A stretch of 64,000 nucleotides of DNA, taken from NCBI GenBank assembly GCA_018819345.1, contig JAHJQG010000064.1, forward strand, positions 33 through 64,032, given 5' to 3'. Positions 1 through 64,000 of the stretch are shown here, in pieces. This DNA comes from Nanobdellota archaeon (GTDB taxonomy: Archaea; Nanobdellota; Nanobdellia; Woesearchaeales; CG1-02-33-12). The translations under genes were made by a program, and so were the position numbers. Each line of letters opens with the position of its first letter. The first letter of the stretch is position 1. The notes under the pieces were generated by a model. That model did not search any database, was not told the DNA's origin, and saw only the letters and a list, made by a program, of their open reading frames with translations.

Positions 1-80
1 GTGCCAGAAAAGATTGGCCTGGCCAAAGAGTGCAACCGGCTTCGGACCGGTTCATTGGGGTTCAAATCCCCACAGGCTCA
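1..80 (+). tRNA. tRNA, 3' portion, truncated by the window edge; possibly anticodon UCG (Arg)
   Basis: T-arm TGGGG-TTCAAAT-CCCCA at 56-72. A 3' acceptor strand CAGGCTC plus discriminator A follows at 73-80, with no encoded CCA. A hairpin ACCGG-CTTCGGA-CCGGT at 35-51 resembles an anticodon arm. The 5' acceptor strand is not inside the window and the D region is irregular. Confidence 0.5.
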
Positions 81-147
81 CTACCCTTAAAATTAAAAAA
101 GAGAAATATTTATATAAATCGGTTCTAATGTAAAAAGCAGGTTAAAA

Positions 148-1314
148 ATGGTTAGAGGTAAATCACTCAAAATTCAAGTTCAACCAGATGTTCTGAAATG
201 GGCAATAAAGAATTCGGGTCTGCCTGAGAATCAAATAGCTAATAAAATAAAAGTAAATATTGATACATTAAATGATTGGTTAAGTGGAACCAAGAAACCT
301 ACATTGAGGCAATTAGAGAGCCTTTCTCAAATTCTTAAAAGACCTTTAGCTGCATTTTTTTTATCTAAACCTCCTGAAGAGAAGCCATTACCAAGGGATT
401 ATCGAATGATTCCAGATAAGATAGGTAAATTCAATAATAAGACAATATTAGCAATTAGAAAAGCGAGAAGGCTTCAGAGAGTCAGTAAAGAGCTTTCAGA
501 GAATCTTAAAACAGAAATGGAGACAGGAATACCATCAGTCAATTTATCTGATAATCCAAATTTAATTGCAGAGAAGTATCTAGAAATATTTAAAATTAAT
601 GAGGAAACTAGAAAAAAATGGAAATCTCCTTATGACGCACTTAATTACTTCAGAAACATATTGGAAGATAGAAATATTGTTGTTTTTAAAATATCAATGC
701 CTATAGAAGATGCAAGGGGGTTTACTCTAGTTGAAGAAGTCCCTCCCGTTATAGTTGTAAATTCTAAGGATTTACCTGAAGCGCAAGTATTTACTTTGTT
801 ACATGAATTTGGACATGTGCTTCTAAATAAATCTGGAGTTAGTATGCCAGATAATGCCTTATTTCAAAGAGAGGTTAACAAAGTTGAGAAATGGTGTAAT
901 GAATTTGCTTCAGCAATACTACTACCAGAAGATGTAGCTAAAACTACCTTTGAAAGAAATAAAGAGGATTTAATAGAGACCCAAACATTAAACAGATTGT
1001 CCAGAAAACTCAAGATAAGTAAAGCTATGCTTCTTTACAATATGTCCAAATTCAATTATATAACAAAATCTCAATACGAGTTAGTACTGAAGCGATATGA
1101 TCCTACTCAAATACCTACGAAAAAAGAGAAAAAGAAAAAAGGTGGAGGCGGAGTCAGTGCGGATAAGAAATGTATAAGTGAAAAAGGACAAATGTTTGTT
1201 TCTTTAGTTTCTAAAAATGTAAATGAGGGATTTATAACTCGCAGCGACGCTTTAGACTATTTATCAATAAAATCTCAGAATCTAGAAAAAGTAATGAGCC
1301 AGGCTATAAAATGA
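148..1314 (+). CDS. XRE-family HTH fused to an ImmA/IrrE-type zinc metallopeptidase
   Basis: The N-terminal helix-turn-helix segment is XRE-like. An HEFGH (HExxH) motif sits in the C-terminal half. The stop codon overlaps the start of the next gene. Confidence 0.65.
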   Translation: MVRGKSLKIQVQPDVLKWAIKNSGLPENQIANKIKVNIDTLNDWLSGTKKPTLRQLESLSQILKRPLAAFFLSKPPEEKPLPRDYRMIPDKIGKFNNKTILAIRKARRLQRVSKELSENLKTEMETGIPSVNLSDNPNLIAEKYLEIFKINEETRKKWKSPYDALNYFRNILEDRNIVVFKISMPIEDARGFTLVEEVPPVIVVNSKDLPEAQVFTLLHEFGHVLLNKSGVSMPDNALFQREVNKVEKWCNEFASAILLPEDVAKTTFERNKEDLIETQTLNRLSRKLKISKAMLLYNMSKFNYITKSQYELVLKRYDPTQIPTKKEKKKKGGGGVSADKKCISEKGQMFVSLVSKNVNEGFITRSDALDYLSIKSQNLEKVMSQAIK

Positions 1315-1811
1315 GTGATAGAAATTATTATGTTATTGATACAAGTTCCTTAATTGATTTGAATTATAGATATCCTGTTGATGTTTTTCCAGGTATTTGG
1401 AAAAATCTTGAAAAACTAATCGCTAATGAATTGTTGCTTTCTCCAAAAGAAGTTCTAAAAGAAATTAAAGATGAATCACTGAAAGAATGGGCTAAAAAAC
1501 AAAAAAAGCTATTCAGAGAGTTAGATGAATTACAAGTTCAAATTGTTCAAGAAATTCTTAAAAAATATCCATCATTAGCTAAGCCAGATAAGGATGGTCC
1601 TCAGGCAGACCCATTTGTAATAGCATTAGCTGTTTCTTTAGAAAAGGATCCACAAAAGACTTTAATAAAAACAATTAAAAAAAGAATTATTGTAACTGAA
1701 GAAAGGTTGAAAGGAAGTAAGGAGAAGATTCCTTTTGTGTGTAAAGATTATGACATTGATTGTATAAATGTAATTGAATTATTTAGAACTGAAGGTTGGA
1801 AATTTCAGTAA
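1311..1811 (+). CDS. DUF4411-like, PIN-like partner of the ImmA/IrrE peptidase
   Basis: ATGA overlaps the upstream gene. At about 166 aa, its size and position match the partner proteins usually found next to ImmA/IrrE peptidases. Confidence 0.45.
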   Translation: MSDRNYYVIDTSSLIDLNYRYPVDVFPGIWKNLEKLIANELLLSPKEVLKEIKDESLKEWAKKQKKLFRELDELQVQIVQEILKKYPSLAKPDKDGPQADPFVIALAVSLEKDPQKTLIKTIKKRIIVTEERLKGSKEKIPFVCKDYDIDCINVIELFRTEGWKFQ

Positions 1812-2004
1812 TTTTTCTTGGCCGATTCTCCTTAGCAATATCCTTTATTCTCATAAACTAGAAAGCTATTAAACTATTAATAAAGATTTACAAAGAATTA
1901 TCGGAATTCTTACAGATAGCAAATGTTAAGGTGACCACAAAATAATCCAAATGTAGTCACCTATTACCAAAACATTTAAATATGTAGTCACCTATTATAC
2001 TATA

Positions 2005-2961
2005 ATGCACATAGAAAAAAGAAAGAATGGAAAGAGAATAAAGTATTATCTTGCTCATTCATACAGGGAAGGCCAAAAAGTCCATAAATTCAGGAAATAC
2101 TTAGGACAGGATTTGACAAAAGAAAAACTAAATGAAAGAAAACAAATTGCAGAAAAGCTTATTTTAGAAGAAATACACAAGTACAATATTATCAAAGACC
2201 CCTTGCATTTTGAGCTCTCTAAAGAAGAGATAGAAGAAATTAAAGCATTAGAGGCTGAAATTCCTCTCAAAATATCCCATCTCTCAGAAAAAGACTGGCA
2301 GTCTTTCTCAGAAATATTTACATATAATACAAACGCAATAGAAGGAAGCAGATTAAACCAAAAAGAAGTAAATGACCTCTTGGAAAAAGACAAATGGCCC
2401 GAAAAGTCAAAAGAGGATATTGCAGAAGCGTATGGCGTTGATGAGGCAATACGATTTATAAGAGGAACAAAAGAGCATATATCAATAGCTCTTATTAAAA
2501 AAATACATAAGATAGTTTTCAAAAACTCAAAGCCTTTTGCAGGAAAGCTAAGAAAGAGAGGTGAAGAAGTAGTTGTGATGGACAGCAAAGGAAATGTTGT
2601 GCATGAAGGAGCATCTCAATCAAGAATAAATCACTTATTAAAAGAGCTTATTAATTGGTATGATAAAAATAAGACAAAATACCCAGCTTTGGTTCTTGGT
2701 GCAGTAGCTCATAACCAATTTGAGAATATTCATCCTTTCAAAGATGGAAATGGAAGAGTTGGAAGAATTCTCCTAAATAATATATTGATCAAGCATGGCT
2801 TGCCACCAATTAATATAGATTTCAAGAACAGGGCAGAATATTATAGCACACTAAAAGCATATGAACTAAACAAAAACTTAAAACCTACAATAAGTTTATA
2901 CATGAAAGAATACAAGAATCTAAAGAAGAAGTTAGATGACTACAAAAACAAGAAAAAGTAG
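2005..2961 (+). CDS. fic: Fic/Doc family protein (AMPylase-type)
   Basis: Canonical Fic motif HPFKDGNGRVGR. Confidence 0.8.
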   Translation: MHIEKRKNGKRIKYYLAHSYREGQKVHKFRKYLGQDLTKEKLNERKQIAEKLILEEIHKYNIIKDPLHFELSKEEIEEIKALEAEIPLKISHLSEKDWQSFSEIFTYNTNAIEGSRLNQKEVNDLLEKDKWPEKSKEDIAEAYGVDEAIRFIRGTKEHISIALIKKIHKIVFKNSKPFAGKLRKRGEEVVVMDSKGNVVHEGASQSRINHLLKELINWYDKNKTKYPALVLGAVAHNQFENIHPFKDGNGRVGRILLNNILIKHGLPPINIDFKNRAEYYSTLKAYELNKNLKPTISLYMKEYKNLKKKLDDYKNKKK

Positions 2962-3064
2962 TCACCAAGTGTTGCAAGTGATAAATTATAGCAAAGGATT
3001 GCCGGAATTATTTCAGCATTTCTGAAAGATTTAATATATTATTAGCAAAATTTTTATATGTTGG

Positions 3065-3679
3065 GTGATGATATGTTCTTATAAGATATTTACATTAATG
3101 AAAATGGAAGAAATCATAAAATTAAGAAAACTATATGGCCTTAAAAAGGTTTACAGGGCCAACTCTGTTGAAAACAGGAAAGAAAGCTCTGCAGAGCATA
3201 GCTGGAGCTGTTTGATTTTAGCTGATTATTTCTTAAATATTACAGATATTAAACTTGATAGGCTAAAAGTATATGAATTATTGATGTATCATGATGTTAT
3301 AGAGATTGAGGCAGGAGACACACCCCTGCATAAAGAAGAAGAAAGAAAAAACCAAAGGGAAAAAGAACTAAAGGCATTAAATAAGTTAAAACATGAAATT
3401 CCCAGGGAATTAAAAACAAAATTTGTGAATTTAGTTAATGAGTTTGAGGAAAATAAAACAAAAGAAGCTAAATTTGCCCAGGCAATTGACAAACTTGATG
3501 CACAAATTCATGAATTAGACTATAAAAAAGACTGGAAAGGCTGGACTGAAGAATTTTTAAGAGCTGAAAAAGAAATATATTTCAAGGAATTTCCAAAAAT
3601 AAAACAAGCATTTGAAAAAATAACAGATTATGCAAGGGAAAATGGTTATTTTGACCAACGAAAATGGAAATTTTTTTAG
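3065..3679 (+). CDS. HD-domain phosphohydrolase, YfbR-like 5'-deoxynucleotidase family
   Basis: H...HD...D metal-binding pattern: HSWSC, MYHDVIEIEAGD. Confidence 0.55.
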   Translation: MMICSYKIFTLMKMEEIIKLRKLYGLKKVYRANSVENRKESSAEHSWSCLILADYFLNITDIKLDRLKVYELLMYHDVIEIEAGDTPLHKEEERKNQREKELKALNKLKHEIPRELKTKFVNLVNEFEENKTKEAKFAQAIDKLDAQIHELDYKKDWKGWTEEFLRAEKEIYFKEFPKIKQAFEKITDYARENGYFDQRKWKFF

Positions 3680-3717
3680 TAGCAATATTTAAATAATATC
3701 CCTTATTTTTTCATTCT

Positions 3718-4323
3718 ATGAAGCTTATAATAACAAGGCATGCACAAACAAGCTGGAATAAAGAAAATCCAACTAGGTTTCAGGGCATTAAAGATACTGA
3801 TTTATCTAAAGAAGGAAAAGAGCAGGCAAGAAAGTTGGCCTTAAGATTAAAAGACCATAAAATTAAATTAATATTTACAAGCCCGCTAAAAAGAACACTG
3901 GAAACTGCCAAAGAGATTAAGAAATTTCATCCAAAAGCAGAAATTATTGTTGATAATGACCTTAAGGAACTGGATTTTGGCATATTAGAGGGATTAACAG
4001 ATCAGGGAATACAGGAAAAATACAAGGAAATATGGGAAGCAAGGGAAAAAGACAAGTTTAACTATAAGATTCCCAAAGGAGAAAGCTATGCAGAAACAGA
4101 GGTAAGGGCTTTAAGAATTCTTAATAAAATAATTAAAACAAAAAAAGATTCAGTAATTGTTGCCCATGCTACAATAAACAAATTATTTTTTAAGAAATTA
4201 TTGAAAAAACCGCTTGAAGACATCAGCAGAAATTTCTTTAACAACACATCTGTCTCTGTATTTAATATTAAGGATAATGATGTTTTTGTTGAAGAATTCA
4301 ATTGTGATAAGCATCTGAGGTAA
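3718..4323 (+). CDS. histidine phosphatase (phosphoglycerate-mutase superfamily)
   Basis: N-terminal RHxxT motif (ITRHAQTSWN) and the catalytic His region. Confidence 0.65.
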   Translation: MKLIITRHAQTSWNKENPTRFQGIKDTDLSKEGKEQARKLALRLKDHKIKLIFTSPLKRTLETAKEIKKFHPKAEIIVDNDLKELDFGILEGLTDQGIQEKYKEIWEAREKDKFNYKIPKGESYAETEVRALRILNKIIKTKKDSVIVAHATINKLFFKKLLKKPLEDISRNFFNNTSVSVFNIKDNDVFVEEFNCDKHLR

Positions 4324-4334
4324 TGAAAAGGTAA

Positions 4335-4919
4335 TCAAAAATTTTTATTCCATTCACCAGCTTCTTTTCCTTTTATGACCTTGTCAAGCATCTCCAGCTC
4401 TTCATATATCCCTGCAATTAACTTATACTTTTTTGCTTGTTTAAAAGTTACCCAGGCATATTCTGTCAGTGCAGGACAAAGCTTGACTTTTCCATCAAGA
4501 TAGTCTGCATAAAGGCTTACAATAAGTGTTGGAATCATGTCAGAACGAACATAAGCAAGGCTTGTTAAATACCTAATATTTTTTATTTTTAGCCCAGTCT
4601 CTTCCATTACTTCTCTCTTAAGCAGGTTTTCAAATATATTATACCAATGTGAGGAAGTATCTTTTGGTCTTTTTATATAATCATTAAGTTCTAATTTACC
4701 GCCTGGAACTGTCCACTGGTTTGGAAATGCTTTTTCTGTTGGTGATCTTTTTGTGATTAGAAATTTATTATCTTTTATGATTATCCCTGTTACAACAACA
4801 TAATGTGCCTTATTTTTATCATGCATAAAGTAAACTAAAAATTCTAAATATAAAAGACTTTCTTTTTCCCAAAAGTTATTTAAGTTAGATATTTTCCCTT
4901 TTTTTGATGCACGAGACAA
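4335..4919 (-). CDS. NUDIX hydrolase
   Basis: Nudix box GGKLE...REVMEETGL. Confidence 0.75.
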   Translation of the reverse strand: MSRASKKGKISNLNNFWEKESLLYLEFLVYFMHDKNKAHYVVVTGIIIKDNKFLITKRSPTEKAFPNQWTVPGGKLELNDYIKRPKDTSSHWYNIFENLLKREVMEETGLKIKNIRYLTSLAYVRSDMIPTLIVSLYADYLDGKVKLCPALTEYAWVTFKQAKKYKLIAGIYEELEMLDKVIKGKEAGEWNKNF

Positions 4920-6334
4920 AAAACATTATTAAAGGCGACTTAAAGAAAGTAATTTTGAGGCTTTCCTGGCCTATGATGATTTCAAACCTTCTCCAGGCAA
5001 CTTATAACATAACAGACACATTCTGGGTTGGCAGGCTTGGAAGCTATGCAATTGCAGCAGTGACAATCAGTTTTCCCCTTGTTTTTGTTATGATAGCTAT
5101 TGCAATGGGAATTGGTGTTGGCGGCTCTATACTTATAGCGCATGCAGCAGGAAAGGCATTTAAGACAAAAAAGGAAAAAGACAAAAAACAGATTAACCTT
5201 ATAACCTCGCAGACTTTTGTTCTGCTTTTTTTAGCTGCAGTTGCAGTGTCTTTTATTGGCTTTTTATTTACTCCCAAGATTGTTTCACTGTTAAGTTCTG
5301 AACAGGCTGTTTTTGAAAGCGCAGTTGTTTACATGAGAACAATATTTATAGGCTTTTCATTTATGGTTCTTTATTATGTTTTTGAGGCAGCATTAAGGGC
5401 ACTGGGAAACACAAAAACACCAATGAAATTTGTTTTTATCTCAGTATTAATTAATGTGATCCTTGACCCAATACTTATTTTTGGATTAGGGCCTTTTCCA
5501 AAGATGGGTGTTTTTGGAGCAGCCTTAGCCACTGTAATCTCAAGAGCAATCATAAGCTTAATTGCACTCTATCATTTAATCAAAGGAACTTATGGAATAA
5601 GATTTGAACTTGATTTCCTAAAGCCAAAAATAAAGGTAATAAAGGATATTCTTAAGCTTGGAATCCCAACCACTTTTGAAATGGGATCAATAGCTATAGG
5701 GTCCTTTATGATTACTTACATAGTTGGTGCTTTGGGAACTGCAACATTAGCTGCTTTTGGAATTGTCACGAGATTATTCAGTTTTTTCATGATTCCCTCA
5801 TTAGCAATATCTGTTTCAATATCAACAATAGTTGCCCAGAATTTTGGTGCTGGGAATCTCAAGAGAGCATTTATTTCATTGAAAGAATCTGCAAAATTAG
5901 GATTTAAGATAATAATTGTTATCAGTGTTTTTACCTTTATGTTTTCAAGACAAATAATAAGTGCTTTTACAGTTGATGCAGAAGTTATTTATCTTGGAAC
6001 CATGTTTTTAAGGATTATTTCTCCATTTATAATCCTCGGCTTTGGAAGGCATGTTTTCATAGGGTTCTTCAGGGGAATAAAGCGTACAGATATTTCAATG
6101 GCTGTGAGCATTATCAACCATTTTATATTAAGGATAGGGGGTGCTTATGTGCTTGCTTTTGTTTTTAATTTAAAGGCAGTGGGAATCTGGTGGTCTTATC
6201 CGTCAATGATGTTTTTAAGCCTTATTATTACATACATCATCTATTTGAGGATTAAGAAGAATATCATAAAAAAGAAAGTGGATGTTGAGGGCATAATATT
6301 AAAATCTGAAGCAGAGTCAGAGATTGTTGAATAA
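4904..6334 (+). CDS. MATE-family multidrug efflux transporter
   Basis: About 12 predicted TM helices and a MATE-like repeat organisation. Confidence 0.75.
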   Translation: MMHETKNIIKGDLKKVILRLSWPMMISNLLQATYNITDTFWVGRLGSYAIAAVTISFPLVFVMIAIAMGIGVGGSILIAHAAGKAFKTKKEKDKKQINLITSQTFVLLFLAAVAVSFIGFLFTPKIVSLLSSEQAVFESAVVYMRTIFIGFSFMVLYYVFEAALRALGNTKTPMKFVFISVLINVILDPILIFGLGPFPKMGVFGAALATVISRAIISLIALYHLIKGTYGIRFELDFLKPKIKVIKDILKLGIPTTFEMGSIAIGSFMITYIVGALGTATLAAFGIVTRLFSFFMIPSLAISVSISTIVAQNFGAGNLKRAFISLKESAKLGFKIIIVISVFTFMFSRQIISAFTVDAEVIYLGTMFLRIISPFIILGFGRHVFIGFFRGIKRTDISMAVSIINHFILRIGGAYVLAFVFNLKAVGIWWSYPSMMFLSLIITYIIYLRIKKNIIKKKVDVEGIILKSEAESEIVE

Positions 6335-6348
6335 TTCTTTGGTTTTTA

Positions 6349-6432
6349 TGCGGGAGACGTGATTCGAACACGCGTACCCACTAAGAGACAAGGCTCTGAA
6401 CCTTGCGCATTTGGCCACTCTGCCACTCCCGC
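6349..6432 (-). tRNA. tRNA-Leu (anticodon CAG)
   Basis: The reverse complement reads GCGGGAG...CAAGG-TTCAGAG-CCTTG...TTCGAATC...CTCCCGCA. It has a perfect 7-bp acceptor stem, the anticodon loop gives CAG, and the long variable arm is typical of Leu. It also forms a GC-rich island in AT-rich DNA. Confidence 0.85.
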
Positions 6433-6552
6433 GTGTATCTAGGAATATAAGCAAGATATTTAAAATTTATTAAAATCACTTATTTGTTAATGAAAGCCTT
6501 TAATCAAACTAAAACAAAAAGATTTTAAATAAAGGATAAAATCAGATTAAAT

Positions 6553-7989
6553 ATGGCCAAAAAGCAAACACTAGGACTAAATGTAAAGAAAAACGATAAT
6601 TTAAGTGAGTGGTACACGCAGGTTGTGCAAAAAGCAGAGCTTGCTGACTATAGCTCTGTTTCTGGCTGCATGGTTTTGAGGCCCAATTCATATGCTATCT
6701 GGGAAAATATACAGAAAATCTTTGACAGCATGCTAAAGAAAACAGGCCACAAGAACGCATACTTTCCTTTATTTATACCTGAGCATCTTCTAATAAAAGA
6801 AAAAGAGCATGTCAAGGGCTTTGCACCAGAAGTGGCCTGGGTAACACATGCTGGCAATACAAAGATGAAAGAAAGGCTTGCTATAAGGCCTACATCTGAA
6901 ACAATAATAAATGAGTCATATGCAAAATGGGTGAGATCCTGGAGAGACCTGCCTTTATTAATAAACCAGTGGTGCAATATTGTAAGATGGGAATTCAAGT
7001 ATCCAAAGCCTTTTCTTAGAACAAGGGAGTTTTTATGGCAGGAAGGCCACACTGTTCATGCAACAGAAAAAGAAGCAGATAAAGAAGTAATGGATATTCT
7101 TAGCATGTATAAGGATTTAATGGAAAATTATCTTGCAATCCCTGTTCTTACTGGCAAAAAAACAGAAAAAGAGAAATTTGCAGGAGCTGTTTATACAATG
7201 GCTCTTGAGGCATTTATGCCGGATGGCAAGGCATTGCAGATGGGCACATCACATATGCTTGGGCAGAATTTTGCAAAAGCATTTAAGATAAAATTCCTGG
7301 GAAAGGATGAAAAATATCATATACCATGGCAGACTTCCTGGGGAATAAGCACAAGAATGATAGGGGCAATAATAATGGTTCATGGGGATGATAATGGCTT
7401 GATAATACCACCAAAAATAGCCCCAATCCATGCAGTCATAGTTCCAATCCTTTTTGACAAATCAAAAGAAAAAATACTGAAAAAAGCAGAGGAAATAAAA
7501 AATAAATTAAAGGATTATAATATTGAAATAGACAAGAGAGAGGAATACTCCCCTGGATGGAAATTTCATGAATGGGAGCTAAAAGGAGTCCCATTGAGGA
7601 TAGAGCTCGGTCCAAGGGATTTAGAGAAAAACCAGGTTGTTCTGGTAAGAAGGGATACAGGAGAAAAAAATTCTGTTAAAATAAAAAAATTAAATAAAAA
7701 AATTAAACAAACCCTTGATAAAATCCAGAAAAACCTTTTCACAAAAGCAAAAAGTTTCCTCAATAAAAATATTGTTGAGGTTAATAACTGGAAAGATTTT
7801 TTAAAGGCAATAAAAGCAAAGAAAATACCAAAGGCTTTTTTCTGCGGAGAAAAAGAATGCGAGGACTTAATCAAATTTGAATCAGATGGCGCAACCTCAA
7901 GATGCATTGAATCTAATAAAGAAGCTGGAAAATGCATTAAATGCAACAAAAAGGCCAAATACAAAATTTACTTCAGCAAGTCATACTAA
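6553..7989 (+). CDS. proS: prolyl-tRNA synthetase, archaeal/eukaryotic type
   Basis: Class II aaRS motifs are present. A C-terminal Cys-rich zinc domain ends in the conserved terminal Tyr. Confidence 0.9.
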   Translation: MAKKQTLGLNVKKNDNLSEWYTQVVQKAELADYSSVSGCMVLRPNSYAIWENIQKIFDSMLKKTGHKNAYFPLFIPEHLLIKEKEHVKGFAPEVAWVTHAGNTKMKERLAIRPTSETIINESYAKWVRSWRDLPLLINQWCNIVRWEFKYPKPFLRTREFLWQEGHTVHATEKEADKEVMDILSMYKDLMENYLAIPVLTGKKTEKEKFAGAVYTMALEAFMPDGKALQMGTSHMLGQNFAKAFKIKFLGKDEKYHIPWQTSWGISTRMIGAIIMVHGDDNGLIIPPKIAPIHAVIVPILFDKSKEKILKKAEEIKNKLKDYNIEIDKREEYSPGWKFHEWELKGVPLRIELGPRDLEKNQVVLVRRDTGEKNSVKIKKLNKKIKQTLDKIQKNLFTKAKSFLNKNIVEVNNWKDFLKAIKAKKIPKAFFCGEKECEDLIKFESDGATSRCIESNKEAGKCIKCNKKAKYKIYFSKSY

Positions 7990-8584
7990 TTCTTATTAAA
8001 TCATTTAATTCTTTACTCATGCTTAAAGCAACTGCCAGAGCGCCGTTCTCTGCATTTCCTGATGAGCCTGCAAAGCATATAATCAATATATCTCCTTTTT
8101 TGAAATCAAAGCATTTAAGGATTTTATCATATGCTTTTTTGTAATTTTCCTTAAAATTAATATCTGCATCTGGAATATAAAGTTCTTTATCAAATTTTAG
8201 AATAACAGCACCATCTGCCCCTTGTTTAACAGCAATATCCCTTTGCTCAAAACTTATTTTTATGTTTTTATCTGCTTTCTTTAATAAAACAACTGCTTTT
8301 TCAAGCTCAGGGTAAAAATCCTCTAACATTAATCTTTTAACCACTATGCTCTTTTCTATTTTTTTAAAAAATAAACTGCCTTTTTCAGTCAATGAATGCC
8401 CTCTTTTCGTAGAGTAAATTAAATTTTTGTCTTTTAAAATATCCAAGATTGTTCTTACAGTTCCCTCACCCAAAGCAAGTTTAGTAACAAGTTCATTCCT
8501 GCTAATATTCTCTTTCATCAGCAAAAATGCCCTTATAATATCTGTTTTTACATAGCCAGGTATGTTGCCTACCATAAGAAACAA
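7973..8584 (-). CDS. winged-HTH regulator-like protein with a C-terminal domain of unknown function
   Basis: N-terminal wHTH-like segment ELVTKLALGEGTVRTILDILKDKNLI. No further match was recognised. Confidence 0.35.
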   Translation of the reverse strand: MFLMVGNIPGYVKTDIIRAFLLMKENISRNELVTKLALGEGTVRTILDILKDKNLIYSTKRGHSLTEKGSLFFKKIEKSIVVKRLMLEDFYPELEKAVVLLKKADKNIKISFEQRDIAVKQGADGAVILKFDKELYIPDADINFKENYKKAYDKILKCFDFKKGDILIICFAGSSGNAENGALAVALSMSKELNDLIRISMTC

Positions 8585-8613
8585 AAGCCTTATATAGTAT
8601 TTATAGTTTTCTG

Positions 8614-9282
8614 TTGGATATGATATCCAACAACATTAAAGAAAATCATAAAATCCTTTGCGTAAAAAAAATTAACAATATCAAGGAAAATCGCAAATCA
8701 ATCAGCGTAAAAGAGAATAAAAAGACTAACAAAATCAAGGAAAAATCAATAAGCGTAAAAAAGACTAAAAATCTTATTGAATTAATAGAAATAATTGAAC
8801 AGATAAAAAAACAGCAGAACAAAGATAAAATAATCAATAAAGAAAAATCACCAAAAGAAAAAAAGGATTTAGAAGAACTTCCTGAAGTTGATAATAAAAA
8901 GACTTTCAGAAGATGGGAAAAGGATTATATCTCATTGATTCAGAACATAATTTACGAGAAATCATTTTATGACTCAACTTCTGGATTTGACTATGATAAT
9001 TACAAAATAAGTATAACTCAAAAAAAGCAAGAGCTATTTACCCAGTTTTATAATGGTATAAACACCCCATCAAAAGAAATAAAAAATTATGATTCCCCTA
9101 TCCTGGATAATCATAAGGTTGATGATATTTTGGAAAAAATAAAAGTCAGGCACATTTTAGGTCAGATTACTTCAGATTACATAGTGCCGGATGGTATTGA
9201 CCCAGATGATTTTGATAAATTCAAGATATTCAAGGAAGTAAACCGCCTTTGGATAAGCACAAAATATGCATTATCACTCTGA
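8614..9282 (+). CDS. Lys/Asn-rich low-complexity protein with internal imperfect repeats
   Basis: ORF with repeated ISVKENKK / ISVKKTKN units. Its coding status is plausible but unverified. Confidence 0.3.
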   Translation: MDMISNNIKENHKILCVKKINNIKENRKSISVKENKKTNKIKEKSISVKKTKNLIELIEIIEQIKKQQNKDKIINKEKSPKEKKDLEELPEVDNKKTFRRWEKDYISLIQNIIYEKSFYDSTSGFDYDNYKISITQKKQELFTQFYNGINTPSKEIKNYDSPILDNHKVDDILEKIKVRHILGQITSDYIVPDGIDPDDFDKFKIFKEVNRLWISTKYALSL

Positions 9283-9351
9283 TGGATTCTTAAAAAAGTG
9301 AATATTTAAATATAGATTATGTTTTAAAAATCTTAACATAAAAAGAGGTGC

Positions 9352-11115
9352 TTGATGCAACTAGCTAATACCATAGGACTTTATGCTTTTCTAAGCCTCA
9401 TACCATTGATAATAATCTACTTAAGAAAACCCAAGCCAGTTGAAAAAGTTATTCCCTCACTTATGTTTCTCATAAAGAATCAGAAAGATACTACAAAACA
9501 CACTTTTTTCCAGAAATTACTGAGAAATCTTGTATTTTTATTGCAGTTATTGGCATTATCACTAATGGCTTTTTCAATTGCCTTACCTTATATAATAACA
9601 TCTGAGGCTGTTACATCACAAAACACTGTTATTATAATTGATGCAAGCGCAAGCTCACAAGCAATCAGCAATGGCAGGACAAGATTTGAAAGCTCAATAG
9701 ATATAGCAAAAGACTATATGCAAGGAAAGATAAGCATAATAGTTGTTTCTGAAAGCCCTGAAACAATTCTAGAGCATGGAACAAAAAACCAGGCATTATC
9801 ATTGCTCCAAACCTTAGAACCAAAGGATACAAAGACAAATATTGAAAGTGCATTGTATGAAGCAGAATCAATACTTGCAGATACCAAGGGAAGAATTATT
9901 GTTATAAGTGATTTTATAGTAGAGGATGTAAATGAATTATTAAAAGCAAAGAGAATATTATCTTCAAAGGACATTGATGTTGAGTTTATAAGTACATGGA
10001 GCAAGGCAACAAACATAGGAATCATTGAACTAGATGTTAATAAGTACAATATGGTAGCATATGTAAAGAATTTCAATGATGATGATGCAGAAATAACAGC
10101 AGCACTTGTTAAGGATGGCAGTGCTTTGGAAACAAAATCAAAAACAATAACAGCCCATTCAACAGAAATATTTAATTTTGAGACACCAACAGGAATTAGC
10201 GAAATTACAATAAATTCAGATGATGATTTCAAGCTTGACAATACTGTTTACATAAGTGCTCCTGAAAAAAAACAGATTGATGTTCTTCTGATAACAAATG
10301 CAAAGACAAGCTATCTTATGAAGGCATTGCAGTCATCAAAAGACATTAATCTTCAGATTGCAGAACCACCAATAGTCCAGGGAATTGAGTCCAGCGAGGT
10401 TATAATAATAAGTGGTATAGATGGAAGCCTTATTCTTCCGGGAACACTTGAGGAAATATCAAGAGAAGTAGAAGATGGAAAAAGCCTAATAATCACAGCA
10501 CAGGATGATTTAAATCAAATAGACGTACTATGGCTTCTGCCTGTTGAATTAAATGAAAAAGCCAATAATACAAAGGCATGTGTCAAGGTGATAAATGAAT
10601 TCACAAATCAGTTTGAGAACAATATGTGTTTTACAATGGTTAAAAAATATTTTAAGGCAATTCCAAAAAATAATACAATATCTATTATTGAAGCAGATGA
10701 TTCAAGCCCATTGGTAGCTTTTGGGAAAAAGGGGAAGGGTAATATAGTTTATTATGGATTAATTGATGAACATGCTGATTTTAAGACTCAAACATCTTAT
10801 CCAATATTCTGGAATGACTTATTAAACTTTCTTGCTGAAACAGGAGATATAAATGACTATAACCTTAAAATAGATGAAAAGCCATCAATAGACAAAGCAG
10901 GAATATATGATAATGGCAATAAGATTGCAGTAAACCTTCTTGATGAACATGAGTCAGACATAGCAAAGGAAACAATAGATTTTGATGAGCAGGGTTTTGT
11001 TTCAGGCATTTCCCAGGAAAATGTTGTTGTAAACCTTGATGTTTATTTAATTATTTTTGCAATTATTATCATGTCTTTTGAGATATTTTATATAAAGATA
11101 AGGGGTGATTTATAA
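9352..11115 (+). CDS. BatA-like membrane protein with a vWA-like domain
   Basis: N-terminal double-TM BatA_N-like segment. A DxSxS-like motif IIIDASASS. Confidence 0.5.
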   Translation: MMQLANTIGLYAFLSLIPLIIIYLRKPKPVEKVIPSLMFLIKNQKDTTKHTFFQKLLRNLVFLLQLLALSLMAFSIALPYIITSEAVTSQNTVIIIDASASSQAISNGRTRFESSIDIAKDYMQGKISIIVVSESPETILEHGTKNQALSLLQTLEPKDTKTNIESALYEAESILADTKGRIIVISDFIVEDVNELLKAKRILSSKDIDVEFISTWSKATNIGIIELDVNKYNMVAYVKNFNDDDAEITAALVKDGSALETKSKTITAHSTEIFNFETPTGISEITINSDDDFKLDNTVYISAPEKKQIDVLLITNAKTSYLMKALQSSKDINLQIAEPPIVQGIESSEVIIISGIDGSLILPGTLEEISREVEDGKSLIITAQDDLNQIDVLWLLPVELNEKANNTKACVKVINEFTNQFENNMCFTMVKKYFKAIPKNNTISIIEADDSSPLVAFGKKGKGNIVYYGLIDEHADFKTQTSYPIFWNDLLNFLAETGDINDYNLKIDEKPSIDKAGIYDNGNKIAVNLLDEHESDIAKETIDFDEQGFVSGISQENVVVNLDVYLIIFAIIIMSFEIFYIKIRGDL

Positions 11116-11141
11116 TCATCTACTTCAAGAATCCAGAAGCA

Positions 11142-13511
11142 TTGTTATTATGCCTGCCTGCAATAATCATATTAATCATCCTTATTAGAAAAACCTTTGT
11201 TAAGTTTGCAACAGAAAAAGAAAAAAAAGAGCATGAAAAGAGCAAAAAACTTTCAAGAATATTAATAGCAATATCAAGATGCCTGATTTTCTCAATTTTA
11301 ATAATAGCACTAGCATCACCATTCAGCCTGGAGGAGAAAACTGTTCAGGGAGATCCTTCATTAACAATACTTGCAGATAACTCAACTTCATTTGAGCTTT
11401 TTGAGCAGGACATTGCCTCTAACTTAAAACTTAATCTTGAAAAGGAGATTCCAACAAGAATAAAATATATTGCACATGGAGAAGAATCACCAATAGGAGA
11501 CAGCCTGCTTAACAACATGAAGGGAAATGATAATCTATTGTTAATTAGCGATGGAAACAATAACAAAGGGACTTCTTTAGGTGATGTAATGATGCTCGCC
11601 TCCTCATTAAACACAACTATCAGCTCATTAAGTATTAATCCAATAAAAACAGACCTTGCTGTGACAATTGACAGCCCTTCTGAACTAATATTTGGAACAG
11701 AAGCCCTGCTGTATGTAGATGTAAAACAGACAGGCCCTTTCTCATTGGATTATGATATTAGGGTAATGATTGATGACACTGTTGTAATAGACGAGAAAGC
11801 AACTGGTACAAAAACATTTGAGATTAAGCAGATGCTGCGGACAGGCTATCATAAAATAAAGGCATCAATAACAGCAAGCGATTATTTCAGGCAAAACAAT
11901 GTTTATTACAAAACAATCCATGTCCTGCCAAAGCCAAAGATACTCTTTATTTCACAAAAAGATGCAAAGATAACAAAAATAATGGATACACTCTACGATG
12001 TTGCCAAAAAGAGCTATATGCCAAAAGACCTTAAGCCATATTCTGCTGTTGTTTTGTATAATATAAATGAAGACTGGCTCAAAACAAATACAGATATTTT
12101 AACTGATTATGTAGCAGATGGTAATGGCCTTGTAGTCATTGGAGGTGATAACTCATTTGATTATGGCAATTATGAAAATTCAATGTTTGAAACCATTCTG
12201 CCTGTTAAGGTAGGCCTTGCTGGAAAAGAAGAGGAAAGCGGAATGAACATTATAATTGTAATGGATGTTTCAGGAACAACATGCTCTGCTTTTAGTAGTG
12301 GAAGCAAAAATACAAAGATAGATGTTGAAAAGGCAGTTGCAACCCAAATAATTGGTGGTTTAAGAGCTGAAGACAATATTGGTGTTGTAACATTTGATTT
12401 TAATTCTCACCTTGTATCTCCTATTTTACCAATAATGGAAAAACCAGATTTAAACTATACAATAGCAACCATACAGTGCGGTGGCTATAGTGCAGGAACA
12501 CTTGTTTCTGCTGGTTTGATAAGAGCAGAGCATATGCTCAGATCTACAAAAGGAAGCAAGAACATTGTTCTGATATCTGATGGAATAACACAATACCCAA
12601 AGGATGCAATTGCAAAGGCAAAATCAATGACGGCTCAGGGAATAAAAACATATGCTGTTGGAGTTGGCTTTGACACTAACAGCCAGTTTATGCAGGATCT
12701 GGCATTAAAGGGCAATGGTATTTATTTTGAGCCAACAGAGGCACAGAGGTTAAATATAATTTTCAGCAGGGAATATGAGGAAGAGGAGACAGATGTAATG
12801 GGTCTCTTAATAATTGACTTAAATCATTTTATAACAAAAAACCTTGATTTAAGCGCAAAGATAACTGGCTTTAACCAGGTTGTTCCAAAAACCTCGGCAA
12901 GGATGCTTATAACAACCCAGAATACGAATCCAATAGTTAGTGTATGGCACTTTGGACTTGGAAGAGTTGCTGCATTAACCACAGATCCAGAAGTATGGGC
13001 AGGCCAGCTCTTAAACAAGGAAAACTCAAAACTTATCACAAGAACAGTCAATTGGGCTATTGGCGACCCAGGCAGAAACAAGGAGTTTGATGTAAAGCTT
13101 AAGGATTCAAGAATTAATGATATTGCCCAGATAAATGTTATTTCACAAACAGAGCCAGTGCTTGAGGGATTTTCATTTTCAAAAATAACTAAAAACCTTT
13201 ACAGGGCAAGTTTTGTTCCAAAGCAAACAGGGTTTTATGATTTTTTTGATGCTTCAATGGCTGTTAATTACAAGAGAGAATATGAGGACTTGGGAATAAA
13301 TCCAGAGCTTATAGACCTTGTAAGCATCACCAACGGAAGAATATTTGACAAGGACAATACAACAGCAATAGTGGAATTTATAAGGGAAAACTCAAGAAGA
13401 AAAAAAATAGATGAAAAAAGTTACACCTGGATTCTTGTTTTAACAGCATTATCTATATTTTTAATAGAGGTCTGTATCAGGAGGATTATGGAAAATAGGA
13501 AATCTATATAA
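11142..13511 (+). CDS. von Willebrand factor A domain membrane protein (BatB-like)
   Basis: N-terminal TM segment and a MIDAS motif IIIVMDVSGTTCS...ISDGI. Confidence 0.6.
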   Translation: MLLCLPAIIILIILIRKTFVKFATEKEKKEHEKSKKLSRILIAISRCLIFSILIIALASPFSLEEKTVQGDPSLTILADNSTSFELFEQDIASNLKLNLEKEIPTRIKYIAHGEESPIGDSLLNNMKGNDNLLLISDGNNNKGTSLGDVMMLASSLNTTISSLSINPIKTDLAVTIDSPSELIFGTEALLYVDVKQTGPFSLDYDIRVMIDDTVVIDEKATGTKTFEIKQMLRTGYHKIKASITASDYFRQNNVYYKTIHVLPKPKILFISQKDAKITKIMDTLYDVAKKSYMPKDLKPYSAVVLYNINEDWLKTNTDILTDYVADGNGLVVIGGDNSFDYGNYENSMFETILPVKVGLAGKEEESGMNIIIVMDVSGTTCSAFSSGSKNTKIDVEKAVATQIIGGLRAEDNIGVVTFDFNSHLVSPILPIMEKPDLNYTIATIQCGGYSAGTLVSAGLIRAEHMLRSTKGSKNIVLISDGITQYPKDAIAKAKSMTAQGIKTYAVGVGFDTNSQFMQDLALKGNGIYFEPTEAQRLNIIFSREYEEEETDVMGLLIIDLNHFITKNLDLSAKITGFNQVVPKTSARMLITTQNTNPIVSVWHFGLGRVAALTTDPEVWAGQLLNKENSKLITRTVNWAIGDPGRNKEFDVKLKDSRINDIAQINVISQTEPVLEGFSFSKITKNLYRASFVPKQTGFYDFFDASMAVNYKREYEDLGINPELIDLVSITNGRIFDKDNTTAIVEFIRENSRRKKIDEKSYTWILVLTALSIFLIEVCIRRIMENRKSI

Positions 13512-13535
13512 ATAAGGATTAATTAGGCGAATGAT

Positions 13536-14057
13536 ATGGCATATATGAAGAAAAATGTGAATTTTGGTTTTTTTCTTTTGTTAATTGCAACCCTGATATC
13601 TATTGCTGGCTTAAGTGTTTACTACCAGACAACATTTAAGGACTTGTATATGGATTACAAACTAAAACTTGATGATTTAAAAAATATTTCATCAACACTC
13701 AGCACTGAAAAGGCAAAGCTTGAGCAGACAAGCCAGGAGCTGGATATTAAGGAAGAAAGGGAGAAGGAATTAAGCACACAATATACAGGCTTAAAGACTG
13801 AAAAAGAAAAAATAGAGGCTGAAAAAGCAAGTTTGCAAAAACAGCTAACAGCAAAAACAAGCGAATTACAACAGAAAAAAGCAGAGTTATTCACAGCAAA
13901 GAAGAATCTCGCAACAGCACAAACAGAACTTAGCATATCGAAGACAGACCTTGCTGCTGCTATGACAACAATATCCGGACTCAGATCAGATACAAATAAC
14001 TTAAATGATGAAATAGATAAACTTAAGGCTGACTTGGCTGCATGCCAAAGCACATAA
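13536..14057 (+). CDS. signal/TM-anchored coiled-coil protein
   Basis: N-terminal hydrophobic segment followed by a heptad-rich sequence. Confidence 0.4.
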   Translation: MAYMKKNVNFGFFLLLIATLISIAGLSVYYQTTFKDLYMDYKLKLDDLKNISSTLSTEKAKLEQTSQELDIKEEREKELSTQYTGLKTEKEKIEAEKASLQKQLTAKTSELQQKKAELFTAKKNLATAQTELSISKTDLAAAMTTISGLRSDTNNLNDEIDKLKADLAACQST

Positions 14058-14060
14058 AAA

Positions 14061-14849
14061 ATGAAGAAATTTAATAAAGTTTTAAAGGAAATAAATTTTA
14101 CATTCAGCAACATAATACTATTTAATGGTTTTTTAAATGCATTTCTAATATTTTTAGTTCTTTATATTCCCCTATCTTTATTTAATTTTTATCAGATATA
14201 TTCATTAGTTCCAACAATATTATATTTTATAATCTTTTCATATAAAGGAATCAGAAAAAAACATTTAAGGGATGTTGAAAAAAAATATCATCTTCTTAAT
14301 GAAAGGCTGAGAACAGCAGCAGATAACATAAAAATACAAAATCCTGTTGTTGATGAGCTGAAATCTGACATTATGAGAGATATGAAACATGTTGAAGTAA
14401 CGTCTTTTTTTAATCAAAAAAAGATGTCTTATAAAATCCTGCTTAGCATTATCCTGTGCTTTTTAATAGTATTTTCAGCACAGTTTGATATATCCTTTAA
14501 CTTTAAAAACATAGCAGATAATGCTGTTGATTTTATATATGGCATTGGCGGAAATAATACAGACGGGGGAAAGCAGGGTCTTGAGAGAATAGCTGGCTCT
14601 GGAGAAAGTGAAAATGTATTTGGTGATGCATACATTGCCCAGATGGGTGATGAAACACTTGATATGTTTATTAAGCAAGCGGGCTATGAGATAAACCTTG
14701 ATGATGTCAAAGAGCCAGAAAGAAGAGAGTTTGAAGAGATTTTTCCAGATGAGGTATTTATAGCAACAGCTGATGTTTATGAAGAGAAAATTCAGGAAGA
14801 GCAGCAAGAGCTTGTAAAAACATATTTTTTAAAGCTTGCAAAGGGCTAA
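14061..14849 (+). CDS. membrane protein, possible Bat-cluster component
   Basis: Several TM helices. It lies between the vWA and MoxR genes. Confidence 0.4.
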   Translation: MKKFNKVLKEINFTFSNIILFNGFLNAFLIFLVLYIPLSLFNFYQIYSLVPTILYFIIFSYKGIRKKHLRDVEKKYHLLNERLRTAADNIKIQNPVVDELKSDIMRDMKHVEVTSFFNQKKMSYKILLSIILCFLIVFSAQFDISFNFKNIADNAVDFIYGIGGNNTDGGKQGLERIAGSGESENVFGDAYIAQMGDETLDMFIKQAGYEINLDDVKEPERREFEEIFPDEVFIATADVYEEKIQEEQQELVKTYFLKLAKG

Positions 14850-14876
14850 TTAAATTAAAAATGAGGTGTATTAAGA

Positions 14877-15812
14877 ATGGAAAAATATAAGGAAACTTTT
14901 GATGGTTTATACAAAGAGATAGGCAAGATAGTTGTTGGGCAAAGGGATGTTGTTGAGCAGATTCTTATTACAATATTATGCGATGCAAATGCCCTGCTTG
15001 AGGGCTACCCTGGATTGGCAAAAACACTGGCAATAAAGACCATGGCCCAGCTGATGGACCTTAAATTCAGCAGAATACAAAACACCCCTGATTTAATGCC
15101 ATCTGACATAACAGGCACATATATTATTGAAGAGACATCTGGCAAGAGAAACTTTAAGTTCCAGCCAGGGCCAGTTTTTGCAAATATTGTGCTTGCAGAT
15201 GAAATCAACAGGGCAACACCAAAAACGCAGTCAGCCTTGCTTGAGGCAATGCAGGAAAAGCAGGTTACTGTTGGAAATACAACATTCAAGCTTGACATAC
15301 CCTTTTTCGTCCTTGCAACACAAAACCCTATTGAGCAGGAGGGAACATACCCATTGCCAGAGGCCCAGGCAGACAGGTTTTTGCTTAAAATCAAGATTGG
15401 GTATCCAACCTATGATGAGGAGATTGAAATAGTCAATAAATATGCATTTGAGCTCAAAGAGCAGAAAGTAAGGGTATTATTAAATAAGGCACATCTTATG
15501 CATATGCAAACCCTGGTAAGGCAGGTTCCAATAGCAAATGACCTTAAGCATAGGATTGTGAATATAGTTACTGAAACAAGAAAACACCCTGATTTAATAG
15601 AATATGGGGCATCACCAAGGGCATCTATTGGCCTTGTTCTTGCATCAAAGGCAAGAGCTGTTGTAAAGGGAAGAAACTATGTGAGCAAAGAGGATATTGA
15701 TGCAATGGCTTACCCAATATTAAGGCATAGGATAATATTAAACTTTGAGGCTGAGAGAAAGGGAATGTCAACAGATGATGCCGTAAAGGAGATATTAAGC
15801 AAGGTAAGATGA
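14877..15812 (+). CDS. MoxR-family AAA+ ATPase
   Basis: Walker A GYPGLAKT and the characteristic length of MoxR proteins. Confidence 0.85.
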   Translation: MEKYKETFDGLYKEIGKIVVGQRDVVEQILITILCDANALLEGYPGLAKTLAIKTMAQLMDLKFSRIQNTPDLMPSDITGTYIIEETSGKRNFKFQPGPVFANIVLADEINRATPKTQSALLEAMQEKQVTVGNTTFKLDIPFFVLATQNPIEQEGTYPLPEAQADRFLLKIKIGYPTYDEEIEIVNKYAFELKEQKVRVLLNKAHLMHMQTLVRQVPIANDLKHRIVNIVTETRKHPDLIEYGASPRASIGLVLASKARAVVKGRNYVSKEDIDAMAYPILRHRIILNFEAERKGMSTDDAVKEILSKVR

Positions 15813-16657
15813 TAACAACTGAATTTCTGTCCCAGCTTGACAGGTTTAATCTTGTTATAAAGAAAAGAGTTACATCAAGCTATACAGGAGAAAGGCGCTC
15901 TGTAATGCATGGCAGGGGCATAACAATAAAAGACCATAGGATATATGCTCCAGGAGATGATTTCAGGTCAATAGACTGGAGAATATATGCAAGGACAGAT
16001 GACCTTTATATCAAGAGATATGAAGAGGATAAGAGCCTTACAACCCATATAATAGTTGACCACAGTGCTAGCATGAACTTTGGCAAGGGCATTACAAAGT
16101 TTGACTATTCTTCTATGCTTGGTGTTGGAATGGCATATCTTACAATGAAGGAGAATGAGAAATTCCAGTTCTCAACCTTTTCAGAGGAAATTGAAACATT
16201 TAAGTCAAAAAGGGGCATGGGCCATCTTGCAGAAATGGTTGACCACCTTAATAACATAAAGCTAATTGGTTTTTCAAGATTTAAGGATGCACTAACCAAA
16301 TACAAAAAAATCATAGGCTCAAGGGCTCTTATAGTTATAATATCTGATTTCCTATTTGATATTGAAGAGATAGAGCAAGGGCTTTTTATGCTGGGTGATC
16401 ATGATATGAAAATAATACAGGTTTTAGATCCTGTTGAAAGAAAGCTTGCATTTGATGGTGATTTCAGGCTTAAGGACTCTGAAACAAAAAATATACTAAG
16501 AACTTATGTAAATCCAAGGCTTAGAGTTGATTATAAGCAAAGGCTTGAAGACCATATATCAAAAATAGCAAAGATATGTGATGAGCTTGGGGTTGAGTTT
16601 CACATTATAACAACAGACAAGCCAATATTTGATGCCTTCTATGATATACTAAAATAG
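15809..16657 (+). CDS. DUF58-family protein (vWA-like, MoxR partner)
   Basis: Overlapping start immediately downstream of moxR. A DUF58-like size and the conserved pairing context. Confidence 0.65.
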   Translation: MITTEFLSQLDRFNLVIKKRVTSSYTGERRSVMHGRGITIKDHRIYAPGDDFRSIDWRIYARTDDLYIKRYEEDKSLTTHIIVDHSASMNFGKGITKFDYSSMLGVGMAYLTMKENEKFQFSTFSEEIETFKSKRGMGHLAEMVDHLNNIKLIGFSRFKDALTKYKKIIGSRALIVIISDFLFDIEEIEQGLFMLGDHDMKIIQVLDPVERKLAFDGDFRLKDSETKNILRTYVNPRLRVDYKQRLEDHISKIAKICDELGVEFHIITTDKPIFDAFYDILK

Positions 16658-16693
16658 AACAATTTAAAAATAAATAACTCTTTCTTTTACAGT

Positions 16694-17359
16694 ATGAAAC
16701 TAATGTTTGTTGAAGCAAGATACAAGAAGCTAATATCAATTGAAAAGCATGTTTTAAAACTGCCTGAAAAGATTGGCTTGGTTACAACAGTTCAGTTTAT
16801 TGGCCAGATTAATAAAATTAAGTCAATGCTTGAGAAAAAGGGCAAAAAAGTATTTTTAGGAAAGGGCAGGCATACAAAATACAATGGCCAGGTTCTTGGA
16901 TGTGATGTTAATTCTGCTCTTTCTGTTAGTAATAGGGTTGATGCATTCCTTTACATTGGCTCTGGTCTGTTTCATCCAATTGCTATTTCATTAAAAACAA
17001 AAAAAGATGTTTTTACATTTAACCATTTGACTGAAAAGTTTGGCATGGTTGATAGAAAACAAGCAGAAAAAATAAACAAAAGAAGAAAAGGAGCATTAAT
17101 TAAATTTCTGAGCTCAAAAGAAATAGGAGTTATTTTAACAACAAAGCCCGGCCAGGAGCAGCTAAAAGAGGCCTTTGAACTTAAAAACAAATTCAAGGAC
17201 AAGAACTTTTATTTCCTTATTTTTGATACAATAGACTTTAACCAGCTGGAAAACTTTCCATTTATTGAATGCTTTGTCAATACGGCCTGCCCAAGGATAG
17301 CTTTAGATGATTCTATAAAGATTGGAAAGGCCATAATCAACCTAGAAGATATTAATTAA
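16694..17359 (+). CDS. dph2: Dph2-like diphthamide synthesis protein lacking the N-terminal domain
   Basis: GQVLGCDV, IGSGLFHP and VNTACPRIALDD match domains 2-3 of archaeal Dph2. The roughly 100-aa domain 1 carrying the first Cys ligand is absent. Confidence 0.6.
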   Translation: MKLMFVEARYKKLISIEKHVLKLPEKIGLVTTVQFIGQINKIKSMLEKKGKKVFLGKGRHTKYNGQVLGCDVNSALSVSNRVDAFLYIGSGLFHPIAISLKTKKDVFTFNHLTEKFGMVDRKQAEKINKRRKGALIKFLSSKEIGVILTTKPGQEQLKEAFELKNKFKDKNFYFLIFDTIDFNQLENFPFIECFVNTACPRIALDDSIKIGKAIINLEDIN

Positions 17360-17368
17360 ATCTTAAAA

Positions 17369-17641
17369 TTATCTTTTCTTTTTAGTGAATTTTTTAAGGA
17401 TATTCTTGATTTCTGTTATTTCTTTTAGGGTCTGCTTACTAGAATCAACATTTATGCTCAGAAGAATAAACAAAACAAGGAGTATGAGCCATGTGAATAT
17501 TGAGATAACCATTGGCCAGCCCATTGTATAGTCTGTTATATAAACCCTGTTGATAAGGTTAAATCCAAGGAGAACTGCTGCACATCCAACTATTAATACC
17601 ATCAGCTCGAAAGTGCTTATCTCAGCTCTTTTTTTTAGCAT
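17369..17641 (-). CDS. small membrane protein
   Basis: Two or three hydrophobic helices; ORF only. Confidence 0.3.
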   Translation of the reverse strand: MLKKRAEISTFELMVLIVGCAAVLLGFNLINRVYITDYTMGWPMVISIFTWLILLVLFILLSINVDSSKQTLKEITEIKNILKKFTKKKR

Positions 17642-17761
17642 AATAAACCTCTTTTATTATCTTATAAACTCTTTTCTTATAAACTTTTTGTTTTTCATTG
17701 CTTTATGCTCTTTTTTTGGTAAAAAGCATAACGCAGTTTTTGTGGATACTTAATAAAAAAT

Positions 17762-18961
17762 TCATCGAAACCTTCTTTTTCTTCTTATATTATTAGTGTT
17801 TCTTCTTGGGTAATTCCCCCTTGAATTACTGTTACTTACAATCTTTATTTTTTCAACATATGGCTTTTCCATTTTTTTAACATCAAAAGCACGGTATTCA
17901 TTCAAGATTCTTGAAAAATTCCCATAATCATCATCACAAAGCAGATTAATTACCTTTCCCTCTTCTCCAGCCCTTGCTGTCCTGCCTATCCTGTGGACAT
18001 AATCTATTGGGTTTTTTGGAATCTCATAGTTGTATATGTGAGAAACATAATCAATATGTAATCCACGGGAAGCAACATCTGTGCAAACAAGAACAAATGA
18101 ATTCCCTTTCTTGAAATTCTCCATTGAATTGTCTCTTTTGTTCTGCGTGAATCCGCCGTGTATTGCTATTGCATTTATCCCATTGACCTTAAGGTTCTTG
18201 ACAACAAAATCAGTTGTTCTTCTTGTGTTGCAGAAAACCATGATAAGTTTCGAGTCTTCCTTTTTAACTAAATGCAAAAGCAATGAAAGCTTGAAGTTTT
18301 TTGGTATGCTGTAGTAAAACTGCTTGAGCTTGCTTGGGTCAACCTGCTTTTTCCCAGAAACATTTACCGGATTCCTCATGTATTTGTTTGATAATTCCTC
18401 TATTCTTGGTGGAATTGTGGCAGAGAAAAATAATGTCTGCCTGTCTCTAGGGCATGTTTTTATTATATCCTCTATGTCATCAACAAAACCCATGTCAAGC
18501 ATCTTGTCAGCTTCATCAAGCACAAGAAGCTTAATCCTTGATGTGTCTACTGTGCGTCTCTGAAGATGGTCCTTGAACCTTCCTGGAGTTGCAATGACAA
18601 CCTCTGCTGTCCTTAACGCGTAAATCTGGGGGTTTATTGCAACCCCTCCGTAAACAGAAATTATGTTTAGTTTCTTGTTTACTGCAATCTTTATTAATTC
18701 TTTCTTGACTTGCTCTGCAAGCTCTCTTGTCGGCGTTATTACCAGCGCCTGAAGCCCTTTTCCAGGAATTGTTTTTTCAACTATTCCTGAGCCAAAAGCA
18801 AGTGTCTTGCCTGAACCGGTTTCAGATTCCCCTATTACATCCTTGCCCTGAAGTATATAGGGTATTGAAATGCTCTGTATCTGGGTAGGGCTGTCAAACC
18901 CAAGCTCTTCAATTGATTTCATTAATTCATCGCTGAATTTAAAGCTGTTAAATGCATTCAT
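17762..18961 (-). CDS. DEAD-box ATP-dependent RNA helicase
   Basis: Q-motif, Walker A GSGKT, DEAD (VLDEAD), SAT and HRIGRTAR motifs. Confidence 0.9.
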   Translation of the reverse strand: MNAFNSFKFSDELMKSIEELGFDSPTQIQSISIPYILQGKDVIGESETGSGKTLAFGSGIVEKTIPGKGLQALVITPTRELAEQVKKELIKIAVNKKLNIISVYGGVAINPQIYALRTAEVVIATPGRFKDHLQRRTVDTSRIKLLVLDEADKMLDMGFVDDIEDIIKTCPRDRQTLFFSATIPPRIEELSNKYMRNPVNVSGKKQVDPSKLKQFYYSIPKNFKLSLLLHLVKKEDSKLIMVFCNTRRTTDFVVKNLKVNGINAIAIHGGFTQNKRDNSMENFKKGNSFVLVCTDVASRGLHIDYVSHIYNYEIPKNPIDYVHRIGRTARAGEEGKVINLLCDDDYGNFSRILNEYRAFDVKKMEKPYVEKIKIVSNSNSRGNYPRRNTNNIRRKRRFR

Positions 18962-19070
18962 TTTTTACCTCAATAATAGATTATTCAGAAAAAGCGAAGT
19001 GTTCATTAAATCGAGCAAATGCCTTTTCTATCTTTCACAAAACTATAAAGTCAAAATCTATTTATTTTAT

Positions 19071-19262
19071 TTATTCTTTGTTAACGTTGACCGCTTTTGG
19101 TCCTCTGTCTCCTTGTTCAACATCAAAGGTTACTGAATCGTTTTCCTGCAGTGTGACTCCTTCCTGAAGCCCTGACTGGTGGACAAAATACTCCTTGCCA
19201 TCTTCACCTGCAATAAATCCATATCCTTTCATGTCGTTGAAGAACTTTACTGTTCCTTTCAT
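19071..19262 (-). CDS. cspA: cold-shock protein CspA family
   Basis: RNP1/RNP2 motifs KGYGFI and FVHQ; 63 aa. Confidence 0.9.
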   Translation of the reverse strand: MKGTVKFFNDMKGYGFIAGEDGKEYFVHQSGLQEGVTLQENDSVTFDVEQGDRGPKAVNVNKE

Positions 19263-19402
19263 TTTACTTCCTCCATATTATTATCCTGATTTTCAATTTT
19301 TAATCTGCACTCATCGCAGTAAATCCTTTTTGATTCTCCTTTTTTCACAACAAACCTTTTCCTGCACAATCTGCAATGCTTAACTATTTTATAATCTACC
19401 AT
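19259..19402 (-). CDS. small zinc-ribbon protein (47 aa) co-transcribed with csp
   Basis: Hand translation gives MVDYKIVKHCRLCRKRFVVKKGESKRIYCDECRLKIENQDNNMEEVK, with CxxC...CxxC. The stop TGA overlaps the csp ATG. It is absent from the ORF track because it is under 60 aa. Confidence 0.4.
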   Translation of the reverse strand: MVDYKIVKHCRLCRKRFVVKKGESKRIYCDECRLKIENQDNNMEEVK

Positions 19403-19821
19403 TTATTGTATAATCCCAATTAAATTTCTCCTCAGAAACAAAAAACAATTGCCTAAATAAACCTTACAGACAAATAGTCAAAAAGTCCCGATATATATTT
19501 GGGATGAGGGTTCCTTTTTAAATCTTTCTATTTAGCATCAAATTGTATTATCCCGAAACTATTTCCCTACGGTGAATTTCTTCCATATATGAAATTCACT
19601 CAAACAAATCTTTGGAAATAATAAAAAGATAACACAATTTAATTAACAAACACAAGATTTTTAAATAATCCTGGTTTTCCGGTTCTCTAGAGCACAATAT
19701 TAAATAAGCTTTATTTAATAGGTTTAATGGTTCTATTTTAAACTAATTTGTTTAAAAAGCTAATTAAGAACTTTTAAGCCATTATTTTTAAATAAAACAG
19801 TTGAATAATGGAGTGATTTTA

Positions 19822-20517
19822 ATGAAAGACATTTATAATGTTCCTCAGAATGAATTAATAGAAAAAACAGCCTTAGAACTCAAAAAAATACCCTCTATAA
19901 AGCCCCCTGCATGGGCAGAGTTTGTTAAGACAGGCACTCATAAGGAAAGACCCCCTTCAAGAGATGATTGGTGGTATGTGAGAGCTGCTGCTATATTAAG
20001 AACAACCCACAAGCTTGGACCAATAGGGGTATCAAAGCTAAGGGCAAAATATGGCGGCAAAAAGAACAGGGGTGTTAAGCCAGAAAAATTTTATAGTGGC
20101 TCTGGAAAGATAATAAGAACAATATTACAACAGCTTGAAGAAGCAGAACTTGTAAAGAAAGCAGAAAAAGGTGTTCATAAAGGAAGGATAATTGCCCCAA
20201 AAGGAATATCCATTCTTGATAAAACTGCTGCCCAGATTTCTGGCAAAAAACCACAAGCAGCACAAAAAGCAAAACCTTCTGAATTAAAAAAAGAAATCAA
20301 AAAACCAGAAGTAATTGAGAAAAAACCCAAGGATATTAAGGAGAAGCCAAAAGAAGAAAAACCTATTGCTCAAAAAACAGAAAAAGTTGAGAAAAAACCA
20401 GAAGTAAAAAAACAGGATATCAAAACTGAAAAATCACAAGAAATCAAGAAATCAGCAGAAGAAAAAAAGGAAAAAGTACCAACTGCTGCTGAGCTGGCAA
20501 AAAAAGCAAAAAAATGA
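19822..20517 (+). CDS. rps19e: ribosomal protein S19e with a Lys/Glu-rich C-terminal extension
   Basis: S19e core (PPAWAEFVKTG...DDWWYVRAA...) followed by roughly 85 aa of KE-rich tail. Confidence 0.8.
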   Translation: MKDIYNVPQNELIEKTALELKKIPSIKPPAWAEFVKTGTHKERPPSRDDWWYVRAAAILRTTHKLGPIGVSKLRAKYGGKKNRGVKPEKFYSGSGKIIRTILQQLEEAELVKKAEKGVHKGRIIAPKGISILDKTAAQISGKKPQAAQKAKPSELKKEIKKPEVIEKKPKDIKEKPKEEKPIAQKTEKVEKKPEVKKQDIKTEKSQEIKKSAEEKKEKVPTAAELAKKAKK

Positions 20518-20834
20518 ATGATATTGAAGAACTTAAAAGAAAAAAGCTTGAGGAACTTCAAACACAGCAACAAGAGGCTGATTCAGGAGAAGCACAAATA
20601 CAGCAACAGATTGCAGAGCTTGAACTTATGGTCAAGCATGTGCTTACAAAAAAAGCATTGGAACGATATGGCAACCTAAAAACAGCACATCCTGATACTG
20701 CAGTTCAGCTGCTTGTTTTATTGGGTCAGGCAATACAAACTGGCCAGATAAAAACAGTTGATGATAATGCATTGAAAAACCTTTTAATGAGATTACAGCC
20801 AAAAAAACACAAATTCAAAATGATAAGGAAATAA
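20514..20834 (+). CDS. PDCD5/TFAR19-like DNA-binding protein
   Basis: It occupies the conserved archaeal position between rps19e and rpl39e. The helical KE-rich sequence fits that family. Confidence 0.6.
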   Translation: MNDIEELKRKKLEELQTQQQEADSGEAQIQQQIAELELMVKHVLTKKALERYGNLKTAHPDTAVQLLVLLGQAIQTGQIKTVDDNALKNLLMRLQPKKHKFKMIRK

Positions 20835-20835
20835 A

Positions 20836-21009
20836 ATGGCACGCTACAAACATCTAAGCAGGAAATTAAGGCTTGCAAAATTGCACAAGCAGACTAGATG
20901 GGCCCCCTTCTGGACAGTCATGAAAATCTATGGAAAGGGAAGAAGAATTCATCCTGGAAGGCATACTGAGATAAAGAGATCATGGAGAAGAACAAAGACA
21001 AAGGCATGA
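20836..21009 (+). CDS. rpl39e: ribosomal protein L39e
   Basis: Hand translation gives MARYKHLSRKLRLAKLHKQTRWAPFWTVMKIYGKGRRIHPGRHTEIKRSWRRTKTKA (57 aa). It is not in the ORF track because it is under 60 aa. Confidence 0.8.
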   Translation: MARYKHLSRKLRLAKLHKQTRWAPFWTVMKIYGKGRRIHPGRHTEIKRSWRRTKTKA

Positions 21010-21509
21010 AAATGGCAAAAAAAGAGGAAAAATCAAAGGTTGTTCTGGAAAGGGAATATATAATTCCCCTTAGAAAGGAATTTCAGAAGGCCCCAAGCTA
21101 CAAAAGGGCAAAGAAGACAATCAAGGCCTTAAAAGAATTCTTAGCAAAGCACATGAAATCAGATAACATCAAGATAGGCAAATATCTAAATCTCAAGGTT
21201 TGGGAGCACGGGATAAAAAATCCACCACATAAAGTCAAGGTCAAGGTTGAGAAATATGATGACGGCCTCATTAAAGCAGAGCTTACAGATGCTCCTGTTG
21301 AAAAGCCAAAAGAAGAAAAAAAGAAAACAACACTAGAAAAACAAGAGAAAAAGCAACCTGAAAAGAAACCAGAAGAGAAGAAAGAAGAGCCTGCAAAGGA
21401 GAAGAAAAAAGAAGAACCAAAAGAAACAAAGAGTAAAGAAAAGAAGCCAGCAGAAGATAAAAAAGCAGTTAAAGAAGAAAAATTAAAAGTAAAAAAGAGT
21501 TCTAACTAA
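21006..21509 (+). CDS. rpl31e: ribosomal protein L31e with a Lys/Glu-rich C-terminal extension
   Basis: L31e core (EREYIIPLRK...KALKEFLAKH...VWEHGIKNPP) followed by a KE-rich tail. The ATG overlaps the rpl39e stop. Confidence 0.75.
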   Translation: MKMAKKEEKSKVVLEREYIIPLRKEFQKAPSYKRAKKTIKALKEFLAKHMKSDNIKIGKYLNLKVWEHGIKNPPHKVKVKVEKYDDGLIKAELTDAPVEKPKEEKKKTTLEKQEKKQPEKKPEEKKEEPAKEKKKEEPKETKSKEKKPAEDKKAVKEEKLKVKKSSN

Positions 21510-21516
21510 AAACCAA

Positions 21517-21744
21517 ATGAAAAAAGATGATAATAAAGAGGATAGCATAAACAATAAAGTAAAGTTTGTTGATGAAGAAGGTAAAACTGAATTTTTTCTT
21601 AAAGGTGAAGGTAAGGAATATGAAAAGGGGGAGACTATCCACTACAAGAATAAGGAATATAAGGTAATTGATAGAGTAATTGATTACTTTAAAAGAAAAA
21701 TTAGTTATTATAAAGTAAAATTATTTAAGAATAGCTTTCATTAA
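21517..21744 (+). CDS. small hypothetical protein
   Basis: ORF only; Lys-rich. Confidence 0.3.
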   Translation: MKKDDNKEDSINNKVKFVDEEGKTEFFLKGEGKEYEKGETIHYKNKEYKVIDRVIDYFKRKISYYKVKLFKNSFH

Positions 21745-21783
21745 ATCAAAACCTTATTAAATAACAGAAAACTCTTTTTAGGC

Positions 21784-22779
21784 ATGGAAAAAGATTTACT
21801 GCCATTTGAAAACATTAAAAGAAAGATTCTGGTTAGAAAGAAATCTATAACCTCATCCAAGTTTGGATGCGAGCCAGATAAAAGACATGTAAAAGAGCTA
21901 ATAAACTATGGCATTGTGAATATAGACAAGCCCCCTGGGCCAACTTCACATCAGGTTAGTGCATATGTTCAGAAAATCCTTAATATAAGCAAGGCAGGCC
22001 ACTCAGGAACTCTTGACCCGGGTGTTACTGGTGTTTTGCCAATAGCTACTGGCAGGGCAACAAGAGTAGTGCAGACATTGCTTAAAGCAGGCAAAGAATA
22101 TGTTGGATTGATGCATGTACACAAAGAAATTCCAGAGCATGAGATTTATACAACATGTAATGATTTTGTGGGCAAGATAATGCAGATGCCGCCTATAAAG
22201 AGTTCTGTTAAAAGGCAGCTGCGATCAAGGCAGGTTTATTACTTTGATATTTTGGAGATTGAAGGCCAGGATGTCTTATTTAAGGTTGGCTGCCAGGCAG
22301 GAACATACATAAGAAAGCTTGTACATGATATTGGCCAAAAGCTTGGCTGCGGGGCTCATATGGCTGAATTAAGAAGGACAAAGGCAGGACCATTTAATGA
22401 AAGCACAAATCTTATCACATTACAGGATTTAACTGATGCTTTCTATTATTACAAAGAAGAAGGAAATGAAAAATACTTGAGTTATTGCATACAGCCAATA
22501 GAAAATGCTGTTAAACATCTTCCAAAAATTTATGTATTAGATAGTGCTGTTGACAGCTTATGCCATGGCGCAAACCTTAATGTGCCTGGAATCTCAAAGC
22601 TTGAGTCTGGCATAAGCGTGCAAGATATTGTTGCTATTATAACATTAAAGGGAGAGCTTATCTGCTATGGAACTTCAAAGCTGGATTCTGAGGAAATGTT
22701 AGGTGAGAAAGGCCTTGCTATAAAAACAGAAAAGGTTTTCATGCTGCCTGGAACATATCCAGGGATTGAGAAAGCTTAA
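21784..22779 (+). CDS. cbf5: H/ACA RNP pseudouridine synthase Cbf5 (TruB family with PUA domain)
   Basis: TruB motif GHSGTLDPGVTGVLP and a C-terminal PUA-like region. Confidence 0.85.
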   Translation: MEKDLLPFENIKRKILVRKKSITSSKFGCEPDKRHVKELINYGIVNIDKPPGPTSHQVSAYVQKILNISKAGHSGTLDPGVTGVLPIATGRATRVVQTLLKAGKEYVGLMHVHKEIPEHEIYTTCNDFVGKIMQMPPIKSSVKRQLRSRQVYYFDILEIEGQDVLFKVGCQAGTYIRKLVHDIGQKLGCGAHMAELRRTKAGPFNESTNLITLQDLTDAFYYYKEEGNEKYLSYCIQPIENAVKHLPKIYVLDSAVDSLCHGANLNVPGISKLESGISVQDIVAIITLKGELICYGTSKLDSEEMLGEKGLAIKTEKVFMLPGTYPGIEKA

Positions 22780-23386
22780 TATGATTAAATACAATTCAAA
22801 GGAAATTATCATTGCATTATTAATAGCTTTTATAATTATCCTTGGCTCTTTTAACTATCATCTTTATTCAACATGCTTTCATGGCTCGCTTATAAAAAAA
22901 TATTCAGATAATCCTACCTATTTAGAAATTGACAAAGATGTAACAAGATACATAACCGGCTTTAGTTCAGAATTAAATGTTGATTTCAATGAAGATGAGA
23001 AATCTCATATGGTTGATGTTAAAAGATTGATTATGTTTGAACAGCTTCTTTTTATTTTTTTAATGGTTTGGCTTTTTATTTTAATTAAAAAAAGAAAAAT
23101 AAATTATTTACACCTAAAAAAAGTTGCTTTGATAGTAATTTTAACTGCAATATTCTCTTTAATTGCTTCGCTATTTTTTAACAGGTTTTTTGAATTATTT
23201 CACTTAATCTTTTTTCCAATGGGCAACTGGCAGTTTAATGCAGGCTCATTAATGATTCAGACTTACCAGCAGGCTTTTTTCCAGTGGTTTTTCATAAGAA
23301 CGATTTTGGCTGCTATTTTTATTTCATTATTAATTTATTTTGTATTGAATTTGAGTTTAAATAAAAACAAAAGAATAAATATTTAA
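22766..23386 (+). CDS. integral membrane protein
   Basis: Four or more TM helices. Confidence 0.4.
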   Translation: MRKLNMIKYNSKEIIIALLIAFIIILGSFNYHLYSTCFHGSLIKKYSDNPTYLEIDKDVTRYITGFSSELNVDFNEDEKSHMVDVKRLIMFEQLLFIFLMVWLFILIKKRKINYLHLKKVALIVILTAIFSLIASLFFNRFFELFHLIFFPMGNWQFNAGSLMIQTYQQAFFQWFFIRTILAAIFISLLIYFVLNLSLNKNKRINI

Positions 23387-23409
23387 AATAAAGTACTTTA
23401 TTTAGTTAT

Positions 23410-24009
23410 ATGGGACTAAGTTGTATTCATTATATTACAATAACATTCTTCTCAGGGATCCTGATTGGAAAATTTTCCTGCGAAATTGGGGATTTTATAT
23501 CGAGAATTTTATCAATTATACTTTTCCCTAGAATTATAAGATTTGTTAAAAGAAATAAAGATTATGAATCAGAAGGAAAACACAGGGCAATAATAATAGC
23601 AAATGATTATAAATTCAATAAAGAAAGTTTTTATGTTGATGGTGCCGAGATTTTAATAAGGTATTTTCTAAAAAATAAAATTCCTTATAAAGTTTATGAT
23701 AAGATTAACAAACAAAAGTTTAAAGAAATCATTTTAAATAATAATATAGAACATGTTTATATATTTGGGCATGGTTCAAAACACAAAATCACAATTAAAA
23801 AGAAAGAATATTTGTTTTATTGTGAATTTGAAGGTTATCCTAAAAATAAAGAATTTATTGGACAATTTCATTGCAATGTTGGAGGAGGAAAATCTCTTGC
23901 AGAATACATAGCAAAAAATCCAAAAAAATGTTTTGTAACAAATAATATGAGATGGTTTGGTAATAACTGGGAAGATATCAAAAAATTAATTAAGAATTCT
24001 AAAATTTAA
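23410..24009 (+). CDS. hypothetical protein
   Basis: ORF only. Confidence 0.3.
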   Translation: MGLSCIHYITITFFSGILIGKFSCEIGDFISRILSIILFPRIIRFVKRNKDYESEGKHRAIIIANDYKFNKESFYVDGAEILIRYFLKNKIPYKVYDKINKQKFKEIILNNNIEHVYIFGHGSKHKITIKKKEYLFYCEFEGYPKNKEFIGQFHCNVGGGKSLAEYIAKNPKKCFVTNNMRWFGNNWEDIKKLIKNSKI

Positions 24010-24015
24010 TAAAGT

Positions 24016-24312
24016 TTAATCATCAACAGTAAATAATTTAGAATCATTTACATCAAAGAGTTTTATTCTTGCGCCTGCATCAAGCCAGCCATGTGCATAG
24101 CTCAGGGCCGCGAATGCATTCACATAATCATCTTTTTCCCTGAAGTATTTGGCATCTTTGTAGTAACGCTTGGCCATGTCAAGGAAATCAGCAGCAAACT
24201 CTTTCTTTGATTTATCTTTTGAGATATTGCCTCTGGCCTTTTTCAGTGCTTGGCCTGTAATATCAAAGTACTTCTCCAGCTTTTCATCTGTTATTTCTCT
24301 CATTCTATTCAA
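24016..24312 (-). CDS. conserved small archaeal protein (DUF357-like?)
   Basis: Helical 98-aa protein containing YAHGWLDAGARI. The family assignment is made from memory only. Confidence 0.35.
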   Translation of the reverse strand: MNRMREITDEKLEKYFDITGQALKKARGNISKDKSKKEFAADFLDMAKRYYKDAKYFREKDDYVNAFAALSYAHGWLDAGARIKLFDVNDSKLFTVDD

Positions 24313-24382
24313 AAAAATTCTTTTTGTTTTTATAGTTTTGGATTTAGAAAAGATTATATAGAACCAAGGTATAATAAATTAA

Positions 24383-25039
24383 ATGTTTCAATGGGATAAG
24401 ATATACAAAAAAGAAGGTAAGAAGTATGGGTATTATGATATATTTAAACCGCATGAAGATATGCCCAATGTATTGACTATCTTTAAAAAACAAAAGGTTA
24501 AAAGAGTTCTCAACTTAGGCTGTGGTGCTGGCAGAAATCTTGTTTATTTATTAGAAAAGGGCTTTGATATGTATGGCATAGATTGTGCACCTGAAGGGCT
24601 GAGAATCATCAAAGAGAGGTTAAAAAAGGAAAAAAGAAAATGCAACCTTAATTTAGGCAATATCTTCAATAAACTTCCTTATGAGGATAATTTTTTTGAT
24701 GCAGTGATTAGTGTTCAAGTCTTACAGCACGGTAAAATCAGTGAAATAAAAAGAGCAATAAAAGAAATTGAGAGGGTGCTGAAGCCAGGGGGGCTTATTT
24801 TTATAACCCTTAGCGGAAGAATTTCCAAGGGCAGGGTTAGACCTTACCTTATAAAGACAGCTAAAAAAATAGCTCCAAGAACATATGTTCCAACAATGGG
24901 CAATGAAAAAGGATTGACCCACTTTATCTATAATAAAAAACTTATAAAAAAACATTACCATAATTTTAAAATTCTCAAAATCTGGAAAGACAGCAGGGAT
25001 TATTACTGTTTTATAGCTCAAAATAAAAACAAGGCTTAA
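24383..25039 (+). CDS. class I SAM-dependent methyltransferase
   Basis: Motif I VLNLGCGAGRN and an acidic post-I residue. Confidence 0.7.
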   Translation: MFQWDKIYKKEGKKYGYYDIFKPHEDMPNVLTIFKKQKVKRVLNLGCGAGRNLVYLLEKGFDMYGIDCAPEGLRIIKERLKKEKRKCNLNLGNIFNKLPYEDNFFDAVISVQVLQHGKISEIKRAIKEIERVLKPGGLIFITLSGRISKGRVRPYLIKTAKKIAPRTYVPTMGNEKGLTHFIYNKKLIKKHYHNFKILKIWKDSRDYYCFIAQNKNKA

Positions 25040-25170
25040 CTACAAATCTCTATCATAAATGAAGAAATCATCTGGTTTAACAACTCTTTCCAGTTGAGAC
25101 TAATTTGTAACTATTTTTAAAAAGCAACAAAAACAAAAGGTTTATAAATTTTTATTTTAAGTAATTTAAA

Positions 25171-26442
25171 ATGGACACAGTAAATATAATTTATGTCAAA
25201 GCTCTTAGGGAAAATGGCCAGAAAGATATGCCGGACCAAAGAATAAAACAAGCAGTTGAGAATATAAATGAAACATACAAAAGAGTTGGTGTGCCATATA
25301 AACTGAAGTTATTTGATATTGAATCTTTTTTAAACAAGTTTAGCAAAAAAGAATTGACTGAAATCATTGGAACTGATGGCAGAAAATCAGACTTAATAGA
25401 AAAAATACAAGAGGAAATTCCATTTGAGGAAGCAAGAAGAAGAGAAGGAGTTATATTAAAAGATGGAGAATGGTACCATAATGACAAAAAGCTTGAACCC
25501 CTTAAGTTAGAAGACATAACAATTGATTATGAGAATTTTAAATTCATAAGGAAGTTTGATTTTCATCAAGATCCTGAAAAATATGATACAAATGGTTGGA
25601 AAATACATTGTATGTTTAATAAAAAAGATCAAAATAATATAATTCATCAAGTTAAGTATTCTAAGAAACAATTTGCTGAAAAATATGTTCCTAAATTAAA
25701 AAATAAAATCAAAGAAGTATTTGAAGACAAAGTAAAAAAATATAATAACATAAAAAGATTAGAAAATTTGATTAATGATTACTTAACTAATAGTTACTTA
25801 AAAGGAAATGTGGAGGCATTTAATAAAAATTACAAACCTTATGAGTTACCAAGCATTAAAATGATAGATTTATGTATGATTTATCTAAATTCCATACAAG
25901 ATAAACCAAAGAAGAAATTTGAGTTTGAAAGATTTATTGAAATAATAAATAATGGATTCAAAATAAATAGTGAAGGGTATTTAATAAGGATAAAACCTTC
26001 TCAGGGGTATGAATCGGCAGATTATCCCTATCTCAATAAACTAACTAAATTTATTAATCAACAAGAAGGTAATAATAAAAAATTATATGTATTAACAGAT
26101 AAATTTTCACCAAATGTAAAAATAATTCCCTCGGACAAATTATTTTACTTTATGTTTAGGCAATATAACGATTTTTATAGTGGTATAAGATGTGTAGGCA
26201 ACTTAAGCAACCTAAGAGAAGAAAGTGTAAGATTTCTATTAGAACATGAGTTGTGTCATTTGTTAGATAATGATTGTGATGATGTTGGGGACAGTAAATT
26301 TACTATTCATAGTATGAGTGATACAAGACTAATGTCTGCTCCGGCGCATTATGTTGATTTAAGAACTGGGAAGATTGATTTTAACTTAGGAAAAATTTCA
26401 GATGAGTCTGTAAGGGAAGCCTACAAAAACATAATAAAATGA
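25171..26442 (+). CDS. hypothetical protein, first gene of the accessory array; contains HELCH (HExxH)
   Basis: ORF of 423 aa, Lys/Asn-rich. The single HExxH occurrence EHELCHLLDNDCDD lies near the C-terminus. Confidence 0.4.
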   Translation: MDTVNIIYVKALRENGQKDMPDQRIKQAVENINETYKRVGVPYKLKLFDIESFLNKFSKKELTEIIGTDGRKSDLIEKIQEEIPFEEARRREGVILKDGEWYHNDKKLEPLKLEDITIDYENFKFIRKFDFHQDPEKYDTNGWKIHCMFNKKDQNNIIHQVKYSKKQFAEKYVPKLKNKIKEVFEDKVKKYNNIKRLENLINDYLTNSYLKGNVEAFNKNYKPYELPSIKMIDLCMIYLNSIQDKPKKKFEFERFIEIINNGFKINSEGYLIRIKPSQGYESADYPYLNKLTKFINQQEGNNKKLYVLTDKFSPNVKIIPSDKLFYFMFRQYNDFYSGIRCVGNLSNLREESVRFLLEHELCHLLDNDCDDVGDSKFTIHSMSDTRLMSAPAHYVDLRTGKIDFNLGKISDESVREAYKNIIK

Positions 26443-26472
26443 TATTTCTTATAAATTGTTTTGAATAATCTC

Positions 26473-26530
26473 CGGTTTATTTCTAAGAATTAACATTATG
26501 TTCGGAAAAATGCCTCTTTTTTCTCAGAAA
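26473..26530 (+). promoter_or_regulatory. conserved upstream element, copy A (CGGTTTAT...TTCGGAAAAATGCCTCTTTTTTCTCAGAAA)
   Basis: Near-identical to copy B at 29165-29223 and related to copies C and D. It is followed by an A/T-rich TATA-like stretch. Confidence 0.5.
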
Positions 26531-26724
26531 CTATTATTAAAACATTTTATTCCACTAGTCTGTGACTAGTGGTTTATAATTGAATAAAATGTGCTCAAGA
26601 GTGAGGAGGCCGAGCCAGCAGGGCGAGCATGCTGCCAGTCTATGACTGGCAGTGCCTCCGAGCTTTTGACAAATATTTATTTCATTTAAATGTTTATTAA
26701 AACAAATTTTCGAGGTAAAATAAA

Positions 26725-27129
26725 ATGGAAGAAAATATGTCTTATATTGCAAGTATATCACTTAGATTTGGAGGGGAGAGTATAATTAAAGATGTAACCA
26801 AAAAATTGAATAAAACACCCAATTTAACAATTGAGCAATTGATAAATTCCCTAATAAAAGATGAAGGGAATTTTAATGAAGAAGAAAAAGAGATAATGAA
26901 TTATATTAAGTTTGATATGCAAAGACGCAAAGAATCAGGATGGCATAGATTTAGATTAGGTGTAAAAGCATTAAATGAGTCTGGTGAATATAGGACTTTT
27001 CCAACCAATGATGGCGATAATATTACAAAAATAAACCGTACAGAAATAGCAAAAAACTACTTTGAACCAAGAAAAATTGAGGGTACGAGTTATAAAGGAT
27101 TGGATTTGGAGGTCTATGCAAGAGGATGA
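26725..27129 (+). CDS. small cysteine-free protein, paralogue A (ends ...LDLEVYARG)
   Basis: Aligns along its whole length with 29284..29724 (PNLTI, LIKDxGF, EEKEIM, LNExG, IAKxYFEP, GLxLEV). A GAGGT ribosome-binding site lies 8 nt upstream. Confidence 0.6.
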   Translation: MEENMSYIASISLRFGGESIIKDVTKKLNKTPNLTIEQLINSLIKDEGNFNEEEKEIMNYIKFDMQRRKESGWHRFRLGVKALNESGEYRTFPTNDGDNITKINRTEIAKNYFEPRKIEGTSYKGLDLEVYARG

Positions 27130-27161
27130 AAAAAACACATATAGCTTAATTATTGAATATT

Positions 27162-27224
27162 TTCCGTTTAAAAAGTAAAATCTGTAAATATAACGGAAAT
27201 TCTCATCTTTTTTCTTGGAAATGC
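27162..27224 (+). promoter_or_regulatory. conserved upstream element, copy C (AACGGAAATTCTCATCTTTTTTCTTGGAAATGC)
   Basis: Shares the CGGAAA-N14(T-rich)-GGAAA core with copies A, B and D. It lies about 35 bp upstream of the 27257 gene. Confidence 0.45.
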
Positions 27225-27256
27225 TTATTAAAAATAAGTGCTAATGTTATTTCAAG

Positions 27257-27763
27257 ATGGAATTAAAAAGAACCATGGGAATTTTGTTTTTGACAGGTGC
27301 TATTGCAGCAACAAGTTATCTTGGTGCCGGATGTGCAAAAACAGAGAAAACAAAACCCATTGTTCAGAAAAAGGTGATTGTGGTGACTGAAAAACAAGAG
27401 CAGCCAATGTATGGCATTGCCGGAAAAAATATTGATGAGTTTTTGGATTATACAGAACAAATTATTAAGGAAAATCATGAGGAGTTTAAGGATTACATTC
27501 TGAATATAAGCAAAATTGGTATTGACAAAGGTTATGATAAAGAGATAGCAAACATGTTCAGTGATGAGCTTCTAGAGAAAAGAATAAGTGAGATGCCTAA
27601 TGAGAGAAAGCTCAGGATAATAAAGCCATTAATAAGTGAAAAAATTGGTAATACATATAATAAAATTGTAGATTTTGCTGAAGAACAAAAGCCAAAAGTC
27701 AAAGAATTCTATAAAAACCTGGAAAAGAAAGCCAACGATTATCTAAAAGGGGGTGAAGAGTGA
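27257..27763 (+). CDS. putative secreted protein or lipoprotein
   Basis: Signal peptide with the lipobox-like LGAGC. Confidence 0.45.
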   Translation: MELKRTMGILFLTGAIAATSYLGAGCAKTEKTKPIVQKKVIVVTEKQEQPMYGIAGKNIDEFLDYTEQIIKENHEEFKDYILNISKIGIDKGYDKEIANMFSDELLEKRISEMPNERKLRIIKPLISEKIGNTYNKIVDFAEEQKPKVKEFYKNLEKKANDYLKGGEE

Positions 27764-28000
27764 ATGGGCCTTATCAGATTTGGCTTTAAGGTATTGAAGT
27801 ATTTTGCGATATTCTCCATTGGGTATTACATGGGTGGCGGATGCGAAAAAATAGACATAAATAATGAAATAAAAAAAGACATCAGTTATACAAGACCTGC
27901 TTATTACCAGACTGTTGATAAAAAAGTTATGAAAGATATCACACAACTTAATGGGCTTGAAAAAAGCCTAGCATTATATTATCCAATAAATAAAAAATAA
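27764..28000 (+). CDS. small putative lipoprotein
   Basis: Hydrophobic N-terminus followed by GGGC. Confidence 0.35.
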   Translation: MGLIRFGFKVLKYFAIFSIGYYMGGGCEKIDINNEIKKDISYTRPAYYQTVDKKVMKDITQLNGLEKSLALYYPINKK

Positions 28001-28006
28001 TAAAAG

Positions 28007-29095
28007 GTGAGAAAAATGGATGAAGATTTAGTAGAAAAAATTAAATCAAACAGAATGAATTGTTCAAAAAACAACCAAGGGTCAGTAATTGAAAAACTTA
28101 AAAAATATGGGGTTTTAGAAGATAGGTATAAAAATAAGTATTATCCAGAAGAAATCTCAATAGTAGCTACACTAAAAAATTCAAGAAGACCTTCAAGTGA
28201 GGCTGATTTCATTGGACTAGGAGAAACTGTGAAAGATATAGCTAAATTAAATCTGGAGATGAACAGAAAACTTCTTGCCGGTAAACCAATCCCATACAAA
28301 ATTTTTGTATATTCAGTAGATTTTATTAAAACAAAAATCTTTGGTAAAGAGGCATACTCAATAGAGGACATATTTGACAGACAAATAAATAATATAAAAA
28401 ACCTGGATTCAAACTTAACATGTATAATTTTTAGCTCAAGAAAGGAATTATGTAAATTAATAAAATATAGGGGCGAAGTAAATAAAGAATGGGAGGGTAA
28501 CATAAAAAAATATAATAAATTAGAGAAAGAAGGAAAAATAATAAAGCAATTATATTCAGAAGCAGATGAAGAATTTAAATCAACAAAAAAAGGTGATGAG
28601 AAATATTTTACTCTTAAGGATGCATGTGAAAACTTAAAAAGGGAGTTAGATGGAATTTCACACCAAAAAGATCTTGCCGCTAATAAAGTAAAAGACAGGG
28701 ATAAAGAAGATAATATTCTTAGGGATCTTGAAGACATGCTTACTACTGGAATAAAGGTTTGTGAAACAGTCAGTGATAAAACGGGGGGAATACTACGTTA
28801 TGTTATAAACACAAAAAAACAATGGGATACCCTCGTTTCCGGAGGCAGGATTGTTGAAGCATTATATGAATCTGTTGCCATGTTGGGTAATTATTCAAAT
28901 AATTTACATGGGAGATTAAATGAAGGTATAAAAAAGATGGGTGGCGTTGCAAATAATCCAAATGTCCTTAATAGCTATTATTTAAAAACACATAAAGGGA
29001 TTAAACAAATAGCAGATAATGTTTCAATGGCTCACTTTAATAGAGTTGAAAATTTGGATAATCAAATGAATGAGTATCTTAATAGTACTGATTAA
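28007..29095 (+). CDS. hypothetical protein (GTG start), coiled-coil rich
   Basis: ORF only. Confidence 0.35.
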   Translation: MRKMDEDLVEKIKSNRMNCSKNNQGSVIEKLKKYGVLEDRYKNKYYPEEISIVATLKNSRRPSSEADFIGLGETVKDIAKLNLEMNRKLLAGKPIPYKIFVYSVDFIKTKIFGKEAYSIEDIFDRQINNIKNLDSNLTCIIFSSRKELCKLIKYRGEVNKEWEGNIKKYNKLEKEGKIIKQLYSEADEEFKSTKKGDEKYFTLKDACENLKRELDGISHQKDLAANKVKDRDKEDNILRDLEDMLTTGIKVCETVSDKTGGILRYVINTKKQWDTLVSGGRIVEALYESVAMLGNYSNNLHGRLNEGIKKMGGVANNPNVLNSYYLKTHKGIKQIADNVSMAHFNRVENLDNQMNEYLNSTD

Positions 29096-29164
29096 TACAA
29101 CCCAAGATACATACCAATTATTTTATTTAATTTTTAATTATTTATTTAACAGCTGAATATTTTT

Positions 29165-29223
29165 CGGTTTATCTCTAAAGATTCACATTAACTTCGGAAA
29201 AATACCTCTTTTTTCTCGGAAAT
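29165..29223 (+). promoter_or_regulatory. conserved upstream element, copy B (CGGTTTATCTCTAAAGATTCACATTAACTTCGGAAAAATACCTCTTTTTTCTCGGAAAT)
   Basis: About 90% identical to copy A across roughly 58 bp. It is followed by CATATAAAAAG (TATA-like) and a GGAGGT ribosome-binding site before the 29284 ATG. Confidence 0.5.
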
Positions 29224-29283
29224 GCATATAAAAAGAAAATCATTCTTATTACTTAAAAAATTAAAAATTTTTGGAGGTAAAAA

Positions 29284-29724
29284 ATGGCAGATGAAAATGA
29301 AACGTATGTTGCAAGTGTAAGAAGTGCTATGAACCAGAATGTTGACCCTCTTACAAAAGAGGTCACTGAAAAGTTAATTGAAGAGCCAAACTTAACTATT
29401 GGTGGAATTATAGACTACTTAATAAAAGATGATGGTTTTAATGATGAAGAAAAGGAAGTAATGAAAGGAGTAAAAAAAGAACTAGATGATTCAATGGCAG
29501 CTCCTGAGCGTCTATCTATAAAGGTATTAAATGAGGGGGGAGATGGATATAAATCTTTCACAAATCAAAGGGGAGAAATGACCCAAGTAATAAAAAAAAC
29601 AGATATAGCAAAAGACTATTTTGAACCAGGAACAATTGAAGAGACGCCATATAATGGGTTAAATTTAGAAGTACATTTTATGAGAAAAGCTGGATCTAGA
29701 TTAGATTACATTCTTTCAAAATAA
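29284..29724 (+). CDS. small cysteine-free protein, paralogue B (...LNLEVHFMRKAG followed by SRLDYILSK)
   Basis: Paralogue of 26725..27129. It carries 9-10 extra residues after the aligned C-terminal Gly. Confidence 0.6.
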   Translation: MADENETYVASVRSAMNQNVDPLTKEVTEKLIEEPNLTIGGIIDYLIKDDGFNDEEKEVMKGVKKELDDSMAAPERLSIKVLNEGGDGYKSFTNQRGEMTQVIKKTDIAKDYFEPGTIEETPYNGLNLEVHFMRKAGSRLDYILSK

Positions 29725-29725
29725 G

Positions 29726-30970
29726 ATGAAACTGCCAAAATCTAGCTTTAGCAGCATTGCTGAAGAAGCTAAACTTTGCCTTATCTTAAATAATAGACTT
29801 TATACAGTTGAAGTAAGAGAAGAAAAAGGCAATAATTTTTTTTATTTTGCTAATAAAAAGTATTTATTGCAAGAGTCAGAAAGTCTTAAATCTATTGAAA
29901 GAATATACTTAAAAAACAATGAAATTGAATTTAAGTCAATTATTAATAACATATCAAAAAAAAGTTTAAAAGAAGATAACAACTTATTAAAAAAGGATAT
30001 ATTTGAATTACAAAAAAAATATGAACTCCTTGATTTTATAGTTAACAAAGTTTTTCCTCTCTATTCTAAAAACAAGAATAACATAAAATTGAAATCTAAA
30101 AACCAAAAACCAAATCAAAAATTAGAAGAAATTTTAAAACCAAAGATTGATAAACACAGGACTGAGAATCTTAAAGACGGCTTTGAATGCCTATTAAACA
30201 GGGATTATTCTATACTTGAAAAGAACATAATAAAAAATATTAATCTGCTTATATTTAATAGGAATATTTATATTACAAAAAAAATTCCAGAAAAAATTTA
30301 CAAAACAATAAGAAACAGATTTAGGATTAATAATATAAATTACTCATATAAATTCACTGGTTATTTAAAGGATTTAGAGAAAGAATACCTTAAAAATTTA
30401 TCAGATGAAATAACAAAATTTTCAAATCATAGTGGAAATCTTTTAAATGAAAAAATAAATTTGTTAAACAAAAAAAATAATTTTTCTGAGATAGTAAAAA
30501 AACAAATATACCAAGAAGGCCGCATTGGTTTTATTAAAAAAGGGCAAGACCATTATATTTTCCTTGAGCAAGAACCATTTGCTCTTAAATCAATTGATCA
30601 GTCTGATTATTATGTGTTTGAAAAATGTAAGGTTGGTGTTAAATTAAAATTAAATAATCATAAAATAGAACTTGAGTCACCTGTTGTAATTAATAAGTAT
30701 TCTCATCCCTTGCTTTCTGGCTTTGATATGCCAGAACAATATATTTGTACTGGAAACGGCATAAGTAGCAATGTGATAAATGATTTTAATGAAAAAAAAG
30801 ATTATGCTGGAATAGCATACTATCTTCTTAAAGTGGGAGGATTTGCTTTGAGGAACGGGTATTGTCCTGGAATGAATCCCCATCATCATCTAAATAGAAA
30901 CACCTTTTGTAATAATCTTACAACCCTTCAAGAAATAAACAAAAGAGGAGTTGTTGTTGAAAAACAGTGA
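29726..30970 (+). CDS. hypothetical protein; the C-terminal region carries HPLLSGFDMPEQYICTGNG
   Basis: ORF of 414 aa. An HP...C spacing is reminiscent of E2/UBC active sites, but this is weak. Confidence 0.35.
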   Translation: MKLPKSSFSSIAEEAKLCLILNNRLYTVEVREEKGNNFFYFANKKYLLQESESLKSIERIYLKNNEIEFKSIINNISKKSLKEDNNLLKKDIFELQKKYELLDFIVNKVFPLYSKNKNNIKLKSKNQKPNQKLEEILKPKIDKHRTENLKDGFECLLNRDYSILEKNIIKNINLLIFNRNIYITKKIPEKIYKTIRNRFRINNINYSYKFTGYLKDLEKEYLKNLSDEITKFSNHSGNLLNEKINLLNKKNNFSEIVKKQIYQEGRIGFIKKGQDHYIFLEQEPFALKSIDQSDYYVFEKCKVGVKLKLNNHKIELESPVVINKYSHPLLSGFDMPEQYICTGNGISSNVINDFNEKKDYAGIAYYLLKVGGFALRNGYCPGMNPHHHLNRNTFCNNLTTLQEINKRGVVVEKQ

Positions 30971-31829
30971 TAATATGAAAAAATTAGAATATATACTTGA
31001 AAATAATTCAAAAGAAAAAATAGATGAATTGTTTAGTGATTTAAAGATTACTGATTATGCTTATAAAAAAATAAAAGCATATGCTTCTCTAGCCTGCATA
31101 ACTGCTAATGCATCAATTGAATGTGGTGGTTATTTAGTAGCTCTTAAAGAGGATCAGGATTATATTGTAAAGGATGTGTATTTGTCAAAAGATCAAAAAG
31201 TAACAGGCGTAGAATATATCGTTGATTCAGAGCCAGATATGGATTTTCTAAAAGAAATCAAGAATGATGGATATAAAGTAATGGGGTGGTGGCATAGTCA
31301 TGGAAGTATGAATCCTTTTCACTCTGGAACTGATGATGATACATTCAAGAGCATTTATTATAATATTTTTCCGTATAATAAAAAGGAATCAAGTAGAGAA
31401 ATAATTCCTCTTTCAGGAGATTCATTTAAAATTGAGCATCAAACTGATAAAACAGGAAATAATTATGTATTTTTTAAATCAAATAATTTTCTTGAAGATG
31501 TAATTGAGATGAAGGTAGGTAATAATTTTAAATTAAATGATATTGAAGTCAAAGAAATTAAAATAAAAAAATTCAGAGGTATTTCATTTGCATATAGTCT
31601 AGTTGTGAATCGTTTTTATTCTGCAGCACCTTATGCCGAAGTAGCTATCAAACACCCTAAGACTAAGGAAATTAAAATTAACAAGGGGGTTAAAGTAACG
31701 GAAATAATCTCCAATCCAATGTCCTTAGATTATGAGAAAATATTAGATGAAATAAAAACAAGAATCATCTACAAAGGAAAATTTTTGGGGGAAATAACAA
31801 ACAAATATGCAGAATCTGGGGTGATCTAA
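30951..31829 (+). CDS. JAB/MPN (JAMM) metalloprotease, paralogue 1
   Basis: The upstream Glu is in IECGGYLVA. The JAMM motif HSHGSMNPFHSGTD matches H-x-H-x7-S-x2-D exactly. The ORF ends at TAA 31827-31829. Confidence 0.75.
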   Translation: MLLKNSDNMKKLEYILENNSKEKIDELFSDLKITDYAYKKIKAYASLACITANASIECGGYLVALKEDQDYIVKDVYLSKDQKVTGVEYIVDSEPDMDFLKEIKNDGYKVMGWWHSHGSMNPFHSGTDDDTFKSIYYNIFPYNKKESSREIIPLSGDSFKIEHQTDKTGNNYVFFKSNNFLEDVIEMKVGNNFKLNDIEVKEIKIKKFRGISFAYSLVVNRFYSAAPYAEVAIKHPKTKEIKINKGVKVTEIISNPMSLDYEKILDEIKTRIIYKGKFLGEITNKYAESGVI

Positions 31830-32084
31830 ATTCCAGAGATAACAGATACACAAGAAAGAATAGAAGGATGGAATCAAAAAAAACTTGATGATTCTTTAGT
31901 AACAATAATTGGGGCTGGACCATTATCCAATTTTGTTTTATCAAATCTTGTTGGTCTGCAAGTTGGAAATATAAGGATAATTAATAATGAAGATTATACT
32001 AATAATTCTAATGAATTCTTATTTTTTGATTATTATAACAAAAAAGAAAAAGTTAGGAAAGTTAAGCATCTTGAAAAAATAATT

Positions 32085-33338
32085 ATGCAAATGAATCCCA
32101 AAATAAGAGTTGGCGGATATTATTCTCCTCTTTTTTATGATTTAGTTGGCAAACCAAATATACTTATTGATCTTACAAATGACCCATGTTCAAAATTTAA
32201 GAGCATAAAGATTTCGGATAAATTGAAAATACCTTTTATTACTGCTTCTACAAGCAAGAATAAGGGCAAGGTGATGGTTTACACCCCTATGAGCAAGACA
32301 GAAAGAATAATTCTTTCTAAAAAGAACTATACGCAAAGCATAGATGAATATTTATTTCCTGATTTTGAAAATTGCCAACAGGGCAATATAACAAGCGGTC
32401 TGATTGCTGGATTAGTAACAGAGGAAATAAGAAAATCTGTAATTAAATTATATGATTATGATAAATTGATGAAAAAAGGAGTAACATACAACCTCCTGTC
32501 TAATAGGCGGTTCAAAGATGAATGTGAGATAACTCTTGGTATATCTGATTATCTGAATGAAAAAAACCTGTTTAAGAATAAAAAAGTTGCAATAATTGGT
32601 GCAGGTTCAATAGGAAATTTTGTTGGACTTGGTTTATCCCTAATGAATTTTGATAAGATATACTTAATTGATATGGATAAAATTGAGGAGAATAATAAGA
32701 ATAGGCAGATTCTTTACACTCTTGGGAATTATGTTGGTGAAAAAAAAGTTGAAATATTGTCTAGATTAATGAATAAAATAAATCCAACTACTCAATCTAT
32801 AGGAATTTATGGAAAATTAGGAAATAATCTTAATAAAGAAGAAAAAAGAAAACAAGTTAAATTAATTAATGAATCAGAATTTCTTAAGCTTGATTGTGAT
32901 TTGATTTTGGGTTGTCTTGATAATATTTCTGCAAGAGCATTTGCTAATAGGTTGGCTGTAAAAAACTCTATTCCTTACATAGATGGAGGAACTAGTCCTT
33001 TCTCTGGACAGGTAAGAGTCTATAGTCCTGGAAAAACAGCATGTTTAGATTGTCAGGAGAACATTTATTCTCAGGCAATTGAAGAGCAAAATAAAGAAGA
33101 AATTTCTGACCATTGTACTGCAAATGATCACGAGCCAAGTGTCGTCATGTCAAACCAGATAATTGGCGCAGCAATTCTGGGTGAGATAAGAACACTATTT
33201 TATCCGGAAGTTTATGGACAACCAGTGATGAATGGCATGCTATACAACTCTTTTGATCGAGATAGGCTTGTTTTGAATAAGATCAAATGTAAACCAAATA
33301 AAGATTGTCTTTGCAGTAAAAAATTTTATAATAAATAA
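32085..33338 (+). CDS. ThiF/MoeB/E1-like adenylyltransferase; the N-terminus may extend upstream to 31830
   Basis: KVAIIGAGSIGNFVGLGL...IYLIDMDKIEENNKNRQ (GxGxxG, D.D, NRQ), then a CLDC...C cluster. The 85 in-frame codons upstream at 31830-32084 have no canonical start and encode IIGAGPLSNFV...IRIIN. Confidence 0.7.
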   Translation: MQMNPKIRVGGYYSPLFYDLVGKPNILIDLTNDPCSKFKSIKISDKLKIPFITASTSKNKGKVMVYTPMSKTERIILSKKNYTQSIDEYLFPDFENCQQGNITSGLIAGLVTEEIRKSVIKLYDYDKLMKKGVTYNLLSNRRFKDECEITLGISDYLNEKNLFKNKKVAIIGAGSIGNFVGLGLSLMNFDKIYLIDMDKIEENNKNRQILYTLGNYVGEKKVEILSRLMNKINPTTQSIGIYGKLGNNLNKEEKRKQVKLINESEFLKLDCDLILGCLDNISARAFANRLAVKNSIPYIDGGTSPFSGQVRVYSPGKTACLDCQENIYSQAIEEQNKEEISDHCTANDHEPSVVMSNQIIGAAILGEIRTLFYPEVYGQPVMNGMLYNSFDRDRLVLNKIKCKPNKDCLCSKKFYNK

Positions 33339-33340
33339 AA

Positions 33341-35626
33341 ATGATAAATAAAATAAAAAATAAAAAATTAGTAGAAATAATTAGAAGAAGAAATGAAGAA
33401 AAAAATAAATTTAAGGATAATCATAAAAAAGAAAATTTGTTTAAGATTAAACCAATATTTAATAAAATAAAAATAAAAAAAAGTGCTTTATTAAAAGCAA
33501 ACTTCTATTCTACGATAGCACCAATATTATTTAATAAATCAGTAGAAGCGATGGGCTATTTAGTTGCACCAAAAGGAATCAATGAAGATGTTGTTAATGA
33601 TATCTATTTATCCCATAATCAAACGGTTACATCTTCAACATGTACTGGTGATCCTTCTTCTGAGATGAATTCATTCAAAAAAATTCAGAGTGAATGTTCC
33701 AAAATAATAGGATGGTGGCATAGTCATGGACTTGATTATGGGCCATTTCATTCTTTAACTGATGTAGAAACTTTTGAAGGAATTTCTTATAGCATATTTC
33801 CTAATAATAAGATTAGTATAGATAATTTTGTTGATATAAGTAATTTGGATGATAGTGCTGGTTTAAGTTATTCTCAAAAAGACGATAAGAATTATTTAAT
33901 GATAAATTCAGAGAATAATGATCCTATTTTCAGGTTATCAATAGGTAAAATCAATTCAGACATTGTGCCTCTTCTTAAAGATATCAAGATAAATAAAGTT
34001 GAAAAAGCAGATCCTATAAAAATTTCTTTTAGTTATAGCATGGTGACCAACAGCAAAAATATGCAGCCTTATTTAGAAGTTTCTTATAAATGTAAAGGAG
34101 ATGAAAAAATAAATTATGTAAAAGGAAAAGATGTTACTCTAGAGGTTATAGATGATGAAAAGCTTCAATTTGAAGATTACAAGAGATTAGTTGATGATGT
34201 GTCAAAAAGAGTCCACTATAACGGAAAACTTCCAACTAGGAATATATCAGACTATGAATTAAGAAAGATCATAAACGAAGTAGAAACAAGGGTTAATAAT
34301 TTTAATATGACTGTAGTTAAGCCTTCTGAAAAAAAGGAGGAAATTAATAAGAGTTTAGAAAGCATAGTGACAAAAACCCCTGAAGAAAAATTAAAAGACA
34401 AAGGTGAAGAACAAAAAACTGTGTATAAGAAAGACATTTTAAGTGAAGATGTAAAACAATTACAACCAGTAAAATATAAGGATAAGTTAGAGAATTTAGC
34501 TGAAGAGAAAAAAACTATTGAATCTCAAAGAGAAAAAGTTGTACACAAAATAAAAGATAATAACTTAGAGGAAATTTTAGATAAGTACAACAATCATAAA
34601 GAATTAACTCGAAAACAAATATGCAATGAATATAATATCAATAATTATACTCTTGACAAAATTCTAAGAGAAGCAGAAAATAAGGGTTATAGAATAGATA
34701 GAAGAGCAAATAAGATTTCTGATGAACATAAAGCAGATATTATTAATTTGTATAATAACACAAATGTTAAAGTTAAAGACTTACGCAATGAATTAAATAA
34801 AAACAGACAAGAAAATGAGCCAGAGAAAAAATTCAGCACATCTACACTTTACAGGATCCTTCATAAATATGAAAATAATGGAAATAATGTGAACTGGAGA
34901 AGGAAAAATAATAAAAAAGAGCCGCCAAATATAATTAGGTATAATCCTATCAATTACATAAGTAACATCTTAAAAGATTATTCTGCAAAAACAAAGGGTT
35001 TCATAAAAAGGGCTGTGCAAAAATATTGGAAAATTGGTCTTATAAGCGCATTATCCCTCGCAATAGGAGCTGGCTCACTGATGTATGCTACTCGTAAGCC
35101 AAACAAACAAATCAACTATACTGAACCAACTAAAAAAATAGAACAGATTATAGAAAAAGAAAATACTGCTCCTTTAGTTGTTTATAATCCTAATAACAAA
35201 GTAAATTATGCTGGAGAGGATATTACCCAACATATTGAAAATAACAAAACAGCTACAGACAATCAAGCTAACAAAAGAGAGTATATGATTCAGAAAGGGG
35301 ATACTCTTTGGGATATTATGGATAAAGAAACTGGAAAGCCAGGGTTATGGGAAATAGTTTATGCAACTAATGAAAGCACAGCAAGTAATCAAAATCAAAA
35401 AAACAGGCAGCAGAATATTAGGGAGTTTGGAAAAAAATACAATATAGAATCATTGAAAAATGCAGGAATTAATGGCTCTCTGAAGCCATATGAACTAAAA
35501 GACCAATGCAAAATTAAGGACAAAACCAAAATTGAATTGAGCAAAAGCATTTCTGATGATATATCCAAATTAAATCCTCAACTTCAAAAAGAATTTAACA
35601 AAATTTTCTACAAGGCTTCAGGTTAA
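33341..35626 (+). CDS. JAB/MPN (JAMM) metalloprotease paralogue 2, with a C-terminal TM helix and LysM domain
   Basis: EAMGYLVA and HSHGLDYGPFHSLTD (JAMM). A middle region is paralogous to JAB1. A TM segment IGLISALSLAIGAGSLMYA is followed by the LysM-like YMIQKGDTLWDIM. Confidence 0.7.
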   Translation: MINKIKNKKLVEIIRRRNEEKNKFKDNHKKENLFKIKPIFNKIKIKKSALLKANFYSTIAPILFNKSVEAMGYLVAPKGINEDVVNDIYLSHNQTVTSSTCTGDPSSEMNSFKKIQSECSKIIGWWHSHGLDYGPFHSLTDVETFEGISYSIFPNNKISIDNFVDISNLDDSAGLSYSQKDDKNYLMINSENNDPIFRLSIGKINSDIVPLLKDIKINKVEKADPIKISFSYSMVTNSKNMQPYLEVSYKCKGDEKINYVKGKDVTLEVIDDEKLQFEDYKRLVDDVSKRVHYNGKLPTRNISDYELRKIINEVETRVNNFNMTVVKPSEKKEEINKSLESIVTKTPEEKLKDKGEEQKTVYKKDILSEDVKQLQPVKYKDKLENLAEEKKTIESQREKVVHKIKDNNLEEILDKYNNHKELTRKQICNEYNINNYTLDKILREAENKGYRIDRRANKISDEHKADIINLYNNTNVKVKDLRNELNKNRQENEPEKKFSTSTLYRILHKYENNGNNVNWRRKNNKKEPPNIIRYNPINYISNILKDYSAKTKGFIKRAVQKYWKIGLISALSLAIGAGSLMYATRKPNKQINYTEPTKKIEQIIEKENTAPLVVYNPNNKVNYAGEDITQHIENNKTATDNQANKREYMIQKGDTLWDIMDKETGKPGLWEIVYATNESTASNQNQKNRQQNIREFGKKYNIESLKNAGINGSLKPYELKDQCKIKDKTKIELSKSISDDISKLNPQLQKEFNKIFYKASG

Positions 35627-35627
35627 A

Positions 35628-36320
35628 ATGGATTTGTGGGAAATAATAAACAAGAGAATAATAAGAAAATCACAAAAGAAAGATAATGATAGCCTTCTAA
35701 ACAGGATTAAAAAGCAGAATTCAGAAAATAAGTTGAAATGTATTAGGAAGAGCAACCAAAATACACACCTCATTGAAGAAATCAAAAAAGCTTATCATAA
35801 AAAAATTTTATATGTTCCTGATTTTAATATTGATGATATTAAAAAGGATTATAATTTTTTACTAACTGACAAAAGTGTTGAAAACCCCTTTATAATAAAT
35901 TCTGAACTTGTAAAGATAATTAAGGATTATACTGCTAATATAAAGAATGATGAGGAAAAAGCAAAAAGAATATTTAATTGGATACACCAAAATATAGAAT
36001 ATGATAACTTAAGGAATGATAATAGATATCAAAACTCAAAGGAAACTTTAGAGCATAGACTAGGAATTTGCGGCGAGATGGCTTTTTTATATATAACAAT
36101 GGCACGGGCAGCAGGGCTAAAGTCAAAATATGTAAGTGTTAAGGTTGACTGCGATAACATAAAAGTTAATCATGGATGTGCTGTGGTTTATGTTCAAAAT
36201 AATCCTATTCTTGTTGATCCTGCTTATAATAAGTTTGATATTCATCATAGGAAATACAGTATCTTAAATGATGATGATATCACTAAAAATTTTGTTTACT
36301 GGAGAAATGGAAAATCATAA
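35628..36320 (+). CDS. transglutaminase-like (papain-fold) protein
   Basis: Cys-His-Asp core: GICGEMA, NHGCAVVY, LVDPAY. Confidence 0.6.
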   Translation: MDLWEIINKRIIRKSQKKDNDSLLNRIKKQNSENKLKCIRKSNQNTHLIEEIKKAYHKKILYVPDFNIDDIKKDYNFLLTDKSVENPFIINSELVKIIKDYTANIKNDEEKAKRIFNWIHQNIEYDNLRNDNRYQNSKETLEHRLGICGEMAFLYITMARAAGLKSKYVSVKVDCDNIKVNHGCAVVYVQNNPILVDPAYNKFDIHHRKYSILNDDDITKNFVYWRNGKS

Positions 36321-36374
36321 AGGTGAATTAAGATCAAAAAAGAAGATGAAAATCAATTTAACTCAGAGAAAAGT

Positions 36375-37877
36375 TTGGAAGAAAGAGTCAAATCAATAGT
36401 GAGCACTATAAAACCTGATTTTAAAAGGATCTCTGATGTAATTGAGGACAATGTAATCTTAAATTATTTTATTGATAACTTAAAAAAAGAAGTAACTCAA
36501 AGAGATATCAATTTTGCAGACTTAAGGAATATTATTTCATGTGACTATTACCTTAGATTTAACAAAAAAGACAAGAAAGAAATTATCCAATTGTTGAATA
36601 AACAGGATTCAAATGCATTAATTGATTATTGTACATTGGGTTTAATCAAAAAAGAAAAGCGCAGATACAATAAAAAACCAAGTGTGTCCAATCCCTTTTT
36701 AAAGTATTGTAATGATATGAATGTTGAAATTCTTTCTACATCTTATATAGGCTTATTAAAGAACAATGAAATAAAAAGCCTAATAAAACAATCTCATGAT
36801 ATAAAAGACTTAAAGGCAATAATTTTTATGGATGTTCTGATGCCAATGCTTGATAAAGCTCATTTAGAGAAAATAATTAATTCTGAACTGAATCCTGAAC
36901 AAAAAGCACTTGAATTTGCAAAGGAGTATCAGATTTGCAAAGACATGAAAAGAATCAAAGAAATATTTCTTAATTTAAATGAAGAAATAAAACATTTAGA
37001 GGGAGATTTTTTTAGATTAACTGGAAAGTCAGGTTTAGAGGAACTCCAAGCACTTGTTAATATAAGAAATAAGATAATCAGACACAAGGAAAAATACAAT
37101 AATCCTGAGCAGTACATAACAAATGCTCAATTATTGACAAAAGATATTCTTAATAATGATAATTCTTTAAATCATATGATAGAAGAAGGCATTGACAAAT
37201 CAAATTGCGTAAAGAAAGAGGTTGAAATCAATATAAAAAAGGAAATTGATGTCAGCTATTCAGAATATAAAAAAATAAATGATGACTTGTCTGAAGGAAG
37301 CTTTGAGTCATATTTATACAAAGATAAATTAAAAGAAAAAGAAAAAAATCTAAATAAAATAATTGAAGTGTTTGATTTTGCTGGTGATGAAAGGTTAGAT
37401 GAAGTATGGATGCTGAAAAAAACAGTTGAATCAAAAATAAAAACATTTGAGGATATAATTTATGAAAGATACCAGATAAATTCATACATCAAAAAGGTAA
37501 ATCAGCATAATAGTGTTCTTGAGGCAGCATTTCAGGATCAGGTTTTTGAAGAAGACATTTCTCTTTTGTGTGATGTAAAAAAGATTATTTCAACTAACTT
37601 AGAGTCATCTGTTTATCCTGAAAACAAAGCTATTCTTGAAGAATATAAATCACATTTACAGCAATTAAAAGAGTTATTTGATAAAAAAGTAATTAATGGT
37701 ATAAAAATAATAAATAAAAGTAGTTTTGATATGGAAGAAAAACATAATCTAAATGATAACAGCAAAAAAGGTTATCTTGGTTCTTTTGTAAGAAAGAAAA
37801 AATTTGAATCTGCTAAAAAGGAGTTATCAGAATATCGTAACCAGTTTAATAAAATTAAAGAATTAATCCAAACATAA
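36375..37877 (+). CDS. hypothetical coiled-coil protein
   Basis: ORF of 500 aa; heptad-rich. Confidence 0.35.
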   Translation: MEERVKSIVSTIKPDFKRISDVIEDNVILNYFIDNLKKEVTQRDINFADLRNIISCDYYLRFNKKDKKEIIQLLNKQDSNALIDYCTLGLIKKEKRRYNKKPSVSNPFLKYCNDMNVEILSTSYIGLLKNNEIKSLIKQSHDIKDLKAIIFMDVLMPMLDKAHLEKIINSELNPEQKALEFAKEYQICKDMKRIKEIFLNLNEEIKHLEGDFFRLTGKSGLEELQALVNIRNKIIRHKEKYNNPEQYITNAQLLTKDILNNDNSLNHMIEEGIDKSNCVKKEVEINIKKEIDVSYSEYKKINDDLSEGSFESYLYKDKLKEKEKNLNKIIEVFDFAGDERLDEVWMLKKTVESKIKTFEDIIYERYQINSYIKKVNQHNSVLEAAFQDQVFEEDISLLCDVKKIISTNLESSVYPENKAILEEYKSHLQQLKELFDKKVINGIKIINKSSFDMEEKHNLNDNSKKGYLGSFVRKKKFESAKKELSEYRNQFNKIKELIQT

Positions 37878-37878
37878 A

Positions 37879-39948
37879 ATGAACTCTGAACTTGAAAGCC
37901 TGCTAAAAGATACTGAATCAAAATTCAATGATTTAGACAGAAAAATAAGCAATAATATAAATGATGAGCAGTCAAAAATAGATTCTCTTAAGAAAAAAAT
38001 CAAAAAATCGATTATTGGATTATTAATAATTGTTTCTCTTAGTTACTTTTCTGTTGAAGCCTACAAAGTTAAGAGAAAGCAGGATATCTTATTTGAAAAT
38101 TCTAGATATTACCAGGTAATGGAAGGCGAAACCTTGGAATCAATAGCAGAAAAAATCTGCAATGATAACTATAACATCAATAAAATAATTGCCTTCAACA
38201 AAAGATTTGATGAAGACTTTGATTCCATAGCCGAAAAGGGAGAAACAATACACTTTCCAAAAAAATATGTTAAAAATAGTGGAGAATTGAATAATTTTAG
38301 TTGGGAAAAGGCTGAATTAAATAAAAAAATTCAAAAAAACAAAAATCTTGTGGAAATAACATTCAATGGAAATATCACAAAACAGAGAATAGATAAGATT
38401 TATGAGATAATTGATGATCTTGATTCAAATTCAGAAAAACTTAAAATCCTCAAGCAAGACAATTATTTCAATAATGATGCTATGCTGCTTCTTGATCAAA
38501 TATTTAATCTTAAAGAGAACATAAAAAACAAAATAGATTCTGAAATAGAAAAAACGGACATTGAATTTAAACTAGTAAATAATATTTTTCATAGTGATAA
38601 CTGGGAAAAACCCGGAACCATTGAAAAGCTTGAGAATTTAATATCAAAAAACAATAAGATAAGATATTCATATGATTGCTTCAGGCAGCGTGATAAAATA
38701 ATTGAAACAGAAATAAGTGAACAAAAAATTGAGTCTGCAAAGGAAAAATATGTTAACATATTAGACAACATTATTTATGATATTGGCAAGAATAAGGAAA
38801 ACATTCAAGAGATTGAAAAGAATTTAGTAAATATCTTTAATCTTGGCATAAGGGAAGATGACATAAGCTTACTTAATAAACTAACAAAAAAATCAAATAC
38901 TCTAGCTTCTTATGAATTATGGAAGCAGGAAAAACATATCCAAACTGAAGTAAATAATTATCTAAATAAACTCAATAAATTAAAGAAAAGTATAGATAAA
39001 AAATTCTTTTTTGCAATTGAAAGCATAAGCAACAAAATTAATGAGTTCAAAGAGGAAAAAATTATTGAAACAACATTCAATGAAAACTTAACTAAAGACA
39101 AAGTAAATAATATTTATGATGTTCTTAATGAATTAAGCCAAAGCAAGTCAAAATACAAAATGCTGGAAAATGATTCTTATTTCAGAAAGAATCCTGATAA
39201 TGTGCTTAAGGAAATAGAAAGTTTAGAGAAAAACATAAACATGGGTATAAGCTATGAAATCAAAAAAGCTGATTCATGGCTTTCAAAATTAAAAAGCGAG
39301 CTTTACAATAAGAATTGGGAATCTCCTGGCACTATAGAAGAGCTAGAAAAACTTGATATAGCAAAACAAGAAATAAGGAATGTATATTATTGCTTTGAAA
39401 ATATCGAAAGGCTTGCAGAAGTGGATGATACTGGAAATTATATAAGCAGCAAGAAAGAAGCTTACCTTGCACTTTTGAATAAAGTAGAGGATTATATCAA
39501 CAAAGACAAATATAAGGTTGAGAGCTTACAAAGACAGCTTGACCCCTTACTCAGGCTTGGAATTCAGAACAAAGAGCTGCCATTAATCAGGGAACTCAAG
39601 GAAAAAGCTTCGGAAATAAAATATTACAACGAATGGAAAAATGAAAAAAGACTTGAAGAACAAATTAATGAATACACTGCCAAAATAAATAAATTTAATT
39701 TTGAGGTAAATAATAAGTTTAATTACGCACTTGGTATGATTAGCATAGAGCTCAGCAAATATGAAAAAGAAATTGCATATGGGGAGAAAACAGGAAAGAT
39801 CAAGGGTGCAGATACAAGGCTTAACTACATTGTAGAAAATCCATTGGCAATGATAAAATACAGATATGAATTATTAGGTTATCAAAAAGGCATAGAAAGA
39901 GCAAATAATCTTATAAATAAAATAAATTTTTTTATTGAATATTATTAA
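37879..39948 (+). CDS. membrane-anchored LysM protein with two internal repeats of about 330 aa
   Basis: A TM segment IIGLLIIVSLSYF is followed by the LysM-like YQVMEGETLESIAEKI. Two repeat units each contain NWE(K/S)PGTIE(K/E)LE. Confidence 0.5.
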   Translation: MNSELESLLKDTESKFNDLDRKISNNINDEQSKIDSLKKKIKKSIIGLLIIVSLSYFSVEAYKVKRKQDILFENSRYYQVMEGETLESIAEKICNDNYNINKIIAFNKRFDEDFDSIAEKGETIHFPKKYVKNSGELNNFSWEKAELNKKIQKNKNLVEITFNGNITKQRIDKIYEIIDDLDSNSEKLKILKQDNYFNNDAMLLLDQIFNLKENIKNKIDSEIEKTDIEFKLVNNIFHSDNWEKPGTIEKLENLISKNNKIRYSYDCFRQRDKIIETEISEQKIESAKEKYVNILDNIIYDIGKNKENIQEIEKNLVNIFNLGIREDDISLLNKLTKKSNTLASYELWKQEKHIQTEVNNYLNKLNKLKKSIDKKFFFAIESISNKINEFKEEKIIETTFNENLTKDKVNNIYDVLNELSQSKSKYKMLENDSYFRKNPDNVLKEIESLEKNINMGISYEIKKADSWLSKLKSELYNKNWESPGTIEELEKLDIAKQEIRNVYYCFENIERLAEVDDTGNYISSKKEAYLALLNKVEDYINKDKYKVESLQRQLDPLLRLGIQNKELPLIRELKEKASEIKYYNEWKNEKRLEEQINEYTAKINKFNFEVNNKFNYALGMISIELSKYEKEIAYGEKTGKIKGADTRLNYIVENPLAMIKYRYELLGYQKGIERANNLINKINFFIEYY

Positions 39949-40039
39949 ATAAGGGATTATAACATATGTTACAAGACAACACACACTTTAAATAGCATTA
40001 GTCTCAAATTCAAATATTTTTCTTTTAAAATCGAAAGAA

Positions 40040-40102
40040 TTACGATTATTATGTCAATATTACGGATTTAACGGAAATTCGCGTCTTTTTTCTTGAAAAT
40101 TC
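40040..40102 (+). promoter_or_regulatory. conserved upstream element, copy D (AACGGAAATTCGCGTCTTTTTTCTTGAAAATTC)
   Basis: Same core as copies A-C. It lies about 30 bp upstream of the radical SAM gene. Confidence 0.45.
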
Positions 40103-40133
40103 TTATTAAGAATGTAAGAGTTATATACATAAT

Positions 40134-41522
40134 ATGCATTCACAAAATAAAAAAAAGATTACATTAATTAACACCCCAAAAAAAGTATTTGGAGATACAA
40201 ACACTACAGAATTAGGTATTGATAATTCTTACCCTATAGGACTTTTATTAATTAGCAGCCAATTAAAAAATTATTCTGACAAACTTGGATTAGAAGTTAG
40301 GTTTATTGATGCAAACTTTTATCATAAAAATCCATGGAATATTGCAAATGAAGTACAATCTGACTATATTGGCTTAAATGCAACTTTTCCAAATGTTGAT
40401 ATAGCTAAACTTACTGCAAAATTAATAAAAGAAGCAAACCCTAATTCTAAAATCATATTAGGTGGACCAGCTGCAACCCTTGCACCAGAATACCTCCTCA
40501 ATAATTCTTCGATTGATTATATTGTTATGGGTGAAGGAGAACAAACTATTGTGGAACTAATTAATGCACTAAACTTTTCAAAAGACATTTCAACAATCAA
40601 AGGGATAGCTTATAAATCGCTGGATGAACTAATTATTACTCCTAAGAGAAATCCTATGAATCTTAATGAAACACCACTTATAGATATCTTAGAGATTCCT
40701 GAAGAAATAAGAAAATATTCTAGAGAAATTTATCTTATTACTAGTAGGGGATGTTCTAATTATTGTAATTTTTGTTCAACTCCAACAATTTGGGGAGCAG
40801 GTATAAAAAATTTAAGAGTACAAAGTAATGACCAATTATTTAAAGAGTTAAAGAATTATAAAGACAATGGTTTTGAATTTGATATAGTTCATTTTTTAGA
40901 TGATAGCTTTACCGAAAACTGGGATAGAATTAATAACTTCATAAATCGATGGAATAAATCCTATGGAAAAAAAGGAATATCATGGAGATGCTTATCAAGA
41001 GTCAACGCAATTAATAATAAATATAAAATTAAGAAGATGGTAGAGAGTGGATGTAAATCTGTTTCAGTGGGTGTAGAATCTGCTTCACCCCGGATATTAA
41101 AGGATATTGGAAAGGGGCTTAAAATCAAGGAGGTTGACAATTTTTTGGATATTACCTCTCAATATGGACTCAAAACTAAAGGGTTTATTATGTTAGGATT
41201 TCCAGAGGAAACAGAAGGAGAAGCCATATCAACAATTAATTATATGGTCAATTCAAAATTTGATGAGATTGGAATAAACATTGTGATGGCTTATCCACGC
41301 ACACGCTTATATAATCAGGTCCATAAAAAAGGAGAATTATCAATTCCTAAGTTCAAATCAATAGTTCCAAAGTCATATGACAAAAAAGTTACAAGGTCTC
41401 TAAATAAGTATAGTGCATTACCTACAATATCTTTATCCAAACATCTGGATATTGATAGATTATATTATCTTAAGGAGTTAGGATTCAGATTATTTTATGA
41501 AAAAAGAGAACATATAACTTAA
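40134..41522 (+). CDS. B12-binding-domain radical SAM protein
   Basis: An N-terminal Rossmann-like cobalamin-binding region is followed by CSNYCNFC (CxxxCxxC). Confidence 0.7.
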   Translation: MHSQNKKKITLINTPKKVFGDTNTTELGIDNSYPIGLLLISSQLKNYSDKLGLEVRFIDANFYHKNPWNIANEVQSDYIGLNATFPNVDIAKLTAKLIKEANPNSKIILGGPAATLAPEYLLNNSSIDYIVMGEGEQTIVELINALNFSKDISTIKGIAYKSLDELIITPKRNPMNLNETPLIDILEIPEEIRKYSREIYLITSRGCSNYCNFCSTPTIWGAGIKNLRVQSNDQLFKELKNYKDNGFEFDIVHFLDDSFTENWDRINNFINRWNKSYGKKGISWRCLSRVNAINNKYKIKKMVESGCKSVSVGVESASPRILKDIGKGLKIKEVDNFLDITSQYGLKTKGFIMLGFPEETEGEAISTINYMVNSKFDEIGINIVMAYPRTRLYNQVHKKGELSIPKFKSIVPKSYDKKVTRSLNKYSALPTISLSKHLDIDRLYYLKELGFRLFYEKREHIT

Positions 41523-41560
41523 CGATAATTTATTAAACTCCAAATTTTCACTTTATATTT

Positions 41561-41956
41561 ATGAGAGCATACTTAGCAATAAAATTTCATGAGGACTATA
41601 GAAATAAGAGATTAATAGAAGAAATACTAGATGCCTTAGATAAATCTGGCTTTGAAACAACCACAATTGTAAGGGATTATGAAAAATGGGGAAAGATAAG
41701 ATTCAAGCCGAAAGAACTAATGGATTTAGCTTTTAAGTTAATAAGGGAATCAGATTTTTTAATAATAGAATTCTCAGAAAAAGGAATTGGACTTGGTATA
41801 GAGGCAGGCTATGCATATTCAATGAACATACCAATTATTATACTTGCTAAAAAAGGTTCTGATATATCCGAGACAATGAAGGGCATAGCTAAAGAATTGA
41901 TATTCTATGAGAAACCAGAGGAATTAGAACAGAAATTAAAAGAAATTCAAATTTAA
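41561..41956 (+). CDS. nucleoside 2-deoxyribosyltransferase-like protein
   Basis: A 131-aa flavodoxin-like fold pattern: YLAIKF...GLGIEAGYAYSMNIPIIIL. Confidence 0.4.
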   Translation: MRAYLAIKFHEDYRNKRLIEEILDALDKSGFETTTIVRDYEKWGKIRFKPKELMDLAFKLIRESDFLIIEFSEKGIGLGIEAGYAYSMNIPIIILAKKGSDISETMKGIAKELIFYEKPEELEQKLKEIQI

Positions 41957-41996
41957 TGAGATTTTCATAAAAACCTTTATAAATAACCTGTTTTTT

Positions 41997-42704
41997 ATGT
42001 TTTGTATGGGCAAAAATCCGGAGCATATAGGAATTATTTTAGATGGAAACAGGCGCTTTGCAAAAAGGCTTAATTTAAATCCATGGAAAGGCCATGAGTT
42101 AGGTTTTGAAAAGCTCAAAAAACTGTTTAAATGGTGCAAGGAACTAGAAATTAAAGAGATAACACTTTACTGCTTCTCTATGCAAAACTTTAACAGACCT
42201 AAAAAAGAATTTGATTATCTAATGGATCTTTTTGAAAAGGGATTTAATGAAGTATCAACAAATGAAGATATTCATAAATATAAGATAAGAGTAAATGTGA
42301 TTGGCAGGCATTATTTATTTCCAGAAAAAGTACAAGAAAAAATAAAAAAAGTTATTGACCTAACTAAGGATTACAATGATTATAGGATTAATATTGCTCT
42401 TGCTTATGGCGGTAGGGAAGAGATTATTGATGCTGTGAAAAAAGTTGCTGAAAAAGTTAAGGACAAAGAGCTTGATATAGATGATATTAATGAAAAAACA
42501 TTTGCAAAAAACCTTTATTTAGACAGAGAGCCAGACCTCATAATAAGGACTGGTGGTGAGAAAAGAACAAGCAATTTTCTGCCATGGCAGTCAATATATT
42601 CTGAATGGGTCTTTCTTGAAAAGACTTGGCCAGAGTTTGAAAAAGAGGACCTAATAAAAGTTATTGAGGAATACAAGCAGAGGCAAAGGCGCTTCGGGAA
42701 ATAG
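41997..42704 (+). CDS. uppS: cis-prenyltransferase (undecaprenyl-diphosphate synthase family)
   Basis: ILDGNRRFA, NLxxWxG, a YAGGRxE-like AYGGREE, and RTGGEKRTSNFLPWQS. Confidence 0.85.
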   Translation: MFCMGKNPEHIGIILDGNRRFAKRLNLNPWKGHELGFEKLKKLFKWCKELEIKEITLYCFSMQNFNRPKKEFDYLMDLFEKGFNEVSTNEDIHKYKIRVNVIGRHYLFPEKVQEKIKKVIDLTKDYNDYRINIALAYGGREEIIDAVKKVAEKVKDKELDIDDINEKTFAKNLYLDREPDLIIRTGGEKRTSNFLPWQSIYSEWVFLEKTWPEFEKEDLIKVIEEYKQRQRRFGK

Positions 42705-42705
42705 A

Positions 42706-43512
42706 TTAATATTTCTCAATTTTTTCCTTAACATTATTGATTACCCAATCAGGAGTTGATGCTCCAGCTGTCAATCCAATAAGATTCCTTCCATTAAACC
42801 ACTTATCATCAATCTCATCAGCTTTTTCTATGTGCTTTGTCTCAACTATTTTGCTGCATATTTCCCTTAATCTTTTTGTATTAGCACTGTTATATCCGCC
42901 AACAACAATCATCAGGTCAACTTTTTTGGCAAGCTTAATAGCAGAGTCCTGCCTTTTCTTTGTAGCATCACATATTGTATTAAAAACTTTTAAATCTGGA
43001 ATATTTTTCTTTAATATAGCGGCAATCTCATTAAATTTTTCTAGTGACTGTGTTGTCTGGGATAAAACACTGGCCTTACTAAACCTCAAACTTTTTGTTT
43101 CTTTTGCACTGTTTATCACAAGAGCATCATCAACGTTGCTAACAACCCCTTTGACTTCAGAATGTTCTCTATCGCCAAGTAAAATTATATTATATCCTTT
43201 TTCGTAAAATTCTCTAGCAAGATTCTGAACCCTTTTTACAAGAGGGCATGTTGTGTCTATTATTTTAAGGCCTTTTTTCCTTGCCTTCAAAATGTTTGAT
43301 TTTGATGTTCCATGGGCAGTTATAATCAAGGTTCTATCAGCTTCATCAACTGAATTAACAACCTTAATCCCTTTTTTCTCAAGCAGTTCAACAACCTGCG
43401 GATTATGTATTAATTGCCCCAATGTATAAGCATTTCTTTCCTTTAAAGCCATGTCCAATGCCCTTTTAACACCAAAGCAAAAACCCATGTTTTCTGCACA
43501 AATAACTTTCAT
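42706..43512 (-). CDS. ispH: 4-hydroxy-3-methylbut-2-enyl diphosphate reductase IspH/LytB
   Basis: N-terminal GFCFGVKRA, conserved Cys ligands and SSNTxRL-like NSANTKRL. Confidence 0.8.
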   Translation of the reverse strand: MKVICAENMGFCFGVKRALDMALKERNAYTLGQLIHNPQVVELLEKKGIKVVNSVDEADRTLIITAHGTSKSNILKARKKGLKIIDTTCPLVKRVQNLAREFYEKGYNIILLGDREHSEVKGVVSNVDDALVINSAKETKSLRFSKASVLSQTTQSLEKFNEIAAILKKNIPDLKVFNTICDATKKRQDSAIKLAKKVDLMIVVGGYNSANTKRLREICSKIVETKHIEKADEIDDKWFNGRNLIGLTAGASTPDWVINNVKEKIEKY

Positions 43513-43516
43513 AATT

Positions 43517-44398
43517 TCACCTTGTTTGTGTTATATAAACAAAATCAAGATTTTTCTTAAAGTAAGGATTTTTTGTTAAACTATTATATATGTTTTCTGC
43601 AACAGCTTTCTCTTCGGTTATCCCAAAAACAGTTGGTCCAGAGCCAGACATCAGTGCATTTAATGCACCATTTTGTATCATTTTTTTCTTAATTTCATTA
43701 ATAATTGGATGTTCTTTACAAATAGAATATTCAAAATCATTATGCATATTCTCTGCAATTTTATTAATATCCTCTTCTTTTATTGCATTAAGCATCTCAG
43801 CTGTTTTTAGCTGTTTGCCTGTTTTTTCATAATCAATATTATTATAAGCATCTTCTGTTGAAATATTAAAATTTGGTTTTGCTAAAACAACATAAAACTC
43901 TGGAATTTTTTCTATTTTCTGCAATTCATTACCCATACCTGTTGCATATGCTGTCCCGCCAAATAAGCAAAAAGCAACATCCATGCCAATATTATTGGAT
44001 ATTTCAATTAATTCCTTTTCTGACAAATTTAGATTAAAGAGTTTATTCATACCTTTTAATGTTGCAGCAGCATCTGAACTTCCTCCTCCAAGGCCAGCTA
44101 CAACAGGAATCCTTTTCTCAATAGTTATTTCAACACCTTCTTTTATTCCATAATTCTCAATCAGAATATTTGCTGCTTTGTAAGCAAGGTTTTCATTATC
44201 TGGACAAATATTAATATTGCACTTAAGTTTTATGCCCTTTTCTATTTTCTTTAGTTTAATTATATCATGCAGCTCAAGTTCCTGTATAACAGATTCTATT
44301 TTATGATATCCAGAAGCAAGCCTCTTAATGATATCCAAGGAGAGGTTTATTTTAGAGTATGCTTTTTGGATTAGTTCCATTATATTAACACCTAACAA
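43517..44398 (-). CDS. ispE: 4-diphosphocytidyl-2-C-methyl-D-erythritol kinase IspE (GHMP kinase)
   Basis: GHMP motif PVVAGLGGGSSDAAA. Confidence 0.8.
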   Translation of the reverse strand: MLGVNIMELIQKAYSKINLSLDIIKRLASGYHKIESVIQELELHDIIKLKKIEKGIKLKCNINICPDNENLAYKAANILIENYGIKEGVEITIEKRIPVVAGLGGGSSDAAATLKGMNKLFNLNLSEKELIEISNNIGMDVAFCLFGGTAYATGMGNELQKIEKIPEFYVVLAKPNFNISTEDAYNNIDYEKTGKQLKTAEMLNAIKEEDINKIAENMHNDFEYSICKEHPIINEIKKKMIQNGALNALMSGSGPTVFGITEEKAVAENIYNSLTKNPYFKKNLDFVYITQTR

Positions 44399-44876
44399 CA
44401 GTTGCTATTGCAAATGCTTGTATTCCCATGCCTCTGCCAAAGGCAGTAAGGCCCTCGCCAGAAGTTGCTGTTATACCAATCATGTCCTGTGTTATCATTA
44501 ATATCCTTGCTATGCTCTTTTTCATATCATCAACATATGGCTCAATTCTTGGTTTTTTCGCCTCAATCATCACACCAATATTATTTATCCTATAACCGCT
44601 CTCTTTGACCATCTTCAATGCCAGTTTTAGGTATTCTCTGCTGTCTTTAATTCCTTCTCTGCACATCTTATCAGAATAAACCCCTATTGATCTTTTACCA
44701 ACAGCCTGGCTTAGGGCATTGAAGATAGCATGCAGCACAACATCACCATCAGATTTTGCCTTTAAGCCCTTTTCATTAGGGATTATTACACCACCAAGAA
44801 CAAGCCTTTTTTCACCTTTTCTTATAAATCTATGAGAATCCTGGCCAATACCAACCCTAATCATAATAATCACCAT
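44385..44876 (-). CDS. ispF: 2-C-methyl-D-erythritol 2,4-cyclodiphosphate synthase IspF
   Basis: RVGIGQDSHRF and DGDVVLHA motifs. Confidence 0.85.
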   Translation of the reverse strand: MVIIMIRVGIGQDSHRFIRKGEKRLVLGGVIIPNEKGLKAKSDGDVVLHAIFNALSQAVGKRSIGVYSDKMCREGIKDSREYLKLALKMVKESGYRINNIGVMIEAKKPRIEPYVDDMKKSIARILMITQDMIGITATSGEGLTAFGRGMGIQAFAIATVVRC

Positions 44877-45555
44877 TATTTTTTTTAAATATATGCTTTG
44901 CTATTACCAAATCATCTGGTGTTGTTATCTTTAAATTTTCATAATGTCCCCTGCATATCCTAATTTTATAACCTAATCTTTCAACTAATGAAGAATCATC
45001 TTTTCCAAAAAAACCATCTCTTTTTGCTGTTTCATGCGCCTTTTTAATAATATCTGCCTTGAATGTTTGCGGGGTTTGGGCAATCCATAATGCATCTCTG
45101 TCAAGGGTGTTTTGAACAAAACAATTATCAACCTTTTTTACAGTTTCCTTTAGAGGCACTGCAACAACAGAGGCTCCATAATTTATGGCATCCCTGATTG
45201 AGTTTGTTATAGAATCTTCTGTTACAAGCGGCCTTGCCCCATCATGGATAAGAATAATATCAGAATCTGCTTCCATAACACCGTTGTATGATGACTGCTG
45301 CCTTGTTTCGCCCCCAACAATTATTTTCCTGAGTTTTTTAAAGATATTTTTTTCAATAATCTTGTTGCAAGCTTCTAAATCCCTTTTGTTTACAACAACT
45401 ATTATCTCATTGATTAGCTTGTGGTTTTCAAATGCCCCTATTGTATGTATTAAAATTGGTTTTCGCAGCTCTAAAAAGAGTTTATTTTTATCAGCCATCA
45501 TTCTTTTTGCTTTTCCTGCTGCTAGTATTATTGCTGTTGTTTTCATACAATCCAC
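44857..45555 (-). CDS. ispD: 2-C-methyl-D-erythritol 4-phosphate cytidylyltransferase IspD
   Basis: AIILAAGKAKRM P-loop-like motif and a typical length. Confidence 0.8.
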   Translation of the reverse strand: MDCMKTTAIILAAGKAKRMMADKNKLFLELRKPILIHTIGAFENHKLINEIIVVVNKRDLEACNKIIEKNIFKKLRKIIVGGETRQQSSYNGVMEADSDIILIHDGARPLVTEDSITNSIRDAINYGASVVAVPLKETVKKVDNCFVQNTLDRDALWIAQTPQTFKADIIKKAHETAKRDGFFGKDDSSLVERLGYKIRICRGHYENLKITTPDDLVIAKHIFKKNNGDYYD

Positions 45556-46596
45556 CTATAGTTTATTTATTTCATCTAATAATGCTTTAAGAATCTTATC
45601 TTTCTTTACCTTCTTAACAACATTTCCCTTTCTGAAGATTATTCCAAAGTTTTTTGCACCAGCAACACCAACATCTGCCTCTCTTGCTTCTCCTGGCCCA
45701 TTGACAGCACAACCCATAACAGCTATCTTAATTGGTTTTCTTATGTGTGCTGTTGCCTTTTCAACACTTTTTGTTAATCCAATTAAATCTATTTCTGTTC
45801 TGCCGCAGCTAGGGCATGAAATTATTGTTCTCTGCTTTCTTAAGCCAAGGCTGTTTAGTATTTCAAAGCCTGCTTTTACTTCCTCTAATGGATTTGATGT
45901 CAGTGAAACCCTTATTGTGTCACCAATGCCATCTAATAATAATGATCCAATCCCTATTGATGATTTTATTGTTCCGCTATAAGCAGTTCCTGCCTCTGTA
46001 ATTCCAATATGAAAAGGATAATCAACTTTACTGGCCATCATCCTGTAAGCATCAACAGTTCTTTTAATGTCAGAGGCTTTCATTGAAATAATTGTGTTGT
46101 AGAAGTCAAGCTCTTCAAGGATTTTTATATGTTTTAGAGCAGAATTAACCATTGCTTTTGAGGTTAGGCCAAATTTTTCAATAATCTCTTTCTCTAAAGA
46201 GCCAAGGTTTACGCCAATCCTTATTGGGATATGATAATCCTTTGCTTGCTCTACAACCAATTTAACTTTATCATTAGAACCAATATTCCCGGGATTTATC
46301 CTTAGCTTGTCAGCATATTTTGCTGATTCCAATGCAAGCCTGTAATCAAAGTGTATGTCTGCAACCAATGGTATGCTTATATTCTCCTTTATTTTCTTCA
46401 ATGATTTTGCTTCATTCATATCTGTAACAGAAACCCTTATTATCTCGCATCCAGCTTCTTCTAGCTCATGAATCTGCCTTACTGTTGCATCTATATCTCT
46501 TGTGTGTGTAGTACACATTGACTGGACAGTAATTGGAGCATTGCCGCCAATCTTTAGTTTTCCTACCTTTACACCTCTTGTTTTTCTTCTCTTCAT
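45556..46596 (-). CDS. ispG: HMBPP synthase IspG/GcpE
   Basis: GcpE TIM-barrel motifs IGGNAPITVQSM and the C-terminal CPSCGR Fe-S motif. Confidence 0.85.
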   Translation of the reverse strand: MKRRKTRGVKVGKLKIGGNAPITVQSMCTTHTRDIDATVRQIHELEEAGCEIIRVSVTDMNEAKSLKKIKENISIPLVADIHFDYRLALESAKYADKLRINPGNIGSNDKVKLVVEQAKDYHIPIRIGVNLGSLEKEIIEKFGLTSKAMVNSALKHIKILEELDFYNTIISMKASDIKRTVDAYRMMASKVDYPFHIGITEAGTAYSGTIKSSIGIGSLLLDGIGDTIRVSLTSNPLEEVKAGFEILNSLGLRKQRTIISCPSCGRTEIDLIGLTKSVEKATAHIRKPIKIAVMGCAVNGPGEAREADVGVAGAKNFGIIFRKGNVVKKVKKDKILKALLDEINKL

Positions 46597-46597
46597 T

Positions 46598-47656
46598 TTA
46601 GTAATCTCTTTTGATTATGTAATCTGCTATTTTCAGAAAGAAATCCTTTCCATGTTTTTCAAAATCAGAATTTTTTATTACATTTTTTGCTTTTTTCACT
46701 AATTTTTCTGCAAGGTGTTGTGAATAATCCAGAGAACTTGTTTGTTTTACTATTTCCCTTATCTTCATCATTTCTTCTTTGGTTATATTTTTATTTCCCA
46801 AGGCATTTCTTATAAACTCTTTTTGTTCCTTATCTGAATTTTCTATTGTCTTTAAAATGAGAAGTGTTTTTTTGCCCTCTTTTATATCAGAGTCAGCAGG
46901 TTTTCCTAACTTAACTTCTGATCCAAACATTCCTAAGATATCATCCTTTATCTGGAATGCCTGCCCTAATGGAATTGCATAATTTGTTAGTGTTTTTAGC
47001 TGCTCATCTGATGCTCCTGCAGCTATTGCACCCATGTGCAAAGGCCCTTCTATTGTATAGATAGCTGTTTTTAATTTGTGCATTTTTGATATATCCTCTT
47101 CTGTCACATCAGTTCTTAGGCTGGAAAAAACATCAACTATCTCACCATAGCAAGTTAGCTTTACAACCTTATTGAACTTTTGCAATAGCTTTATCTTTTT
47201 TTCTTCATCAAAATCTGATTTAAATATTATTTCATTTCCAAGGGATGCCAGAATATCACCTGCTATTATTGCCATGCTTTCCCCAAATTTCTTTGGATTA
47301 TCATAGCTCTTGTATTTTTTTGCATATATTCTATGCATGGTTGGGCCACCCCTTCTTAATTCATCATCATCAATTATGTCATCATGAATTAGGAGGAATG
47401 AATTCATTAACTCTGCTGACACAGCAATATCAATTATTGCATTTTCATTTTTTCCTCCAAGAGATTTATAGGCCATTATGATTAATATTGACCTTATTCT
47501 TTTTCCTCCCCTAAGGTTAAACTCCTTTATGTACTGCATTATTTCTCTTGAAGAATTAGATATTTTTTCTGCTTCAGCAATTTTTTCATCAAGGAAATTT
47601 CTCAGCCTAAGTTCTATTTTTTCTTTATATAACTTTAATATCTTGTCTATAGCCAT
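46598..47656 (-). CDS. idsA: polyprenyl (geranylgeranyl/farnesyl) diphosphate synthase
   Basis: FARM LIHDDIIDDDELRRG and SARM DDILG. The start is trimmed to the internal Met to avoid overlap with the AMMECR1 gene. Confidence 0.8.
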   Translation of the reverse strand: MAIDKILKLYKEKIELRLRNFLDEKIAEAEKISNSSREIMQYIKEFNLRGGKRIRSILIIMAYKSLGGKNENAIIDIAVSAELMNSFLLIHDDIIDDDELRRGGPTMHRIYAKKYKSYDNPKKFGESMAIIAGDILASLGNEIIFKSDFDEEKKIKLLQKFNKVVKLTCYGEIVDVFSSLRTDVTEEDISKMHKLKTAIYTIEGPLHMGAIAAGASDEQLKTLTNYAIPLGQAFQIKDDILGMFGSEVKLGKPADSDIKEGKKTLLILKTIENSDKEQKEFIRNALGNKNITKEEMMKIREIVKQTSSLDYSQHLAEKLVKKAKNVIKNSDFEKHGKDFFLKIADYIIKRDY

Positions 47657-47672
47657 TTTAATCTTGAGAAGT

Positions 47673-48224
47673 TTATTCTTTAAATATCTGTGCCTGAAAT
47701 TTGTAAATCTGGTTGTTTGTATTTTTCCACGCATCCTGCTTTAGCCAGGCCTTTTCGCACAAATGCCCAAGAAATTCCTTAACATCCCACTTGTATTCTG
47801 TTGCAACCTGCGGAAGTAAAAGCCCAGAACCAAGGCTTGACCTTATTATAAGACCATCCTTTCCAATCTTTATCTTCTTAAAGTAATCTTCAGGTTTTTT
47901 TACCTCAATTAATGTTGGAACAGTAAGAACAGATATCTCAATTCTTATATCCTTTAACTCCTCTTTCTGCAATGGTGGAAATCTTGGATCCTCAAAAGCA
48001 GCTGACCTTGCTGATTTTATTATTGCTTCAAATAAGGGAAATACAGGCTCTGGGAAGCCAATACAGCCCCTTAATTGCTTATTTTTATATAAAGTTACAA
48101 ACACCCCCTGCCTGTCAGAAAAATGTTTTACAGTGCTTATATTAGGCTCATTTTGTAAGAAATATGAAGAAATAGATTCTCTTGCCAGTTTTATCAATAA
48201 TTTGCCATCTGATGGCTTAATCAT
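47673..48224 (-). CDS. AMMECR1-domain protein
   Basis: LRGCIG motif. Confidence 0.75.
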   Translation of the reverse strand: MIKPSDGKLLIKLARESISSYFLQNEPNISTVKHFSDRQGVFVTLYKNKQLRGCIGFPEPVFPLFEAIIKSARSAAFEDPRFPPLQKEELKDIRIEISVLTVPTLIEVKKPEDYFKKIKIGKDGLIIRSSLGSGLLLPQVATEYKWDVKEFLGHLCEKAWLKQDAWKNTNNQIYKFQAQIFKE

Positions 48225-48496
48225 TTTAGTGCCCTTTTGGCCTCTTTCCTTAGCTTTTCTGCCTTATCAGCTACTCTTTCAGCAGCACTTTCCAATGCCT
48301 GTTTTGGGCTTTTACCGTCTGTTTCAACAATCATGAAAGGAATCCCTATCAAAGGATGCTTTATATTATATGCTGCTACAGTTACATTCTTATCATTCCA
48401 CAATTCATCTTTTAAAAGGTTGCAGAATGTATTTCCCTCTCCTTTGATTTCAAAACTTATTCTATTTTTCTTTTCCTCAATAACATTTATCTCCAT
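48221..48496 (-). CDS. rpoL: DNA-directed RNA polymerase subunit L (Rpo11)
   Basis: A 91-aa protein with the N-terminal EIKGEGNTFCNLL pattern typical of Rpb11/RpoL. Confidence 0.7.
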   Translation of the reverse strand: MEINVIEEKKNRISFEIKGEGNTFCNLLKDELWNDKNVTVAAYNIKHPLIGIPFMIVETDGKSPKQALESAAERVADKAEKLRKEAKRALK

Positions 48497-48541
48497 AAAA
48501 ACACCTTAAAAACAGGATTTTTGTAATATTTATAAACATTT

Positions 48542-49174
48542 CTATTTAATTTTCTTCATTCTCCAGCATCCAACTTTTATTCTCTGGATTTTCTTCCTGT
48601 GAAAGCTGTATATTGCCTTTATTGGAAAATCAAATTTCCACAAATGAGTAATTTCAAAGCCATAATCTTCTGAGATTTTGTTTACAAAGCCAGCAGTTTC
48701 AAGTTTGTGAAAACTATAAATTACCTTTGCAAGAGAGAATGCCTTTTTTAAAAAGATTTTATCAGCATGCTTTTGTTTTGTTCCAAAAGGAGGGTTTTGT
48801 ACTACTGTATCTACTTTTTTATTAAAATCATCGATATTTTTGTTTAAAAAAACAGCTTTTTTGGATAGTTTTTTTCCTGTTTTCTCCTCTAAAAAACAGA
48901 GATTATCTTTTGCAATCTTAACAGAATCTGAATCAGACTCAACAAAAAAAACCTTTTTTGCCCCCAATAATAAGATACCTAAGCCTAATATACCAGTGCC
49001 GCTTCCAAGGTCAGCTATTGTTTTGTTTTCTATATCTTTTAAGTAATAAGCTTGCCACAAAACATCTGCTGCTATCTCTGAGTCTGTGGTGTATTGCTCT
49101 GCTCTTAGTTTTGGAGTCTCAAAAACCCTTAATTTCGAGAGTAAAACTGCCAGTTTTGATTTTGATTTTATCAT
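48542..49174 (-). CDS. N6-adenine/amino-methyltransferase with NPPF motif (METTL5-like)
   Basis: DLGSGTGILGLG (motif I) and VVQNPPFG (motif IV). Confidence 0.65.
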   Translation of the reverse strand: MIKSKSKLAVLLSKLRVFETPKLRAEQYTTDSEIAADVLWQAYYLKDIENKTIADLGSGTGILGLGILLLGAKKVFFVESDSDSVKIAKDNLCFLEEKTGKKLSKKAVFLNKNIDDFNKKVDTVVQNPPFGTKQKHADKIFLKKAFSLAKVIYSFHKLETAGFVNKISEDYGFEITHLWKFDFPIKAIYSFHRKKIQRIKVGCWRMKKIK

Positions 49175-49280
49175 AACCTACCACTTTTTATGGTTTAGTA
49201 GCAAAGGTTTATATTTGTTTTCAAAATTTGTTATTTTTAGAAAAGTTTTTAAGTAAGCTAGAAAACATAGTTAATCCGGG

Positions 49281-49856
49281 GTGATATGGATTAAGTTTAG
49301 TTTATTCAATGGAAAAAAGAGTAATGGTTCCAAAGAACTTCTTACAATTAATAAAAAGCTTAAAAATGCCTTCAATACAATAAAAGAGGAATTTGAGGAG
49401 CATTTAGGTTCTATTAATGAAAATACTAGCGAGATTCAGGCTAATTATGAGTATTTATGCAATATTGATTCAAAAATTGATAAACTGAATGAAAAAATAG
49501 ATGATTTACAGCTTTTTATAAATCGCCTTGCTGTAAAGGATTATAAAAAACATAATGAAAAACAGGTTTATAACCATATTCTCCTTACAACAAAGGAGAA
49601 GGAAGTATTCCTTGCACTTTACACAATGGCTGAGGAAAAAGGGCCAATAACATATAAGGCTATTTCAAGAAGGATTGGCCTAACAGAATTTATGGTTAGA
49701 GATTATGTAACAAACCTCATAGAGAAAGGGATTCCAATTATAAAGAAATATGTTAATCAGGAAGTTTATCTTGATATTGACCAAAAGTTTAGGCATATGC
49801 AGGCAAAGGAAAATTTAGTTGAGATTAATGAGAGTATGGCTAAGAGGTTTGTTTAA
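49281..49856 (+). CDS. coiled-coil protein with a C-terminal winged-HTH
   Basis: LTTKEKEVFLALYTM...ITYKAISRRIGLTEFMVRDYVTNLIEKG is wHTH-like. Confidence 0.4.
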   Translation: MIWIKFSLFNGKKSNGSKELLTINKKLKNAFNTIKEEFEEHLGSINENTSEIQANYEYLCNIDSKIDKLNEKIDDLQLFINRLAVKDYKKHNEKQVYNHILLTTKEKEVFLALYTMAEEKGPITYKAISRRIGLTEFMVRDYVTNLIEKGIPIIKKYVNQEVYLDIDQKFRHMQAKENLVEINESMAKRFV

Positions 49857-49955
49857 TTTGAGGATTTAATATTTAATTATTAATTAAAATATTTAATCAT
49901 AATTAAGATTATAAGTTTTAAGTATTGATTATAAGTTCTTATAATAAATTAGATA

Positions 49956-49985
49956 AAAATATTTAATCTTTGATTAAAAGTTTTA
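49956..49985. repeat. 30-bp AT-rich repeat AAAATATTTAATCTTTGATTAAAAGTTTTA abutting the xerA stop
   Basis: 28 of 30 positions are identical to 51607..51635. It contains the inverted core TTTAATC-TTT-GATTAAA. Related degenerate copies lie at about 49888-49925 and 51652-51681. Confidence 0.6.
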
Positions 49986-50798
49986 TTATATATCAAAAGG
50001 GCTTGTTACTTTTTTTAGTTGAGCCCTTGATACCTTTGTATATCTCTCAGTAGTCTGTATGTTTGAATGACCCAAAAGCTCCTGGATAATCCTTATATCT
50101 GTTCCATTTTCAAGCAAGTGTGTTGCAAAAGAGCTTCTTAATGCATGGCAAAACACTCTTTTTTGTATTCCTGCTTTTTTTGCTGCATCATGTACTATCT
50201 TTTGCGCCTGCCTTACACTTATATGTGTATCCCTAACAAGAAAAACATATGGATTATCATCATTTCTGTTAGCAAGATAATCTGTTAAATGGCTAACTAA
50301 TTTCCTTGAAAGTATTATATTCCTGTCTTTTTTGCCTTTTCCGCTCTTAATTAACCCCATTTTTTCCTGCAAATTAAGATCTTCTGTCTTAATGCTAACA
50401 CACTCTGAAACCCTTAATCCAGACGAGTACATAAGTTCTATCAAAAGCTTATGCTTTAGGTTTTTAATTGCTTTTATCATCCTTTCAATTTCATCCTTTG
50501 TAAGCACAGTAGGCAGCTTTTTCTCATTTTTTGGTGCTTTTATATTATCAAATATCCTTTTTTTCATGATTTCCTGATACATGAACTTTAAGGCACTTAG
50601 AACAAGATTAACAGAACTTGGCTTTTGCTTTTTCTCAGCCATAAGGTAAGCCATGTAAGATTTTACATCATCTTCACTAATTTCATTTGGCTCTTTTTTA
50701 ACAAAATCAAGAAATCTCTGATTATGGAAAACATAAGCTTTAATGGTTTTTTCACTAAAACCTCTTATTTGTAATTCAGTCTTAAGTTTTTCAATCAA
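49986..50798 (-). CDS. xerA: tyrosine recombinase XerA/XerC-like
   Basis: The catalytic region contains the R...HxxR...Y motifs: HALRSSFATHLLENG...LLGHSNIQTTERYTKV. Confidence 0.85.
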   Translation of the reverse strand: MIEKLKTELQIRGFSEKTIKAYVFHNQRFLDFVKKEPNEISEDDVKSYMAYLMAEKKQKPSSVNLVLSALKFMYQEIMKKRIFDNIKAPKNEKKLPTVLTKDEIERMIKAIKNLKHKLLIELMYSSGLRVSECVSIKTEDLNLQEKMGLIKSGKGKKDRNIILSRKLVSHLTDYLANRNDDNPYVFLVRDTHISVRQAQKIVHDAAKKAGIQKRVFCHALRSSFATHLLENGTDIRIIQELLGHSNIQTTERYTKVSRAQLKKVTSPFDI

Positions 50799-51009
50799 TT
50801 TAATACCTCTTTTTAACCTGCTTTGGATACCTTATTTTGTCCAAAAAGCCAGGGTTTTTGTTGGAAATATGCCTCCGGAAGAGTATTTTATTCAGTTTAT
50901 ATATAAAAAAATACACATAATGTACCTTATACGCACTTTTATATAAATCTTTCTAGAAAAAGCATGATTTTAATAATTAAATAAATAACAAAGAAATTAA
51001 TAGGAAAAC

Positions 51010-51450
51010 CTACAGCTTTTTATTATAACTACCCAAAAGATCCTTAACCTGGTCTGTTATTTTAATACTTGGTCTATCAGGGTATTTATCTTTGCTTCTT
51101 ACATATACATCAATACCTTCTTGTTTGGGTCTATCAGTTAGATATATTAAAGATAAAATAAATCTAAGTTGTTTAGCGCTTTCGTCATCTAACTGAGGTG
51201 TTATCAACATCAAGTCCATATCTGAATCAACTTTATTAAGTCTAGCTCCACTTCCAACTACATAAGCTTCATCGATTTTGTAATTTTTTGAGTTATTGTC
51301 ACTTATCCTTGCTTGCCTTTTAGCTATATCAACATAAGCAGCAAGAACATTTTCTAGCCCTGTCCTCACTCTATTGGTGATTTTATTGTTTTTTTCAAAA
51401 ATGGGCATCATATATTCATAAGTTTTTGGAGTTTTATAATCCAGTTTCAT
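51010..51450 (-). CDS. minimal nucleotidyltransferase (MNT) domain protein
   Basis: GSGARLNKVDSDMDLML (GS...D.D). Confidence 0.6.
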   Translation of the reverse strand: MKLDYKTPKTYEYMMPIFEKNNKITNRVRTGLENVLAAYVDIAKRQARISDNNSKNYKIDEAYVVGSGARLNKVDSDMDLMLITPQLDDESAKQLRFILSLIYLTDRPKQEGIDVYVRSKDKYPDRPSIKITDQVKDLLGSYNKKL

Positions 51451-51606
51451 TTTAACATATTATTTTATTTTGTATATTAAGTTAATAGATTTATTAGTAT
51501 ATAAAGTTTTCTATTATGTCATTACTAATTAGTAACATATGATACCCTAATTTTAGTATCCAATAATATAATTTTTAATTAAATCATTTAATTCTGCAAT
51601 ATGATA

Positions 51607-51635
51607 AAATATTTAACTTTTGATTAAAAGTTTTA
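51607..51635. repeat. second copy of the xerA-flanking AT-rich repeat (AAAATATTTAACTTTTGATTAAAAGTTTTA)
   Basis: See 49956..49985. Confidence 0.6.
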
Positions 51636-51999
51636 GTTGTTTAATTAAATAAAAGGTTTAATCTTTAATTAAAACTTTTAATTGTATTGATATACTACAA
51701 AATGTCCTTTAGGTAATAGTTTTATTAAAAGATATTATCCAATATAACCTTTTTAATTTATATTTTATAGAATATAATTAATTTTAGAAATTTTAAAAAA
51801 CCAAAAAATAAAACAAAAAGTGAGAGTTAGGATAAATGCTCAAAAATTGGATAATTCTAAAAATCTTTAAAAACAAATATATAAAGAAAAATAAGGCATA
51901 AAAAGAGTTGAAAAATTAGATAAAAGAGATAAAATCAAGTCAGATACAAAAGAAATATCAAAAAAGCCCCATATAAAATAAAAAAGTGAGTGTTGAAAC

Positions 52000-52419
52000 T
52001 CATAAACTAATTTTTGGACTCACTCCAATATCATTTATTGTATAAAAAAGCCTAATTTTTGTCCTATGATAATTAATCTTAATCATTGTATCTGTTACAT
52101 ATGCTGCATATTTAAGTTTATCGTCTATAGTTTTATCTTCATTTTCATAAATTTTAGCTTTCATCTCTCTAATTTTATCTAATGATAAAATATAACTTGT
52201 TGTATTAACGCTCTTTAATAAAAGACTGATATCTTTATATTTCTTATGGTGGTGTCGTTCTGCTGATTTATCTATAGCAAAAACATCTATAGGATGATAT
52301 TCTTTTAAAACTTGAACTATTTGCCTCAAAGCTCTCCTATCTCTTCGTTTTAGATTTTTGTAAAAAGTTTTAGCATCCATGTTTACATGCACTCCATTAA
52401 TTATAATGGTAGTATTCAA
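52000..52419 (-). CDS. hypothetical protein
   Basis: ORF only. Confidence 0.3.
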   Translation of the reverse strand: MNTTIIINGVHVNMDAKTFYKNLKRRDRRALRQIVQVLKEYHPIDVFAIDKSAERHHHKKYKDISLLLKSVNTTSYILSLDKIREMKAKIYENEDKTIDDKLKYAAYVTDTMIKINYHRTKIRLFYTINDIGVSPKISL

Positions 52420-52538
52420 GGCATATATAAACTTTTTGTTTTGTTACTACTTATAGATTAATATTTAGTAACAATTCCTTTATTAGTCACCCTCAAAGTT
52501 AATAGAATAGTAAAAAGAAATAAAAAATCTAAAGGAGT

Positions 52539-53267
52539 TTAACCAACATAACTCAATGCCTTTTTCTCTCTGTTTTCAATTGATGTTTTGCTCTGCTGGA
52601 GAAGTTCCTTTAGCTTATCCTCAAACTGTTTTGCTGTTTCGAGCAAAGGCTTATAGTCAACTTTTAAGTTGAGGTACTTATCTAAAATCTTGATTATCTC
52701 AGCAGCTGCCTTGCTATCTGGCAGAGTAGTGTGTGTCTCAGCAAATATACAGGACATGGGTATTTTATCCACCTTTAACAACAGGGCTGAACTAACTCCC
52801 ATGATAATTCCCTCTTTGAGAGGATTTAGTCCAAAGCTCCTGAATATTTTCTCTTTTTTCTCATCATTGGAATAATAAAAAATCTTTGGTTTTCCCATTA
52901 TATCTGGAGAGCTAACACTCTCTAAACTTATTATCTCTTTTGTATTCAGTTCTTTTGCTATGGCAATTATTATATCAGATATCTTCCATTCTAAGCCAGG
53001 TTTTACAGTTAGAGAGTGTATTATCACAAGGTTATATTTTTTATTGTATGAAATAGATAATGGCTCTATAATCTTGCCCTTGTGTATTGCCACCATTGCT
53101 GGTTCTTCTTCAAGCAAAACCTTTCCTATAAGCTCTGTATTAAGATGATCTATCAAGAATTCACATGCTATTGTGCCCACAAGCCCAAAGCCAGGAAAAC
53201 CCTCAATAATCACAGGCTTTTTTGGCTTTTTTATGAGTTTAATCTTCATTATAACACCTCTTAACAA
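52539..53267 (-). CDS. PAC2-family proteasome assembly chaperone-like protein
   Basis: N-terminal IEGFPGFGLVG, characteristic of PAC2/PbaB. Confidence 0.55.
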   Translation of the reverse strand: MLRGVIMKIKLIKKPKKPVIIEGFPGFGLVGTIACEFLIDHLNTELIGKVLLEEEPAMVAIHKGKIIEPLSISYNKKYNLVIIHSLTVKPGLEWKISDIIIAIAKELNTKEIISLESVSSPDIMGKPKIFYYSNDEKKEKIFRSFGLNPLKEGIIMGVSSALLLKVDKIPMSCIFAETHTTLPDSKAAAEIIKILDKYLNLKVDYKPLLETAKQFEDKLKELLQQSKTSIENREKKALSYVG

Positions 53268-53349
53268 AACGCTTTTTTATTTCTTTATATAGTTTTTGGT
53301 TAGAACAAGATGGCTATGTTTAATAATATTGTTATCACCAAAATTACAG

Positions 53350-53466
53350 TTATTCTATATAGGTTATAAGCCCGCAGTCATTGCAGACTAGTTCTTTTGT
53401 TTTCTTGTTATATTTCACTTTATTGCTTCCACATTCCGGACATTTATTTGGAATCTTTTTAGTCAT
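53350..53466 (-). CDS. TFB-N-terminal-like zinc-ribbon protein (38 aa)
   Basis: Hand translation gives MTKKIPNKCPECGSNKVKYNKKTKELVCNDCGLITYIE. It is under 60 aa and so is not in the ORF track. Confidence 0.35.
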   Translation of the reverse strand: MTKKIPNKCPECGSNKVKYNKKTKELVCNDCGLITYIE

Positions 53467-53511
53467 ATCTTAAAAATAAAAATCAAACTTTAAAAAATTT
53501 TCTAAAAAATG

Positions 53512-55395
53512 TTACTTCTTTAAGATGATTTTAAGAATATCTTCCTTGCCCTTCCAGTTAAGAACCTCTTTCAAGACATCGCTAATTGTCTCAACAGGGA
53601 TTATCTTAATCTTGGATATCTTTTCAGGATCAATTATTATATCCTTTAAATTAGCCTTTGGCACAATTACATTTTTTATGCCAGCCTCAATAGCTGCCTC
53701 TACTTTTGAGCTTACTCCTCCAACAGGAAGGACCTCTCCTCTTACAGACAATGAGCCAGTCATTGCAAAGTTTTGTTTTACAGGAATATCCTTAAATGCA
53801 GAGATTATTGATGTTGCAACAGCTATGCTTGCTGAATCGCCCTCAACACCCTCATAGGTCTGCATGAACTGCACATAAAGATCATATTTTTCCTTTATGT
53901 CTTCTCCAAAATACTTTTTGATAATAGCTGAAACATTTTTTATTGATTCCTTTGCTATCTTTCCAAGCTGTCCAGTTGCAATTATTTCTGTTTCCTTGCC
54001 ACCAGGTGTTACCTGTGATTCTATTGGAAGTATAATACCTGAATATGCCTCAGAGCCACCTATGACTGCAAGACCATTAACCCTGCCAATCTTGTTTCCT
54101 TTTGTTACAATAACTTCATACTCCTTTTTCTCTTCAATATATTTGTCAGCTATCTGCTGCTCAAGGGTTCTTGCTATTTTTTTTGCATTACTAACATGAT
54201 TTTTCATAACAAATTCTGCATTCTGTTCTTTTGCAATATCTCCTGCTGCCCTTATTAAGCCGCCAAGCTCTCTAAGCCTTAAGGTTAGATGGCCTTTTCT
54301 GTTAGCCATCTTCCTTGCTTCTTCTATAATAGCATCAACAGCCTCTTTGCTGAAATGAGGTATTTTTTTGTCTTTTACAATCTCCTGGGCAACAAAGATA
54401 GCTATCTTATTTCTGTTTTCAGGAGTATCTTTCATAGTTCCCTTCATATAAACCTCATATCCATAGCCCCTTATCCTTGACCTTAGGGCAGGATGCATAT
54501 GCTTGACTGTTTCAAGATTACCAGCAGCAATCAGGATAAAGTTGCATGGAACTGCTTCTGTCCTTACCATTGCACCAGCACTTCTCTCGCTTTGGCCTGT
54601 TATTGCATATTTGCCTTCCTGCAATGAGGTTAATAATTCCTGCTGTGTTGCTGGCTGCAGGGTTGCAATTTCATCAACAAAGAGAACACCCATATTTGCC
54701 TTGTGAATCATTCCTGCAACAACTCTCTCATGGGCAGGTGTTCCTAAACCACCAGACTGGAATGGATCATGCAGAACATCACCCAATAAAGCGCCTGCAT
54801 GAGCACCAGTTGCATCAAGAAACGGTGCCTGCTTTTTATTAAAATTATCAACAATAGTCTTTGGCACACTTACTTTTGGATTCATTTTTTTGCCAAGGTT
54901 CATAAATATAATAAAAGATGCAAGGAACAGCATGCCTCCTAAGAAAAAGGCTGCAAACATTATGTCTGATTTATATTGTGCCCTTACCCACCAGGGTGCA
55001 AACATTGAGATAATAACAAGAATAAAGATTATAATATTCTGGTTCTTGAAAAGATTTGTACTCTCAATTCTTGATTTCATTACAAATTCACGGCCTTTGC
55101 CAGCGGGCATTACTCTTACCAATGGCTGGTTCTCATCATTCAAATTAGGAAATGAAACAACATCAACAAGTTTTTCCTTTGGCAATAGCTCTGCAAGTGC
55201 CATGCCAAGCATTGATTTTCCTGTTCCTGGCTCTCCTATCAAAAGGACATGTCTTCTTTGATTAGCAGACTTCCTCATAACATTAACAGCTTCCTCCTGG
55301 CCAACAACCTGGCCTATTATCTTATCAGAAATCTTTATGTCTTTTGTAGTTTTAAAGCTCACTTCTTTTGCCATATTTATCCAGAATATCAACAT
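53512..55395 (-). CDS. lonB: archaeal membrane-bound Lon protease (LonB)
   Basis: AAA+ Walker A GEPGTGKS, two TM helices inserted in the ATPase domain, and a C-terminal Lon protease domain with the catalytic Ser in GDSAS. Confidence 0.9.
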
Positions 55396-55469
55396 AATAT
55401 AAAAAGGTTTTCAATTAAAAAAGAAAATTTTATAAACATTAGAATATAATTGTTAAAAAAGGTGATTAA

Positions 55470-55787
55470 ATGAAGCTTAAGGTAGGGAAAAAACTTATAC
55501 CTGTTTTTGAAAAAAAGAAAGCAGCACCAGTACAAAGACCTAATTTCTCAGGAACAAATTCTGGTTTCCAAAGGCCAACACCTGGTTTTCCAGTACATCA
55601 ACCAATGGGACAGAGGCCCGTATTTAAGCCAGGGCCATCAATTTATCCAGGAGTCAGTGGAATTAAAAAAGAGAAATCAAAAGATATTACCAAGATTATA
55701 GCCAATCTTCCAAGAGATGAGCTCACTGCTTATGTTTCTATTATACTGGGCTTAATCTTTATCTTTATTGCTGTGATTATTTGGTAA
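55470..55787 (+). CDS. small Pro-rich protein with a C-terminal TM anchor
   Basis: ORF only. Confidence 0.3.
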   Translation: MKLKVGKKLIPVFEKKKAAPVQRPNFSGTNSGFQRPTPGFPVHQPMGQRPVFKPGPSIYPGVSGIKKEKSKDITKIIANLPRDELTAYVSIILGLIFIFIAVIIW

Positions 55788-56705
55788 ATTTTTGAGTAAT
55801 TTTTTCAACTTTTTTTCAAAATAGTCATAGTTTGTAAATTTTTGATTATTAATTGGAATTTCAGACGGATCTCTGCCTGTTGATTTACAGTAAGATTCTA
55901 TTTCAGGTATTGTTTTCATAATTGTCTTAGTTATCTTGCTTAGTCCAGCATATTTAGGTATAGAATAAAGTGTTGAGTGACCTCGGTCAGGTTGCCCATA
56001 TTCTAATGCTACACCATAAAAACCAGGCGTCTTACACAAAGCAATTCTAAGTTCCTTACCCTCATTATTACTTCCTTCTAATACTAAACTATGGTCTGAT
56101 TTTTTGATACTTGTTTTGGTTTTTAAAACATCAAATCGTTTTTTAAACTGTTCAATATATTCATCAAAAATTAATTCATCAGAGACCTTCTTATTCTTTA
56201 AATATTTTAAAAGAGCGCCTGTTTTTGACTTAGTATCTTCAACTTTGCCTTTTGTGTGTAGCTTAATATATATAACTCTTCCAAATTCATCTATAATATC
56301 ATAGCGTGGTTTATTCCTCTTTTTTTTAATAATTATTTTATTAATATCTCTCTCTTGTAATTCAAGAAATGGAAAGATTATTGATTCAAGTAATATTTCC
56401 GGGGTTATTCCCCTGTTTATCATCTTAGGTTTTGAATTTTCACCCCTGTCTTTAAAAGTTGCATATATTCTAGGACAGATATATAATCCACTTAATTTTT
56501 CAATTGGATTCATTGTTGGTTCAGTAAATGGCTTTTCTGATACTATAAAATCTAAGTTAATTTTTGTAAGTTTTGATTCACATTCATTGTAAGGGGCATA
56601 ATATTGTTTTAATATTTTTTTAGAAACATTTTTTATATGGTTCTTGCTTTCTTTTTCCTCTCTTATAAGCTGTTTGAGAGATTTCTTTGTTTTAGTAGGG
56701 GTCAT
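55752..56705 (-). CDS. hypothetical protein
   Basis: ORF of 317 aa. Confidence 0.35.
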   Translation of the reverse strand: MTPTKTKKSLKQLIREEKESKNHIKNVSKKILKQYYAPYNECESKLTKINLDFIVSEKPFTEPTMNPIEKLSGLYICPRIYATFKDRGENSKPKMINRGITPEILLESIIFPFLELQERDINKIIIKKKRNKPRYDIIDEFGRVIYIKLHTKGKVEDTKSKTGALLKYLKNKKVSDELIFDEYIEQFKKRFDVLKTKTSIKKSDHSLVLEGSNNEGKELRIALCKTPGFYGVALEYGQPDRGHSTLYSIPKYAGLSKITKTIMKTIPEIESYCKSTGRDPSEIPINNQKFTNYDYFEKKLKKLLKNLPNNHSNKDKD

Positions 56706-56767
56706 TTTACATCATCTTATTAATTTAGTTATTTATTAGTGGTAACTATTATATAAATCTTTTGTTT

Positions 56768-58465
56768 TTACATTCTTTCAGGGGCCTCTATTCCAAGAAG
56801 ATTAAGGCCATTCTTTAGAACCTGCCTTATGCTGTCTATCAAAAGAATTCTTGTGTTTTTTAGTTCTTCTCTTTCCTTTAGAATCTGGTGAATGTGATAA
56901 AACTCATTAAAGCCTTGCGATAAGTCAAGCAGATAACGAGAGATTAATGAAGGCTTGTATGAAGATGCTGCATTTTCAACAACATCTGGAAATTTTCCCA
57001 AGAGTTTAATTAATTCAGTTTCCTCTTTTTCTTTTAATAAAGATAAATCTGCTTTATCAATAAAGCCCTTGTCAATCCTTTTTCCAAACTTTCTCAAAAT
57101 GCTGCAAATACGTGCATGTGCATACTGGATATATGGGCCTGTTTCTCCCTCAAAGTCCAATGCCTTATTTATATCAAAAACAATTGTCTTGTTATTATCC
57201 TGGTTAAGCATGCTGAATTTCATGGCAGCCACTGCAATCTGTTTTGTGGCTTTTTCTTTGTCTTTTTCAGGCCATTGCTTGTGCCTTTTTTCAACTTCTT
57301 TTGATGCTTTCTCAAAAATCTTTTTTGACAACTCAAAATAAAGCACTATATTGCCAAGCCTTGATGACATCTTGCCCTCTTTTAACATGACAAGCTCGTA
57401 TGATAAATGGTAGCATTTCTTTGCCTGCTTAAATCCAATAATCTCAAGTGTTTTGAATAATTGTTTTAGGTGAAATCTTTGCTCTGAGCCAATAACATAA
57501 ATAGACTTGTCTATTTTATAGTCATCAAACTTTTTTTTGGCTAATGCAAAATCCTTTGTTGAATACAATGATGTGCCATCGCTTTTTAATAGCAAAAAAA
57601 CCTTCAGCCCATATTTCTCAAGATTAATTATTACTGCCCCATCGCTTTTTTCTGCTATTCCTTTCTTAAGCATATCAAGCACGATTTTCTTTCCAGGCTT
57701 TTCAACCTGGCTTTCAAAAAAGAAAACATCAAAATTTATTCCAAGTTCTTTGTATATCTTATAAAAATCCTGCATACTCCATTCTTTTGTTTTTTCCCAC
57801 AATTCAGTTAATTCCTTATTTCCATCTTCAAGTTTTCTTTGAATCTTCTGAATCTCTTTTTTATATTCTTCATTTTCTGCAACTATTTTGCTTGCCTCTG
57901 TGTATATTGAGCCGAGCCATTCCCCTTTATTTGTTTTTGGCTCCTTGTTTTTATAAAATTTTAAGTAATACCATATGCACTTAGCAATATGCGCCCCAAT
58001 ATCACCTATATAGTTTGCGGCAACAACATCATACCCATTAAATCTCATAATCCTAACCAAAGAGTCTCCTAGTGAGGCATTCCTCAAGTGTCCTATATGA
58101 AATCCCTTGTGGGTGTTTGGCTGTGAAAATTCTATCATAACCCTTTCCTTTTTTTTCTTGGCTTTTCCATAATCATCTTTACCACTAGAAATATTGTTTA
58201 AGATTAACTCTGCCAGAATGCTTTCATTAACAAAGAAATTAACATACGGGCCTGTGCTTTTTATCTCTTTTATGTATTTGTTTGGCTTGAGCTTTGATGC
58301 TAAATCCTTTGCAATCTCAATAGGGCTTTTCTTTAGTTGCTTTGCGAGGCCAAAGCATGGAAATGCATAATCTCCCAGCTTAGAATCTGGTGGGGTTTCA
58401 AGCTCTATTGAACCATTTACCTCTTTTTTCAATAGATTAATAATTGCTTCCTTAAATACCTGCAT
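56768..58465 (-). CDS. argS: arginyl-tRNA synthetase
   Basis: HIGH motif PNTHKGFHIGHLRN, class I architecture, 565 aa. Confidence 0.9.
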   Translation of the reverse strand: MQVFKEAIINLLKKEVNGSIELETPPDSKLGDYAFPCFGLAKQLKKSPIEIAKDLASKLKPNKYIKEIKSTGPYVNFFVNESILAELILNNISSGKDDYGKAKKKKERVMIEFSQPNTHKGFHIGHLRNASLGDSLVRIMRFNGYDVVAANYIGDIGAHIAKCIWYYLKFYKNKEPKTNKGEWLGSIYTEASKIVAENEEYKKEIQKIQRKLEDGNKELTELWEKTKEWSMQDFYKIYKELGINFDVFFFESQVEKPGKKIVLDMLKKGIAEKSDGAVIINLEKYGLKVFLLLKSDGTSLYSTKDFALAKKKFDDYKIDKSIYVIGSEQRFHLKQLFKTLEIIGFKQAKKCYHLSYELVMLKEGKMSSRLGNIVLYFELSKKIFEKASKEVEKRHKQWPEKDKEKATKQIAVAAMKFSMLNQDNNKTIVFDINKALDFEGETGPYIQYAHARICSILRKFGKRIDKGFIDKADLSLLKEKEETELIKLLGKFPDVVENAASSYKPSLISRYLLDLSQGFNEFYHIHQILKEREELKNTRILLIDSIRQVLKNGLNLLGIEAPERM

Positions 58466-58484
58466 AAGAAAGATATTTTTCTTT

Positions 58485-59144
58485 TTATTTATTAATGTTG
58501 CTATTACTTAATTTAACACAATAATTTATCAATGCATTTCTGATATGAAAAATATGTTTTTCCTTATACATCTTTTGATCTGCAATATTAAAAGCAGATT
58601 CAATAGCATTTTTTTCCAAGGGATTTATTAGTGCATAACCTGCTGAAATAGACATATTATAGTTTATGTCTTTTTTAGAATCTGTATTATATGAGTTTAG
58701 TCCATTGTTTAATCTCTCTCTCATTTTTTGTTCTGTAAGCGGAGTTGCGTTTCGAGTAATAACTATAAATTCATCTCCTCCAATTCTTACAACTTCATCA
58801 CATTCCCTGACTGAGTCTCTTAAAATATCAGAAAAAATTTTTAAAAATTTATCACCCTCAGGATGACCAAACTTATCATTTACATACTTAAGGTTGTTTA
58901 AATCAATTATGTAAAGTCCAACTTTTTGTTTTTTTTCAATAGATTCTTTAAATATATCCTCAATATTCTTATTATAATAATTAAGATTATAGAGCTTTGT
59001 TAGTGAATCTCTAAATGCTTGTTTTTTAAGACTTTCATTTTCTTTTTTAAGATTTTTAATCTCTTTATAAGCCTCTTTTAATCTTTCTTCTAAACTATTA
59101 ACACATAAAAATTTAAGTTCTTCCATTTCTTCCATTTTAGACAT
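58485..59144 (-). CDS. GGDEF-domain protein (diguanylate-cyclase-like) with an N-terminal coiled coil
   Basis: RDSLTKLYN(L)NYY, I-site-like KFGHPEGDKF, and the active-site RIGGDEFIV. Confidence 0.7.
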   Translation of the reverse strand: MSKMEEMEELKFLCVNSLEERLKEAYKEIKNLKKENESLKKQAFRDSLTKLYNLNYYNKNIEDIFKESIEKKQKVGLYIIDLNNLKYVNDKFGHPEGDKFLKIFSDILRDSVRECDEVVRIGGDEFIVITRNATPLTEQKMRERLNNGLNSYNTDSKKDINYNMSISAGYALINPLEKNAIESAFNIADQKMYKEKHIFHIRNALINYCVKLSNSNINK

Positions 59145-59254
59145 TTTATTGATTTTCCTTTATTCTTAGTTTTATAATAAGGAATATGTATAATAAGTAT
59201 ATAAATCTTTCTATTTTGTTACTACCTATTAGTTAATAATAAGTCTTTACTGCC

Positions 59255-59905
59255 TTAGTCTGCAATAACTTTCTGGATGTCTTCAAACTGGTCCTTGAAT
59301 ATATGGGCACTGTTTGAGAAGGTTGTTAAAGAGCCAGTTTTGCAATTAAGTTCTTTTGCAACATACTCCTGCAATACAAAAATCTGGTAGAAGTTGGCAG
59401 GCCACCCAAAGAACAAATCATTGCTTCTGACAATTGCAGTTACATTAAGCTTTTGATTTCTCATCTTGAAATCAAGAGATATCAAAGCAGGTATTTCTCT
59501 TTTGTATGATTTTGAATCTTCAGTGGGATTCCAAATACTTACAATCCCCCTTCTAGAAAAATTATTTTTTTTAATCAGGGGAATTAGGAAGTCATCTATC
59601 TGGTTTATTACATTATTAAAATTAAAGAGCCTTGGGCCATATGAAAAAGAATAAGTAGGAGATAGCTTTCTTGACATAATAACCTCAGCTATCTCATCTA
59701 TTGGAGGATAAACCCATTTCTTAAAGCTGTTAAGTATTTCAACTGCCCTTATAATATCTTTTTCAGGATTCTCCACTTTTATAACAAGGTTCAAGATTTC
59801 TCTGCAAACCCTGTTATTCTCATCTGTAAAATCCTTTCCAGACTCAAGTATGTATTTTAAGCTTGATTTCCATGCACCTATTGTTGTTTCAGATTTTATT
59901 TCCAC
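59255..59905 (-). CDS. thymidylate synthase ThyA-like protein lacking the catalytic Cys
   Basis: SRRGIVSIWNP aligns with RRIIVSAWN. VRSNDLFFGWPANF aligns with QRSCDVFLGLPFN. The P-C-H active site is replaced by P-A-L (EIPALISLDF). Confidence 0.55.
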   Translation of the reverse strand: MEIKSETTIGAWKSSLKYILESGKDFTDENNRVCREILNLVIKVENPEKDIIRAVEILNSFKKWVYPPIDEIAEVIMSRKLSPTYSFSYGPRLFNFNNVINQIDDFLIPLIKKNNFSRRGIVSIWNPTEDSKSYKREIPALISLDFKMRNQKLNVTAIVRSNDLFFGWPANFYQIFVLQEYVAKELNCKTGSLTTFSNSAHIFKDQFEDIQKVIAD

Positions 59906-59909
59906 ATAA

Positions 59910-61526
59910 TCACCTTATAAATGCTGTAAGCTTTAATTCAGACCCACTTACCTCAGAAAATTCATAGCAAAAGAAAGGAATTTTGTATGTTTTTAGTATT
60001 ATATTGAACTCACGGCATATATCCTTTGAATTTATTTTGCCTGTCCTGTAAAATCTTGCCCTATCGCCGCCGTCAAATGCCTGAAAAATCTCTTCTTTTA
60101 CACTAAGCATTTCCTTTACTTTTTTTGAGTAAAGGTCTTCCAGTTTCTTAATCTCTATTTTCTGTGGCAATCTCTTGCTAAAGTTAAATTTTGAGCCATT
60201 GAAAAGACATGAAAATGCAACCTTAAACCGTGTTGGCATGCCGCATGATTTGTAAATAGTTTCTTCTGATACACAAAAATTATCAATCTCTTCTTTTGTG
60301 CTTTTTATAAGCTCAATAACATAGTTTTGGTTTAGGTTTGGCTCTTTCCAGCCGTAATTCCAGAATCGAATATAATTTTTGCTCAAATTAAAAAATTCCC
60401 TTACATGAGGAAAAGTAAGTTTAACAATATCCTTAAAATATTCATCTGATTTTCTTCTTTGAAGAGAATTTGCATACAGGAGCGATTTAACTATGTTCTT
60501 AATAAATAACCTGAATTGGCTGATATTATTGTTTTCCTTAAAAAAGGCATTAACATCAATGCCAATTGTTGATTGTGAGCATGCAAGTCCATAACTTTTT
60601 TCCTGAAATTCTTTCTTGTAAACAAGCCATTCATTTTCATCAAAGCAATATGGGCCAGCCCTGCCAAGTATATATGGCGCTCCATGAAGATCCTGATTTT
60701 TTATGTATATTCTTTTTTTGAAATTTACAAATAGATTAATAACATCTTCAAAAAAATCAGAATTTTCTTGCAATTCTTTGCTTCTAACATCAAATATTAG
60801 GGTTATGTTCCTAGAATGAATATTGCAGTATTCCTTAATAAATTCAAGAACCTTGCTTATTTTTTCCTTTTCAATATTTGTTATGTCTATTATGCAGCTT
60901 AATCTTTTTCCATAGTCAACACATTCAGAATTAATCCTTCTAAGGAAAGACAAGGATTCTTTAATATCATTATTTTGTATTGCATATTCAAAATCATTTA
61001 AACCAATCACATCATTGATATTTGAGAAACATTTGTTTATTGTGTTGTATAATTCTTCAAGGCTTTTGAATTTTGGTGTTTCAAATAAAATTGAATTTAA
61101 CCTGTCTATCCATGTTGCTGGTTCAAAGCGTGCAGCAATATTTTTTTGCTCATATCCATCAATATGCATTGCAGGCATGCTTGGCTTTGATATGATAATT
61201 TTCCTTTTTGACTTATTAATAATAAGTTCTTCCCCGCCTTCTAATGCAAGAACAAAGTATTTTTCCCCTTTATTGCCTTGTTTGCTTATCTTTAGTATAT
61301 CTTCATTTACTAAGTTATTCAGATAATAAAGGATTTTTCTGTGAAGCTGGCCTTTTTTTCTCTTTGCATTATTAAGCATCTGCTTGTCTGAAAAAGGATC
61401 ATTAAGTATGTCCTCTATATTTTTATAATCTTCAGAAAAAATATTTGCTAATACATCTGTTGTGGACAATTCTTTTTCAGGATTTTTCTTAAAAAATAAG
61501 AGTAATTCATACTCTGTTTTTTTCAT
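59910..61526 (-). CDS. hypothetical protein
   Basis: ORF of 538 aa. Confidence 0.35.
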   Translation of the reverse strand: MKKTEYELLLFFKKNPEKELSTTDVLANIFSEDYKNIEDILNDPFSDKQMLNNAKRKKGQLHRKILYYLNNLVNEDILKISKQGNKGEKYFVLALEGGEELIINKSKRKIIISKPSMPAMHIDGYEQKNIAARFEPATWIDRLNSILFETPKFKSLEELYNTINKCFSNINDVIGLNDFEYAIQNNDIKESLSFLRRINSECVDYGKRLSCIIDITNIEKEKISKVLEFIKEYCNIHSRNITLIFDVRSKELQENSDFFEDVINLFVNFKKRIYIKNQDLHGAPYILGRAGPYCFDENEWLVYKKEFQEKSYGLACSQSTIGIDVNAFFKENNNISQFRLFIKNIVKSLLYANSLQRRKSDEYFKDIVKLTFPHVREFFNLSKNYIRFWNYGWKEPNLNQNYVIELIKSTKEEIDNFCVSEETIYKSCGMPTRFKVAFSCLFNGSKFNFSKRLPQKIEIKKLEDLYSKKVKEMLSVKEEIFQAFDGGDRARFYRTGKINSKDICREFNIILKTYKIPFFCYEFSEVSGSELKLTAFIR

Positions 61527-61705
61527 ACTACTTTAAAAGAACAACAAGTATATAAATGTTTTTGTTTCAGGAAAAAATATTTGTTTAATTGTTTTCTTTT
61601 TAAATGCTTCAGAATTTTTCTGAAACATTCAAATTTTCTTGCTAAAAAACCTTTATATTTCAATGAATCTCTGAATGAAGATATTACAAAAACCATAAAA
61701 AATAT

Positions 61706-62185
61706 ATGGAGGCCAAAAAAATGATAAATAAAAAAGATCTGATAGTTATTTCTTATTTGAGGCAGAATGCAAGGGAAACACTGACAAGACTTAGCAGAAA
61801 GACACATATACCTGTATCAACCATATATGACAAGCTAAAGCTGCATGAGCATGAGCTTATAACAAAATACACAAGCTTGCTGGATTTCTCAAAGCTTGGC
61901 TTTAACACAAGGGCAAATGTTATGCTAAAAGTAAACAGGGATAAAAGGGATGAAGTAAAGGATTATTTGATAAAAAACCATAATGTAAACTCTGTATGCA
62001 AGATAAACAATGGCTTTGACTTTATGGTGGATGTTATCTTCAAGCACATAAAGGATATGGAAGACTTCATAGAAAACCTTGAGCAAAGATTTGACATAAA
62101 AGACAGGCAGGTATATTATGTTATAGATGACATAAAAAGGGAATCCTTTATGAGTGATCCAGCTGTTTTAGAGATGATAGGATAA
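61706..62185 (+). CDS. Lrp/AsnC-family transcriptional regulator
   Basis: N-terminal HTH plus a C-terminal RAM domain. Paralogue of 62921..63391. Confidence 0.65.
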   Translation: MEAKKMINKKDLIVISYLRQNARETLTRLSRKTHIPVSTIYDKLKLHEHELITKYTSLLDFSKLGFNTRANVMLKVNRDKRDEVKDYLIKNHNVNSVCKINNGFDFMVDVIFKHIKDMEDFIENLEQRFDIKDRQVYYVIDDIKRESFMSDPAVLEMIG

Positions 62186-62369
62186 ATTCTTTTTTAATCG
62201 AATTTTTAAGATTATTAGTTATTTTCTTATTTCAGCAATTTCTTCATTTGAGAAGTTTTCTTGAAGGACTTTTCATCTTCCTTACTATATTTTATTTTTG
62301 ATTTTTTCTTCAAACATTTTCAATAATTTTCACATAACTTTATATACTAATGTTATTTCTAACATATTT

Positions 62370-62732
62370 ATGGCAAGATTTGAACGTTCAAGAGAAAGAA
62401 AAAGCAAAAGAGATTCTAAAGATAGTTATTCAAAGAGAGACACCAGGGGTAAGAGAAGTTTTGAAGACATTCATAAGGGTAGGAGAGATTCTGGCAGAAG
62501 ATCTAACTCTTACAGCAGAGATAGGCGTGATATTGAGATGACTAAAGTTATTTGTTCTTCTTGCGGTGCTGAATGTGAGGTTCCTTTTAAACCAACTTCA
62601 AACAAGCCTGTCTATTGTAATGATTGTTTTGCAAAAAAAGGTAAAGTTAGTTCTGATAGGGTTCCTAACAGAGATCTTGAAATAATTAATGAAAAACTTG
62701 ACAAAATAATGAAAGCTTTAGATATTAAATGA
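62370..62732 (+). CDS. Arg/Ser-rich protein with a C-terminal CxxC...CxxC zinc ribbon
   Basis: The start is moved to the internal ATG (MARFERSRERK...). An RS/RD low-complexity stretch is followed by CSSCGAEC...CNDC. Confidence 0.4.
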   Translation: MARFERSRERKSKRDSKDSYSKRDTRGKRSFEDIHKGRRDSGRRSNSYSRDRRDIEMTKVICSSCGAECEVPFKPTSNKPVYCNDCFAKKGKVSSDRVPNRDLEIINEKLDKIMKALDIK

Positions 62733-62920
62733 ATTAATTCTTCTATTTTTTTGCTAAGAATTATTTTAACATCAGCTCTTTTTTAGAGAGGAGGATTTTT
62801 TGTTTTTTGACAAGAAAAAGTGATTAAGCTAACTAATATGGAATATCTTCCGGAGTTCGCAAAAATTTCATGATTTTTTTTAGTAAAGCAATATAAATAT
62901 GTCCTTCTTATTGTTGTTAG

Positions 62921-63391
62921 GTGAGTTTATTGCTGACAAAAAAGGAGTTATTGATTTTAACGCATTTAAGAGCAGATTCAAGGAAAAGCCTTGCAATGAT
63001 AAGCCGTGAAACAAATATTCCAATATCAACAATATTTGACAAGGTAAATAAGCTTGGAAAAAATACAATATCAAAATACTCTCCTCTGCTTGACTTTCAA
63101 AAGCTTGGTTTTGGAATAAGGATTAACTTTATATTAAAAGCTAATGACAAAAAAAAGCAAGAGATTAAAGATTTCTTATTAACAAATAAAAATGTAAACT
63201 CCATATTAAGGCTTAATAATGAATTTGATTTCTTTGTTGAAGCAGTATTTAGGGATATGAAAGGGCTTGAAGAATTCTCTGAGAGCCTTGAAAAATTTAA
63301 GATAAAAAAGAAAAAAGAGTTCTTTATTATTGAGGATTTAAAGAGAGAGGAATTTCTTACAAAGCCAGAGCATATAAAACTATTAGATTAA
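62921..63391 (+). CDS. Lrp/AsnC-family transcriptional regulator, paralogue
   Basis: Aligns with 61706..62185 (LLDFxKLGF, FDF.V..F). Confidence 0.65.
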   Translation: MSLLLTKKELLILTHLRADSRKSLAMISRETNIPISTIFDKVNKLGKNTISKYSPLLDFQKLGFGIRINFILKANDKKKQEIKDFLLTNKNVNSILRLNNEFDFFVEAVFRDMKGLEEFSESLEKFKIKKKKEFFIIEDLKREEFLTKPEHIKLLD

Positions 63392-63392
63392 A

Positions 63393-63551
63393 TTATGAGT
63401 CCATTTCATCAATAACTTCATCTATGATTTTCTGCATTGGCTTTACTTTCTCTAAGGTTCCCTCTTTTCCGCAGAAAGGGCATGTCTTTGGTATTATATC
63501 CTTCTTTGGACTGAACTTATAGTTGCATTCCTTACAGCGCAGATTTAACAT
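63393..63551 (-). CDS. small zinc-ribbon protein (52 aa)
   Basis: Hand translation gives MLNLRCKECNYKFSPKKDIIPKTCPFCGKEGTLEKVKPMQKIIDEVIDEMDS. It is under 60 aa and so is not in the ORF track. Confidence 0.4.
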   Translation of the reverse strand: MLNLRCKECNYKFSPKKDIIPKTCPFCGKEGTLEKVKPMQKIIDEVIDEMDS

Positions 63552-63670
63552 AAAAAGAATAAAAAAATCAAAACTTATAAAGCTTTCGGATGAATTATGG
63601 GGCTATAAATAACTACATATTAGTGGTAAAAATAGAAAGATTTATATATTAGTAAATATGTTATAAGATT

Positions 63671-64000
63671 ATGGAATCATACAAGATTCAAAAAGTTGGA
63701 GATGAAAATATAAGATATATAAAAAAAGGGTTAGGTGAACCTCTGCTGTTTTTGCATGGATTTGGATTGGATGTTAAAAAATATGAAAATATTATAGAAA
63801 AGCTTTCTAATAAGTTTGAAGTTATTGCTCCAGATATGTATGCAATAAATTACTTGAAAAGTCAGCCTACATCAATAAAGGAATATGCTGGGTTGACATA
63901 TGATTTTTGTAACTCAATTAAATTAGGAAAATATAAAATTGTAGGTCATTCAATGGGTGGTGCTGTTGCATTTACAGTTGGAAATAACTCTTCAGAAGCA
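63671..64000 (+). CDS. alpha/beta hydrolase, 5' part only (continues beyond the window)
   Basis: HGFG oxyanion motif and the nucleophile elbow GHSMGG. Confidence 0.6.
   Translation, partial: MESYKIQKVGDENIRYIKKGLGEPLLFLHGFGLDVKKYENIIEKLSNKFEVIAPDMYAINYLKSQPTSIKEYAGLTYDFCNSIKLGKYKIVGHSMGGAVAFTVGNNSSEA

What the first reader, a model, noticed from the sequence alone, without database searches (positions are those of the whole stretch)
25171..41522. A 16-kb array of about 16 co-directional genes may encode an archaeal ubiquitin-like conjugation or defence-type system
All the genes lie on the + strand with short or overlapping junctions. The array encodes two paralogous JAMM/JAB metalloproteases, each with an exact H-x-H-x7-S-x2-D motif and an upstream Glu. 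It also encodes a ThiF/E1-like adenylyltransferase with GxGxxG, NRQ and a Cys cluster, and two paralogous cysteine-free small proteins with an aligned C-terminal Gly. A transglutaminase-like Cys-His-Asp protein, two membrane LysM proteins, coiled-coil proteins and a B12-binding radical SAM enzyme complete the array. E1 plus JAB plus a small Gly-terminal protein is the core of SAMP/Ub-like conjugation and of bacterial E1/E2/JAB antiphage operons. This gene combination, with the shared promoter element described below, is not an arrangement I recognise. No clear E2 or RING was found, so the chemistry could differ, for example direct E1-mediated transfer or transglutaminase-type isopeptide formation.
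Basis: partly seen in the sequence, partly recalled or inferred. Interest (0 to 1): 0.85.

Follow-up and report, generated by a model that had tools for sequence, protein, structure and literature searches.

The report
Archaeal ubiquitin-like conjugation gene cluster
A tiny symbiotic archaeon (Nanoarchaeota/DPANN) carries a conserved gene cluster that looks like a complete ubiquitin-type protein-tagging machine: a tag, an activating enzyme built like the eukaryotic one, a previously unnamed candidate carrier protein and trimming proteases, all wired to membrane and cell-surface proteins.

Summary

The core is four genes in the BilABCD order (Ubl, E2-like, JAB, E1):
- **Tag (29284-29724):** models as a beta-grasp protein. 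It has a family-wide conserved C-terminal Gly/Gly-Gly followed by a removable tail.
- **Candidate carrier (29726-30970):** ends in a domain with invariant His-Pro...Cys. This domain has about 290 relatives and no Pfam or PDB match.
- **JAB protease (30951-31829).**
- **E1:** the true ORF starts at an ATT codon at 31830, not 32085. It has two ThiF domains, one inactive and one active, like BilD and eukaryotic E1s. A crossover-loop Cys is 100% conserved.

This four-part module recurs in ten further kinds of archaeal locus (DPANN, SM23-78 and unnamed metagenomic contigs).

Accessory genes:
- two lipoprotein-like genes and coiled-coil proteins;
- a membrane-anchored JAB-HTH protein with a LysM-like domain;
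- a transglutaminase-like protein;
- a second Ubl paralogue.

A 28-nt promoter element ties these together. It occurs exactly four times in the 64 kb window.

The 25171 gene is not conserved in relatives and lacks the promoter element. The radical SAM gene is also absent from relatives, but it carries the element.

The E2 fold and the biological role (defence or host interaction) remain inferred.

The parts
26503..26530 (+). Copy 1 of the shared promoter/operator element CGGAAA-N6-TCTTTTTTCT-N-RR-AAA, upstream of Ubl paralogue A
   Evidence: exactly 4 matches in 64 kb, all on the + strand and all intergenic, against 0.04 expected. The element is conserved in 13 related loci.
26725..27129 (+). 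Ubl paralogue A (134 aa, Cys-free, ends ...LEVYARG)
   Evidence: It is 44-45% identical to B. Orthologues in 6 related loci lack the terminal Gly, so its ability to be conjugated is doubtful.
27194..27221 (+). Copy 2 of the promoter/operator element, upstream of 27257
27257..27763 (+). Lipoprotein-like protein (168 aa; signal peptide plus LGAGC lipobox-like motif)
   Evidence: Sequence. It is 76-85% identical in all close loci, with a weak homologue upstream of the module in distant L017.
27764..28000 (+). Small lipoprotein-like protein (78 aa; MGGGC motif)
   Evidence: Sequence. It is 79-86% identical in close loci.
28007..29095 (+). Predicted helical/coiled-coil protein (362 aa), hypervariable between strains
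   Evidence: Identity is 92% in L001, 68-70% in L006/L012/L013 and 25% in L009. There is a weak homologue in L017.
29195..29222 (+). Copy 3 of the promoter/operator element, upstream of the Ubl-E2-JAB-E1 operon
29284..29724 (+). Ubl precursor B (146 aa): expanded beta-grasp, conserved Gly137, 9-residue tail SRLDYILSK
   Evidence: The model and fold searches support a beta-grasp. The Gly/Gly-Gly plus tail is conserved in 13/13 non-A-paralogue small proteins compared.
29726..30970 (+). Candidate E2: variable N-terminal helical region plus C-terminal 'HP...C' domain (His327, Pro328, Cys341)
   Evidence: The family has 290 representatives. Pro and Cys are 100% conserved and His 96% in 115 members. 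The gene lies next to the Ubl and within two genes of the E1 in every locus examined. It has no Pfam, PDB or PADLOC match.
30951..31829 (+). JAB/JAMM metalloprotease 1 (292 aa): Glu57, H115xHx7SxxD
   Evidence: Prok-JAB 7.5e-10. The best PDB hits are archaeal JAMM1 and Rpn11.
31830..33338 (+). E1 (502 aa from an ATT start): inactive adenylation domain (residues 1-247) plus active adenylation domain, with crossover-loop Cys429 and a Zn site (C405xxC408, C493xC495)
   Evidence: Searches give the start. Each half hits ThiF. The N-terminal half lacks NxRQ. Active-site residues and Cys429 are 95-100% conserved in 24 sequences. The best PDB hit is the NEDD8 E1, UBA3, at 2.4e-15.
33341..35626 (+). 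Membrane-anchored JAB paralogue (761 aa): JAB (H127xHx8SxxD), HTH-like region (~400-520), TM helix 565-583, extracytoplasmic LysM-like motif (~648-680)
35628..36320 (+). Transglutaminase-like Cys-His-Asp protein (230 aa, no TM helix)
   Evidence: Transglut_core 1.4e-17. It is present in L006/L008/L013/L014, with two copies near the module in distant L016, and absent from L009.
36375..37877 (+). Helical protein (500 aa) with a large indel between strains
   Evidence: It is 313 aa in L006/L008. A distant homologue occurs in L016.
37879..39948 (+). Type II membrane protein (689 aa): TM helix 41-62, LysM-like motif, long repeated extracytoplasmic helical region
   Evidence: (internal repeat)
40072..40099 (+). 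Copy 4 of the promoter/operator element, upstream of the radical SAM gene
40134..41522 (+). B12-binding radical SAM enzyme: a lineage-specific addition that carries the cluster's promoter element
   Evidence: Pfam hits. It is absent from L006, L008 and L009, where the 689-aa homologue is followed directly by UppS.

Best explanation
The cluster encodes a ubiquitination-like protein-conjugation system. Its core is Ubl - E2-like - JAB - E1, the same gene order as bacterial BilABCD.

Inferred sequence of steps:
1. A JAB protease removes the 9-residue tail of the Ubl precursor (29284) and exposes Gly137.
2. The C-terminal, active ThiF domain of the single-chain E1 adenylates that Gly. The N-terminal, catalytically dead ThiF domain replaces the second subunit of the usual homodimer.
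3. The Ubl moves to the invariant crossover-loop Cys429 as a thioester.
4. It is passed to the invariant Cys341 of the 'HP...C' protein (29726), which acts as the E2. The variable N-terminal half of that protein probably selects targets.
5. The Ubl ends up on target lysines. The two JAB paralogues can reverse this.

The accessory genes place the system at the cell envelope. They are two lipoprotein-like proteins, a membrane-anchored JAB-HTH protein with a LysM-like domain, a surface coiled-coil protein with a LysM-like domain, and a transglutaminase-like Cys protease. A shared operator upstream of four transcription units makes them one regulon.

What is shown and what is inferred:
- Shown: domain content, conserved catalytic residues, synteny and the regulatory element.
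- Inferred: every chemical step, the E2 role and the biological role.

My best guess for the biological role (about 0.4) is a conflict system against viruses or in host-symbiont contact. The reason is that the conjugation genes are swapped as a highly divergent cassette between otherwise similar strains.
For: **Ubl**
- The beta-grasp model retrieves almost only Ubl folds.
- The last strand is followed by 4-7 residues, then a conserved G or GG, then a tail of 0-13 residues. This holds in the 13 non-A-paralogue small proteins compared, from 12 loci. BilA shows the same pattern.

**E1**
- Both halves hit ThiF: 9.9e-15 for residues 1-247 alone and 1.6e-50 for the whole protein.
- The N-terminal half has EF in place of RQ.
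- GxGxxG, D281, NxNRQ, K306, D364 and Cys429 are 95-100% conserved.
- The best solved relatives are UBA3 and UBA2, not MoeB or ThiF.

**E2 candidate**
- Cys and Pro are 100% conserved and His 96% across 115 diverse members.
- The predicted order is helix, four strands, HP loop, Cys, then helices. This is the UBC order.
- hhalign aligns HP...C onto HPN...C colinearly, though without significance.
- The gene sits next to the Ubl and close to the E1 and JAB in 11 of 11 independent locus types.

**JAB**
- The full MPN+ motif is present in every locus.

**Regulon**
- The 28-nt element occurs exactly 4 times against 0.04 expected and is conserved in relatives.

**Cassette-like divergence**
- L009 versus the window: the flanking genes Lit and UppS and the genes 27257, 27764, 36375 and 37879 are 74-86% identical. 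The Ubl is 42%, the E2-like protein 41%, the E1 60% and the long JAB 35%.
- L001 versus the window: 28007 is 92% and the long JAB 75%, but the Ubl, E2-like protein, JAB and E1 are 47-57%.
Against: - The E2 assignment has no significant sequence or profile support. Pfam, PDB and PADLOC gave nothing and hhalign gave P = 0.26.
- The second Gly of the GG pair is not universal. Paralogue A lacks the Gly in relatives.
- No E3 and no target are identifiable.
- There are no hits to defence-system models beyond generic E1 and JAB.
- In all close relatives the locus sits at a fixed chromosomal site between housekeeping genes (L31e, Cbf5 ... UppS). This is unlike a typical mobile defence island.
- The LysM and HTH assignments are below threshold.
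Confidence: 0.65

Rival explanations
1. This would be an E2-independent, SAMP-like system. The E1 would activate the Ubl and transfer it to targets directly, as proposed for UbaA/SAMP. The HP...C protein would not be a carrier. It would instead be a substrate adaptor, a scaffold, a cysteine peptidase or the main target.
For: No significant similarity of the HP...C domain to any E2 was found. Archaeal SAMPylation works without a known E2 (established knowledge; PMC2948915 and PMC4443979 were listed). JAB1's best curated hit is the haloarchaeal desampylase, though far below cut-off.
Against: A 100% conserved Cys next to a conserved HP turn, in a protein invariably placed between the Ubl and the E1/JAB, is what a thioester carrier looks like. 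The E1 is a pseudo-dimer with a conserved crossover-loop Cys, like E2-dependent E1s such as BilD and eukaryotic E1s. It scores 41 bits against the 450-bit cut-off of the UbaA model.
Confidence: 0.17
2. This would be a sulfur-carrier or metabolite-biosynthesis system. The small proteins would be ThiS/MoaD-type carriers, thiocarboxylated by a ThiF-like enzyme. They would feed a cofactor, tRNA-thiolation or natural-product pathway that also uses the radical SAM enzyme.
Against: All ThiF/MoeB equivalog scores are far below cut-off, for example 89.7 against 275. There is no rhodanese domain, no sulfurtransferase and no thiazole or molybdopterin synthase gene in the cluster. Two or more JAB proteases and a Cys-carrier candidate are conserved instead. 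The radical SAM gene is absent from related loci. The tandem inactive/active architecture is known only from conjugating E1s.
Confidence: 0.06
3. This would be envelope-assembly machinery. The Ubl-like proteins would be structural subunits, cross-linked or processed by the transglutaminase-like and JAB enzymes into a surface or attachment structure. The lipoproteins, LysM proteins and surface coiled coils would belong to that structure. Phage lambda tail assembly uses Ubl and JAB domains in a comparable way. E1 chemistry would be secondary.
For: Five of the accessory proteins are membrane or surface proteins. Transglutaminase-like genes recur in the distant locus L016. Ubl plus JAB in phage tail assembly is a known precedent (Iyer et al. 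2006, PMC1779556, listed; my own knowledge of its content).
Against: The Ubl, E1, JAB1, the transglutaminase-like protein and the HP...C protein have no signal peptide or TM helix, so they are cytoplasmic. The envelope genes are not conserved in most distant loci, whereas the four-gene core is. The transglutaminase-like gene is dispensable, being absent in L009.
Confidence: 0.07

Closest known systems
Bacterial BilABCD (Bil, types I and II; Ubl-E2-JAB-E1 antiphage ubiquitination; Chambers et al., PMC10557695)
   Same: - The gene order is Ubl - E2 - JAB - E1.
- The Ubl has a conserved Gly followed by a short non-conserved tail that the JAB must remove.
[quoted passage not shown] It has a Zn site built from a crossover-loop CxxC plus two C-terminal Cys, a catalytic Cys in the crossover region and no UFD domain.
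   Different: - This system is archaeal and, as far as the sources name an organism, mainly DPANN. It is not from Rhizobiaceae or other bacteria.
- The E2 candidate has an HP...C signature and a roughly 240-residue N-terminal extension. It shows no detectable similarity to BilB/CEHH.
- The E1 has a Cys-bearing loop of about 20 residues instead of a roughly 80-residue helical CYS domain. Its N-terminal half hits ThiF (PF00899), not PF14459.
- BilD is not among the 60 matches listed from the PDB (63 matched), whereas UBA3 scores 2.4e-15.
- It has extra paralogues and envelope-associated accessory genes.
- No phage-defence evidence exists for it.
Eukaryote-like ubiquitin operons of Caldiarchaeum subterraneum and Asgard archaea (Ub, E1, UBC E2, RING E3, Rpn11; PMC3082918, PMC5654768, PMC6043591)
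   Same: Both are archaeal operons that combine a Ubl precursor processed by a JAMM protease with an E1 and a Cys-dependent second enzyme. The E1's active domain is closest to eukaryotic UBA3 and UBA2 by sequence.
   Different: - The Ubl here is a 134-146 aa expanded beta-grasp, not a 76-aa ubiquitin homologue.
- No UQ_con or Prok-E2 Pfam hit and no RING protein were found.
- The E1 is a fused pseudo-dimer.
- Envelope-linked accessory genes are present.
Archaeal SAMP/UbaA/HvJAMM1 (SAMPylation) and Urm1 systems
   Different: - Those systems use a single-domain MoeB-type E1 with a dual sulfur-carrier role and no E2.
- Their genes are usually dispersed.
- Here the scores are far below the UbaA and desampylase cut-offs: 41 against 450 and 27 against 130.
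Bacterial Bub operons (oxyester E1/E2; Ye et al., PMC11601596)
   Same: Both are prokaryotic E1, E2 and Ubl operons with an associated protease. BubCD appears among the PDB hits of the E1 (3.4e-5).
   Different: - Bub E1 is a homodimeric peptidase-E1 fusion without a catalytic Cys. It works through Ser oxyesters and uses a Ser-His protease (abstract and section headings).
- Here the E1 loop Cys and the E2-candidate Cys are 100% conserved, and the proteases are JAB.

Membership tests
BilABCD (type I/II) | Gene order Ubl - E2 - JAB (DUB) - E1 | tested here: met
   The order is 29284 - 29726 - 30951 - 31830. The same order is seen in L001, L006-L008, L012-L016, L018-L020. Variants occur in L017, L021 and L022.
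BilABCD (type I/II) | Ubl with a universally conserved Gly followed by up to ~9 non-conserved residues | tested here: met
   G or GG plus a tail of 0-13 residues in 13/13 non-A-paralogue small proteins compared. Cleavage itself cannot be tested with these tools.
BilABCD (type I/II) | [quoted passage not shown] | tested here: met
BilABCD (type I/II) | E1 with a ~80-residue helical CYS domain in the crossover loop, and an N-terminal half matching Pfam PF14459 | tested here: not met
   Only 20 residues lie between C408 and the conserved Cys429. The N-terminal half hits PF00899 only.
BilABCD (type I/II) | E2 of the BilB/CEHH family (Cys with adjacent His; sequence relationship to BilB) | tested here: not met
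   A profile of 32 members found no PDB chain at E <= 10, although the PDB holds Bil E1-E2-Ubl complex entries such as 8tyz. The signature here is Y-x-H-P-x(10-14)-I-C-x-G.
BilABCD (type I/II) | Protection against phage by Ubl conjugation to virion proteins | not testable with these tools
   No PADLOC hit beyond generic E1-E2 and JAB models
UBC/E2 superfamily (for ORF 29726) | Catalytic Cys about 8-10 residues after an HPN turn, on a helix - 4 strands - helices core | tested here: inconclusive
   HP and Cys are invariant, 14 residues apart in this protein and 10-14 apart across the family. The secondary-structure order fits, but it comes from a pLDDT 36.8 model. hhalign gave P = 0.26. No UQ_con or Prok-E2 hit was found.
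JAMM/MPN+ metalloproteases | E ... H-x-H-x7-S-x2-D zinc site | tested here: met
   JAB1 is exact. JAB2 has x8.
ThiF/MoeB sulfur-carrier adenylyltransferases | Score above the curated equivalog cut-off; single-domain homodimer | tested here: not met
   TIGR02356 scores 89.7 against 275, moeB 56 against 377 and UbaA 41 against 450. The protein has tandem domains.
Caldiarchaeum/Asgard eukaryote-like Ub operon | Canonical UBC E2 (UQ_con) and small RING E3 in the operon | tested here: not met
   No such Pfam hit on any ORF of the cluster
Transglutaminase-like superfamily | Transglut_core domain with Cys-His-Asp | tested here: met
   64.3 bits against a 23-bit cut-off. GICG146, NHG181 and VDP196 are present.
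LysM domain proteins | Pfam LysM at or above the gathering score | tested here: inconclusive
   17.1 and 13.1 bits against a 20.9-bit cut-off. The motifs YMIQKGDTLWDI and YYQVMEGETLESIA are LysM-like.

The most novel reading that the evidence does not exclude
The HP...C domain would be a previously unrecognised Ubl-carrier (E2-type or E2-analogous) family. So far it has been seen mainly in archaea. It would work with a fused inactive/active E1 whose active domain is closer in sequence to eukaryotic UBA3 and UBA2 than to any solved prokaryotic E1. Together with the Ubl and JAB they would form an archaeal ubiquitination system that DPANN symbionts couple to their cell envelope and diversify by cassette exchange, to tag viral or host-derived proteins. 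That would be a fourth independent lineage of prokaryotic ubiquitination, after Bil, CBASS-Cap2 and Bub. It would also be a new data point on where the eukaryotic pseudo-dimeric E1 architecture arose.
Probability: 0.35. Interest if true: 0.85.

Novelty: new variant of a known kind. Interest (0 to 1): 0.72.

Why it matters
- **Occurrence.** Complete E1-E2-Ubl-protease cascades outside eukaryotes are known from a few bacterial defence systems and a few archaea close to eukaryotes. Here a four-part module recurs in DPANN and other uncultured archaea.
- **New domain family.** Its second enzyme belongs to a domain family with no Pfam or PDB match among the members tested. About 290 representative clusters at 50% identity match it.
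- **E1 architecture.** Its E1 has the fused inactive/active architecture regarded as a eukaryotic hallmark.
- **Experiments it opens.** If the chemistry is confirmed, the known diversity of ubiquitin-type conjugation widens. It would also give an experimental handle (four small soluble proteins) on an unnamed Cys-domain family.
- **Biology of DPANN.** It would link protein tagging to the cell envelope of obligate symbionts, whose host and virus interactions are almost unknown.
- **Annotation.** All current gene calls for the E1 in this clade miss its first 85 codons, because it starts at ATT.

Tried and rejected
**E2 candidate (29726)**
2. I looked for sequence or profile links from the HP...C domain to E2s.
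   - Single sequence and 8- and 32-member profiles against the PDB found nothing relevant.
   - Pfam on 8 and 32 members found nothing, and PADLOC on 32 members found nothing.
It gave P = 0.26, although the alignment was colinear.
3. I considered other His...Cys enzymes from my own knowledge: clan CD peptidases, L,D-transpeptidases and sortases. I rejected them because the His-Cys spacing (10-14 residues) and the surrounding motifs do not fit. I ran no search for this.

**Other searches and readings**

4. The genome-contig scan with the E1 returned only three near-identical loci.
5. Rfam found no RNA family in the window.
6. PHROGs found nothing meaningful.
7. I rejected a JAB-E1 read-through fusion as the explanation for the missing start codon. 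In L001 the JAB is in another frame and overlaps the E1 start, yet TAA-ATT and the upstream GGTG(A/G)T are kept.
8. I found no evidence that gene 25171 is a system member. It has no homologue in any related locus and no promoter element.
9. The afdb50 fold library was unavailable.

Full report
**What is in the window**

The window is AT-rich (about 30% G+C). It comes from a metagenome-assembled Nanoarchaeota (DPANN) genome, because the small protein at 29284 is identical to an NCBI 'Nanoarchaeota archaeon' protein on a 64.5-kb contig.

Between 25171 and 41522 there are fourteen + strand ORFs of at least 75 aa with short or overlapping junctions. Pfam confirms the following:
- two JAB domains (30951, 33341);
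- a ThiF domain (32085, E = 8e-41);
- a transglutaminase core (35628, 1.4e-17);
- a B12-binding radical SAM enzyme (40134).

The two JAB proteins are paralogues over 270 residues. The two Cys-free small proteins are 44-45% identical.

- The second JAB has HxHx8SxxD rather than x7.
- The LysM assignments are below Pfam's threshold, although both proteins have one clear transmembrane helix and LysM-like motifs.

**The E1 is longer than called and has two ThiF domains**

The reading frame of the ThiF gene stays open for 85 codons upstream of the ATG at 32085. It begins immediately after the TAA stop of the JAB gene and contains no ATG, GTG or TTG.

This extension is conserved at the protein level in the window and the nine related loci checked. 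In the window and the six loci where a JAB gene precedes the E1, the first codon after the stop encodes Ile. The DNA of the window and four of them reads TAA-ATT, preceded 7 nt upstream by GGTGAT or GGTGGT. In L001 the JAB gene is in a different frame and overlaps this point. That argues for ATT initiation rather than stop-codon read-through. In the L009 clade, which lacks the short JAB, the same N-terminus starts with ATG.

The 502-residue protein has these features:
- Residues 1-247 on their own hit ThiF at 9.9e-15 over almost the whole profile. They carry EF where ThiF has the catalytic RQ, and the Gly-rich loop is degenerate across the family.
- In the C-terminal domain G257xG259xxG262, D281, N289xN291-R292-Q293, K306 and D364 are 95-100% conserved in 24 family members.
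- Cys429 in the crossover loop is 100% conserved.
- C405xxC408 and C493xC495 are each conserved at about 80%.

An inactive plus an active adenylation domain in one chain, a crossover-loop catalytic Cys and a CxxC/C-terminal Zn site are what Chambers et al. describe for BilD and for eukaryotic E1s. They contrast this with homodimeric MoeB, ThiF and Cap2. By sequence the active domain is closest to NEDD8 E1 UBA3 (2.4e-15), then MccB, then SUMO E1 UBA2. MoeB (4e-8) and ThiF (3e-7) are more distant. All curated MoeB, ThiF and UbaA models score far below their cut-offs. The E1 is therefore not an ordinary sulfur-carrier adenylyltransferase.

**The small proteins look like Ubl precursors**

An AlphaFold2 model of the 146-residue protein (9-sequence alignment, mean pLDDT 68.5) has strands at both ends, helices in the middle and a disordered tail from residue 134.
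- Foldseek's top hits are also Ubl domains: TBCE-Ubl (E = 0.007, probability 0.99), TINCR and UBL3.

These scores are moderate. Sequence adds an independent argument. The small proteins encoded next to the module in 12 loci align at their C-termini. The last strand, (Y/F)xG(L/I)(D/E)(L/I)xV, is followed by 4-7 residues. Then comes a conserved Gly, which is Gly-Gly in most, and then a tail of 0-13 residues. Examples are RKAG|SRLDYILSK here, TPGG|YI, NPGG|SIKSI, ERGG|LERII, VGG|R and VG|ADE. BilA shows this pattern, and there the JAB must remove the tail before adenylation.

Paralogue A of this window ends directly in Gly. Its orthologues in six related loci end ...MRHMD or ...MRHID with no Gly. 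A may therefore not be a conjugated modifier in general.

**The candidate E2**

ORF 29726 lies between the Ubl and the JAB/E1, in BilB's position. It has no Pfam, NCBIfam, PADLOC or PDB match.

A profile of its last 175 residues found 290 representatives at E <= 1e-3 among 1.84 billion cluster representatives, 97 of them at E <= 1e-10. The domain is always at the C-terminus of proteins of about 300-600 residues. In 115 full-length domain copies the signature Y-x-H-P-x(10-14)-I-C-x-G ... G-Y stands out: Pro and Cys are 100% conserved, Tyr 99% and His 96%.

The structure prediction, made before this deep alignment existed, failed (pLDDT 36.8). Three weaker observations remain:
- Its secondary-structure string is a long helix, four strands, the HP...C loop and then helices. 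This is the order of the UBC fold.
- hhalign places HP...C on HPN...C colinearly but without significance (P = 0.26).

I therefore call this protein a candidate E2. The grounds are position, an invariant Cys and consistent topology, not demonstrated homology.

**Synteny**

Close relatives (80-93% identity; L006-L008, L012-L014) keep the whole series:
- paralogue A, 168 aa, 78 aa, ~363 aa, Ubl, E2 candidate, JAB, E1, long JAB, transglutaminase-like, two helical proteins.

In all of them it lies at the same chromosomal place, between L31e/Cbf5/Lit/DUF357 and UppS. L006, L008 and L009 have neither the radical SAM gene nor the following nucleoside-deoxyribosyltransferase-like gene. The 25171 gene has no homologue in any locus.

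More distant loci were reached through the E1 (29-42% identity) or through the HP...C domain. All carry a small GG-tailed protein, an HP...C protein, a JAB with the full motif and a tandem-ThiF E1 within a few genes of each other:
- L015, L016 and L017;
- L018;
- L019, which carries the protein that NCBI lists from 'Euryarchaeota archaeon SM23-78';
- L020;
- L021 and L022.

L016 also has three HP...C paralogues, two JABs, two transglutaminase-like genes and a kinase. L019 has a ClpB-like AAA+ protein and kinases. L017 has weak homologues of the 168-aa and 362-aa proteins. The core is therefore the four-gene module. The transglutaminase-like gene and the second JAB are recurrent accessories. 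The envelope proteins are clade-specific.

**Regulon**

A 28-nt element, CGGAAA-N6-TCTTTTTTCT-N-RR-AAA, is followed by a TATA-like TATTAAAA. It occurs exactly four times in the 64-kb window, even allowing three mismatches, against 0.04 expected. All copies are on the + strand. They lie in the intergenic regions upstream of paralogue A, the 168-aa gene, the Ubl operon and the radical SAM gene.

The element is present at the corresponding places in 13 related loci. This ties the units together. It also shows that the radical SAM gene, although a recent addition, was recruited with the cluster's own control element. The HTH-like segment of the membrane-anchored JAB (below threshold: HTH_28 2e-4) is a candidate regulator. 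This is inference only.

**Cassette-like diversification**

Between the window and L009:
- The flanking housekeeping genes and the genes 27257, 27764, 36375 and 37879 are 74-86% identical.
- The Ubl is 42%, the E2 candidate 41%, the E1 60%, the long JAB 35% and the 362-aa protein 25% identical.
- The short JAB and the transglutaminase-like gene are missing.

Between the window and L001 the 362-aa protein is 92% and the long JAB 75% identical, while the Ubl, E2 candidate, JAB and E1 are 47-57%. The conjugation genes therefore co-vary as a unit that has been exchanged between otherwise similar genomes. The cluster is also slightly lower in G+C than its flanks (28.1% against 31.5-33.1%).

Such a pattern is typical of loci under diversifying selection, such as defence or surface-recognition loci. 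On the other hand there is no hit to defence-specific models, and the locus is fixed among housekeeping genes.

**Conclusion**

The most likely reading (0.65) is a ubiquitination-like cascade in four stages:
1. JAB-processed Ubl.
2. Pseudo-dimeric E1 (adenylate, then Cys429 thioester).
3. HP...C protein (Cys341).
4. Target lysines, reversible by JAB.

In this clade it is coupled to envelope proteins and a private regulon. It works like Bil. It is not a sequence-level member of the Bil family, because the E2 and the E1 CYS-domain criteria fail. It is also not a member of the Caldiarchaeum-type, SAMP or Bub systems. I found no description of it in the searchable literature. I rate it a new variant of a known kind. 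The unverified E2 fold and the unknown biological role are the main gaps.

Noticed in passing
window 31827-32087: The E1 gene has 85 conserved codons upstream of its first ATG, with no ATG, GTG or TTG among them. The conserved sequence is TAA-ATT with a GGTGAT Shine-Dalgarno-like motif 7 nt upstream, which implies ATT initiation, possibly coupled to termination of the JAB gene. Gene calls in the public collections for this clade (417-467 aa) miss part or all of this conserved N-terminus.
   Followed up: yes
window 26503-26530, 27194-27221, 29195-29222, 40072-40099: A cluster-specific promoter/operator element, CGGAAA-N6-TCTTTTTTCT-N-RR-AAA, is followed by a TATA-like box. It occurs four times in 64 kb against 0.04 expected and is conserved in 13 related loci.
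   Followed up: yes
window 29284-35626 compared with L001 and L009: Divergence is mosaic. The Ubl/E2-like/JAB/E1 block is 41-60% identical between strains whose flanking and accessory genes are 74-92% identical, as if it were exchanged as a cassette. The short JAB and the transglutaminase-like gene are absent from L009.
   Followed up: partly
window 40134-41956: The B12-radical SAM gene and a nucleoside 2-deoxyribosyltransferase-like gene (Pfam E = 1.2e-4, below threshold) are inserted between the cluster and UppS. They are not found in L006, L008 or L009; the closest relatives (L012, L013) end before this point. The radical SAM protein has a moderate hit to the PADLOC candidate family PDC-M51A (4.5e-12).
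   Followed up: partly
window 25171-26442 (HELCH at 26245-26259): This 423-aa ORF has an HExxH motif, no family match and no homologue in any related locus. The same position holds unrelated genes of 176-320 aa in relatives, so it appears to be a variable slot at the edge of the cluster.
   Followed up: partly
window 38335-38417 and 39049-39131 (ORF 37879-39948); ORF 36375-37877: The 689-aa surface protein contains an internal duplication of about 238 residues (about 30% identical at the protein level). It is 450 aa in L006/L008. The 500-aa protein has a roughly 190-residue insertion relative to the 313-aa orthologue.
   Followed up: partly
L013 (CAYMFI010000003.1) and L014 (CAYWLA010000034.1): Two species-representative genome bins titled 'uncultured Methanosarcinales archaeon' carry contigs whose copies of the cluster proteins are mostly 68-93% identical to those of this Nanoarchaeota window (E1 89-93%), including the Lit gene in L013. 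This is probably DPANN contamination of the bins. It could conceivably reflect a physical association.
   Followed up: no
L016 18612-21587; L019 1897-5348 and 14307-15911; L020 14487-16364: Distant versions of the module are flanked by Ser/Thr protein kinases. One of these is fused to a methyltransferase. L019 also has a ClpB-like AAA+ ATPase. This hints at links to signalling and protein unfolding.
   Followed up: no
window 26725-39948: The cluster has lower G+C (28.1%) than the left (33.1%) and right (31.5%) flanks.
   Followed up: no

What the first reader, a model, noticed from the sequence alone, without database searches (positions are those of the whole stretch)
26725..29724. Two paralogous cysteine-free small proteins end at an aligned glycine, and the second has a short cleavable-looking tail
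The 26725..27129 protein (134 aa) and the 29284..29724 protein (146 aa) align end to end. Paralogue A terminates ...GLDLEVYARG at its stop. Paralogue B reads ...GLNLEVHFMRKAG followed by nine more residues, SRLDYILSK. A terminal hydrophobic strand ending in Gly, with an optional C-terminal extension, is the hallmark of ubiquitin-like modifiers and their precursors that are processed by JAB/DUB peptidases. Two such peptidases are encoded downstream. Neither protein has Cys, which is compatible with a carrier or modifier role.
Basis: partly seen in the sequence, partly recalled or inferred. Interest (0 to 1): 0.6.

Follow-up and report, generated by a model that had tools for sequence, protein, structure and literature searches.

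The report
Ubiquitin-like conjugation operon in a DPANN archaeon
The two small paralogous proteins are most likely a new, very divergent ubiquitin-like tag, encoded in tiny symbiotic (DPANN) archaea beside an activating enzyme, a probable conjugating enzyme and two trimming peptidases; the layout matches bacterial antiviral "Bil" ubiquitination operons, but no step has been shown experimentally.

Summary
The two genes are real paralogues: 44% identity, E = 4e-31, no cysteine. A ends ...LEVYARG. B ends ...LEVHFMRKAG followed by SRLDYILSK. The Ubl-precursor reading is partly supported.

For:
- The family is confined to Woesearchaeota/Nanoarchaeota, with 25 credible clusters.
- It is repeatedly linked to the same module: small protein, a ~400-aa protein with an invariant YxHPxL-x8-9-IC motif (E2-like), a JAB peptidase, and an E1. 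Relatives only 24% identical still keep it.
- This is the BilA-B-C-D gene order.
- In 21 of 27 representatives a Gly or Gly-Gly lies 4-8 residues after the last strand, followed by tails of 0-28 residues. BilA shows the same pattern.
- The AlphaFold model (pLDDT 83) has ubiquitin-like domains as its best neighbours in two libraries, but weakly (E about 1e-2).
- The E1 is really a 502-aa tandem ThiF protein with an inactive then an active adenylation domain and an invariant loop cysteine. Its N-terminus is missed by ORF calling.

Against:
- The fold evidence is weak and covers the whole protein, not only the last 75 residues.
- The B tail is conserved, not disposable.
- Copies at A's position in sister genomes end ...MRHMD, without Gly.
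- The E2 assignment rests on a motif only.

Verdict: a new variant of a known kind. Interest 0.6.

The parts
26725..27129 (+). Paralogue A, 134 aa. It ends at Gly134 (codon 27124-27126) with no tail. It is a lineage-variable second copy of the small protein.
   Evidence: ORF. It is 44% identical to B, E = 4e-31. Sequence relatives P0014 (69% identical) end YARG and P0015 (63%) ends PIGW. Positional counterparts in sister genomes end MRHMD or CCPAPDGERTK, and L019/L020 have no second copy.
29284..29694 (+). Paralogue B, folded domain plus linker, residues 1-137, up to Gly137. It is the predicted ubiquitin-like (expanded beta-grasp) body and the ancestral operon member.
   Evidence: AF2 gives pLDDT 83.1 and pTM 0.78, with order beta-beta, helices, beta, short strands, short helix, beta. 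The top Foldseek PDB hit is 9m1k_E (E = 8.9e-3, probability 0.99); hit 3 is a GFP-ubiquitin fusion. BFVD hit 2 is a ubiquitin-like domain protein. B is present in every related operon.
29695..29721 (+). C-terminal tail of B, SRLDYILSK (residues 138-146). It is the putative pro-peptide or docking peptide removed by a JAB peptidase.
   Evidence: pLDDT is below 50. The motif GL[DE]Y[IL]LxK is conserved with synonymous codon changes. Family-wide, tails of 0-28 residues follow the Gly or Gly-Gly.
29726..30970 (+). 414-aa protein with a C-terminal E2-like domain. The invariant motif YSHPLLSGFDMPEQYIC lies at 30698-30748, with candidate catalytic Cys341. The N-terminal ~260 aa have no recognisable function.
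   Evidence: Y325, H327, P328, I340 and C341 are invariant. The motif is present in L004, L006, L012, L015, L018, P0022 and P0023. hhalign against canonical E2s aligns only HP(N)...C, at E = 0.11. No Pfam or PDB sequence hit. AF2 failed, pLDDT 37.
30951..31829 (+). JAB1, a 292-aa JAMM metallopeptidase. Glu lies in ECGGYL at 31119-31136 and HSHGSMNPFHSGTD at 31293-31334. A C-terminal domain is shared with JAB2.
   Evidence: Pfam Prok-JAB 7.5e-10, 39.1 bits against a cut-off of 25. Best PDB sequence matches are Pyrococcus JAMM1 and Rpn11. NCBIfam desampylase 3.5e-6, below its cut-off. Motifs.
31830..33338 (+). E1-like enzyme, 502 aa when read from ATT at 31830; the ATG ORF 32085-33338 is a truncation. 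The N-terminal ThiF-like domain lacks the Asp and Arg-Gln motif (GAGPLSN at 31911-31931). The C-terminal active adenylation domain has GAGSIGN at 32598-32618 and DMDKIEENNKNRQ at 32670-32708. CLDC lies at 33042-33053, the invariant loop Cys in DHC at 33108-33116, and CLC at 33306-33314.
   Evidence: Upstream coding sequence is conserved in L001, L004 and L011, starts right after TAA, and follows a GGTGAT Shine-Dalgarno-like site. Pfam ThiF rises from 140 to 171.9 bits. The first 190 aa hit E. coli ThiF 1zud at E = 8.5e-6. Best PDB matches are UBA3, MccB, SAE2 and UBA5.
33341..35626 (+). JAB2, 761 aa. It has an N-terminal JAMM domain (HSHGLDYGPFHSLTD at 33719-33763, an x8 variant), weak HTH-like matches, one predicted transmembrane helix (residues 565-583) and a weak LysM-like C-terminal part.
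   Evidence: Pfam Prok-JAB 18.8 bits, below its cut-off, plus weak HTH and LysM matches. NCBIfam LysM 1e-3. Motif conserved in orthologues. Transmembrane scan.
35628..36320 (+). Transglutaminase-like (Cys-His-Asp fold) protein, 230 aa, a recurrent neighbour of the module.
   Evidence: Pfam Transglut_core 1.4e-17. GICGE at 36063-36077. It is adjacent to family members in L015, L018 and the P0036 contig.
27257..29095 (+). Three conserved upstream operon genes of unknown role: a 168-aa protein with a lipobox-like start, a 78-aa small membrane or lipoprotein-like protein, and a 362-aa helical protein.
   Evidence: Same order in L001-L006 and L011. No family hits.
25171..26442 (+). 423-aa protein with an HExxH-like motif (HELCH) that precedes A. 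It is part of the variable 5' cassette.
   Evidence: Sequence. The L011 counterpart has HEFGH, and the two align only there, at E = 0.15. No Pfam family.

Best explanation
A and B belong to a new, sequence-orphan family of ubiquitin-like proteins, about 135 aa of expanded beta-grasp. They serve as the tag of a Bil-like conjugation module in Woesearchaeota/Nanoarchaeota. All steps below are inferred.

1. B is made as a precursor. A JAMM peptidase (JAB1 and/or JAB2) cuts in the small-residue hinge, KGG|SG in relatives and KAG|SR in this window. This exposes a C-terminal Gly.
2. The single-chain E1, with an inactive then an active adenylation domain, adenylates that Gly. It takes it as a thioester on the invariant crossover-loop Cys (DHC, 33108-33116).
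3. The tag passes to the invariant Cys341 of the 414-aa E2-like protein. Its long N-terminal part would choose targets, as proposed for Bil E2s, which have no E3.
4. The tag is attached to target lysines, and the JAB enzymes reverse this.

A ends at the mature boundary and would need no processing. In sister genomes, copies at A's position stop at the same boundary but with MD instead of GG. These second copies are therefore probably fast-evolving variants or non-conjugatable versions. The biological role is unknown. It could be antiviral defence by analogy with Bil, or a cell-envelope function suggested by the membrane-anchored JAB2, the LysM-like parts and the transglutaminase-like protein.
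For: Shown:
- A and B are paralogues.
- The family is small and confined to DPANN archaea: 25 credible clusters among 1.84 billion representatives (26 at E <= 1e-3, one of them a low-complexity false hit), and every cluster that carries a source name is called Woesearchaeota or Nanoarchaeota.
- Linkage of small protein, ~400-aa YxHPxL..IC protein, JAB and ThiF is conserved in the window lineage. It also holds in distant relatives: L012 in the same order (24% identity) and L015 with E1 and JAB swapped plus the transglutaminase-like gene.
- A Gly-less member, P0030, is an orphan without E1 or JAB nearby.
- Gly or Gly-Gly lies 4-8 residues after the last strand in 21 of 27, followed by variable tails of 0-28 residues such as LGGR, SGGRHK, GLGGYK and QQGGFDGKIRA.
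- Second copies in three subclades terminate within about 3 residues of B's GG.
- AF2 is confident (pLDDT 83.1, pTM 0.78) with a disordered tail. Top neighbours are ubiquitin-like domains in PDB and BFVD.
- The E1 is tandem ThiF with invariant Cys residues.
- JAB1 has an intact JAMM motif above the Pfam cut-off.
- No other ORF in the 24-42 kb region looks like an alternative Gly-ended tag: among the called genes only A and the 761-aa JAB2 end in Gly.

From the literature: the Bil operon is Ubl, E2, JAB and an E1 with IAD-AAD-CYS domains. BilA has a conserved Gly followed by up to nine residues that the JAB removes (PMC11601596; bioRxiv 10.1101/2023.09.26.559546).
Against: - There is no profile similarity to ubiquitin, NEDD8 or SUMO.
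- Six of 27 representatives have no Gly in the +3..+9 window, including P0037, which sits next to a JAB.
- No single Gly column is invariant even in the close clade, and window B has lost the Gly-Gly.
- B's tail is under amino-acid-level selection, unlike BilA's non-conserved tails.
- The E2 identity rests on a motif, gene position and low-confidence secondary structure only.
- The E1 lacks the ~80-aa CYS insertion of BilD and eukaryotic E1s.
- There are no expression or biochemical data.
Confidence: 0.6

Rival explanations
1. A and B are not the conjugated moiety. They are non-covalent partners of the module, such as an adaptor, regulator or target. The Gly-rich stretch is only a flexible linker to a short C-terminal docking peptide ([YF]-[IL]-L type). 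The E1, E2-like and JAB enzymes act on another substrate.
For: The tail GLDYILxK is conserved at the amino-acid level. Hydrophobic Y/F-I/L-L-like motifs recur in longer tails of distant members (KYILLQ, LYLLNK, EYLIKK). Six of 27 members lack Gly. Positional A copies end in MRHMD. The fold match is weak.
Against: Many members end 1-3 residues after Gly-Gly with no motif to tether: LGGR, IEGR, AEGCS, SGGRHK. A linker to nothing would not be conserved. No other small Gly-terminated candidate is encoded in the operon. In the compact L012 module the family member is the only gene besides the E2-like, JAB and E1 genes.
Confidence: 0.2
2. This is CBASS-like self-regulation. The small protein is a sensor or effector whose own C-terminus is ligated to a partner by the E1 and E2 to switch it on, as Cap2 does with the CD-NTase. 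The JAB enzymes antagonise this. It would not be a general tag.
For: JAB1 and the E1 give their PADLOC hits to the CBASS JAB and E1-E2 models. The protein is larger than a classical Ubl, with a helical insertion of about 45 residues.
Against: No nucleotidyltransferase or other enzymatic signature was found in A or B. E1 and E2-like are separate genes in Bil order, not a Cap2-type fusion. The PADLOC hits cover only generic E1 and JAB cores.
Confidence: 0.1
3. A and B are ThiS/MoaD-type sulfur carriers. The E1 adenylates them to form a thiocarboxylate for cofactor or tRNA thiolation.
For: The E1's adenylation domain matches ThiF and MoeB models, though below their cut-offs. The proteins combine a beta-grasp-like fold with Gly near the C-terminus.
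Against: No rhodanese domain, sulfurtransferase or cofactor-biosynthesis genes lie in the cluster. An E2-like protein with an invariant Cys, two JABs and a tandem E1 are not features of sulfur-relay systems. The best E1 matches in PDB are UBA3, SAE2 and UBA5 rather than MoeB or ThiF.
Confidence: 0.05

Closest known systems
Bacterial Bil (BilABCD) ubiquitination-like antiphage operons
   Same: The gene order is the same: Ubl-like, E2-like, JAB, E1. The E1 is a single chain with an inactive N-terminal and an active C-terminal adenylation domain. The tag has a conserved Gly or Gly-Gly followed by a short tail, which in Bil the JAB removes. No E3 gene is present.
   Different: The hosts are archaeal (DPANN). 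The tag is ~135 aa with a large helical insertion and has no detectable sequence similarity to known Ubls. The tail is conserved within the B clade. The E2-like protein is ~400 aa and matches no E2 profile. The E1 has a short crossover loop with one invariant Cys instead of an ~80-aa CYS domain. The module also carries a second, membrane-anchored JAB, a transglutaminase-like protein, lipoprotein-like genes and a variable second tag copy. It sits in a syntenic chromosomal position rather than an obvious defence island. Homology to Bil proteins themselves was not tested.
Archaeal sampylation (SAMP1-3, UbaA, HvJAMM1 / PfJAMM1)
   Same: Archaeal. A JAMM peptidase is closest by sequence to JAMM1 and desampylase. 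The E1 is ThiF-related. The tag would be activated at a C-terminal Gly.
   Different: SAMPs are small beta-grasp proteins ending in a free Gly-Gly and use no E2. UbaA is a single-domain homodimeric E1; the NCBIfam UbaA model scores 41 bits against a cut-off of 450. Here there is an E2-like protein, a tandem E1 and a precursor tail.
Eukaryote-like Ub/E1/E2/RING/Rpn11 operon of Caldiarchaeum subterraneum and Asgard archaea
   Same: An archaeal operon that combines a tag, an E1, an E2 and a JAMM peptidase.
   Different: Those components are recognisable by sequence as ubiquitin, UBA1-like, UBC and RING. Here the tag and the E2-like protein are sequence orphans and no RING protein is present.
Bub (6E/DUF6527) and Type II CBASS Cap2/Cap3 systems
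   Same: Prokaryotic E1, E2 and peptidase modules. The PADLOC CBASS JAB and E1-E2 models hit JAB1 and the E1 core.
   Different: Bub E1 and E2 lack catalytic Cys and come with a DUF6527 serine protease. CBASS has an E2-E1 fusion and a CD-NTase. None of these features is present here, and both the E1 and the E2-like protein keep an invariant Cys.

Membership tests
Ubiquitin-like (beta-grasp) protein modifiers | Beta-grasp fold | tested here: inconclusive
Ubiquitin-like (beta-grasp) protein modifiers | Gly or Gly-Gly at the mature C-terminus, free or followed by a short removable tail | tested here: met
   A ends in Gly. B has Gly137 plus a 9-residue tail. 21 of 27 cluster representatives have Gly, and 10 have Gly-Gly, at +3..+9 after the last strand. 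The feature is not universal, and positional A copies in sister genomes lack it.
Ubiquitin-like (beta-grasp) protein modifiers | Covalent attachment to targets through E1-dependent activation | not testable with these tools
   This needs biochemistry or proteomics.
Bil (BilABCD) operons | Operon encoding a Ubl, an E2, a JAB peptidase and an E1 | tested here: inconclusive
   The order small protein, 414-aa protein, JAB1, E1 matches BilA-B-C-D. JAB and E1 are confirmed. The Ubl and E2 identities are only probable.
Bil (BilABCD) operons | E1 with IAD-AAD-CYS architecture | tested here: not met
   The IAD-AAD tandem is present. The crossover region between CLDC and PSVV is only ~28 residues with one invariant Cys, so there is no ~80-aa helical CYS domain.
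Bil (BilABCD) operons | Sequence homology to Bil proteins; antiphage activity | not tested
   No Bil sequences or profiles were at hand. PADLOC 2023 gave only CBASS JAB and E1-E2 hits. No Bil chains appear among the PDB sequence matches listed for JAB1 or, in the best 60 of 63, for the E1.
E2 / UBC-like conjugating enzymes | Conserved His followed about 10 residues later by the catalytic Cys (HPN...C) | tested here: met
   Y-x-H-P-x-[LIFA]-x8-9-I-C is invariant in 8 orthologues down to about 19-28% identity. The His-to-Cys spacing is 13-14 residues, and Leu, Phe or Ala replaces the Asn.
E2 / UBC-like conjugating enzymes | UBC fold: a four-strand beta-meander flanked by helices | tested here: inconclusive
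   AF2 failed, pLDDT 36.8. Its secondary structure shows 4 strands, then the HP..C loop, then 3 helices, which is compatible but unreliable. The criterion is from PMC1779556.
E2 / UBC-like conjugating enzymes | Significant profile similarity to E2 families | tested here: not met
   No Pfam hit for 7 members. No PDB profile hit.
JAB/JAMM metallopeptidases | E...HxHx7SxxD motif and a profile match | tested here: met
   JAB1 scores 39.1 bits on Pfam Prok-JAB, above the 25-bit cut-off, with an intact motif. JAB2 has an x8 variant conserved in its orthologues and scores below the cut-off, 18.8 bits.
E1 / ThiF-MoeB adenylating enzymes | Rossmann GxGxxG motif, the Asp and Arg-Gln nucleotide motif, and a ThiF profile match | tested here: met
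   Pfam ThiF 1.6e-50 for the 502-aa form. GAGSIGN and DMDKIEENNKNRQ are present in the C-terminal domain.
Archaeal SAMP / UbaA sampylation | Small tag with a free Gly-Gly, a single-domain UbaA E1, and no E2 | tested here: not met
   The NCBIfam UbaA model scores 41 bits against a cut-off of 450. The E1 is tandem, an E2-like gene is present, and the tag carries a tail.
Bub (6E/DUF6527) | E1 and E2 without catalytic Cys, plus a DUF6527 serine protease | tested here: not met
   Invariant Cys residues are present in the E1 and the E2-like protein. No DUF6527 hit in the operon.

The most novel reading that the evidence does not exclude
DPANN archaea carry a self-contained ubiquitination-like cascade built from parts that are unrecognisable by sequence. 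These are an expanded beta-grasp tag with a conserved regulatory pro-peptide, a new E2 family with a ~260-aa target-recognition arm, and a eukaryote-style single-chain pseudo-dimeric E1. The cascade is coupled to a membrane-spanning JAB peptidase with an extracellular LysM-like part and to a transglutaminase-like enzyme. It would then tag envelope, host-contact or viral proteins in these episymbionts. The variable second copies, which stop at the cleavage point with MD or other ends, would act as non-conjugatable decoys or competitors.
Probability: 0.25. Interest if true: 0.78.

Novelty: new variant of a known kind. Interest (0 to 1): 0.6.

Why it matters
Full E1-E2-tag-peptidase cascades outside eukaryotes are known from a few bacterial defence operons (Bil, Bub, CBASS) and a few archaea with recognisably eukaryote-like genes. 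This module would add a third kind. It is archaeal and chromosomal, it occurs in genome-reduced DPANN symbionts, and its tag and E2 are invisible to Pfam, NCBIfam and PADLOC. It also shows a single-chain E1 with inactive and active adenylation domains in archaea. That architecture has been called a hallmark of eukaryotic E1s and of BilD, so it bears on where ubiquitination machinery arose. Practically, it gives a testable four-protein set (B, JAB1, E1, E2-like) for reconstitution. It also flags that the E1 gene is mis-called in public annotations because it starts at a non-canonical codon.

Tried and rejected
- AF2 of the 414-aa E2-like protein with 8 sequences failed, pLDDT 36.8. It was not used for a fold search.
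- Profile comparison of the family with ubiquitin, NEDD8, SUMO1 and SUMO2 found nothing.
- The E2-like domain against four canonical E2s matched only the HP..C motif, not significantly.
- Pfam, NCBIfam and PADLOC gave no family for A, B, the E2-like protein, the 362-aa protein or the HExxH proteins.
- A PDB profile search with the family gave only chance-level hits.
A metagenome scan with the A-type alignment found nothing.
- P0045, 406 aa with 5 matched stretches, looked like a possible poly-tag. It is a low-complexity repeat protein and was rejected as spurious.
- Stop-codon read-through making a JAB1-E1 fusion was considered, because both are in one frame in the window. It was rejected because JAB and E1 are in different frames in L004 and L011 while the TAA-ATT junction is conserved.
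- A RiPP or MccB-like reading was considered because MccB is a good E1 match. It was set aside: the match covers only the adenylation core, and the nearby radical-SAM gene (40134-41522) is absent from the sister loci.

Full report
**Source and setting.** The window comes from a low-GC archaeal genome. The B protein is identical to a hypothetical protein of a "Nanoarchaeota archaeon" MAG. Ribosomal protein and Cbf5 genes flank the region. The finding lies inside a long run of genes on the + strand, from about 25 to 40 kb. This run has slightly lower GC (27-31%) than most of the rest of the window.

**Checking the observation.**
- Both ORFs exist as described.
- They are clear paralogues: 44% identity over 133 columns, E = 4e-31.
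- A ends ...GLDLEVYARG. B ends ...GLNLEVHFMRKAG followed by SRLDYILSK.
- Neither has Cys. Several homologues do, so this is not a family property.
- Two JAMM-type peptidases lie downstream. JAB1 is above the Pfam cut-off and has an intact E...HxHx7SxxD motif. JAB2 has a conserved x8 variant and scores below the cut-off.
- The "aligned glycine" needs a 3-residue gap. A's Gly is 4 residues after the shared LEV and B's is 7 after it.

**The family.**
- A word-indexed search of 5.8 billion proteins found 10 relatives, or 16 with a profile.
- An exhaustive HMMER scan of 1.84 billion cluster representatives found 26 clusters at E <= 1e-3. One of these, P0045, is a low-complexity false hit.
- Every cluster that carries a source name is called Woesearchaeota or Nanoarchaeota.
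- There is no Pfam, NCBIfam, PADLOC or PDB sequence match.

**C-termini across the family.**
- I aligned 27 representatives and read what follows the last conserved strand, Y.GL.LEV.
- Twenty-one have Gly at +3..+9 and ten have Gly-Gly or longer. The background in the same proteins is 36% and 2% of 7-residue windows. The binomial values are 1e-5 and 7e-11, uncorrected for relatedness.
- What follows the Gly run varies from nothing (A) to 28 residues. Many tails are very short: LGG|R, IEG|R, AEG|CS, SGG|RHK, GLGG|YK.
- This matches the pattern reported for BilA, a conserved Gly followed by up to nine residues that the operon's JAB removes.
- Two observations differ from BilA. In the B clade the tail GL[DE]Y[IL]LxK is conserved through synonymous codon changes, so it is a functional peptide. 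Also, window B is the only close-clade member with KAGSR instead of KGG[SF]G.

**The second (A-position) copy.**
- A profile scan of all 26 fetched loci shows that every operon has a B-type copy directly upstream of the ~400-aa gene.
- The upstream second copy is variable. It ends YARG in the window lineage. It ends [KRE]MRH[MI]D in the closest sister genomes, whose B is 80-88% identical. It ends MCCPAPDGERTK in L011. It is absent within 4 kb in L019 and L020, and L004 has no second copy.
- A's sequence-level relatives keep a terminal or near-terminal Gly. P0014 is 69% identical and ends YARG. P0015 is 63% identical and ends PIGW.
- MRHMD aligns with MRKGG. These copies stop exactly at B's presumed processing point, which supports that point as the end of the domain.

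**Fold.**
- AF2 on a 13-sequence alignment gave pLDDT 83.1 and pTM 0.78, with residues 136-146 disordered.
- The order of elements is a beta hairpin (8-14, 23-26), helices (28-72), a strand (77-82), short strands, a short helix (109-112), then a long C-terminal strand pair (114-132). This is compatible with a beta-grasp carrying a helical insertion.
- In Foldseek against PDB, the best hit is 9m1k chain E, 89 residues, at E = 8.9e-3, probability 0.99, target-normalised TM 0.56. I take this chain to be the ubiquitin-like domain of tubulin cofactor E. That is an inference from the entry title and chain length. The third hit is a GFP-ubiquitin fusion. No hit reaches E <= 1e-3.
- In BFVD, the second hit is a "ubiquitin-like domain-containing protein" at E = 1.5e-2, probability 0.95.
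- The alignments span about 130 columns, so the similarity covers the whole protein rather than only the last 75 residues.
- Profile comparison with ubiquitin, NEDD8 and SUMO found nothing.

**Gene neighbourhood.**
- In the window lineage the order is lipoprotein-like 168 aa, 78 aa, 362 aa, B, 414 aa, JAB1, E1, JAB2, transglutaminase-like. This order is syntenic in L001-L004, L006 and L011.
- Distant family members keep the core. L012 (P0042, 24% identical to B, on a 936-kb archaeal contig) has small protein, 392 aa, JAB, ThiF.
- L015 (P0026, on an 843-kb contig) has small protein, 380 aa, ThiF, JAB, transglutaminase-like.
- L018 and the P0036 contig have transglutaminase-like, small protein, ~400 aa.
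- A Gly-less member, P0030, is an orphan with no E1 or JAB nearby. Another Gly-less member, P0037, does sit next to a JAB.

**The ~400-aa protein.**
- Its only universally conserved Cys lies in Y-x-H-P-x-[LIFA]-x8-9-I-C. This motif is invariant in eight orthologues down to about 19-28% identity.
- It resembles the E2 signature (F/Y)HPN...C. hhalign against four canonical E2s picks exactly this pairing, but at E = 0.11, which is not significant.
- There are no Pfam or PDB hits.
- AF2 failed, pLDDT 37. Its secondary structure (four strands, the motif loop, three helices) is compatible with the UBC layout used by Iyer et al. 2006 to recognise prokaryotic E2s.
- I call it E2-like, with membership unproven.

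**The E1.**
- The ATG ORF (32085-33338) is a truncation. The frame stays open and coding back to ATT at 31830, directly after a TAA.
- The junction, the amino-acid sequence upstream (with synonymous changes) and a GGTGAT Shine-Dalgarno-like site are conserved in L001, L004 and L011. In L004 and L011 the JAB gene is in another frame.
- The 502-aa form raises the Pfam ThiF score from 140 to 172 bits. Its first 190 residues hit E. coli ThiF at E = 8.5e-6.
- The N-terminal domain keeps GAGPLSN but lacks the Asp and Arg-Gln motif. The C-terminal domain has GAGSIGN and DMDKIEENNKNRQ.
- This is a tandem of inactive and active adenylation domains, described as a hallmark of eukaryotic E1s and of BilD.
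- CxxC...CxC and a loop Cys (DHC) are invariant. There is no ~80-aa CYS insertion.
- The best PDB sequence matches are UBA3, MccB, SAE2 and UBA5, ahead of MoeB and ThiF.

**Interpretation.**
- The gene order tag, E2-like, JAB, E1 is that of BilA-B-C-D.
- The most economical reading is a Bil-like conjugation module whose tag is the A/B family. A JAB trims B at the small-residue hinge. The E1 adenylates the exposed Gly and thioesters it. The E2-like protein carries it to targets. The JABs reverse the modification.
- A would be a ready-made version.
- The Gly-less second copies in sister genomes are probably non-conjugatable variants.
- All catalytic steps are inferred.
- The role is open. It could be defence by analogy with Bil, or an envelope-related function suggested by the membrane-anchored JAB2, the LysM-like parts and the transglutaminase-like neighbour.
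- I give this reading 0.6.
- The rivals are a non-covalent partner with a docking tail (0.2), CBASS-like self-ligation of a sensor or effector (0.1) and a sulfur carrier (0.05).

**Novelty.** Three full-text searches of the held library found no description of such a system in DPANN archaea. Several features separate it from Bil:
- The tag and the E2-like protein are sequence orphans.
- The E1 lacks the CYS domain.
- The tail is conserved.
- The module has extra parts.

I therefore file it as a new variant of a known kind, not as a Bil member. Interest is 0.6.

Noticed in passing
window 31827-32087: The E1 gene is about 85 codons longer than any ATG/GTG/TTG ORF. Coding sequence runs from ATT at 31830, directly after the JAB1 stop TAA, behind a GGTGAT Shine-Dalgarno-like site. 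The TAA-ATT junction and the upstream peptide are conserved in L001, L004 and L011. This implies a non-canonical start codon. Gene callers truncate the protein and miss its N-terminal ThiF-like domain.
   Followed up: yes
window 25171-27129; L011 3642-5162; L001 about 6600-7832: The 5' end of the operon is a variable cassette. An HExxH-motif protein (HELCH in the window, HEFGH in L011, no Pfam family) is followed by a second copy of the small protein. That copy's C-terminus differs between closely related genomes (YARG, MRHMD, CCPAPDGERTK), and it is absent in L004, L019 and L020.
   Followed up: partly
window 33341-35626: JAB2 combines a JAMM domain (HxHx8SxxD, with a one-residue insertion conserved in orthologues), a region shared with JAB1, weak HTH-like matches, one predicted transmembrane helix (residues 565-583) and a weak LysM-like C-terminal part. 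This would be a membrane-spanning deubiquitinase-like protein. It also ends in Gly (...YKASG).
   Followed up: partly
window 29701-29712 and 33728-33739: Most B tails carry GLDY (LDY in window B, where an Arg replaces the Gly), and GLDY also sits inside JAB2's JAMM motif (HSHGLDYGPFHS; GLDH in orthologues). This is probably coincidence.
   Followed up: no
window 36375-39948: Two large proteins of 500 and 689 aa follow the transglutaminase-like gene and have no family match. Sister genomes have different proteins there (313 and 450 aa). This is a second variable zone at the 3' end of the cluster.
   Followed up: partly
window 40134-41522: A B12-binding radical-SAM gene lies between the cluster and the undecaprenyl-diphosphate synthase gene. 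It is absent at this position in L001 and L003.
   Followed up: no
window about 24000-42000: GC is 27-31% across the cluster, against about 30-37% in most of the flanks. The cluster nevertheless sits at the same chromosomal site (after Cbf5, Lit and DUF357, before UPPS) in several related genomes. It therefore looks vertically inherited rather than recently mobile.
   Followed up: partly
L016 8001-9183: A Gly-Gly-less family member (P0030, ending ...ARWKGDQNYA) stands alone next to a 256-aa protein carrying a LysM-like sequence stretch (read by eye), with no E1 or JAB nearby. It is an orphan branch of the family.
   Followed up: partly

Follow-up and report, generated by a model that had tools for sequence, protein, structure and literature searches.

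Organization of the locus

The window, as the whole 64,000-nucleotide stretch of DNA analyzed here is called, carries a tightly packed, co-directional gene cluster: a candidate ubiquitin-like protein (Ubl), a candidate E2, a JAB peptidase (JAB1), an E1-like adenylyltransferase, a 761-aa protein with a second JAB domain (JAB2), a transglutaminase-like protein and two large proteins (Table 1). The Ubl candidate ends in ...LEVHFMRKAG followed by a 9-residue tail, SRLDYILSK, and has no Pfam, PADLOC or PDB match. The E2 candidate has an invariant motif, H327-P328 ... Q338-x-I340-C341, and no family, PADLOC or PDB match either; 7 homologs are present in the protein database, and the AlphaFold2 model (pLDDT 36.8) is unusable. 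The JAB1 frame is open from TTG 30951 and encodes an intact HSHx7Sx2D motif at residue 107; its start is likely to be ATG 30975, which has GTGAT at a spacing of 3 and matches the 284-aa call in the related locus L001. The 761-aa protein has a JAMM motif at residue 127, and its N-terminal part is paralogous to JAB1. Among PADLOC models, only the generic E1-E2 (active adenylation domain only) and JAB models are found in the cluster, with no defense-system assignment. Elsewhere the window encodes an archaeal Cbf5 (DKCLD-TruB-PUA), an archaeal LonB and a ProRS of the archaeal/eukaryotic type.

Table 1. Features at and around the JAB1-E1 junction (positions in the window; IAD and AAD, inactive and active adenylation domain)
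Feature	Position	Strand	Basis or remark
Candidate ubiquitin-like protein, 146 aa	29284..29724	+	operon position, ortholog alignment
Candidate E2, 414 aa	29726..30970	+	motif and position only
JAB1 (JAMM) peptidase gene, 284 aa	30975..31829	+	Pfam Prok-JAB E=7e-10
Shine-Dalgarno (SD) GGGGTGATC for E1	31818..31826	+	inside last JAB1 codons
TAA stop of JAB1	31827..31829	+	commonest stop of the window
Proposed ATT (AUU) start codon of E1	31830..31832	+	ortholog comparison
Full-length E1 gene, 502 codons plus TAA	31830..33338	+	
IAD, about residues 1-225	31830..32504	+	second Pfam ThiF stretch, alignments
ATG of Met86, start used by ORF finders and public calls	32085..32087	+	internal to IAD
AAD, residues 246-502	32565..33335	+	Pfam ThiF E=1.6e-50
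JAB2-containing multidomain protein, 761 aa	33341..35626	+	weak Pfam Prok-JAB and HTH matches

Frame 0 contains both the JAB1 ORF (30951-31829) and the ORF at 32085-33338 that automatic calls take for the E1 gene, and a TAA is the sole stop between them. Behind that stop lie 85 open codons (31830-32084); the first in-frame ATG, GTG or TTG is codon 86, the ATG at 32085. Given the local base composition (~28% GC), a run of this length has a chance of ~2e-4, and open runs as long make up 0.7% of those in the non-coding frames of the operon. The original prediction, made from the letters of the window, had drawn attention to the shared frame, the single intervening TAA and the 85 codons devoid of a start; all three are as described. 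TAA ends 44 of the 76 long open frames of the window, in which all three stops are used.

An E1 with two adenylation domains

Translated from the codon after the TAA, the E1 gene yields a 502-aa protein with two Pfam ThiF stretches. The match in the AAD spans residues 249-487, and this domain has the features of a Rossmann-type ThiF/E1 adenylyltransferase (PF00899). Its canonical GxGxxG lies at 32598-32615, residues 257-262 of the long form, and so at residue 172 of the 417-aa ORF, where the original prediction had put it. Further AAD residues are D281, N289/N291/R292/Q293, K306 and D364, and four zinc cysteines, C405/C408/C493/C495. In an alignment of 22 sequences, G257, G259, G262, D281, N289, R292, K306 and D364 are invariant; N291 and Q293 are invariant in a 20-sequence alignment and conserved in at least 90% of the broader one of 22. 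A putative catalytic cysteine, Cys429 (33114-33116), is invariant as well; it sits in a helical insertion modeled at low confidence (residues 412-433), flanked by the CxxC and the last AAD helices. Canonical E1s have their catalytic cysteine in or close to the crossover loop of the AAD.

The N-terminal domain is a degenerate version of the same fold. The 85-aa peptide alone matches Pfam ThiF with E=6.6e-5 over profile positions 14-77, at 22.6 bits, which is below the gathering cut-off of 28.1 bits. The nucleotide-binding loop has become GAGPLS (31911-31928), and the Asp and the D...NxNRQ motif are absent; in the alignments the invariant catalytic columns are confined to the C-terminal domain. 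That confinement, together with the degeneracy of the N-terminal domain, means that the tandem of an inactive and an active domain is the correct reading. Two adenylation folds thus share one chain, the N-terminal one predicted to be catalytically dead, as in canonical pseudo-dimeric E1s.

Over residues 246-415 the PDB sequence matches are UBA3, SAE2 and MccB, and the top fifty Foldseek matches of the model are full-length Uba1, UBA6 and UBA7. The AlphaFold2 model, built on the 22-sequence alignment, has a pLDDT of 89.5 and a pTM of 0.92; within it, residues 1-85 (pLDDT 76-98) account for strands 23-27 and 47-52 of the first Rossmann-like domain, and for its helices 31-43, 63-68 and 77-88. Met86 would lie near the end of helix 77-88, past two strands of the Rossmann sheet. 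By this model, the 85 upstream codons encode the beginning of an inactive domain located ahead of the active one, in the manner of eukaryotic E1s. The proposal of a degenerate ThiF-type repeat upstream of the annotated E1, giving an inactive-plus-active tandem, had been put forward with a profile search of translated 31830-33338 as its check; the two Pfam stretches (the upstream peptide on its own being sub-gathering), the alignments, AlphaFold2 and Foldseek bear it out.

Conservation of the upstream codons

The upstream codons are under purifying selection. Among five close relatives their dN/dS is 0.14-0.50, and dN is the same as in the remaining gene; the 85 codons are ~60% identical where the whole proteins share 56-61%, and no stop interrupts them in sequences of 40-60% divergence. 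Loss of conservation in orthologs, combined with an independent E1 start in this segment, had been named as a way to overturn the prediction; the upstream peptide is instead conserved. In P0003, P0006, P0008 and P0010 (42-61% identical), and in remoter homologs, the same N-terminal region lies inside one protein of 470-530 aa. An exhaustive profile-free search at E<=1e-30 gave 179 cluster representatives, nearly all of 450-530 aa, and for about 150 representatives of the family the alignment begins at query residues 3-17 and near the N-terminus of the representative itself.

Public annotation hides this: among the JAB-containing relatives, all the public calls examined for this E1 have a wrong N-terminus. 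P0001 and P0002 begin at the Met86 ATG and so have 417 aa; they and P0004, P0005, P0007 and P0009 are N-terminally truncated, while for P0006 and P0010 the start was placed at the GTG that lies in the SD. As a result of such truncated calls, domain surveys see a lone ThiF and miss tandem E1s in DPANN that resemble BilD, the E1 of bacterial BilABCD operons. The database name of the family is just ‘ThiF family adenylyltransferase’.

The junction in relatives

The junction was compared across 20 orthologous loci; the nearest genomic relatives of the E1 locus are MAGs of Nanoarchaeota and Candidatus Woesearchaeota. In the subclade of the window (seven distinct sequences, 89-95% protein identity), all read ...GGGTGAT(C/T)TAA-ATT CCA GAG.... 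In a sister subclade (L007, L010/L015, L009 and L008), 56-60% identical to the window E1, the E1 frame also reads GTG-NNN-TAA-ATT, with GAA replacing TAA in L008; there the frame of JAB is not that of E1, and JAB extends 20 nt into E1 and ends in ...FGGINFRKNR. L025 (42% identity) has AGGTGGT-CAAA-ATA at the junction, and its JAB protein, a long one, extends 32 nt into E1. In a fourth group, L004-L006/L024 (61% identity), JAB1 is absent and E1 comes after an E2-like gene. Here ATG 6025 of L004 aligns one to one with the window ATT, in the context AAGGTGTTGAA-ATG and with GGTG at an equal distance; the N-terminus of L004/L024 is MTERTNRQE..., against I(P/S)ERTD(T/R)QE... elsewhere.

ATT occupies this codon in 11 of the 11 distinct JAB-containing loci, directly behind TAA in 10 of them (L008, with its GAA, is the exception), and no ATG, GTG or TTG occurs in those loci before codon 37-86. 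It is the single near-cognate codon common to all 11 sequences between the stop and the TD(R/T)QER motif, and each lineage with JAB upstream has a near-cognate AUH at the start codon (ATT, or ATA in L025). An AUU thus stands where an ortholog has AUG, with no alternative start. This agreement of the orthologous junctions fixes the E1 start at this codon. The third position of the ATT is invariant too, yet so are those of the nearby Ile codons 11 and 26; the invariance of ATT as against ATA or ATC is therefore uninformative by itself. A search of the relatives for fused JAB-E1 proteins, one of the checks proposed at the outset, returned none among about 190 (40 plus 150), and the longest family members (P0012, P0081, P0100, P0143, P0191 and others) contain ThiF domains only, no JAB.

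Probable initiation behind the JAB1 stop

The ribosome-binding site of E1 lies within the last 15 nt of JAB1, and the distance from stop to start is zero. The host 16S 3' end is outside the window, so the anti-SD has been assumed; with the canonical 3' end, GGGGTGATC is inferred to form nine contiguous pairs, one of them G-U. The spacing is GGGGTGATC-N3, equivalently GGTGAT-N4. This geometry equals that of ordinary ATG and GTG genes of the window (GGTGAT-TATT-ATG at 44864, GGTGGA-TTGT-ATG at 45546, GGTGAA-ATT-ATG at 43512 and GGTGAT-TAT-GTG at 59905) and that of a model strong SD site, the aEF1A mRNA of P. abyssi, GGAGGUGAU-UUAA-AUG (PMC6237735). ATT 31830 accordingly has a ribosome-binding site at a functional distance; ATG 32085 has no SD upstream. 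The N4 spacer also puts the GTG of GGTGAT in frame, which explains the conserved in-frame GTG-NNN-TAA and the choice of that GTG by gene callers in L008 and L025. Part of the SD could pair with the ATT in a small hairpin (31815-31822/31830-31837), which is weaker in relatives.

Translation of E1 most likely begins at ATT 31830-31832, right after the JAB1 stop, with a probability put at roughly 0.8; the evidence is comparative and geometric. The extended SD in the last JAB1 codons would position the 30S subunit at the ATT, ribosomes that end JAB1 at the TAA could re-initiate at the adjacent codon, and the initiator tRNA would read AUU despite a mismatch at the third position. AUU makes a poor start: aIF1 rejects it in a Sulfolobus in vitro system, and a figure of about 0.3% of AUG efficiency is quoted for E. 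coli. Given this discrimination, synthesis of E1 would be slower than that of JAB1 and confined to times when the JAB1 mRNA is translated. The weak start may even be the point, if sparing output of E1 is to be tied to translation of JAB1. Near-cognate AUU initiation with an SD and coupling is of a known kind; the host is unusual. Reviews of archaeal starts give AUG, GUG and UUG only, AUU initiation being undocumented in archaea, and non-canonical events have been demonstrated there, according to review, for elongation and termination only.

Other explanations for the N-terminus

The original prediction allowed three routes to the N-terminal part of the E1: stop-codon readthrough, non-canonical initiation, and a recent nonsense mutation or sequencing error. 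Of these, only non-canonical initiation is borne out; the other two fall away. Programmed readthrough of TAA 31827-31829 would give a JAB1-E1 fusion of ~787 aa, for which the common frame in the window and close relatives speaks, as does a bacterial precedent, the JAB-E1 fusion BubCD (PMC11601596; PDB 9ea5). The shared frame is incidental, though, since JAB is out of frame in the sister clade and in L025 and JAB1 is missing from L004-L006/L024; moreover, the fused protein sought among the relatives was not met with, and the BubCD E1 is a homodimer with no IAD, unlike the E1 of the window. No stimulatory context or suppressor tRNA accompanies the stop: the predicted fold of 31790-31930 is no more stable than that of shuffled sequence (z = -0.70), the sole tRNA of the 64 kb window is Leu-CAG, the genome stops mainly at TAA, and in a review the archaeal cases are known only for UGA/UAG in Sec/Pyl decoding. 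Readthrough is thus highly improbable. So, to the same degree, is the idea that E1 is made at 417 aa from ATG 32085, with the 85 codons before it left as an untranslated relic of a once longer gene; the automatic calls in close relatives (P0001, P0002) all begin at that ATG, but it is the one without an SD, the selection and open frame described above are not those of a relic, and a Met86 start would cost the IAD two strands and its first helices in the AlphaFold2 model. As to sequencing or assembly error, recent nonsense mutation or an altered genetic code, nothing favors them except the in-frame stop itself, and their probability is negligible. The same TAA-ATT junction recurs in more than 12 independent assemblies (JGI, ENA, NCBI, Logan) that differ elsewhere by 6-40%, which excludes error or recent mutation; the frequent use of TAA as a stop and the lone Leu-CAG tRNA led to rejection of an altered code or suppressor tRNA.

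Another non-canonical start near 31830 is unlikely, less so than the readings just weighed. Initiation might take place at ATA 31839, or a mini-ORF from GTG 31821 (GTG ATC TAA) might be followed by re-initiation at the ATT. All JAB-containing loci have GTG-NNN-TAA-ATT in frame, the GTG is the one picked by gene callers in L008 and L025, and in those two loci no stop follows it, so that it could be a start there. That GTG, however, is in frame by virtue of the N4 geometry, as at the ordinary genes 45546 and 44864, and has no SD upstream (GTG 31821); codon 4, the ATA of the window, is AGA/AGG in most relatives. Either variant would still bring the ribosome to the ATT, or yield the same protein minus 3 residues. 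A -1 frameshift at the slippery-looking A-AAT-TTC in the JAB frame of L007-type loci was also considered and rejected: the -1 frame (AAA TTT CAG AAA GAA CAG ATA GGC AGG AAA GAA TAG) differs from that of E1 and closes after 12 codons.

Other possible AUH starts in the window

The 5' edges of all long open frames of the window were scanned for GGTG[AG][TA]-N3-5 followed by an in-frame start-like codon. The scan gave five canonical starts and four AUH: ATC 11115, ATT 31830, ATC 36333 and ATT 49290. Internal 10-codon windows lead one to expect 0.15 AUH sites where 4 are observed (Poisson P about 2e-5), an enrichment by which the geometry of an SD plus ATT or ATC marks start sites in this genome. 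The first canonical TTG of the BatA/VWA gene is at 11142, and homologs begin 5-18 residues upstream of it; in the translation from ATA 11112, residue 5 is where the Pfam BatA domain starts. For a 500-aa gene, AAAGGTG(A/G)ATTAAG-ATC is also present in L001 and L009, L004 has GGTGTT-AAAA-ATT, and the TTG called in the window is CTG in L004. All this suggests that starting at AUH behind a strong SD may be usual in these genomes.

The wider proposal, that Woesearchaeales-like DPANN may routinely start at AUU, AUC or AUA 3-5 nt behind an extended GGTGAT-type SD, is tentative, and the odds lean somewhat against it. If it is true, start selection would be relaxed or differently tuned, possibly via an altered aIF1; gene callers would systematically truncate these proteins; and E1 would have retained a near-cognate start ever since sequences with a mere 42% or so of identity diverged, perhaps as a built-in throttle tying low E1 to translation of the JAB peptidase. 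The AUU and AUC starts, if real, would give Archaea its first well-supported cases of near-cognate initiation, and would let aIF1-dependent fidelity be tested in reduced genomes. SD-anchored start prediction that allows ATT and ATC would improve annotation of these MAGs.

Comparison with known systems

Among near-cognate starts, the closest likeness is to infC, the IF3 gene and classic AUU gene of bacteria: there too AUU follows a functional SD and is conserved among orthologs. As with the bacterial AUU genes, initiation at E1 is expected to be weak and sensitive to initiation-factor fidelity. The differences are that the start abuts or overlaps an upstream gene, that the domain is Archaea, and that E1 is unconnected to translation; no autoregulatory logic is therefore evident. 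Among the termination-reinitiation pairs of archaea and bacteria (PMC6728339, PMC10666635), the zero stop-start distance of JAB1 and E1 is within the working range, although typical coupled pairs have ATGA or TGATG overlaps and canonical starts. The -20 nt overlap of the sister clade should couple less efficiently.

As to the protein, BubCD (PMC11601596) also has a JAB peptidase and an E1 domain encoded consecutively, as at the window locus. BubCD, however, is a true fusion that dimerizes via a single adenylation domain and has no catalytic Cys, whereas the window has separate JAB and E1 genes and an E1 with its own IAD. The E1 was accordingly not assigned to the BubCD-type fusions: a stop separates the genes, the frames differ in L007, L008, L009, L010 and L025, and an IAD is present. 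Eukaryotic E1s (Uba1, UBA6, UBA7; NAE1-UBA3, SAE1-SAE2) share the pairing of domains; the E1 of the window is about half the size, without FCCH, SCCH or UFD.

The nearest architectural relative is BilD (PDB 8TYZ; Chambers et al., 10.1101/2023.09.26.559546), the E1 of the bacterial BilABCD (ISG15-like) antiviral ubiquitination operons. The tandem IAD-AAD layout in prokaryotes is already known from BilD, a bacterial protein with the order IAD-AAD-CYS (Chambers et al., 10.1101/2023.09.26.559546), and the order Ubl-E2-JAB-E1 of the cluster is that of BilABCD, the Ubl and E2 here being candidates by motif or position. Identity between the window E1 and BilD is only 12%; the IAD of BilD is marked by PF14459 (Prok-E2_C), while that of the window scores as ThiF with no PF14459 match at E<=1; and the Cys-bearing insertion has about 30 residues as against about 80 in BilD. 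In BilD, Arg9 from the N-terminus of the IAD completes the ATP site of the AAD, and the equivalent column is a T in the window E1: it is R in at least 90% of relatives and T7 in the window and its closest relatives, which have TDTQER where others have TDRQER; R10 or R4 might stand in for it. Genes for a second JAB protein, a transglutaminase-like protein and large coiled-coil proteins also set the operon apart from BilABCD, and the host belongs to the DPANN. With no PF14459, 12% identity and no match to the models of Bil partners, a place in the BilD/BilABCD family was rejected. By analogy, the E1 of the window is predicted to work like BilD and, more distantly, like the eukaryotic E1s; it is best described as belonging to an archaeal family of single-chain IAD-AAD E1s that had no label before. 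A tandem E1 within a Ubl/E2/JAB operon of DPANN archaea bears on the debate over the origin of the canonical E1 architecture.

Possible starts without a canonical codon elsewhere in the window

The arrangement proposed for the two-domain E1 gene, an AUH codon (AUU, AUC or AUA) behind a Shine-Dalgarno (SD) motif, recurs in the window. Among all long open frames, 4 have ATT, ATC or ATA behind SD(GGTGRW)-N3-5 at their 5' edge, where the rate at internal positions would predict 0.15 (P about 2e-5). Canonical starts led by an SD of this type number 5, hardly more than the AUH sites.

The BatA/VWA gene is likely a second case of an AUH (ATC/ATA) start. Upstream of the called TTG lies AAGGGGTGAT-TT-ATA-ATC-ATC, right behind an in-frame TGA; homologues begin 5-18 residues before the point that corresponds to this TTG. 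In translation from ATA 11112 the Pfam BatA domain starts at residue 5. The 500-aa gene, which lies in the same operon as E1, behind a transglutaminase-like gene, is a candidate for an ATC/ATT start: its first canonical codon, a TTG, is preceded at a distance of 14 codons by AAAGGTGAATTAAG-ATC, and the motif is found again in two related loci, L001 and L009. In a third, L004, the sequence is GGTGTT-AAAA-ATT, and CTG stands in place of the TTG. For the 188-aa ORF, CCGGGGTGAT-ATGG-ATT upstream gives the same SD-N4-ATT geometry as at E1; the sole canonical alternative is a GTG within the SD itself.

Positions of the features discussed
Feature	Window	Related loci
BatA/VWA gene, 5' region (called start TTG 11142)	11102-11144	
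Small paralogous protein, upstream copy	26725-27129	
Small paralogous protein, operon copy	29284-29724	
Possible hairpin at the JAB1-E1 junction	31815-31837	
E1 residue 7	31848-31850	
500-aa gene, 5' region	36321-36377	L001 10240-10300; L009 9350-9410; L004 9800-9860
GcpE/IspG cluster (minus strand)	43517-47734	
188-aa ORF with weak HTH matches	49278-49856	
Long JAMM protein		L025 4599-6032

The E1 junction and public gene calls

The SD of E1 is encoded by the conserved C-terminal (F/L)GG of the JAB peptidase. In a possible local hairpin of 8 bp (UCUGGGGU / AUUCCAGA), the ATT and the codons that follow would be paired with the 5' half of the SD; this pairing is weaker in relatives, and the hairpin region as a whole is no more stable than its shuffles. 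The L004-L006/L024 lineage of related loci is without JAB1, and E1 there begins with ATG. In the more distant lineage of L025 the JAB1 counterpart is a long JAMM protein of 477 aa. JAB1 resembles the JAB2 protein (761 aa) in the N-terminal part of the latter.

Public E1 calls from JAB-containing relatives are N-terminally truncated in P0001, P0002, P0004, P0005, P0007 and P0009 (417, 467, 461, 466 and 362 aa); in P0006 and P0010 (L008 and L025 are among the loci concerned) E1 is called from a GTG within the SD motif.

Neighbouring genes and relatives

Two small paralogous proteins, about 45% identical to each other, differ at the C-terminus: the upstream copy ends ...LEVYARG, without a tail, and the operon copy reads ...LEVHFMRKAG followed by SRLDYILSK. 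They look like ubiquitin-like proteins, one in mature and the other in precursor form. No family or PDB match was found.

Archaea normally use the mevalonate route, and MEP-pathway genes are unusual there; in the window, GcpE/IspG is clustered with an IspE-like gene of the GHMP-kinase type and with a polyprenyl synthase. Three close relatives of the DPANN locus (L012, L013 and L014) were deposited as ‘uncultured Methanosarcinales archaeon’ MAGs, a label that is probably a taxonomic error or the result of bin contamination.

The N-terminal arginine of E1

Residue 7 of the window E1 is Thr (TDTQER), as in its closest relatives; elsewhere this is the conserved Arg of a TDRQ motif. Whether position 4 or 10 carries a basic residue differs among these sequences. 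In the bacterial E1 BilD and the eukaryotic subunit NAE1, an arginine of the IAD completes the ATP site; its counterpart here is the TDRQ Arg column, occupied by Thr in the window.
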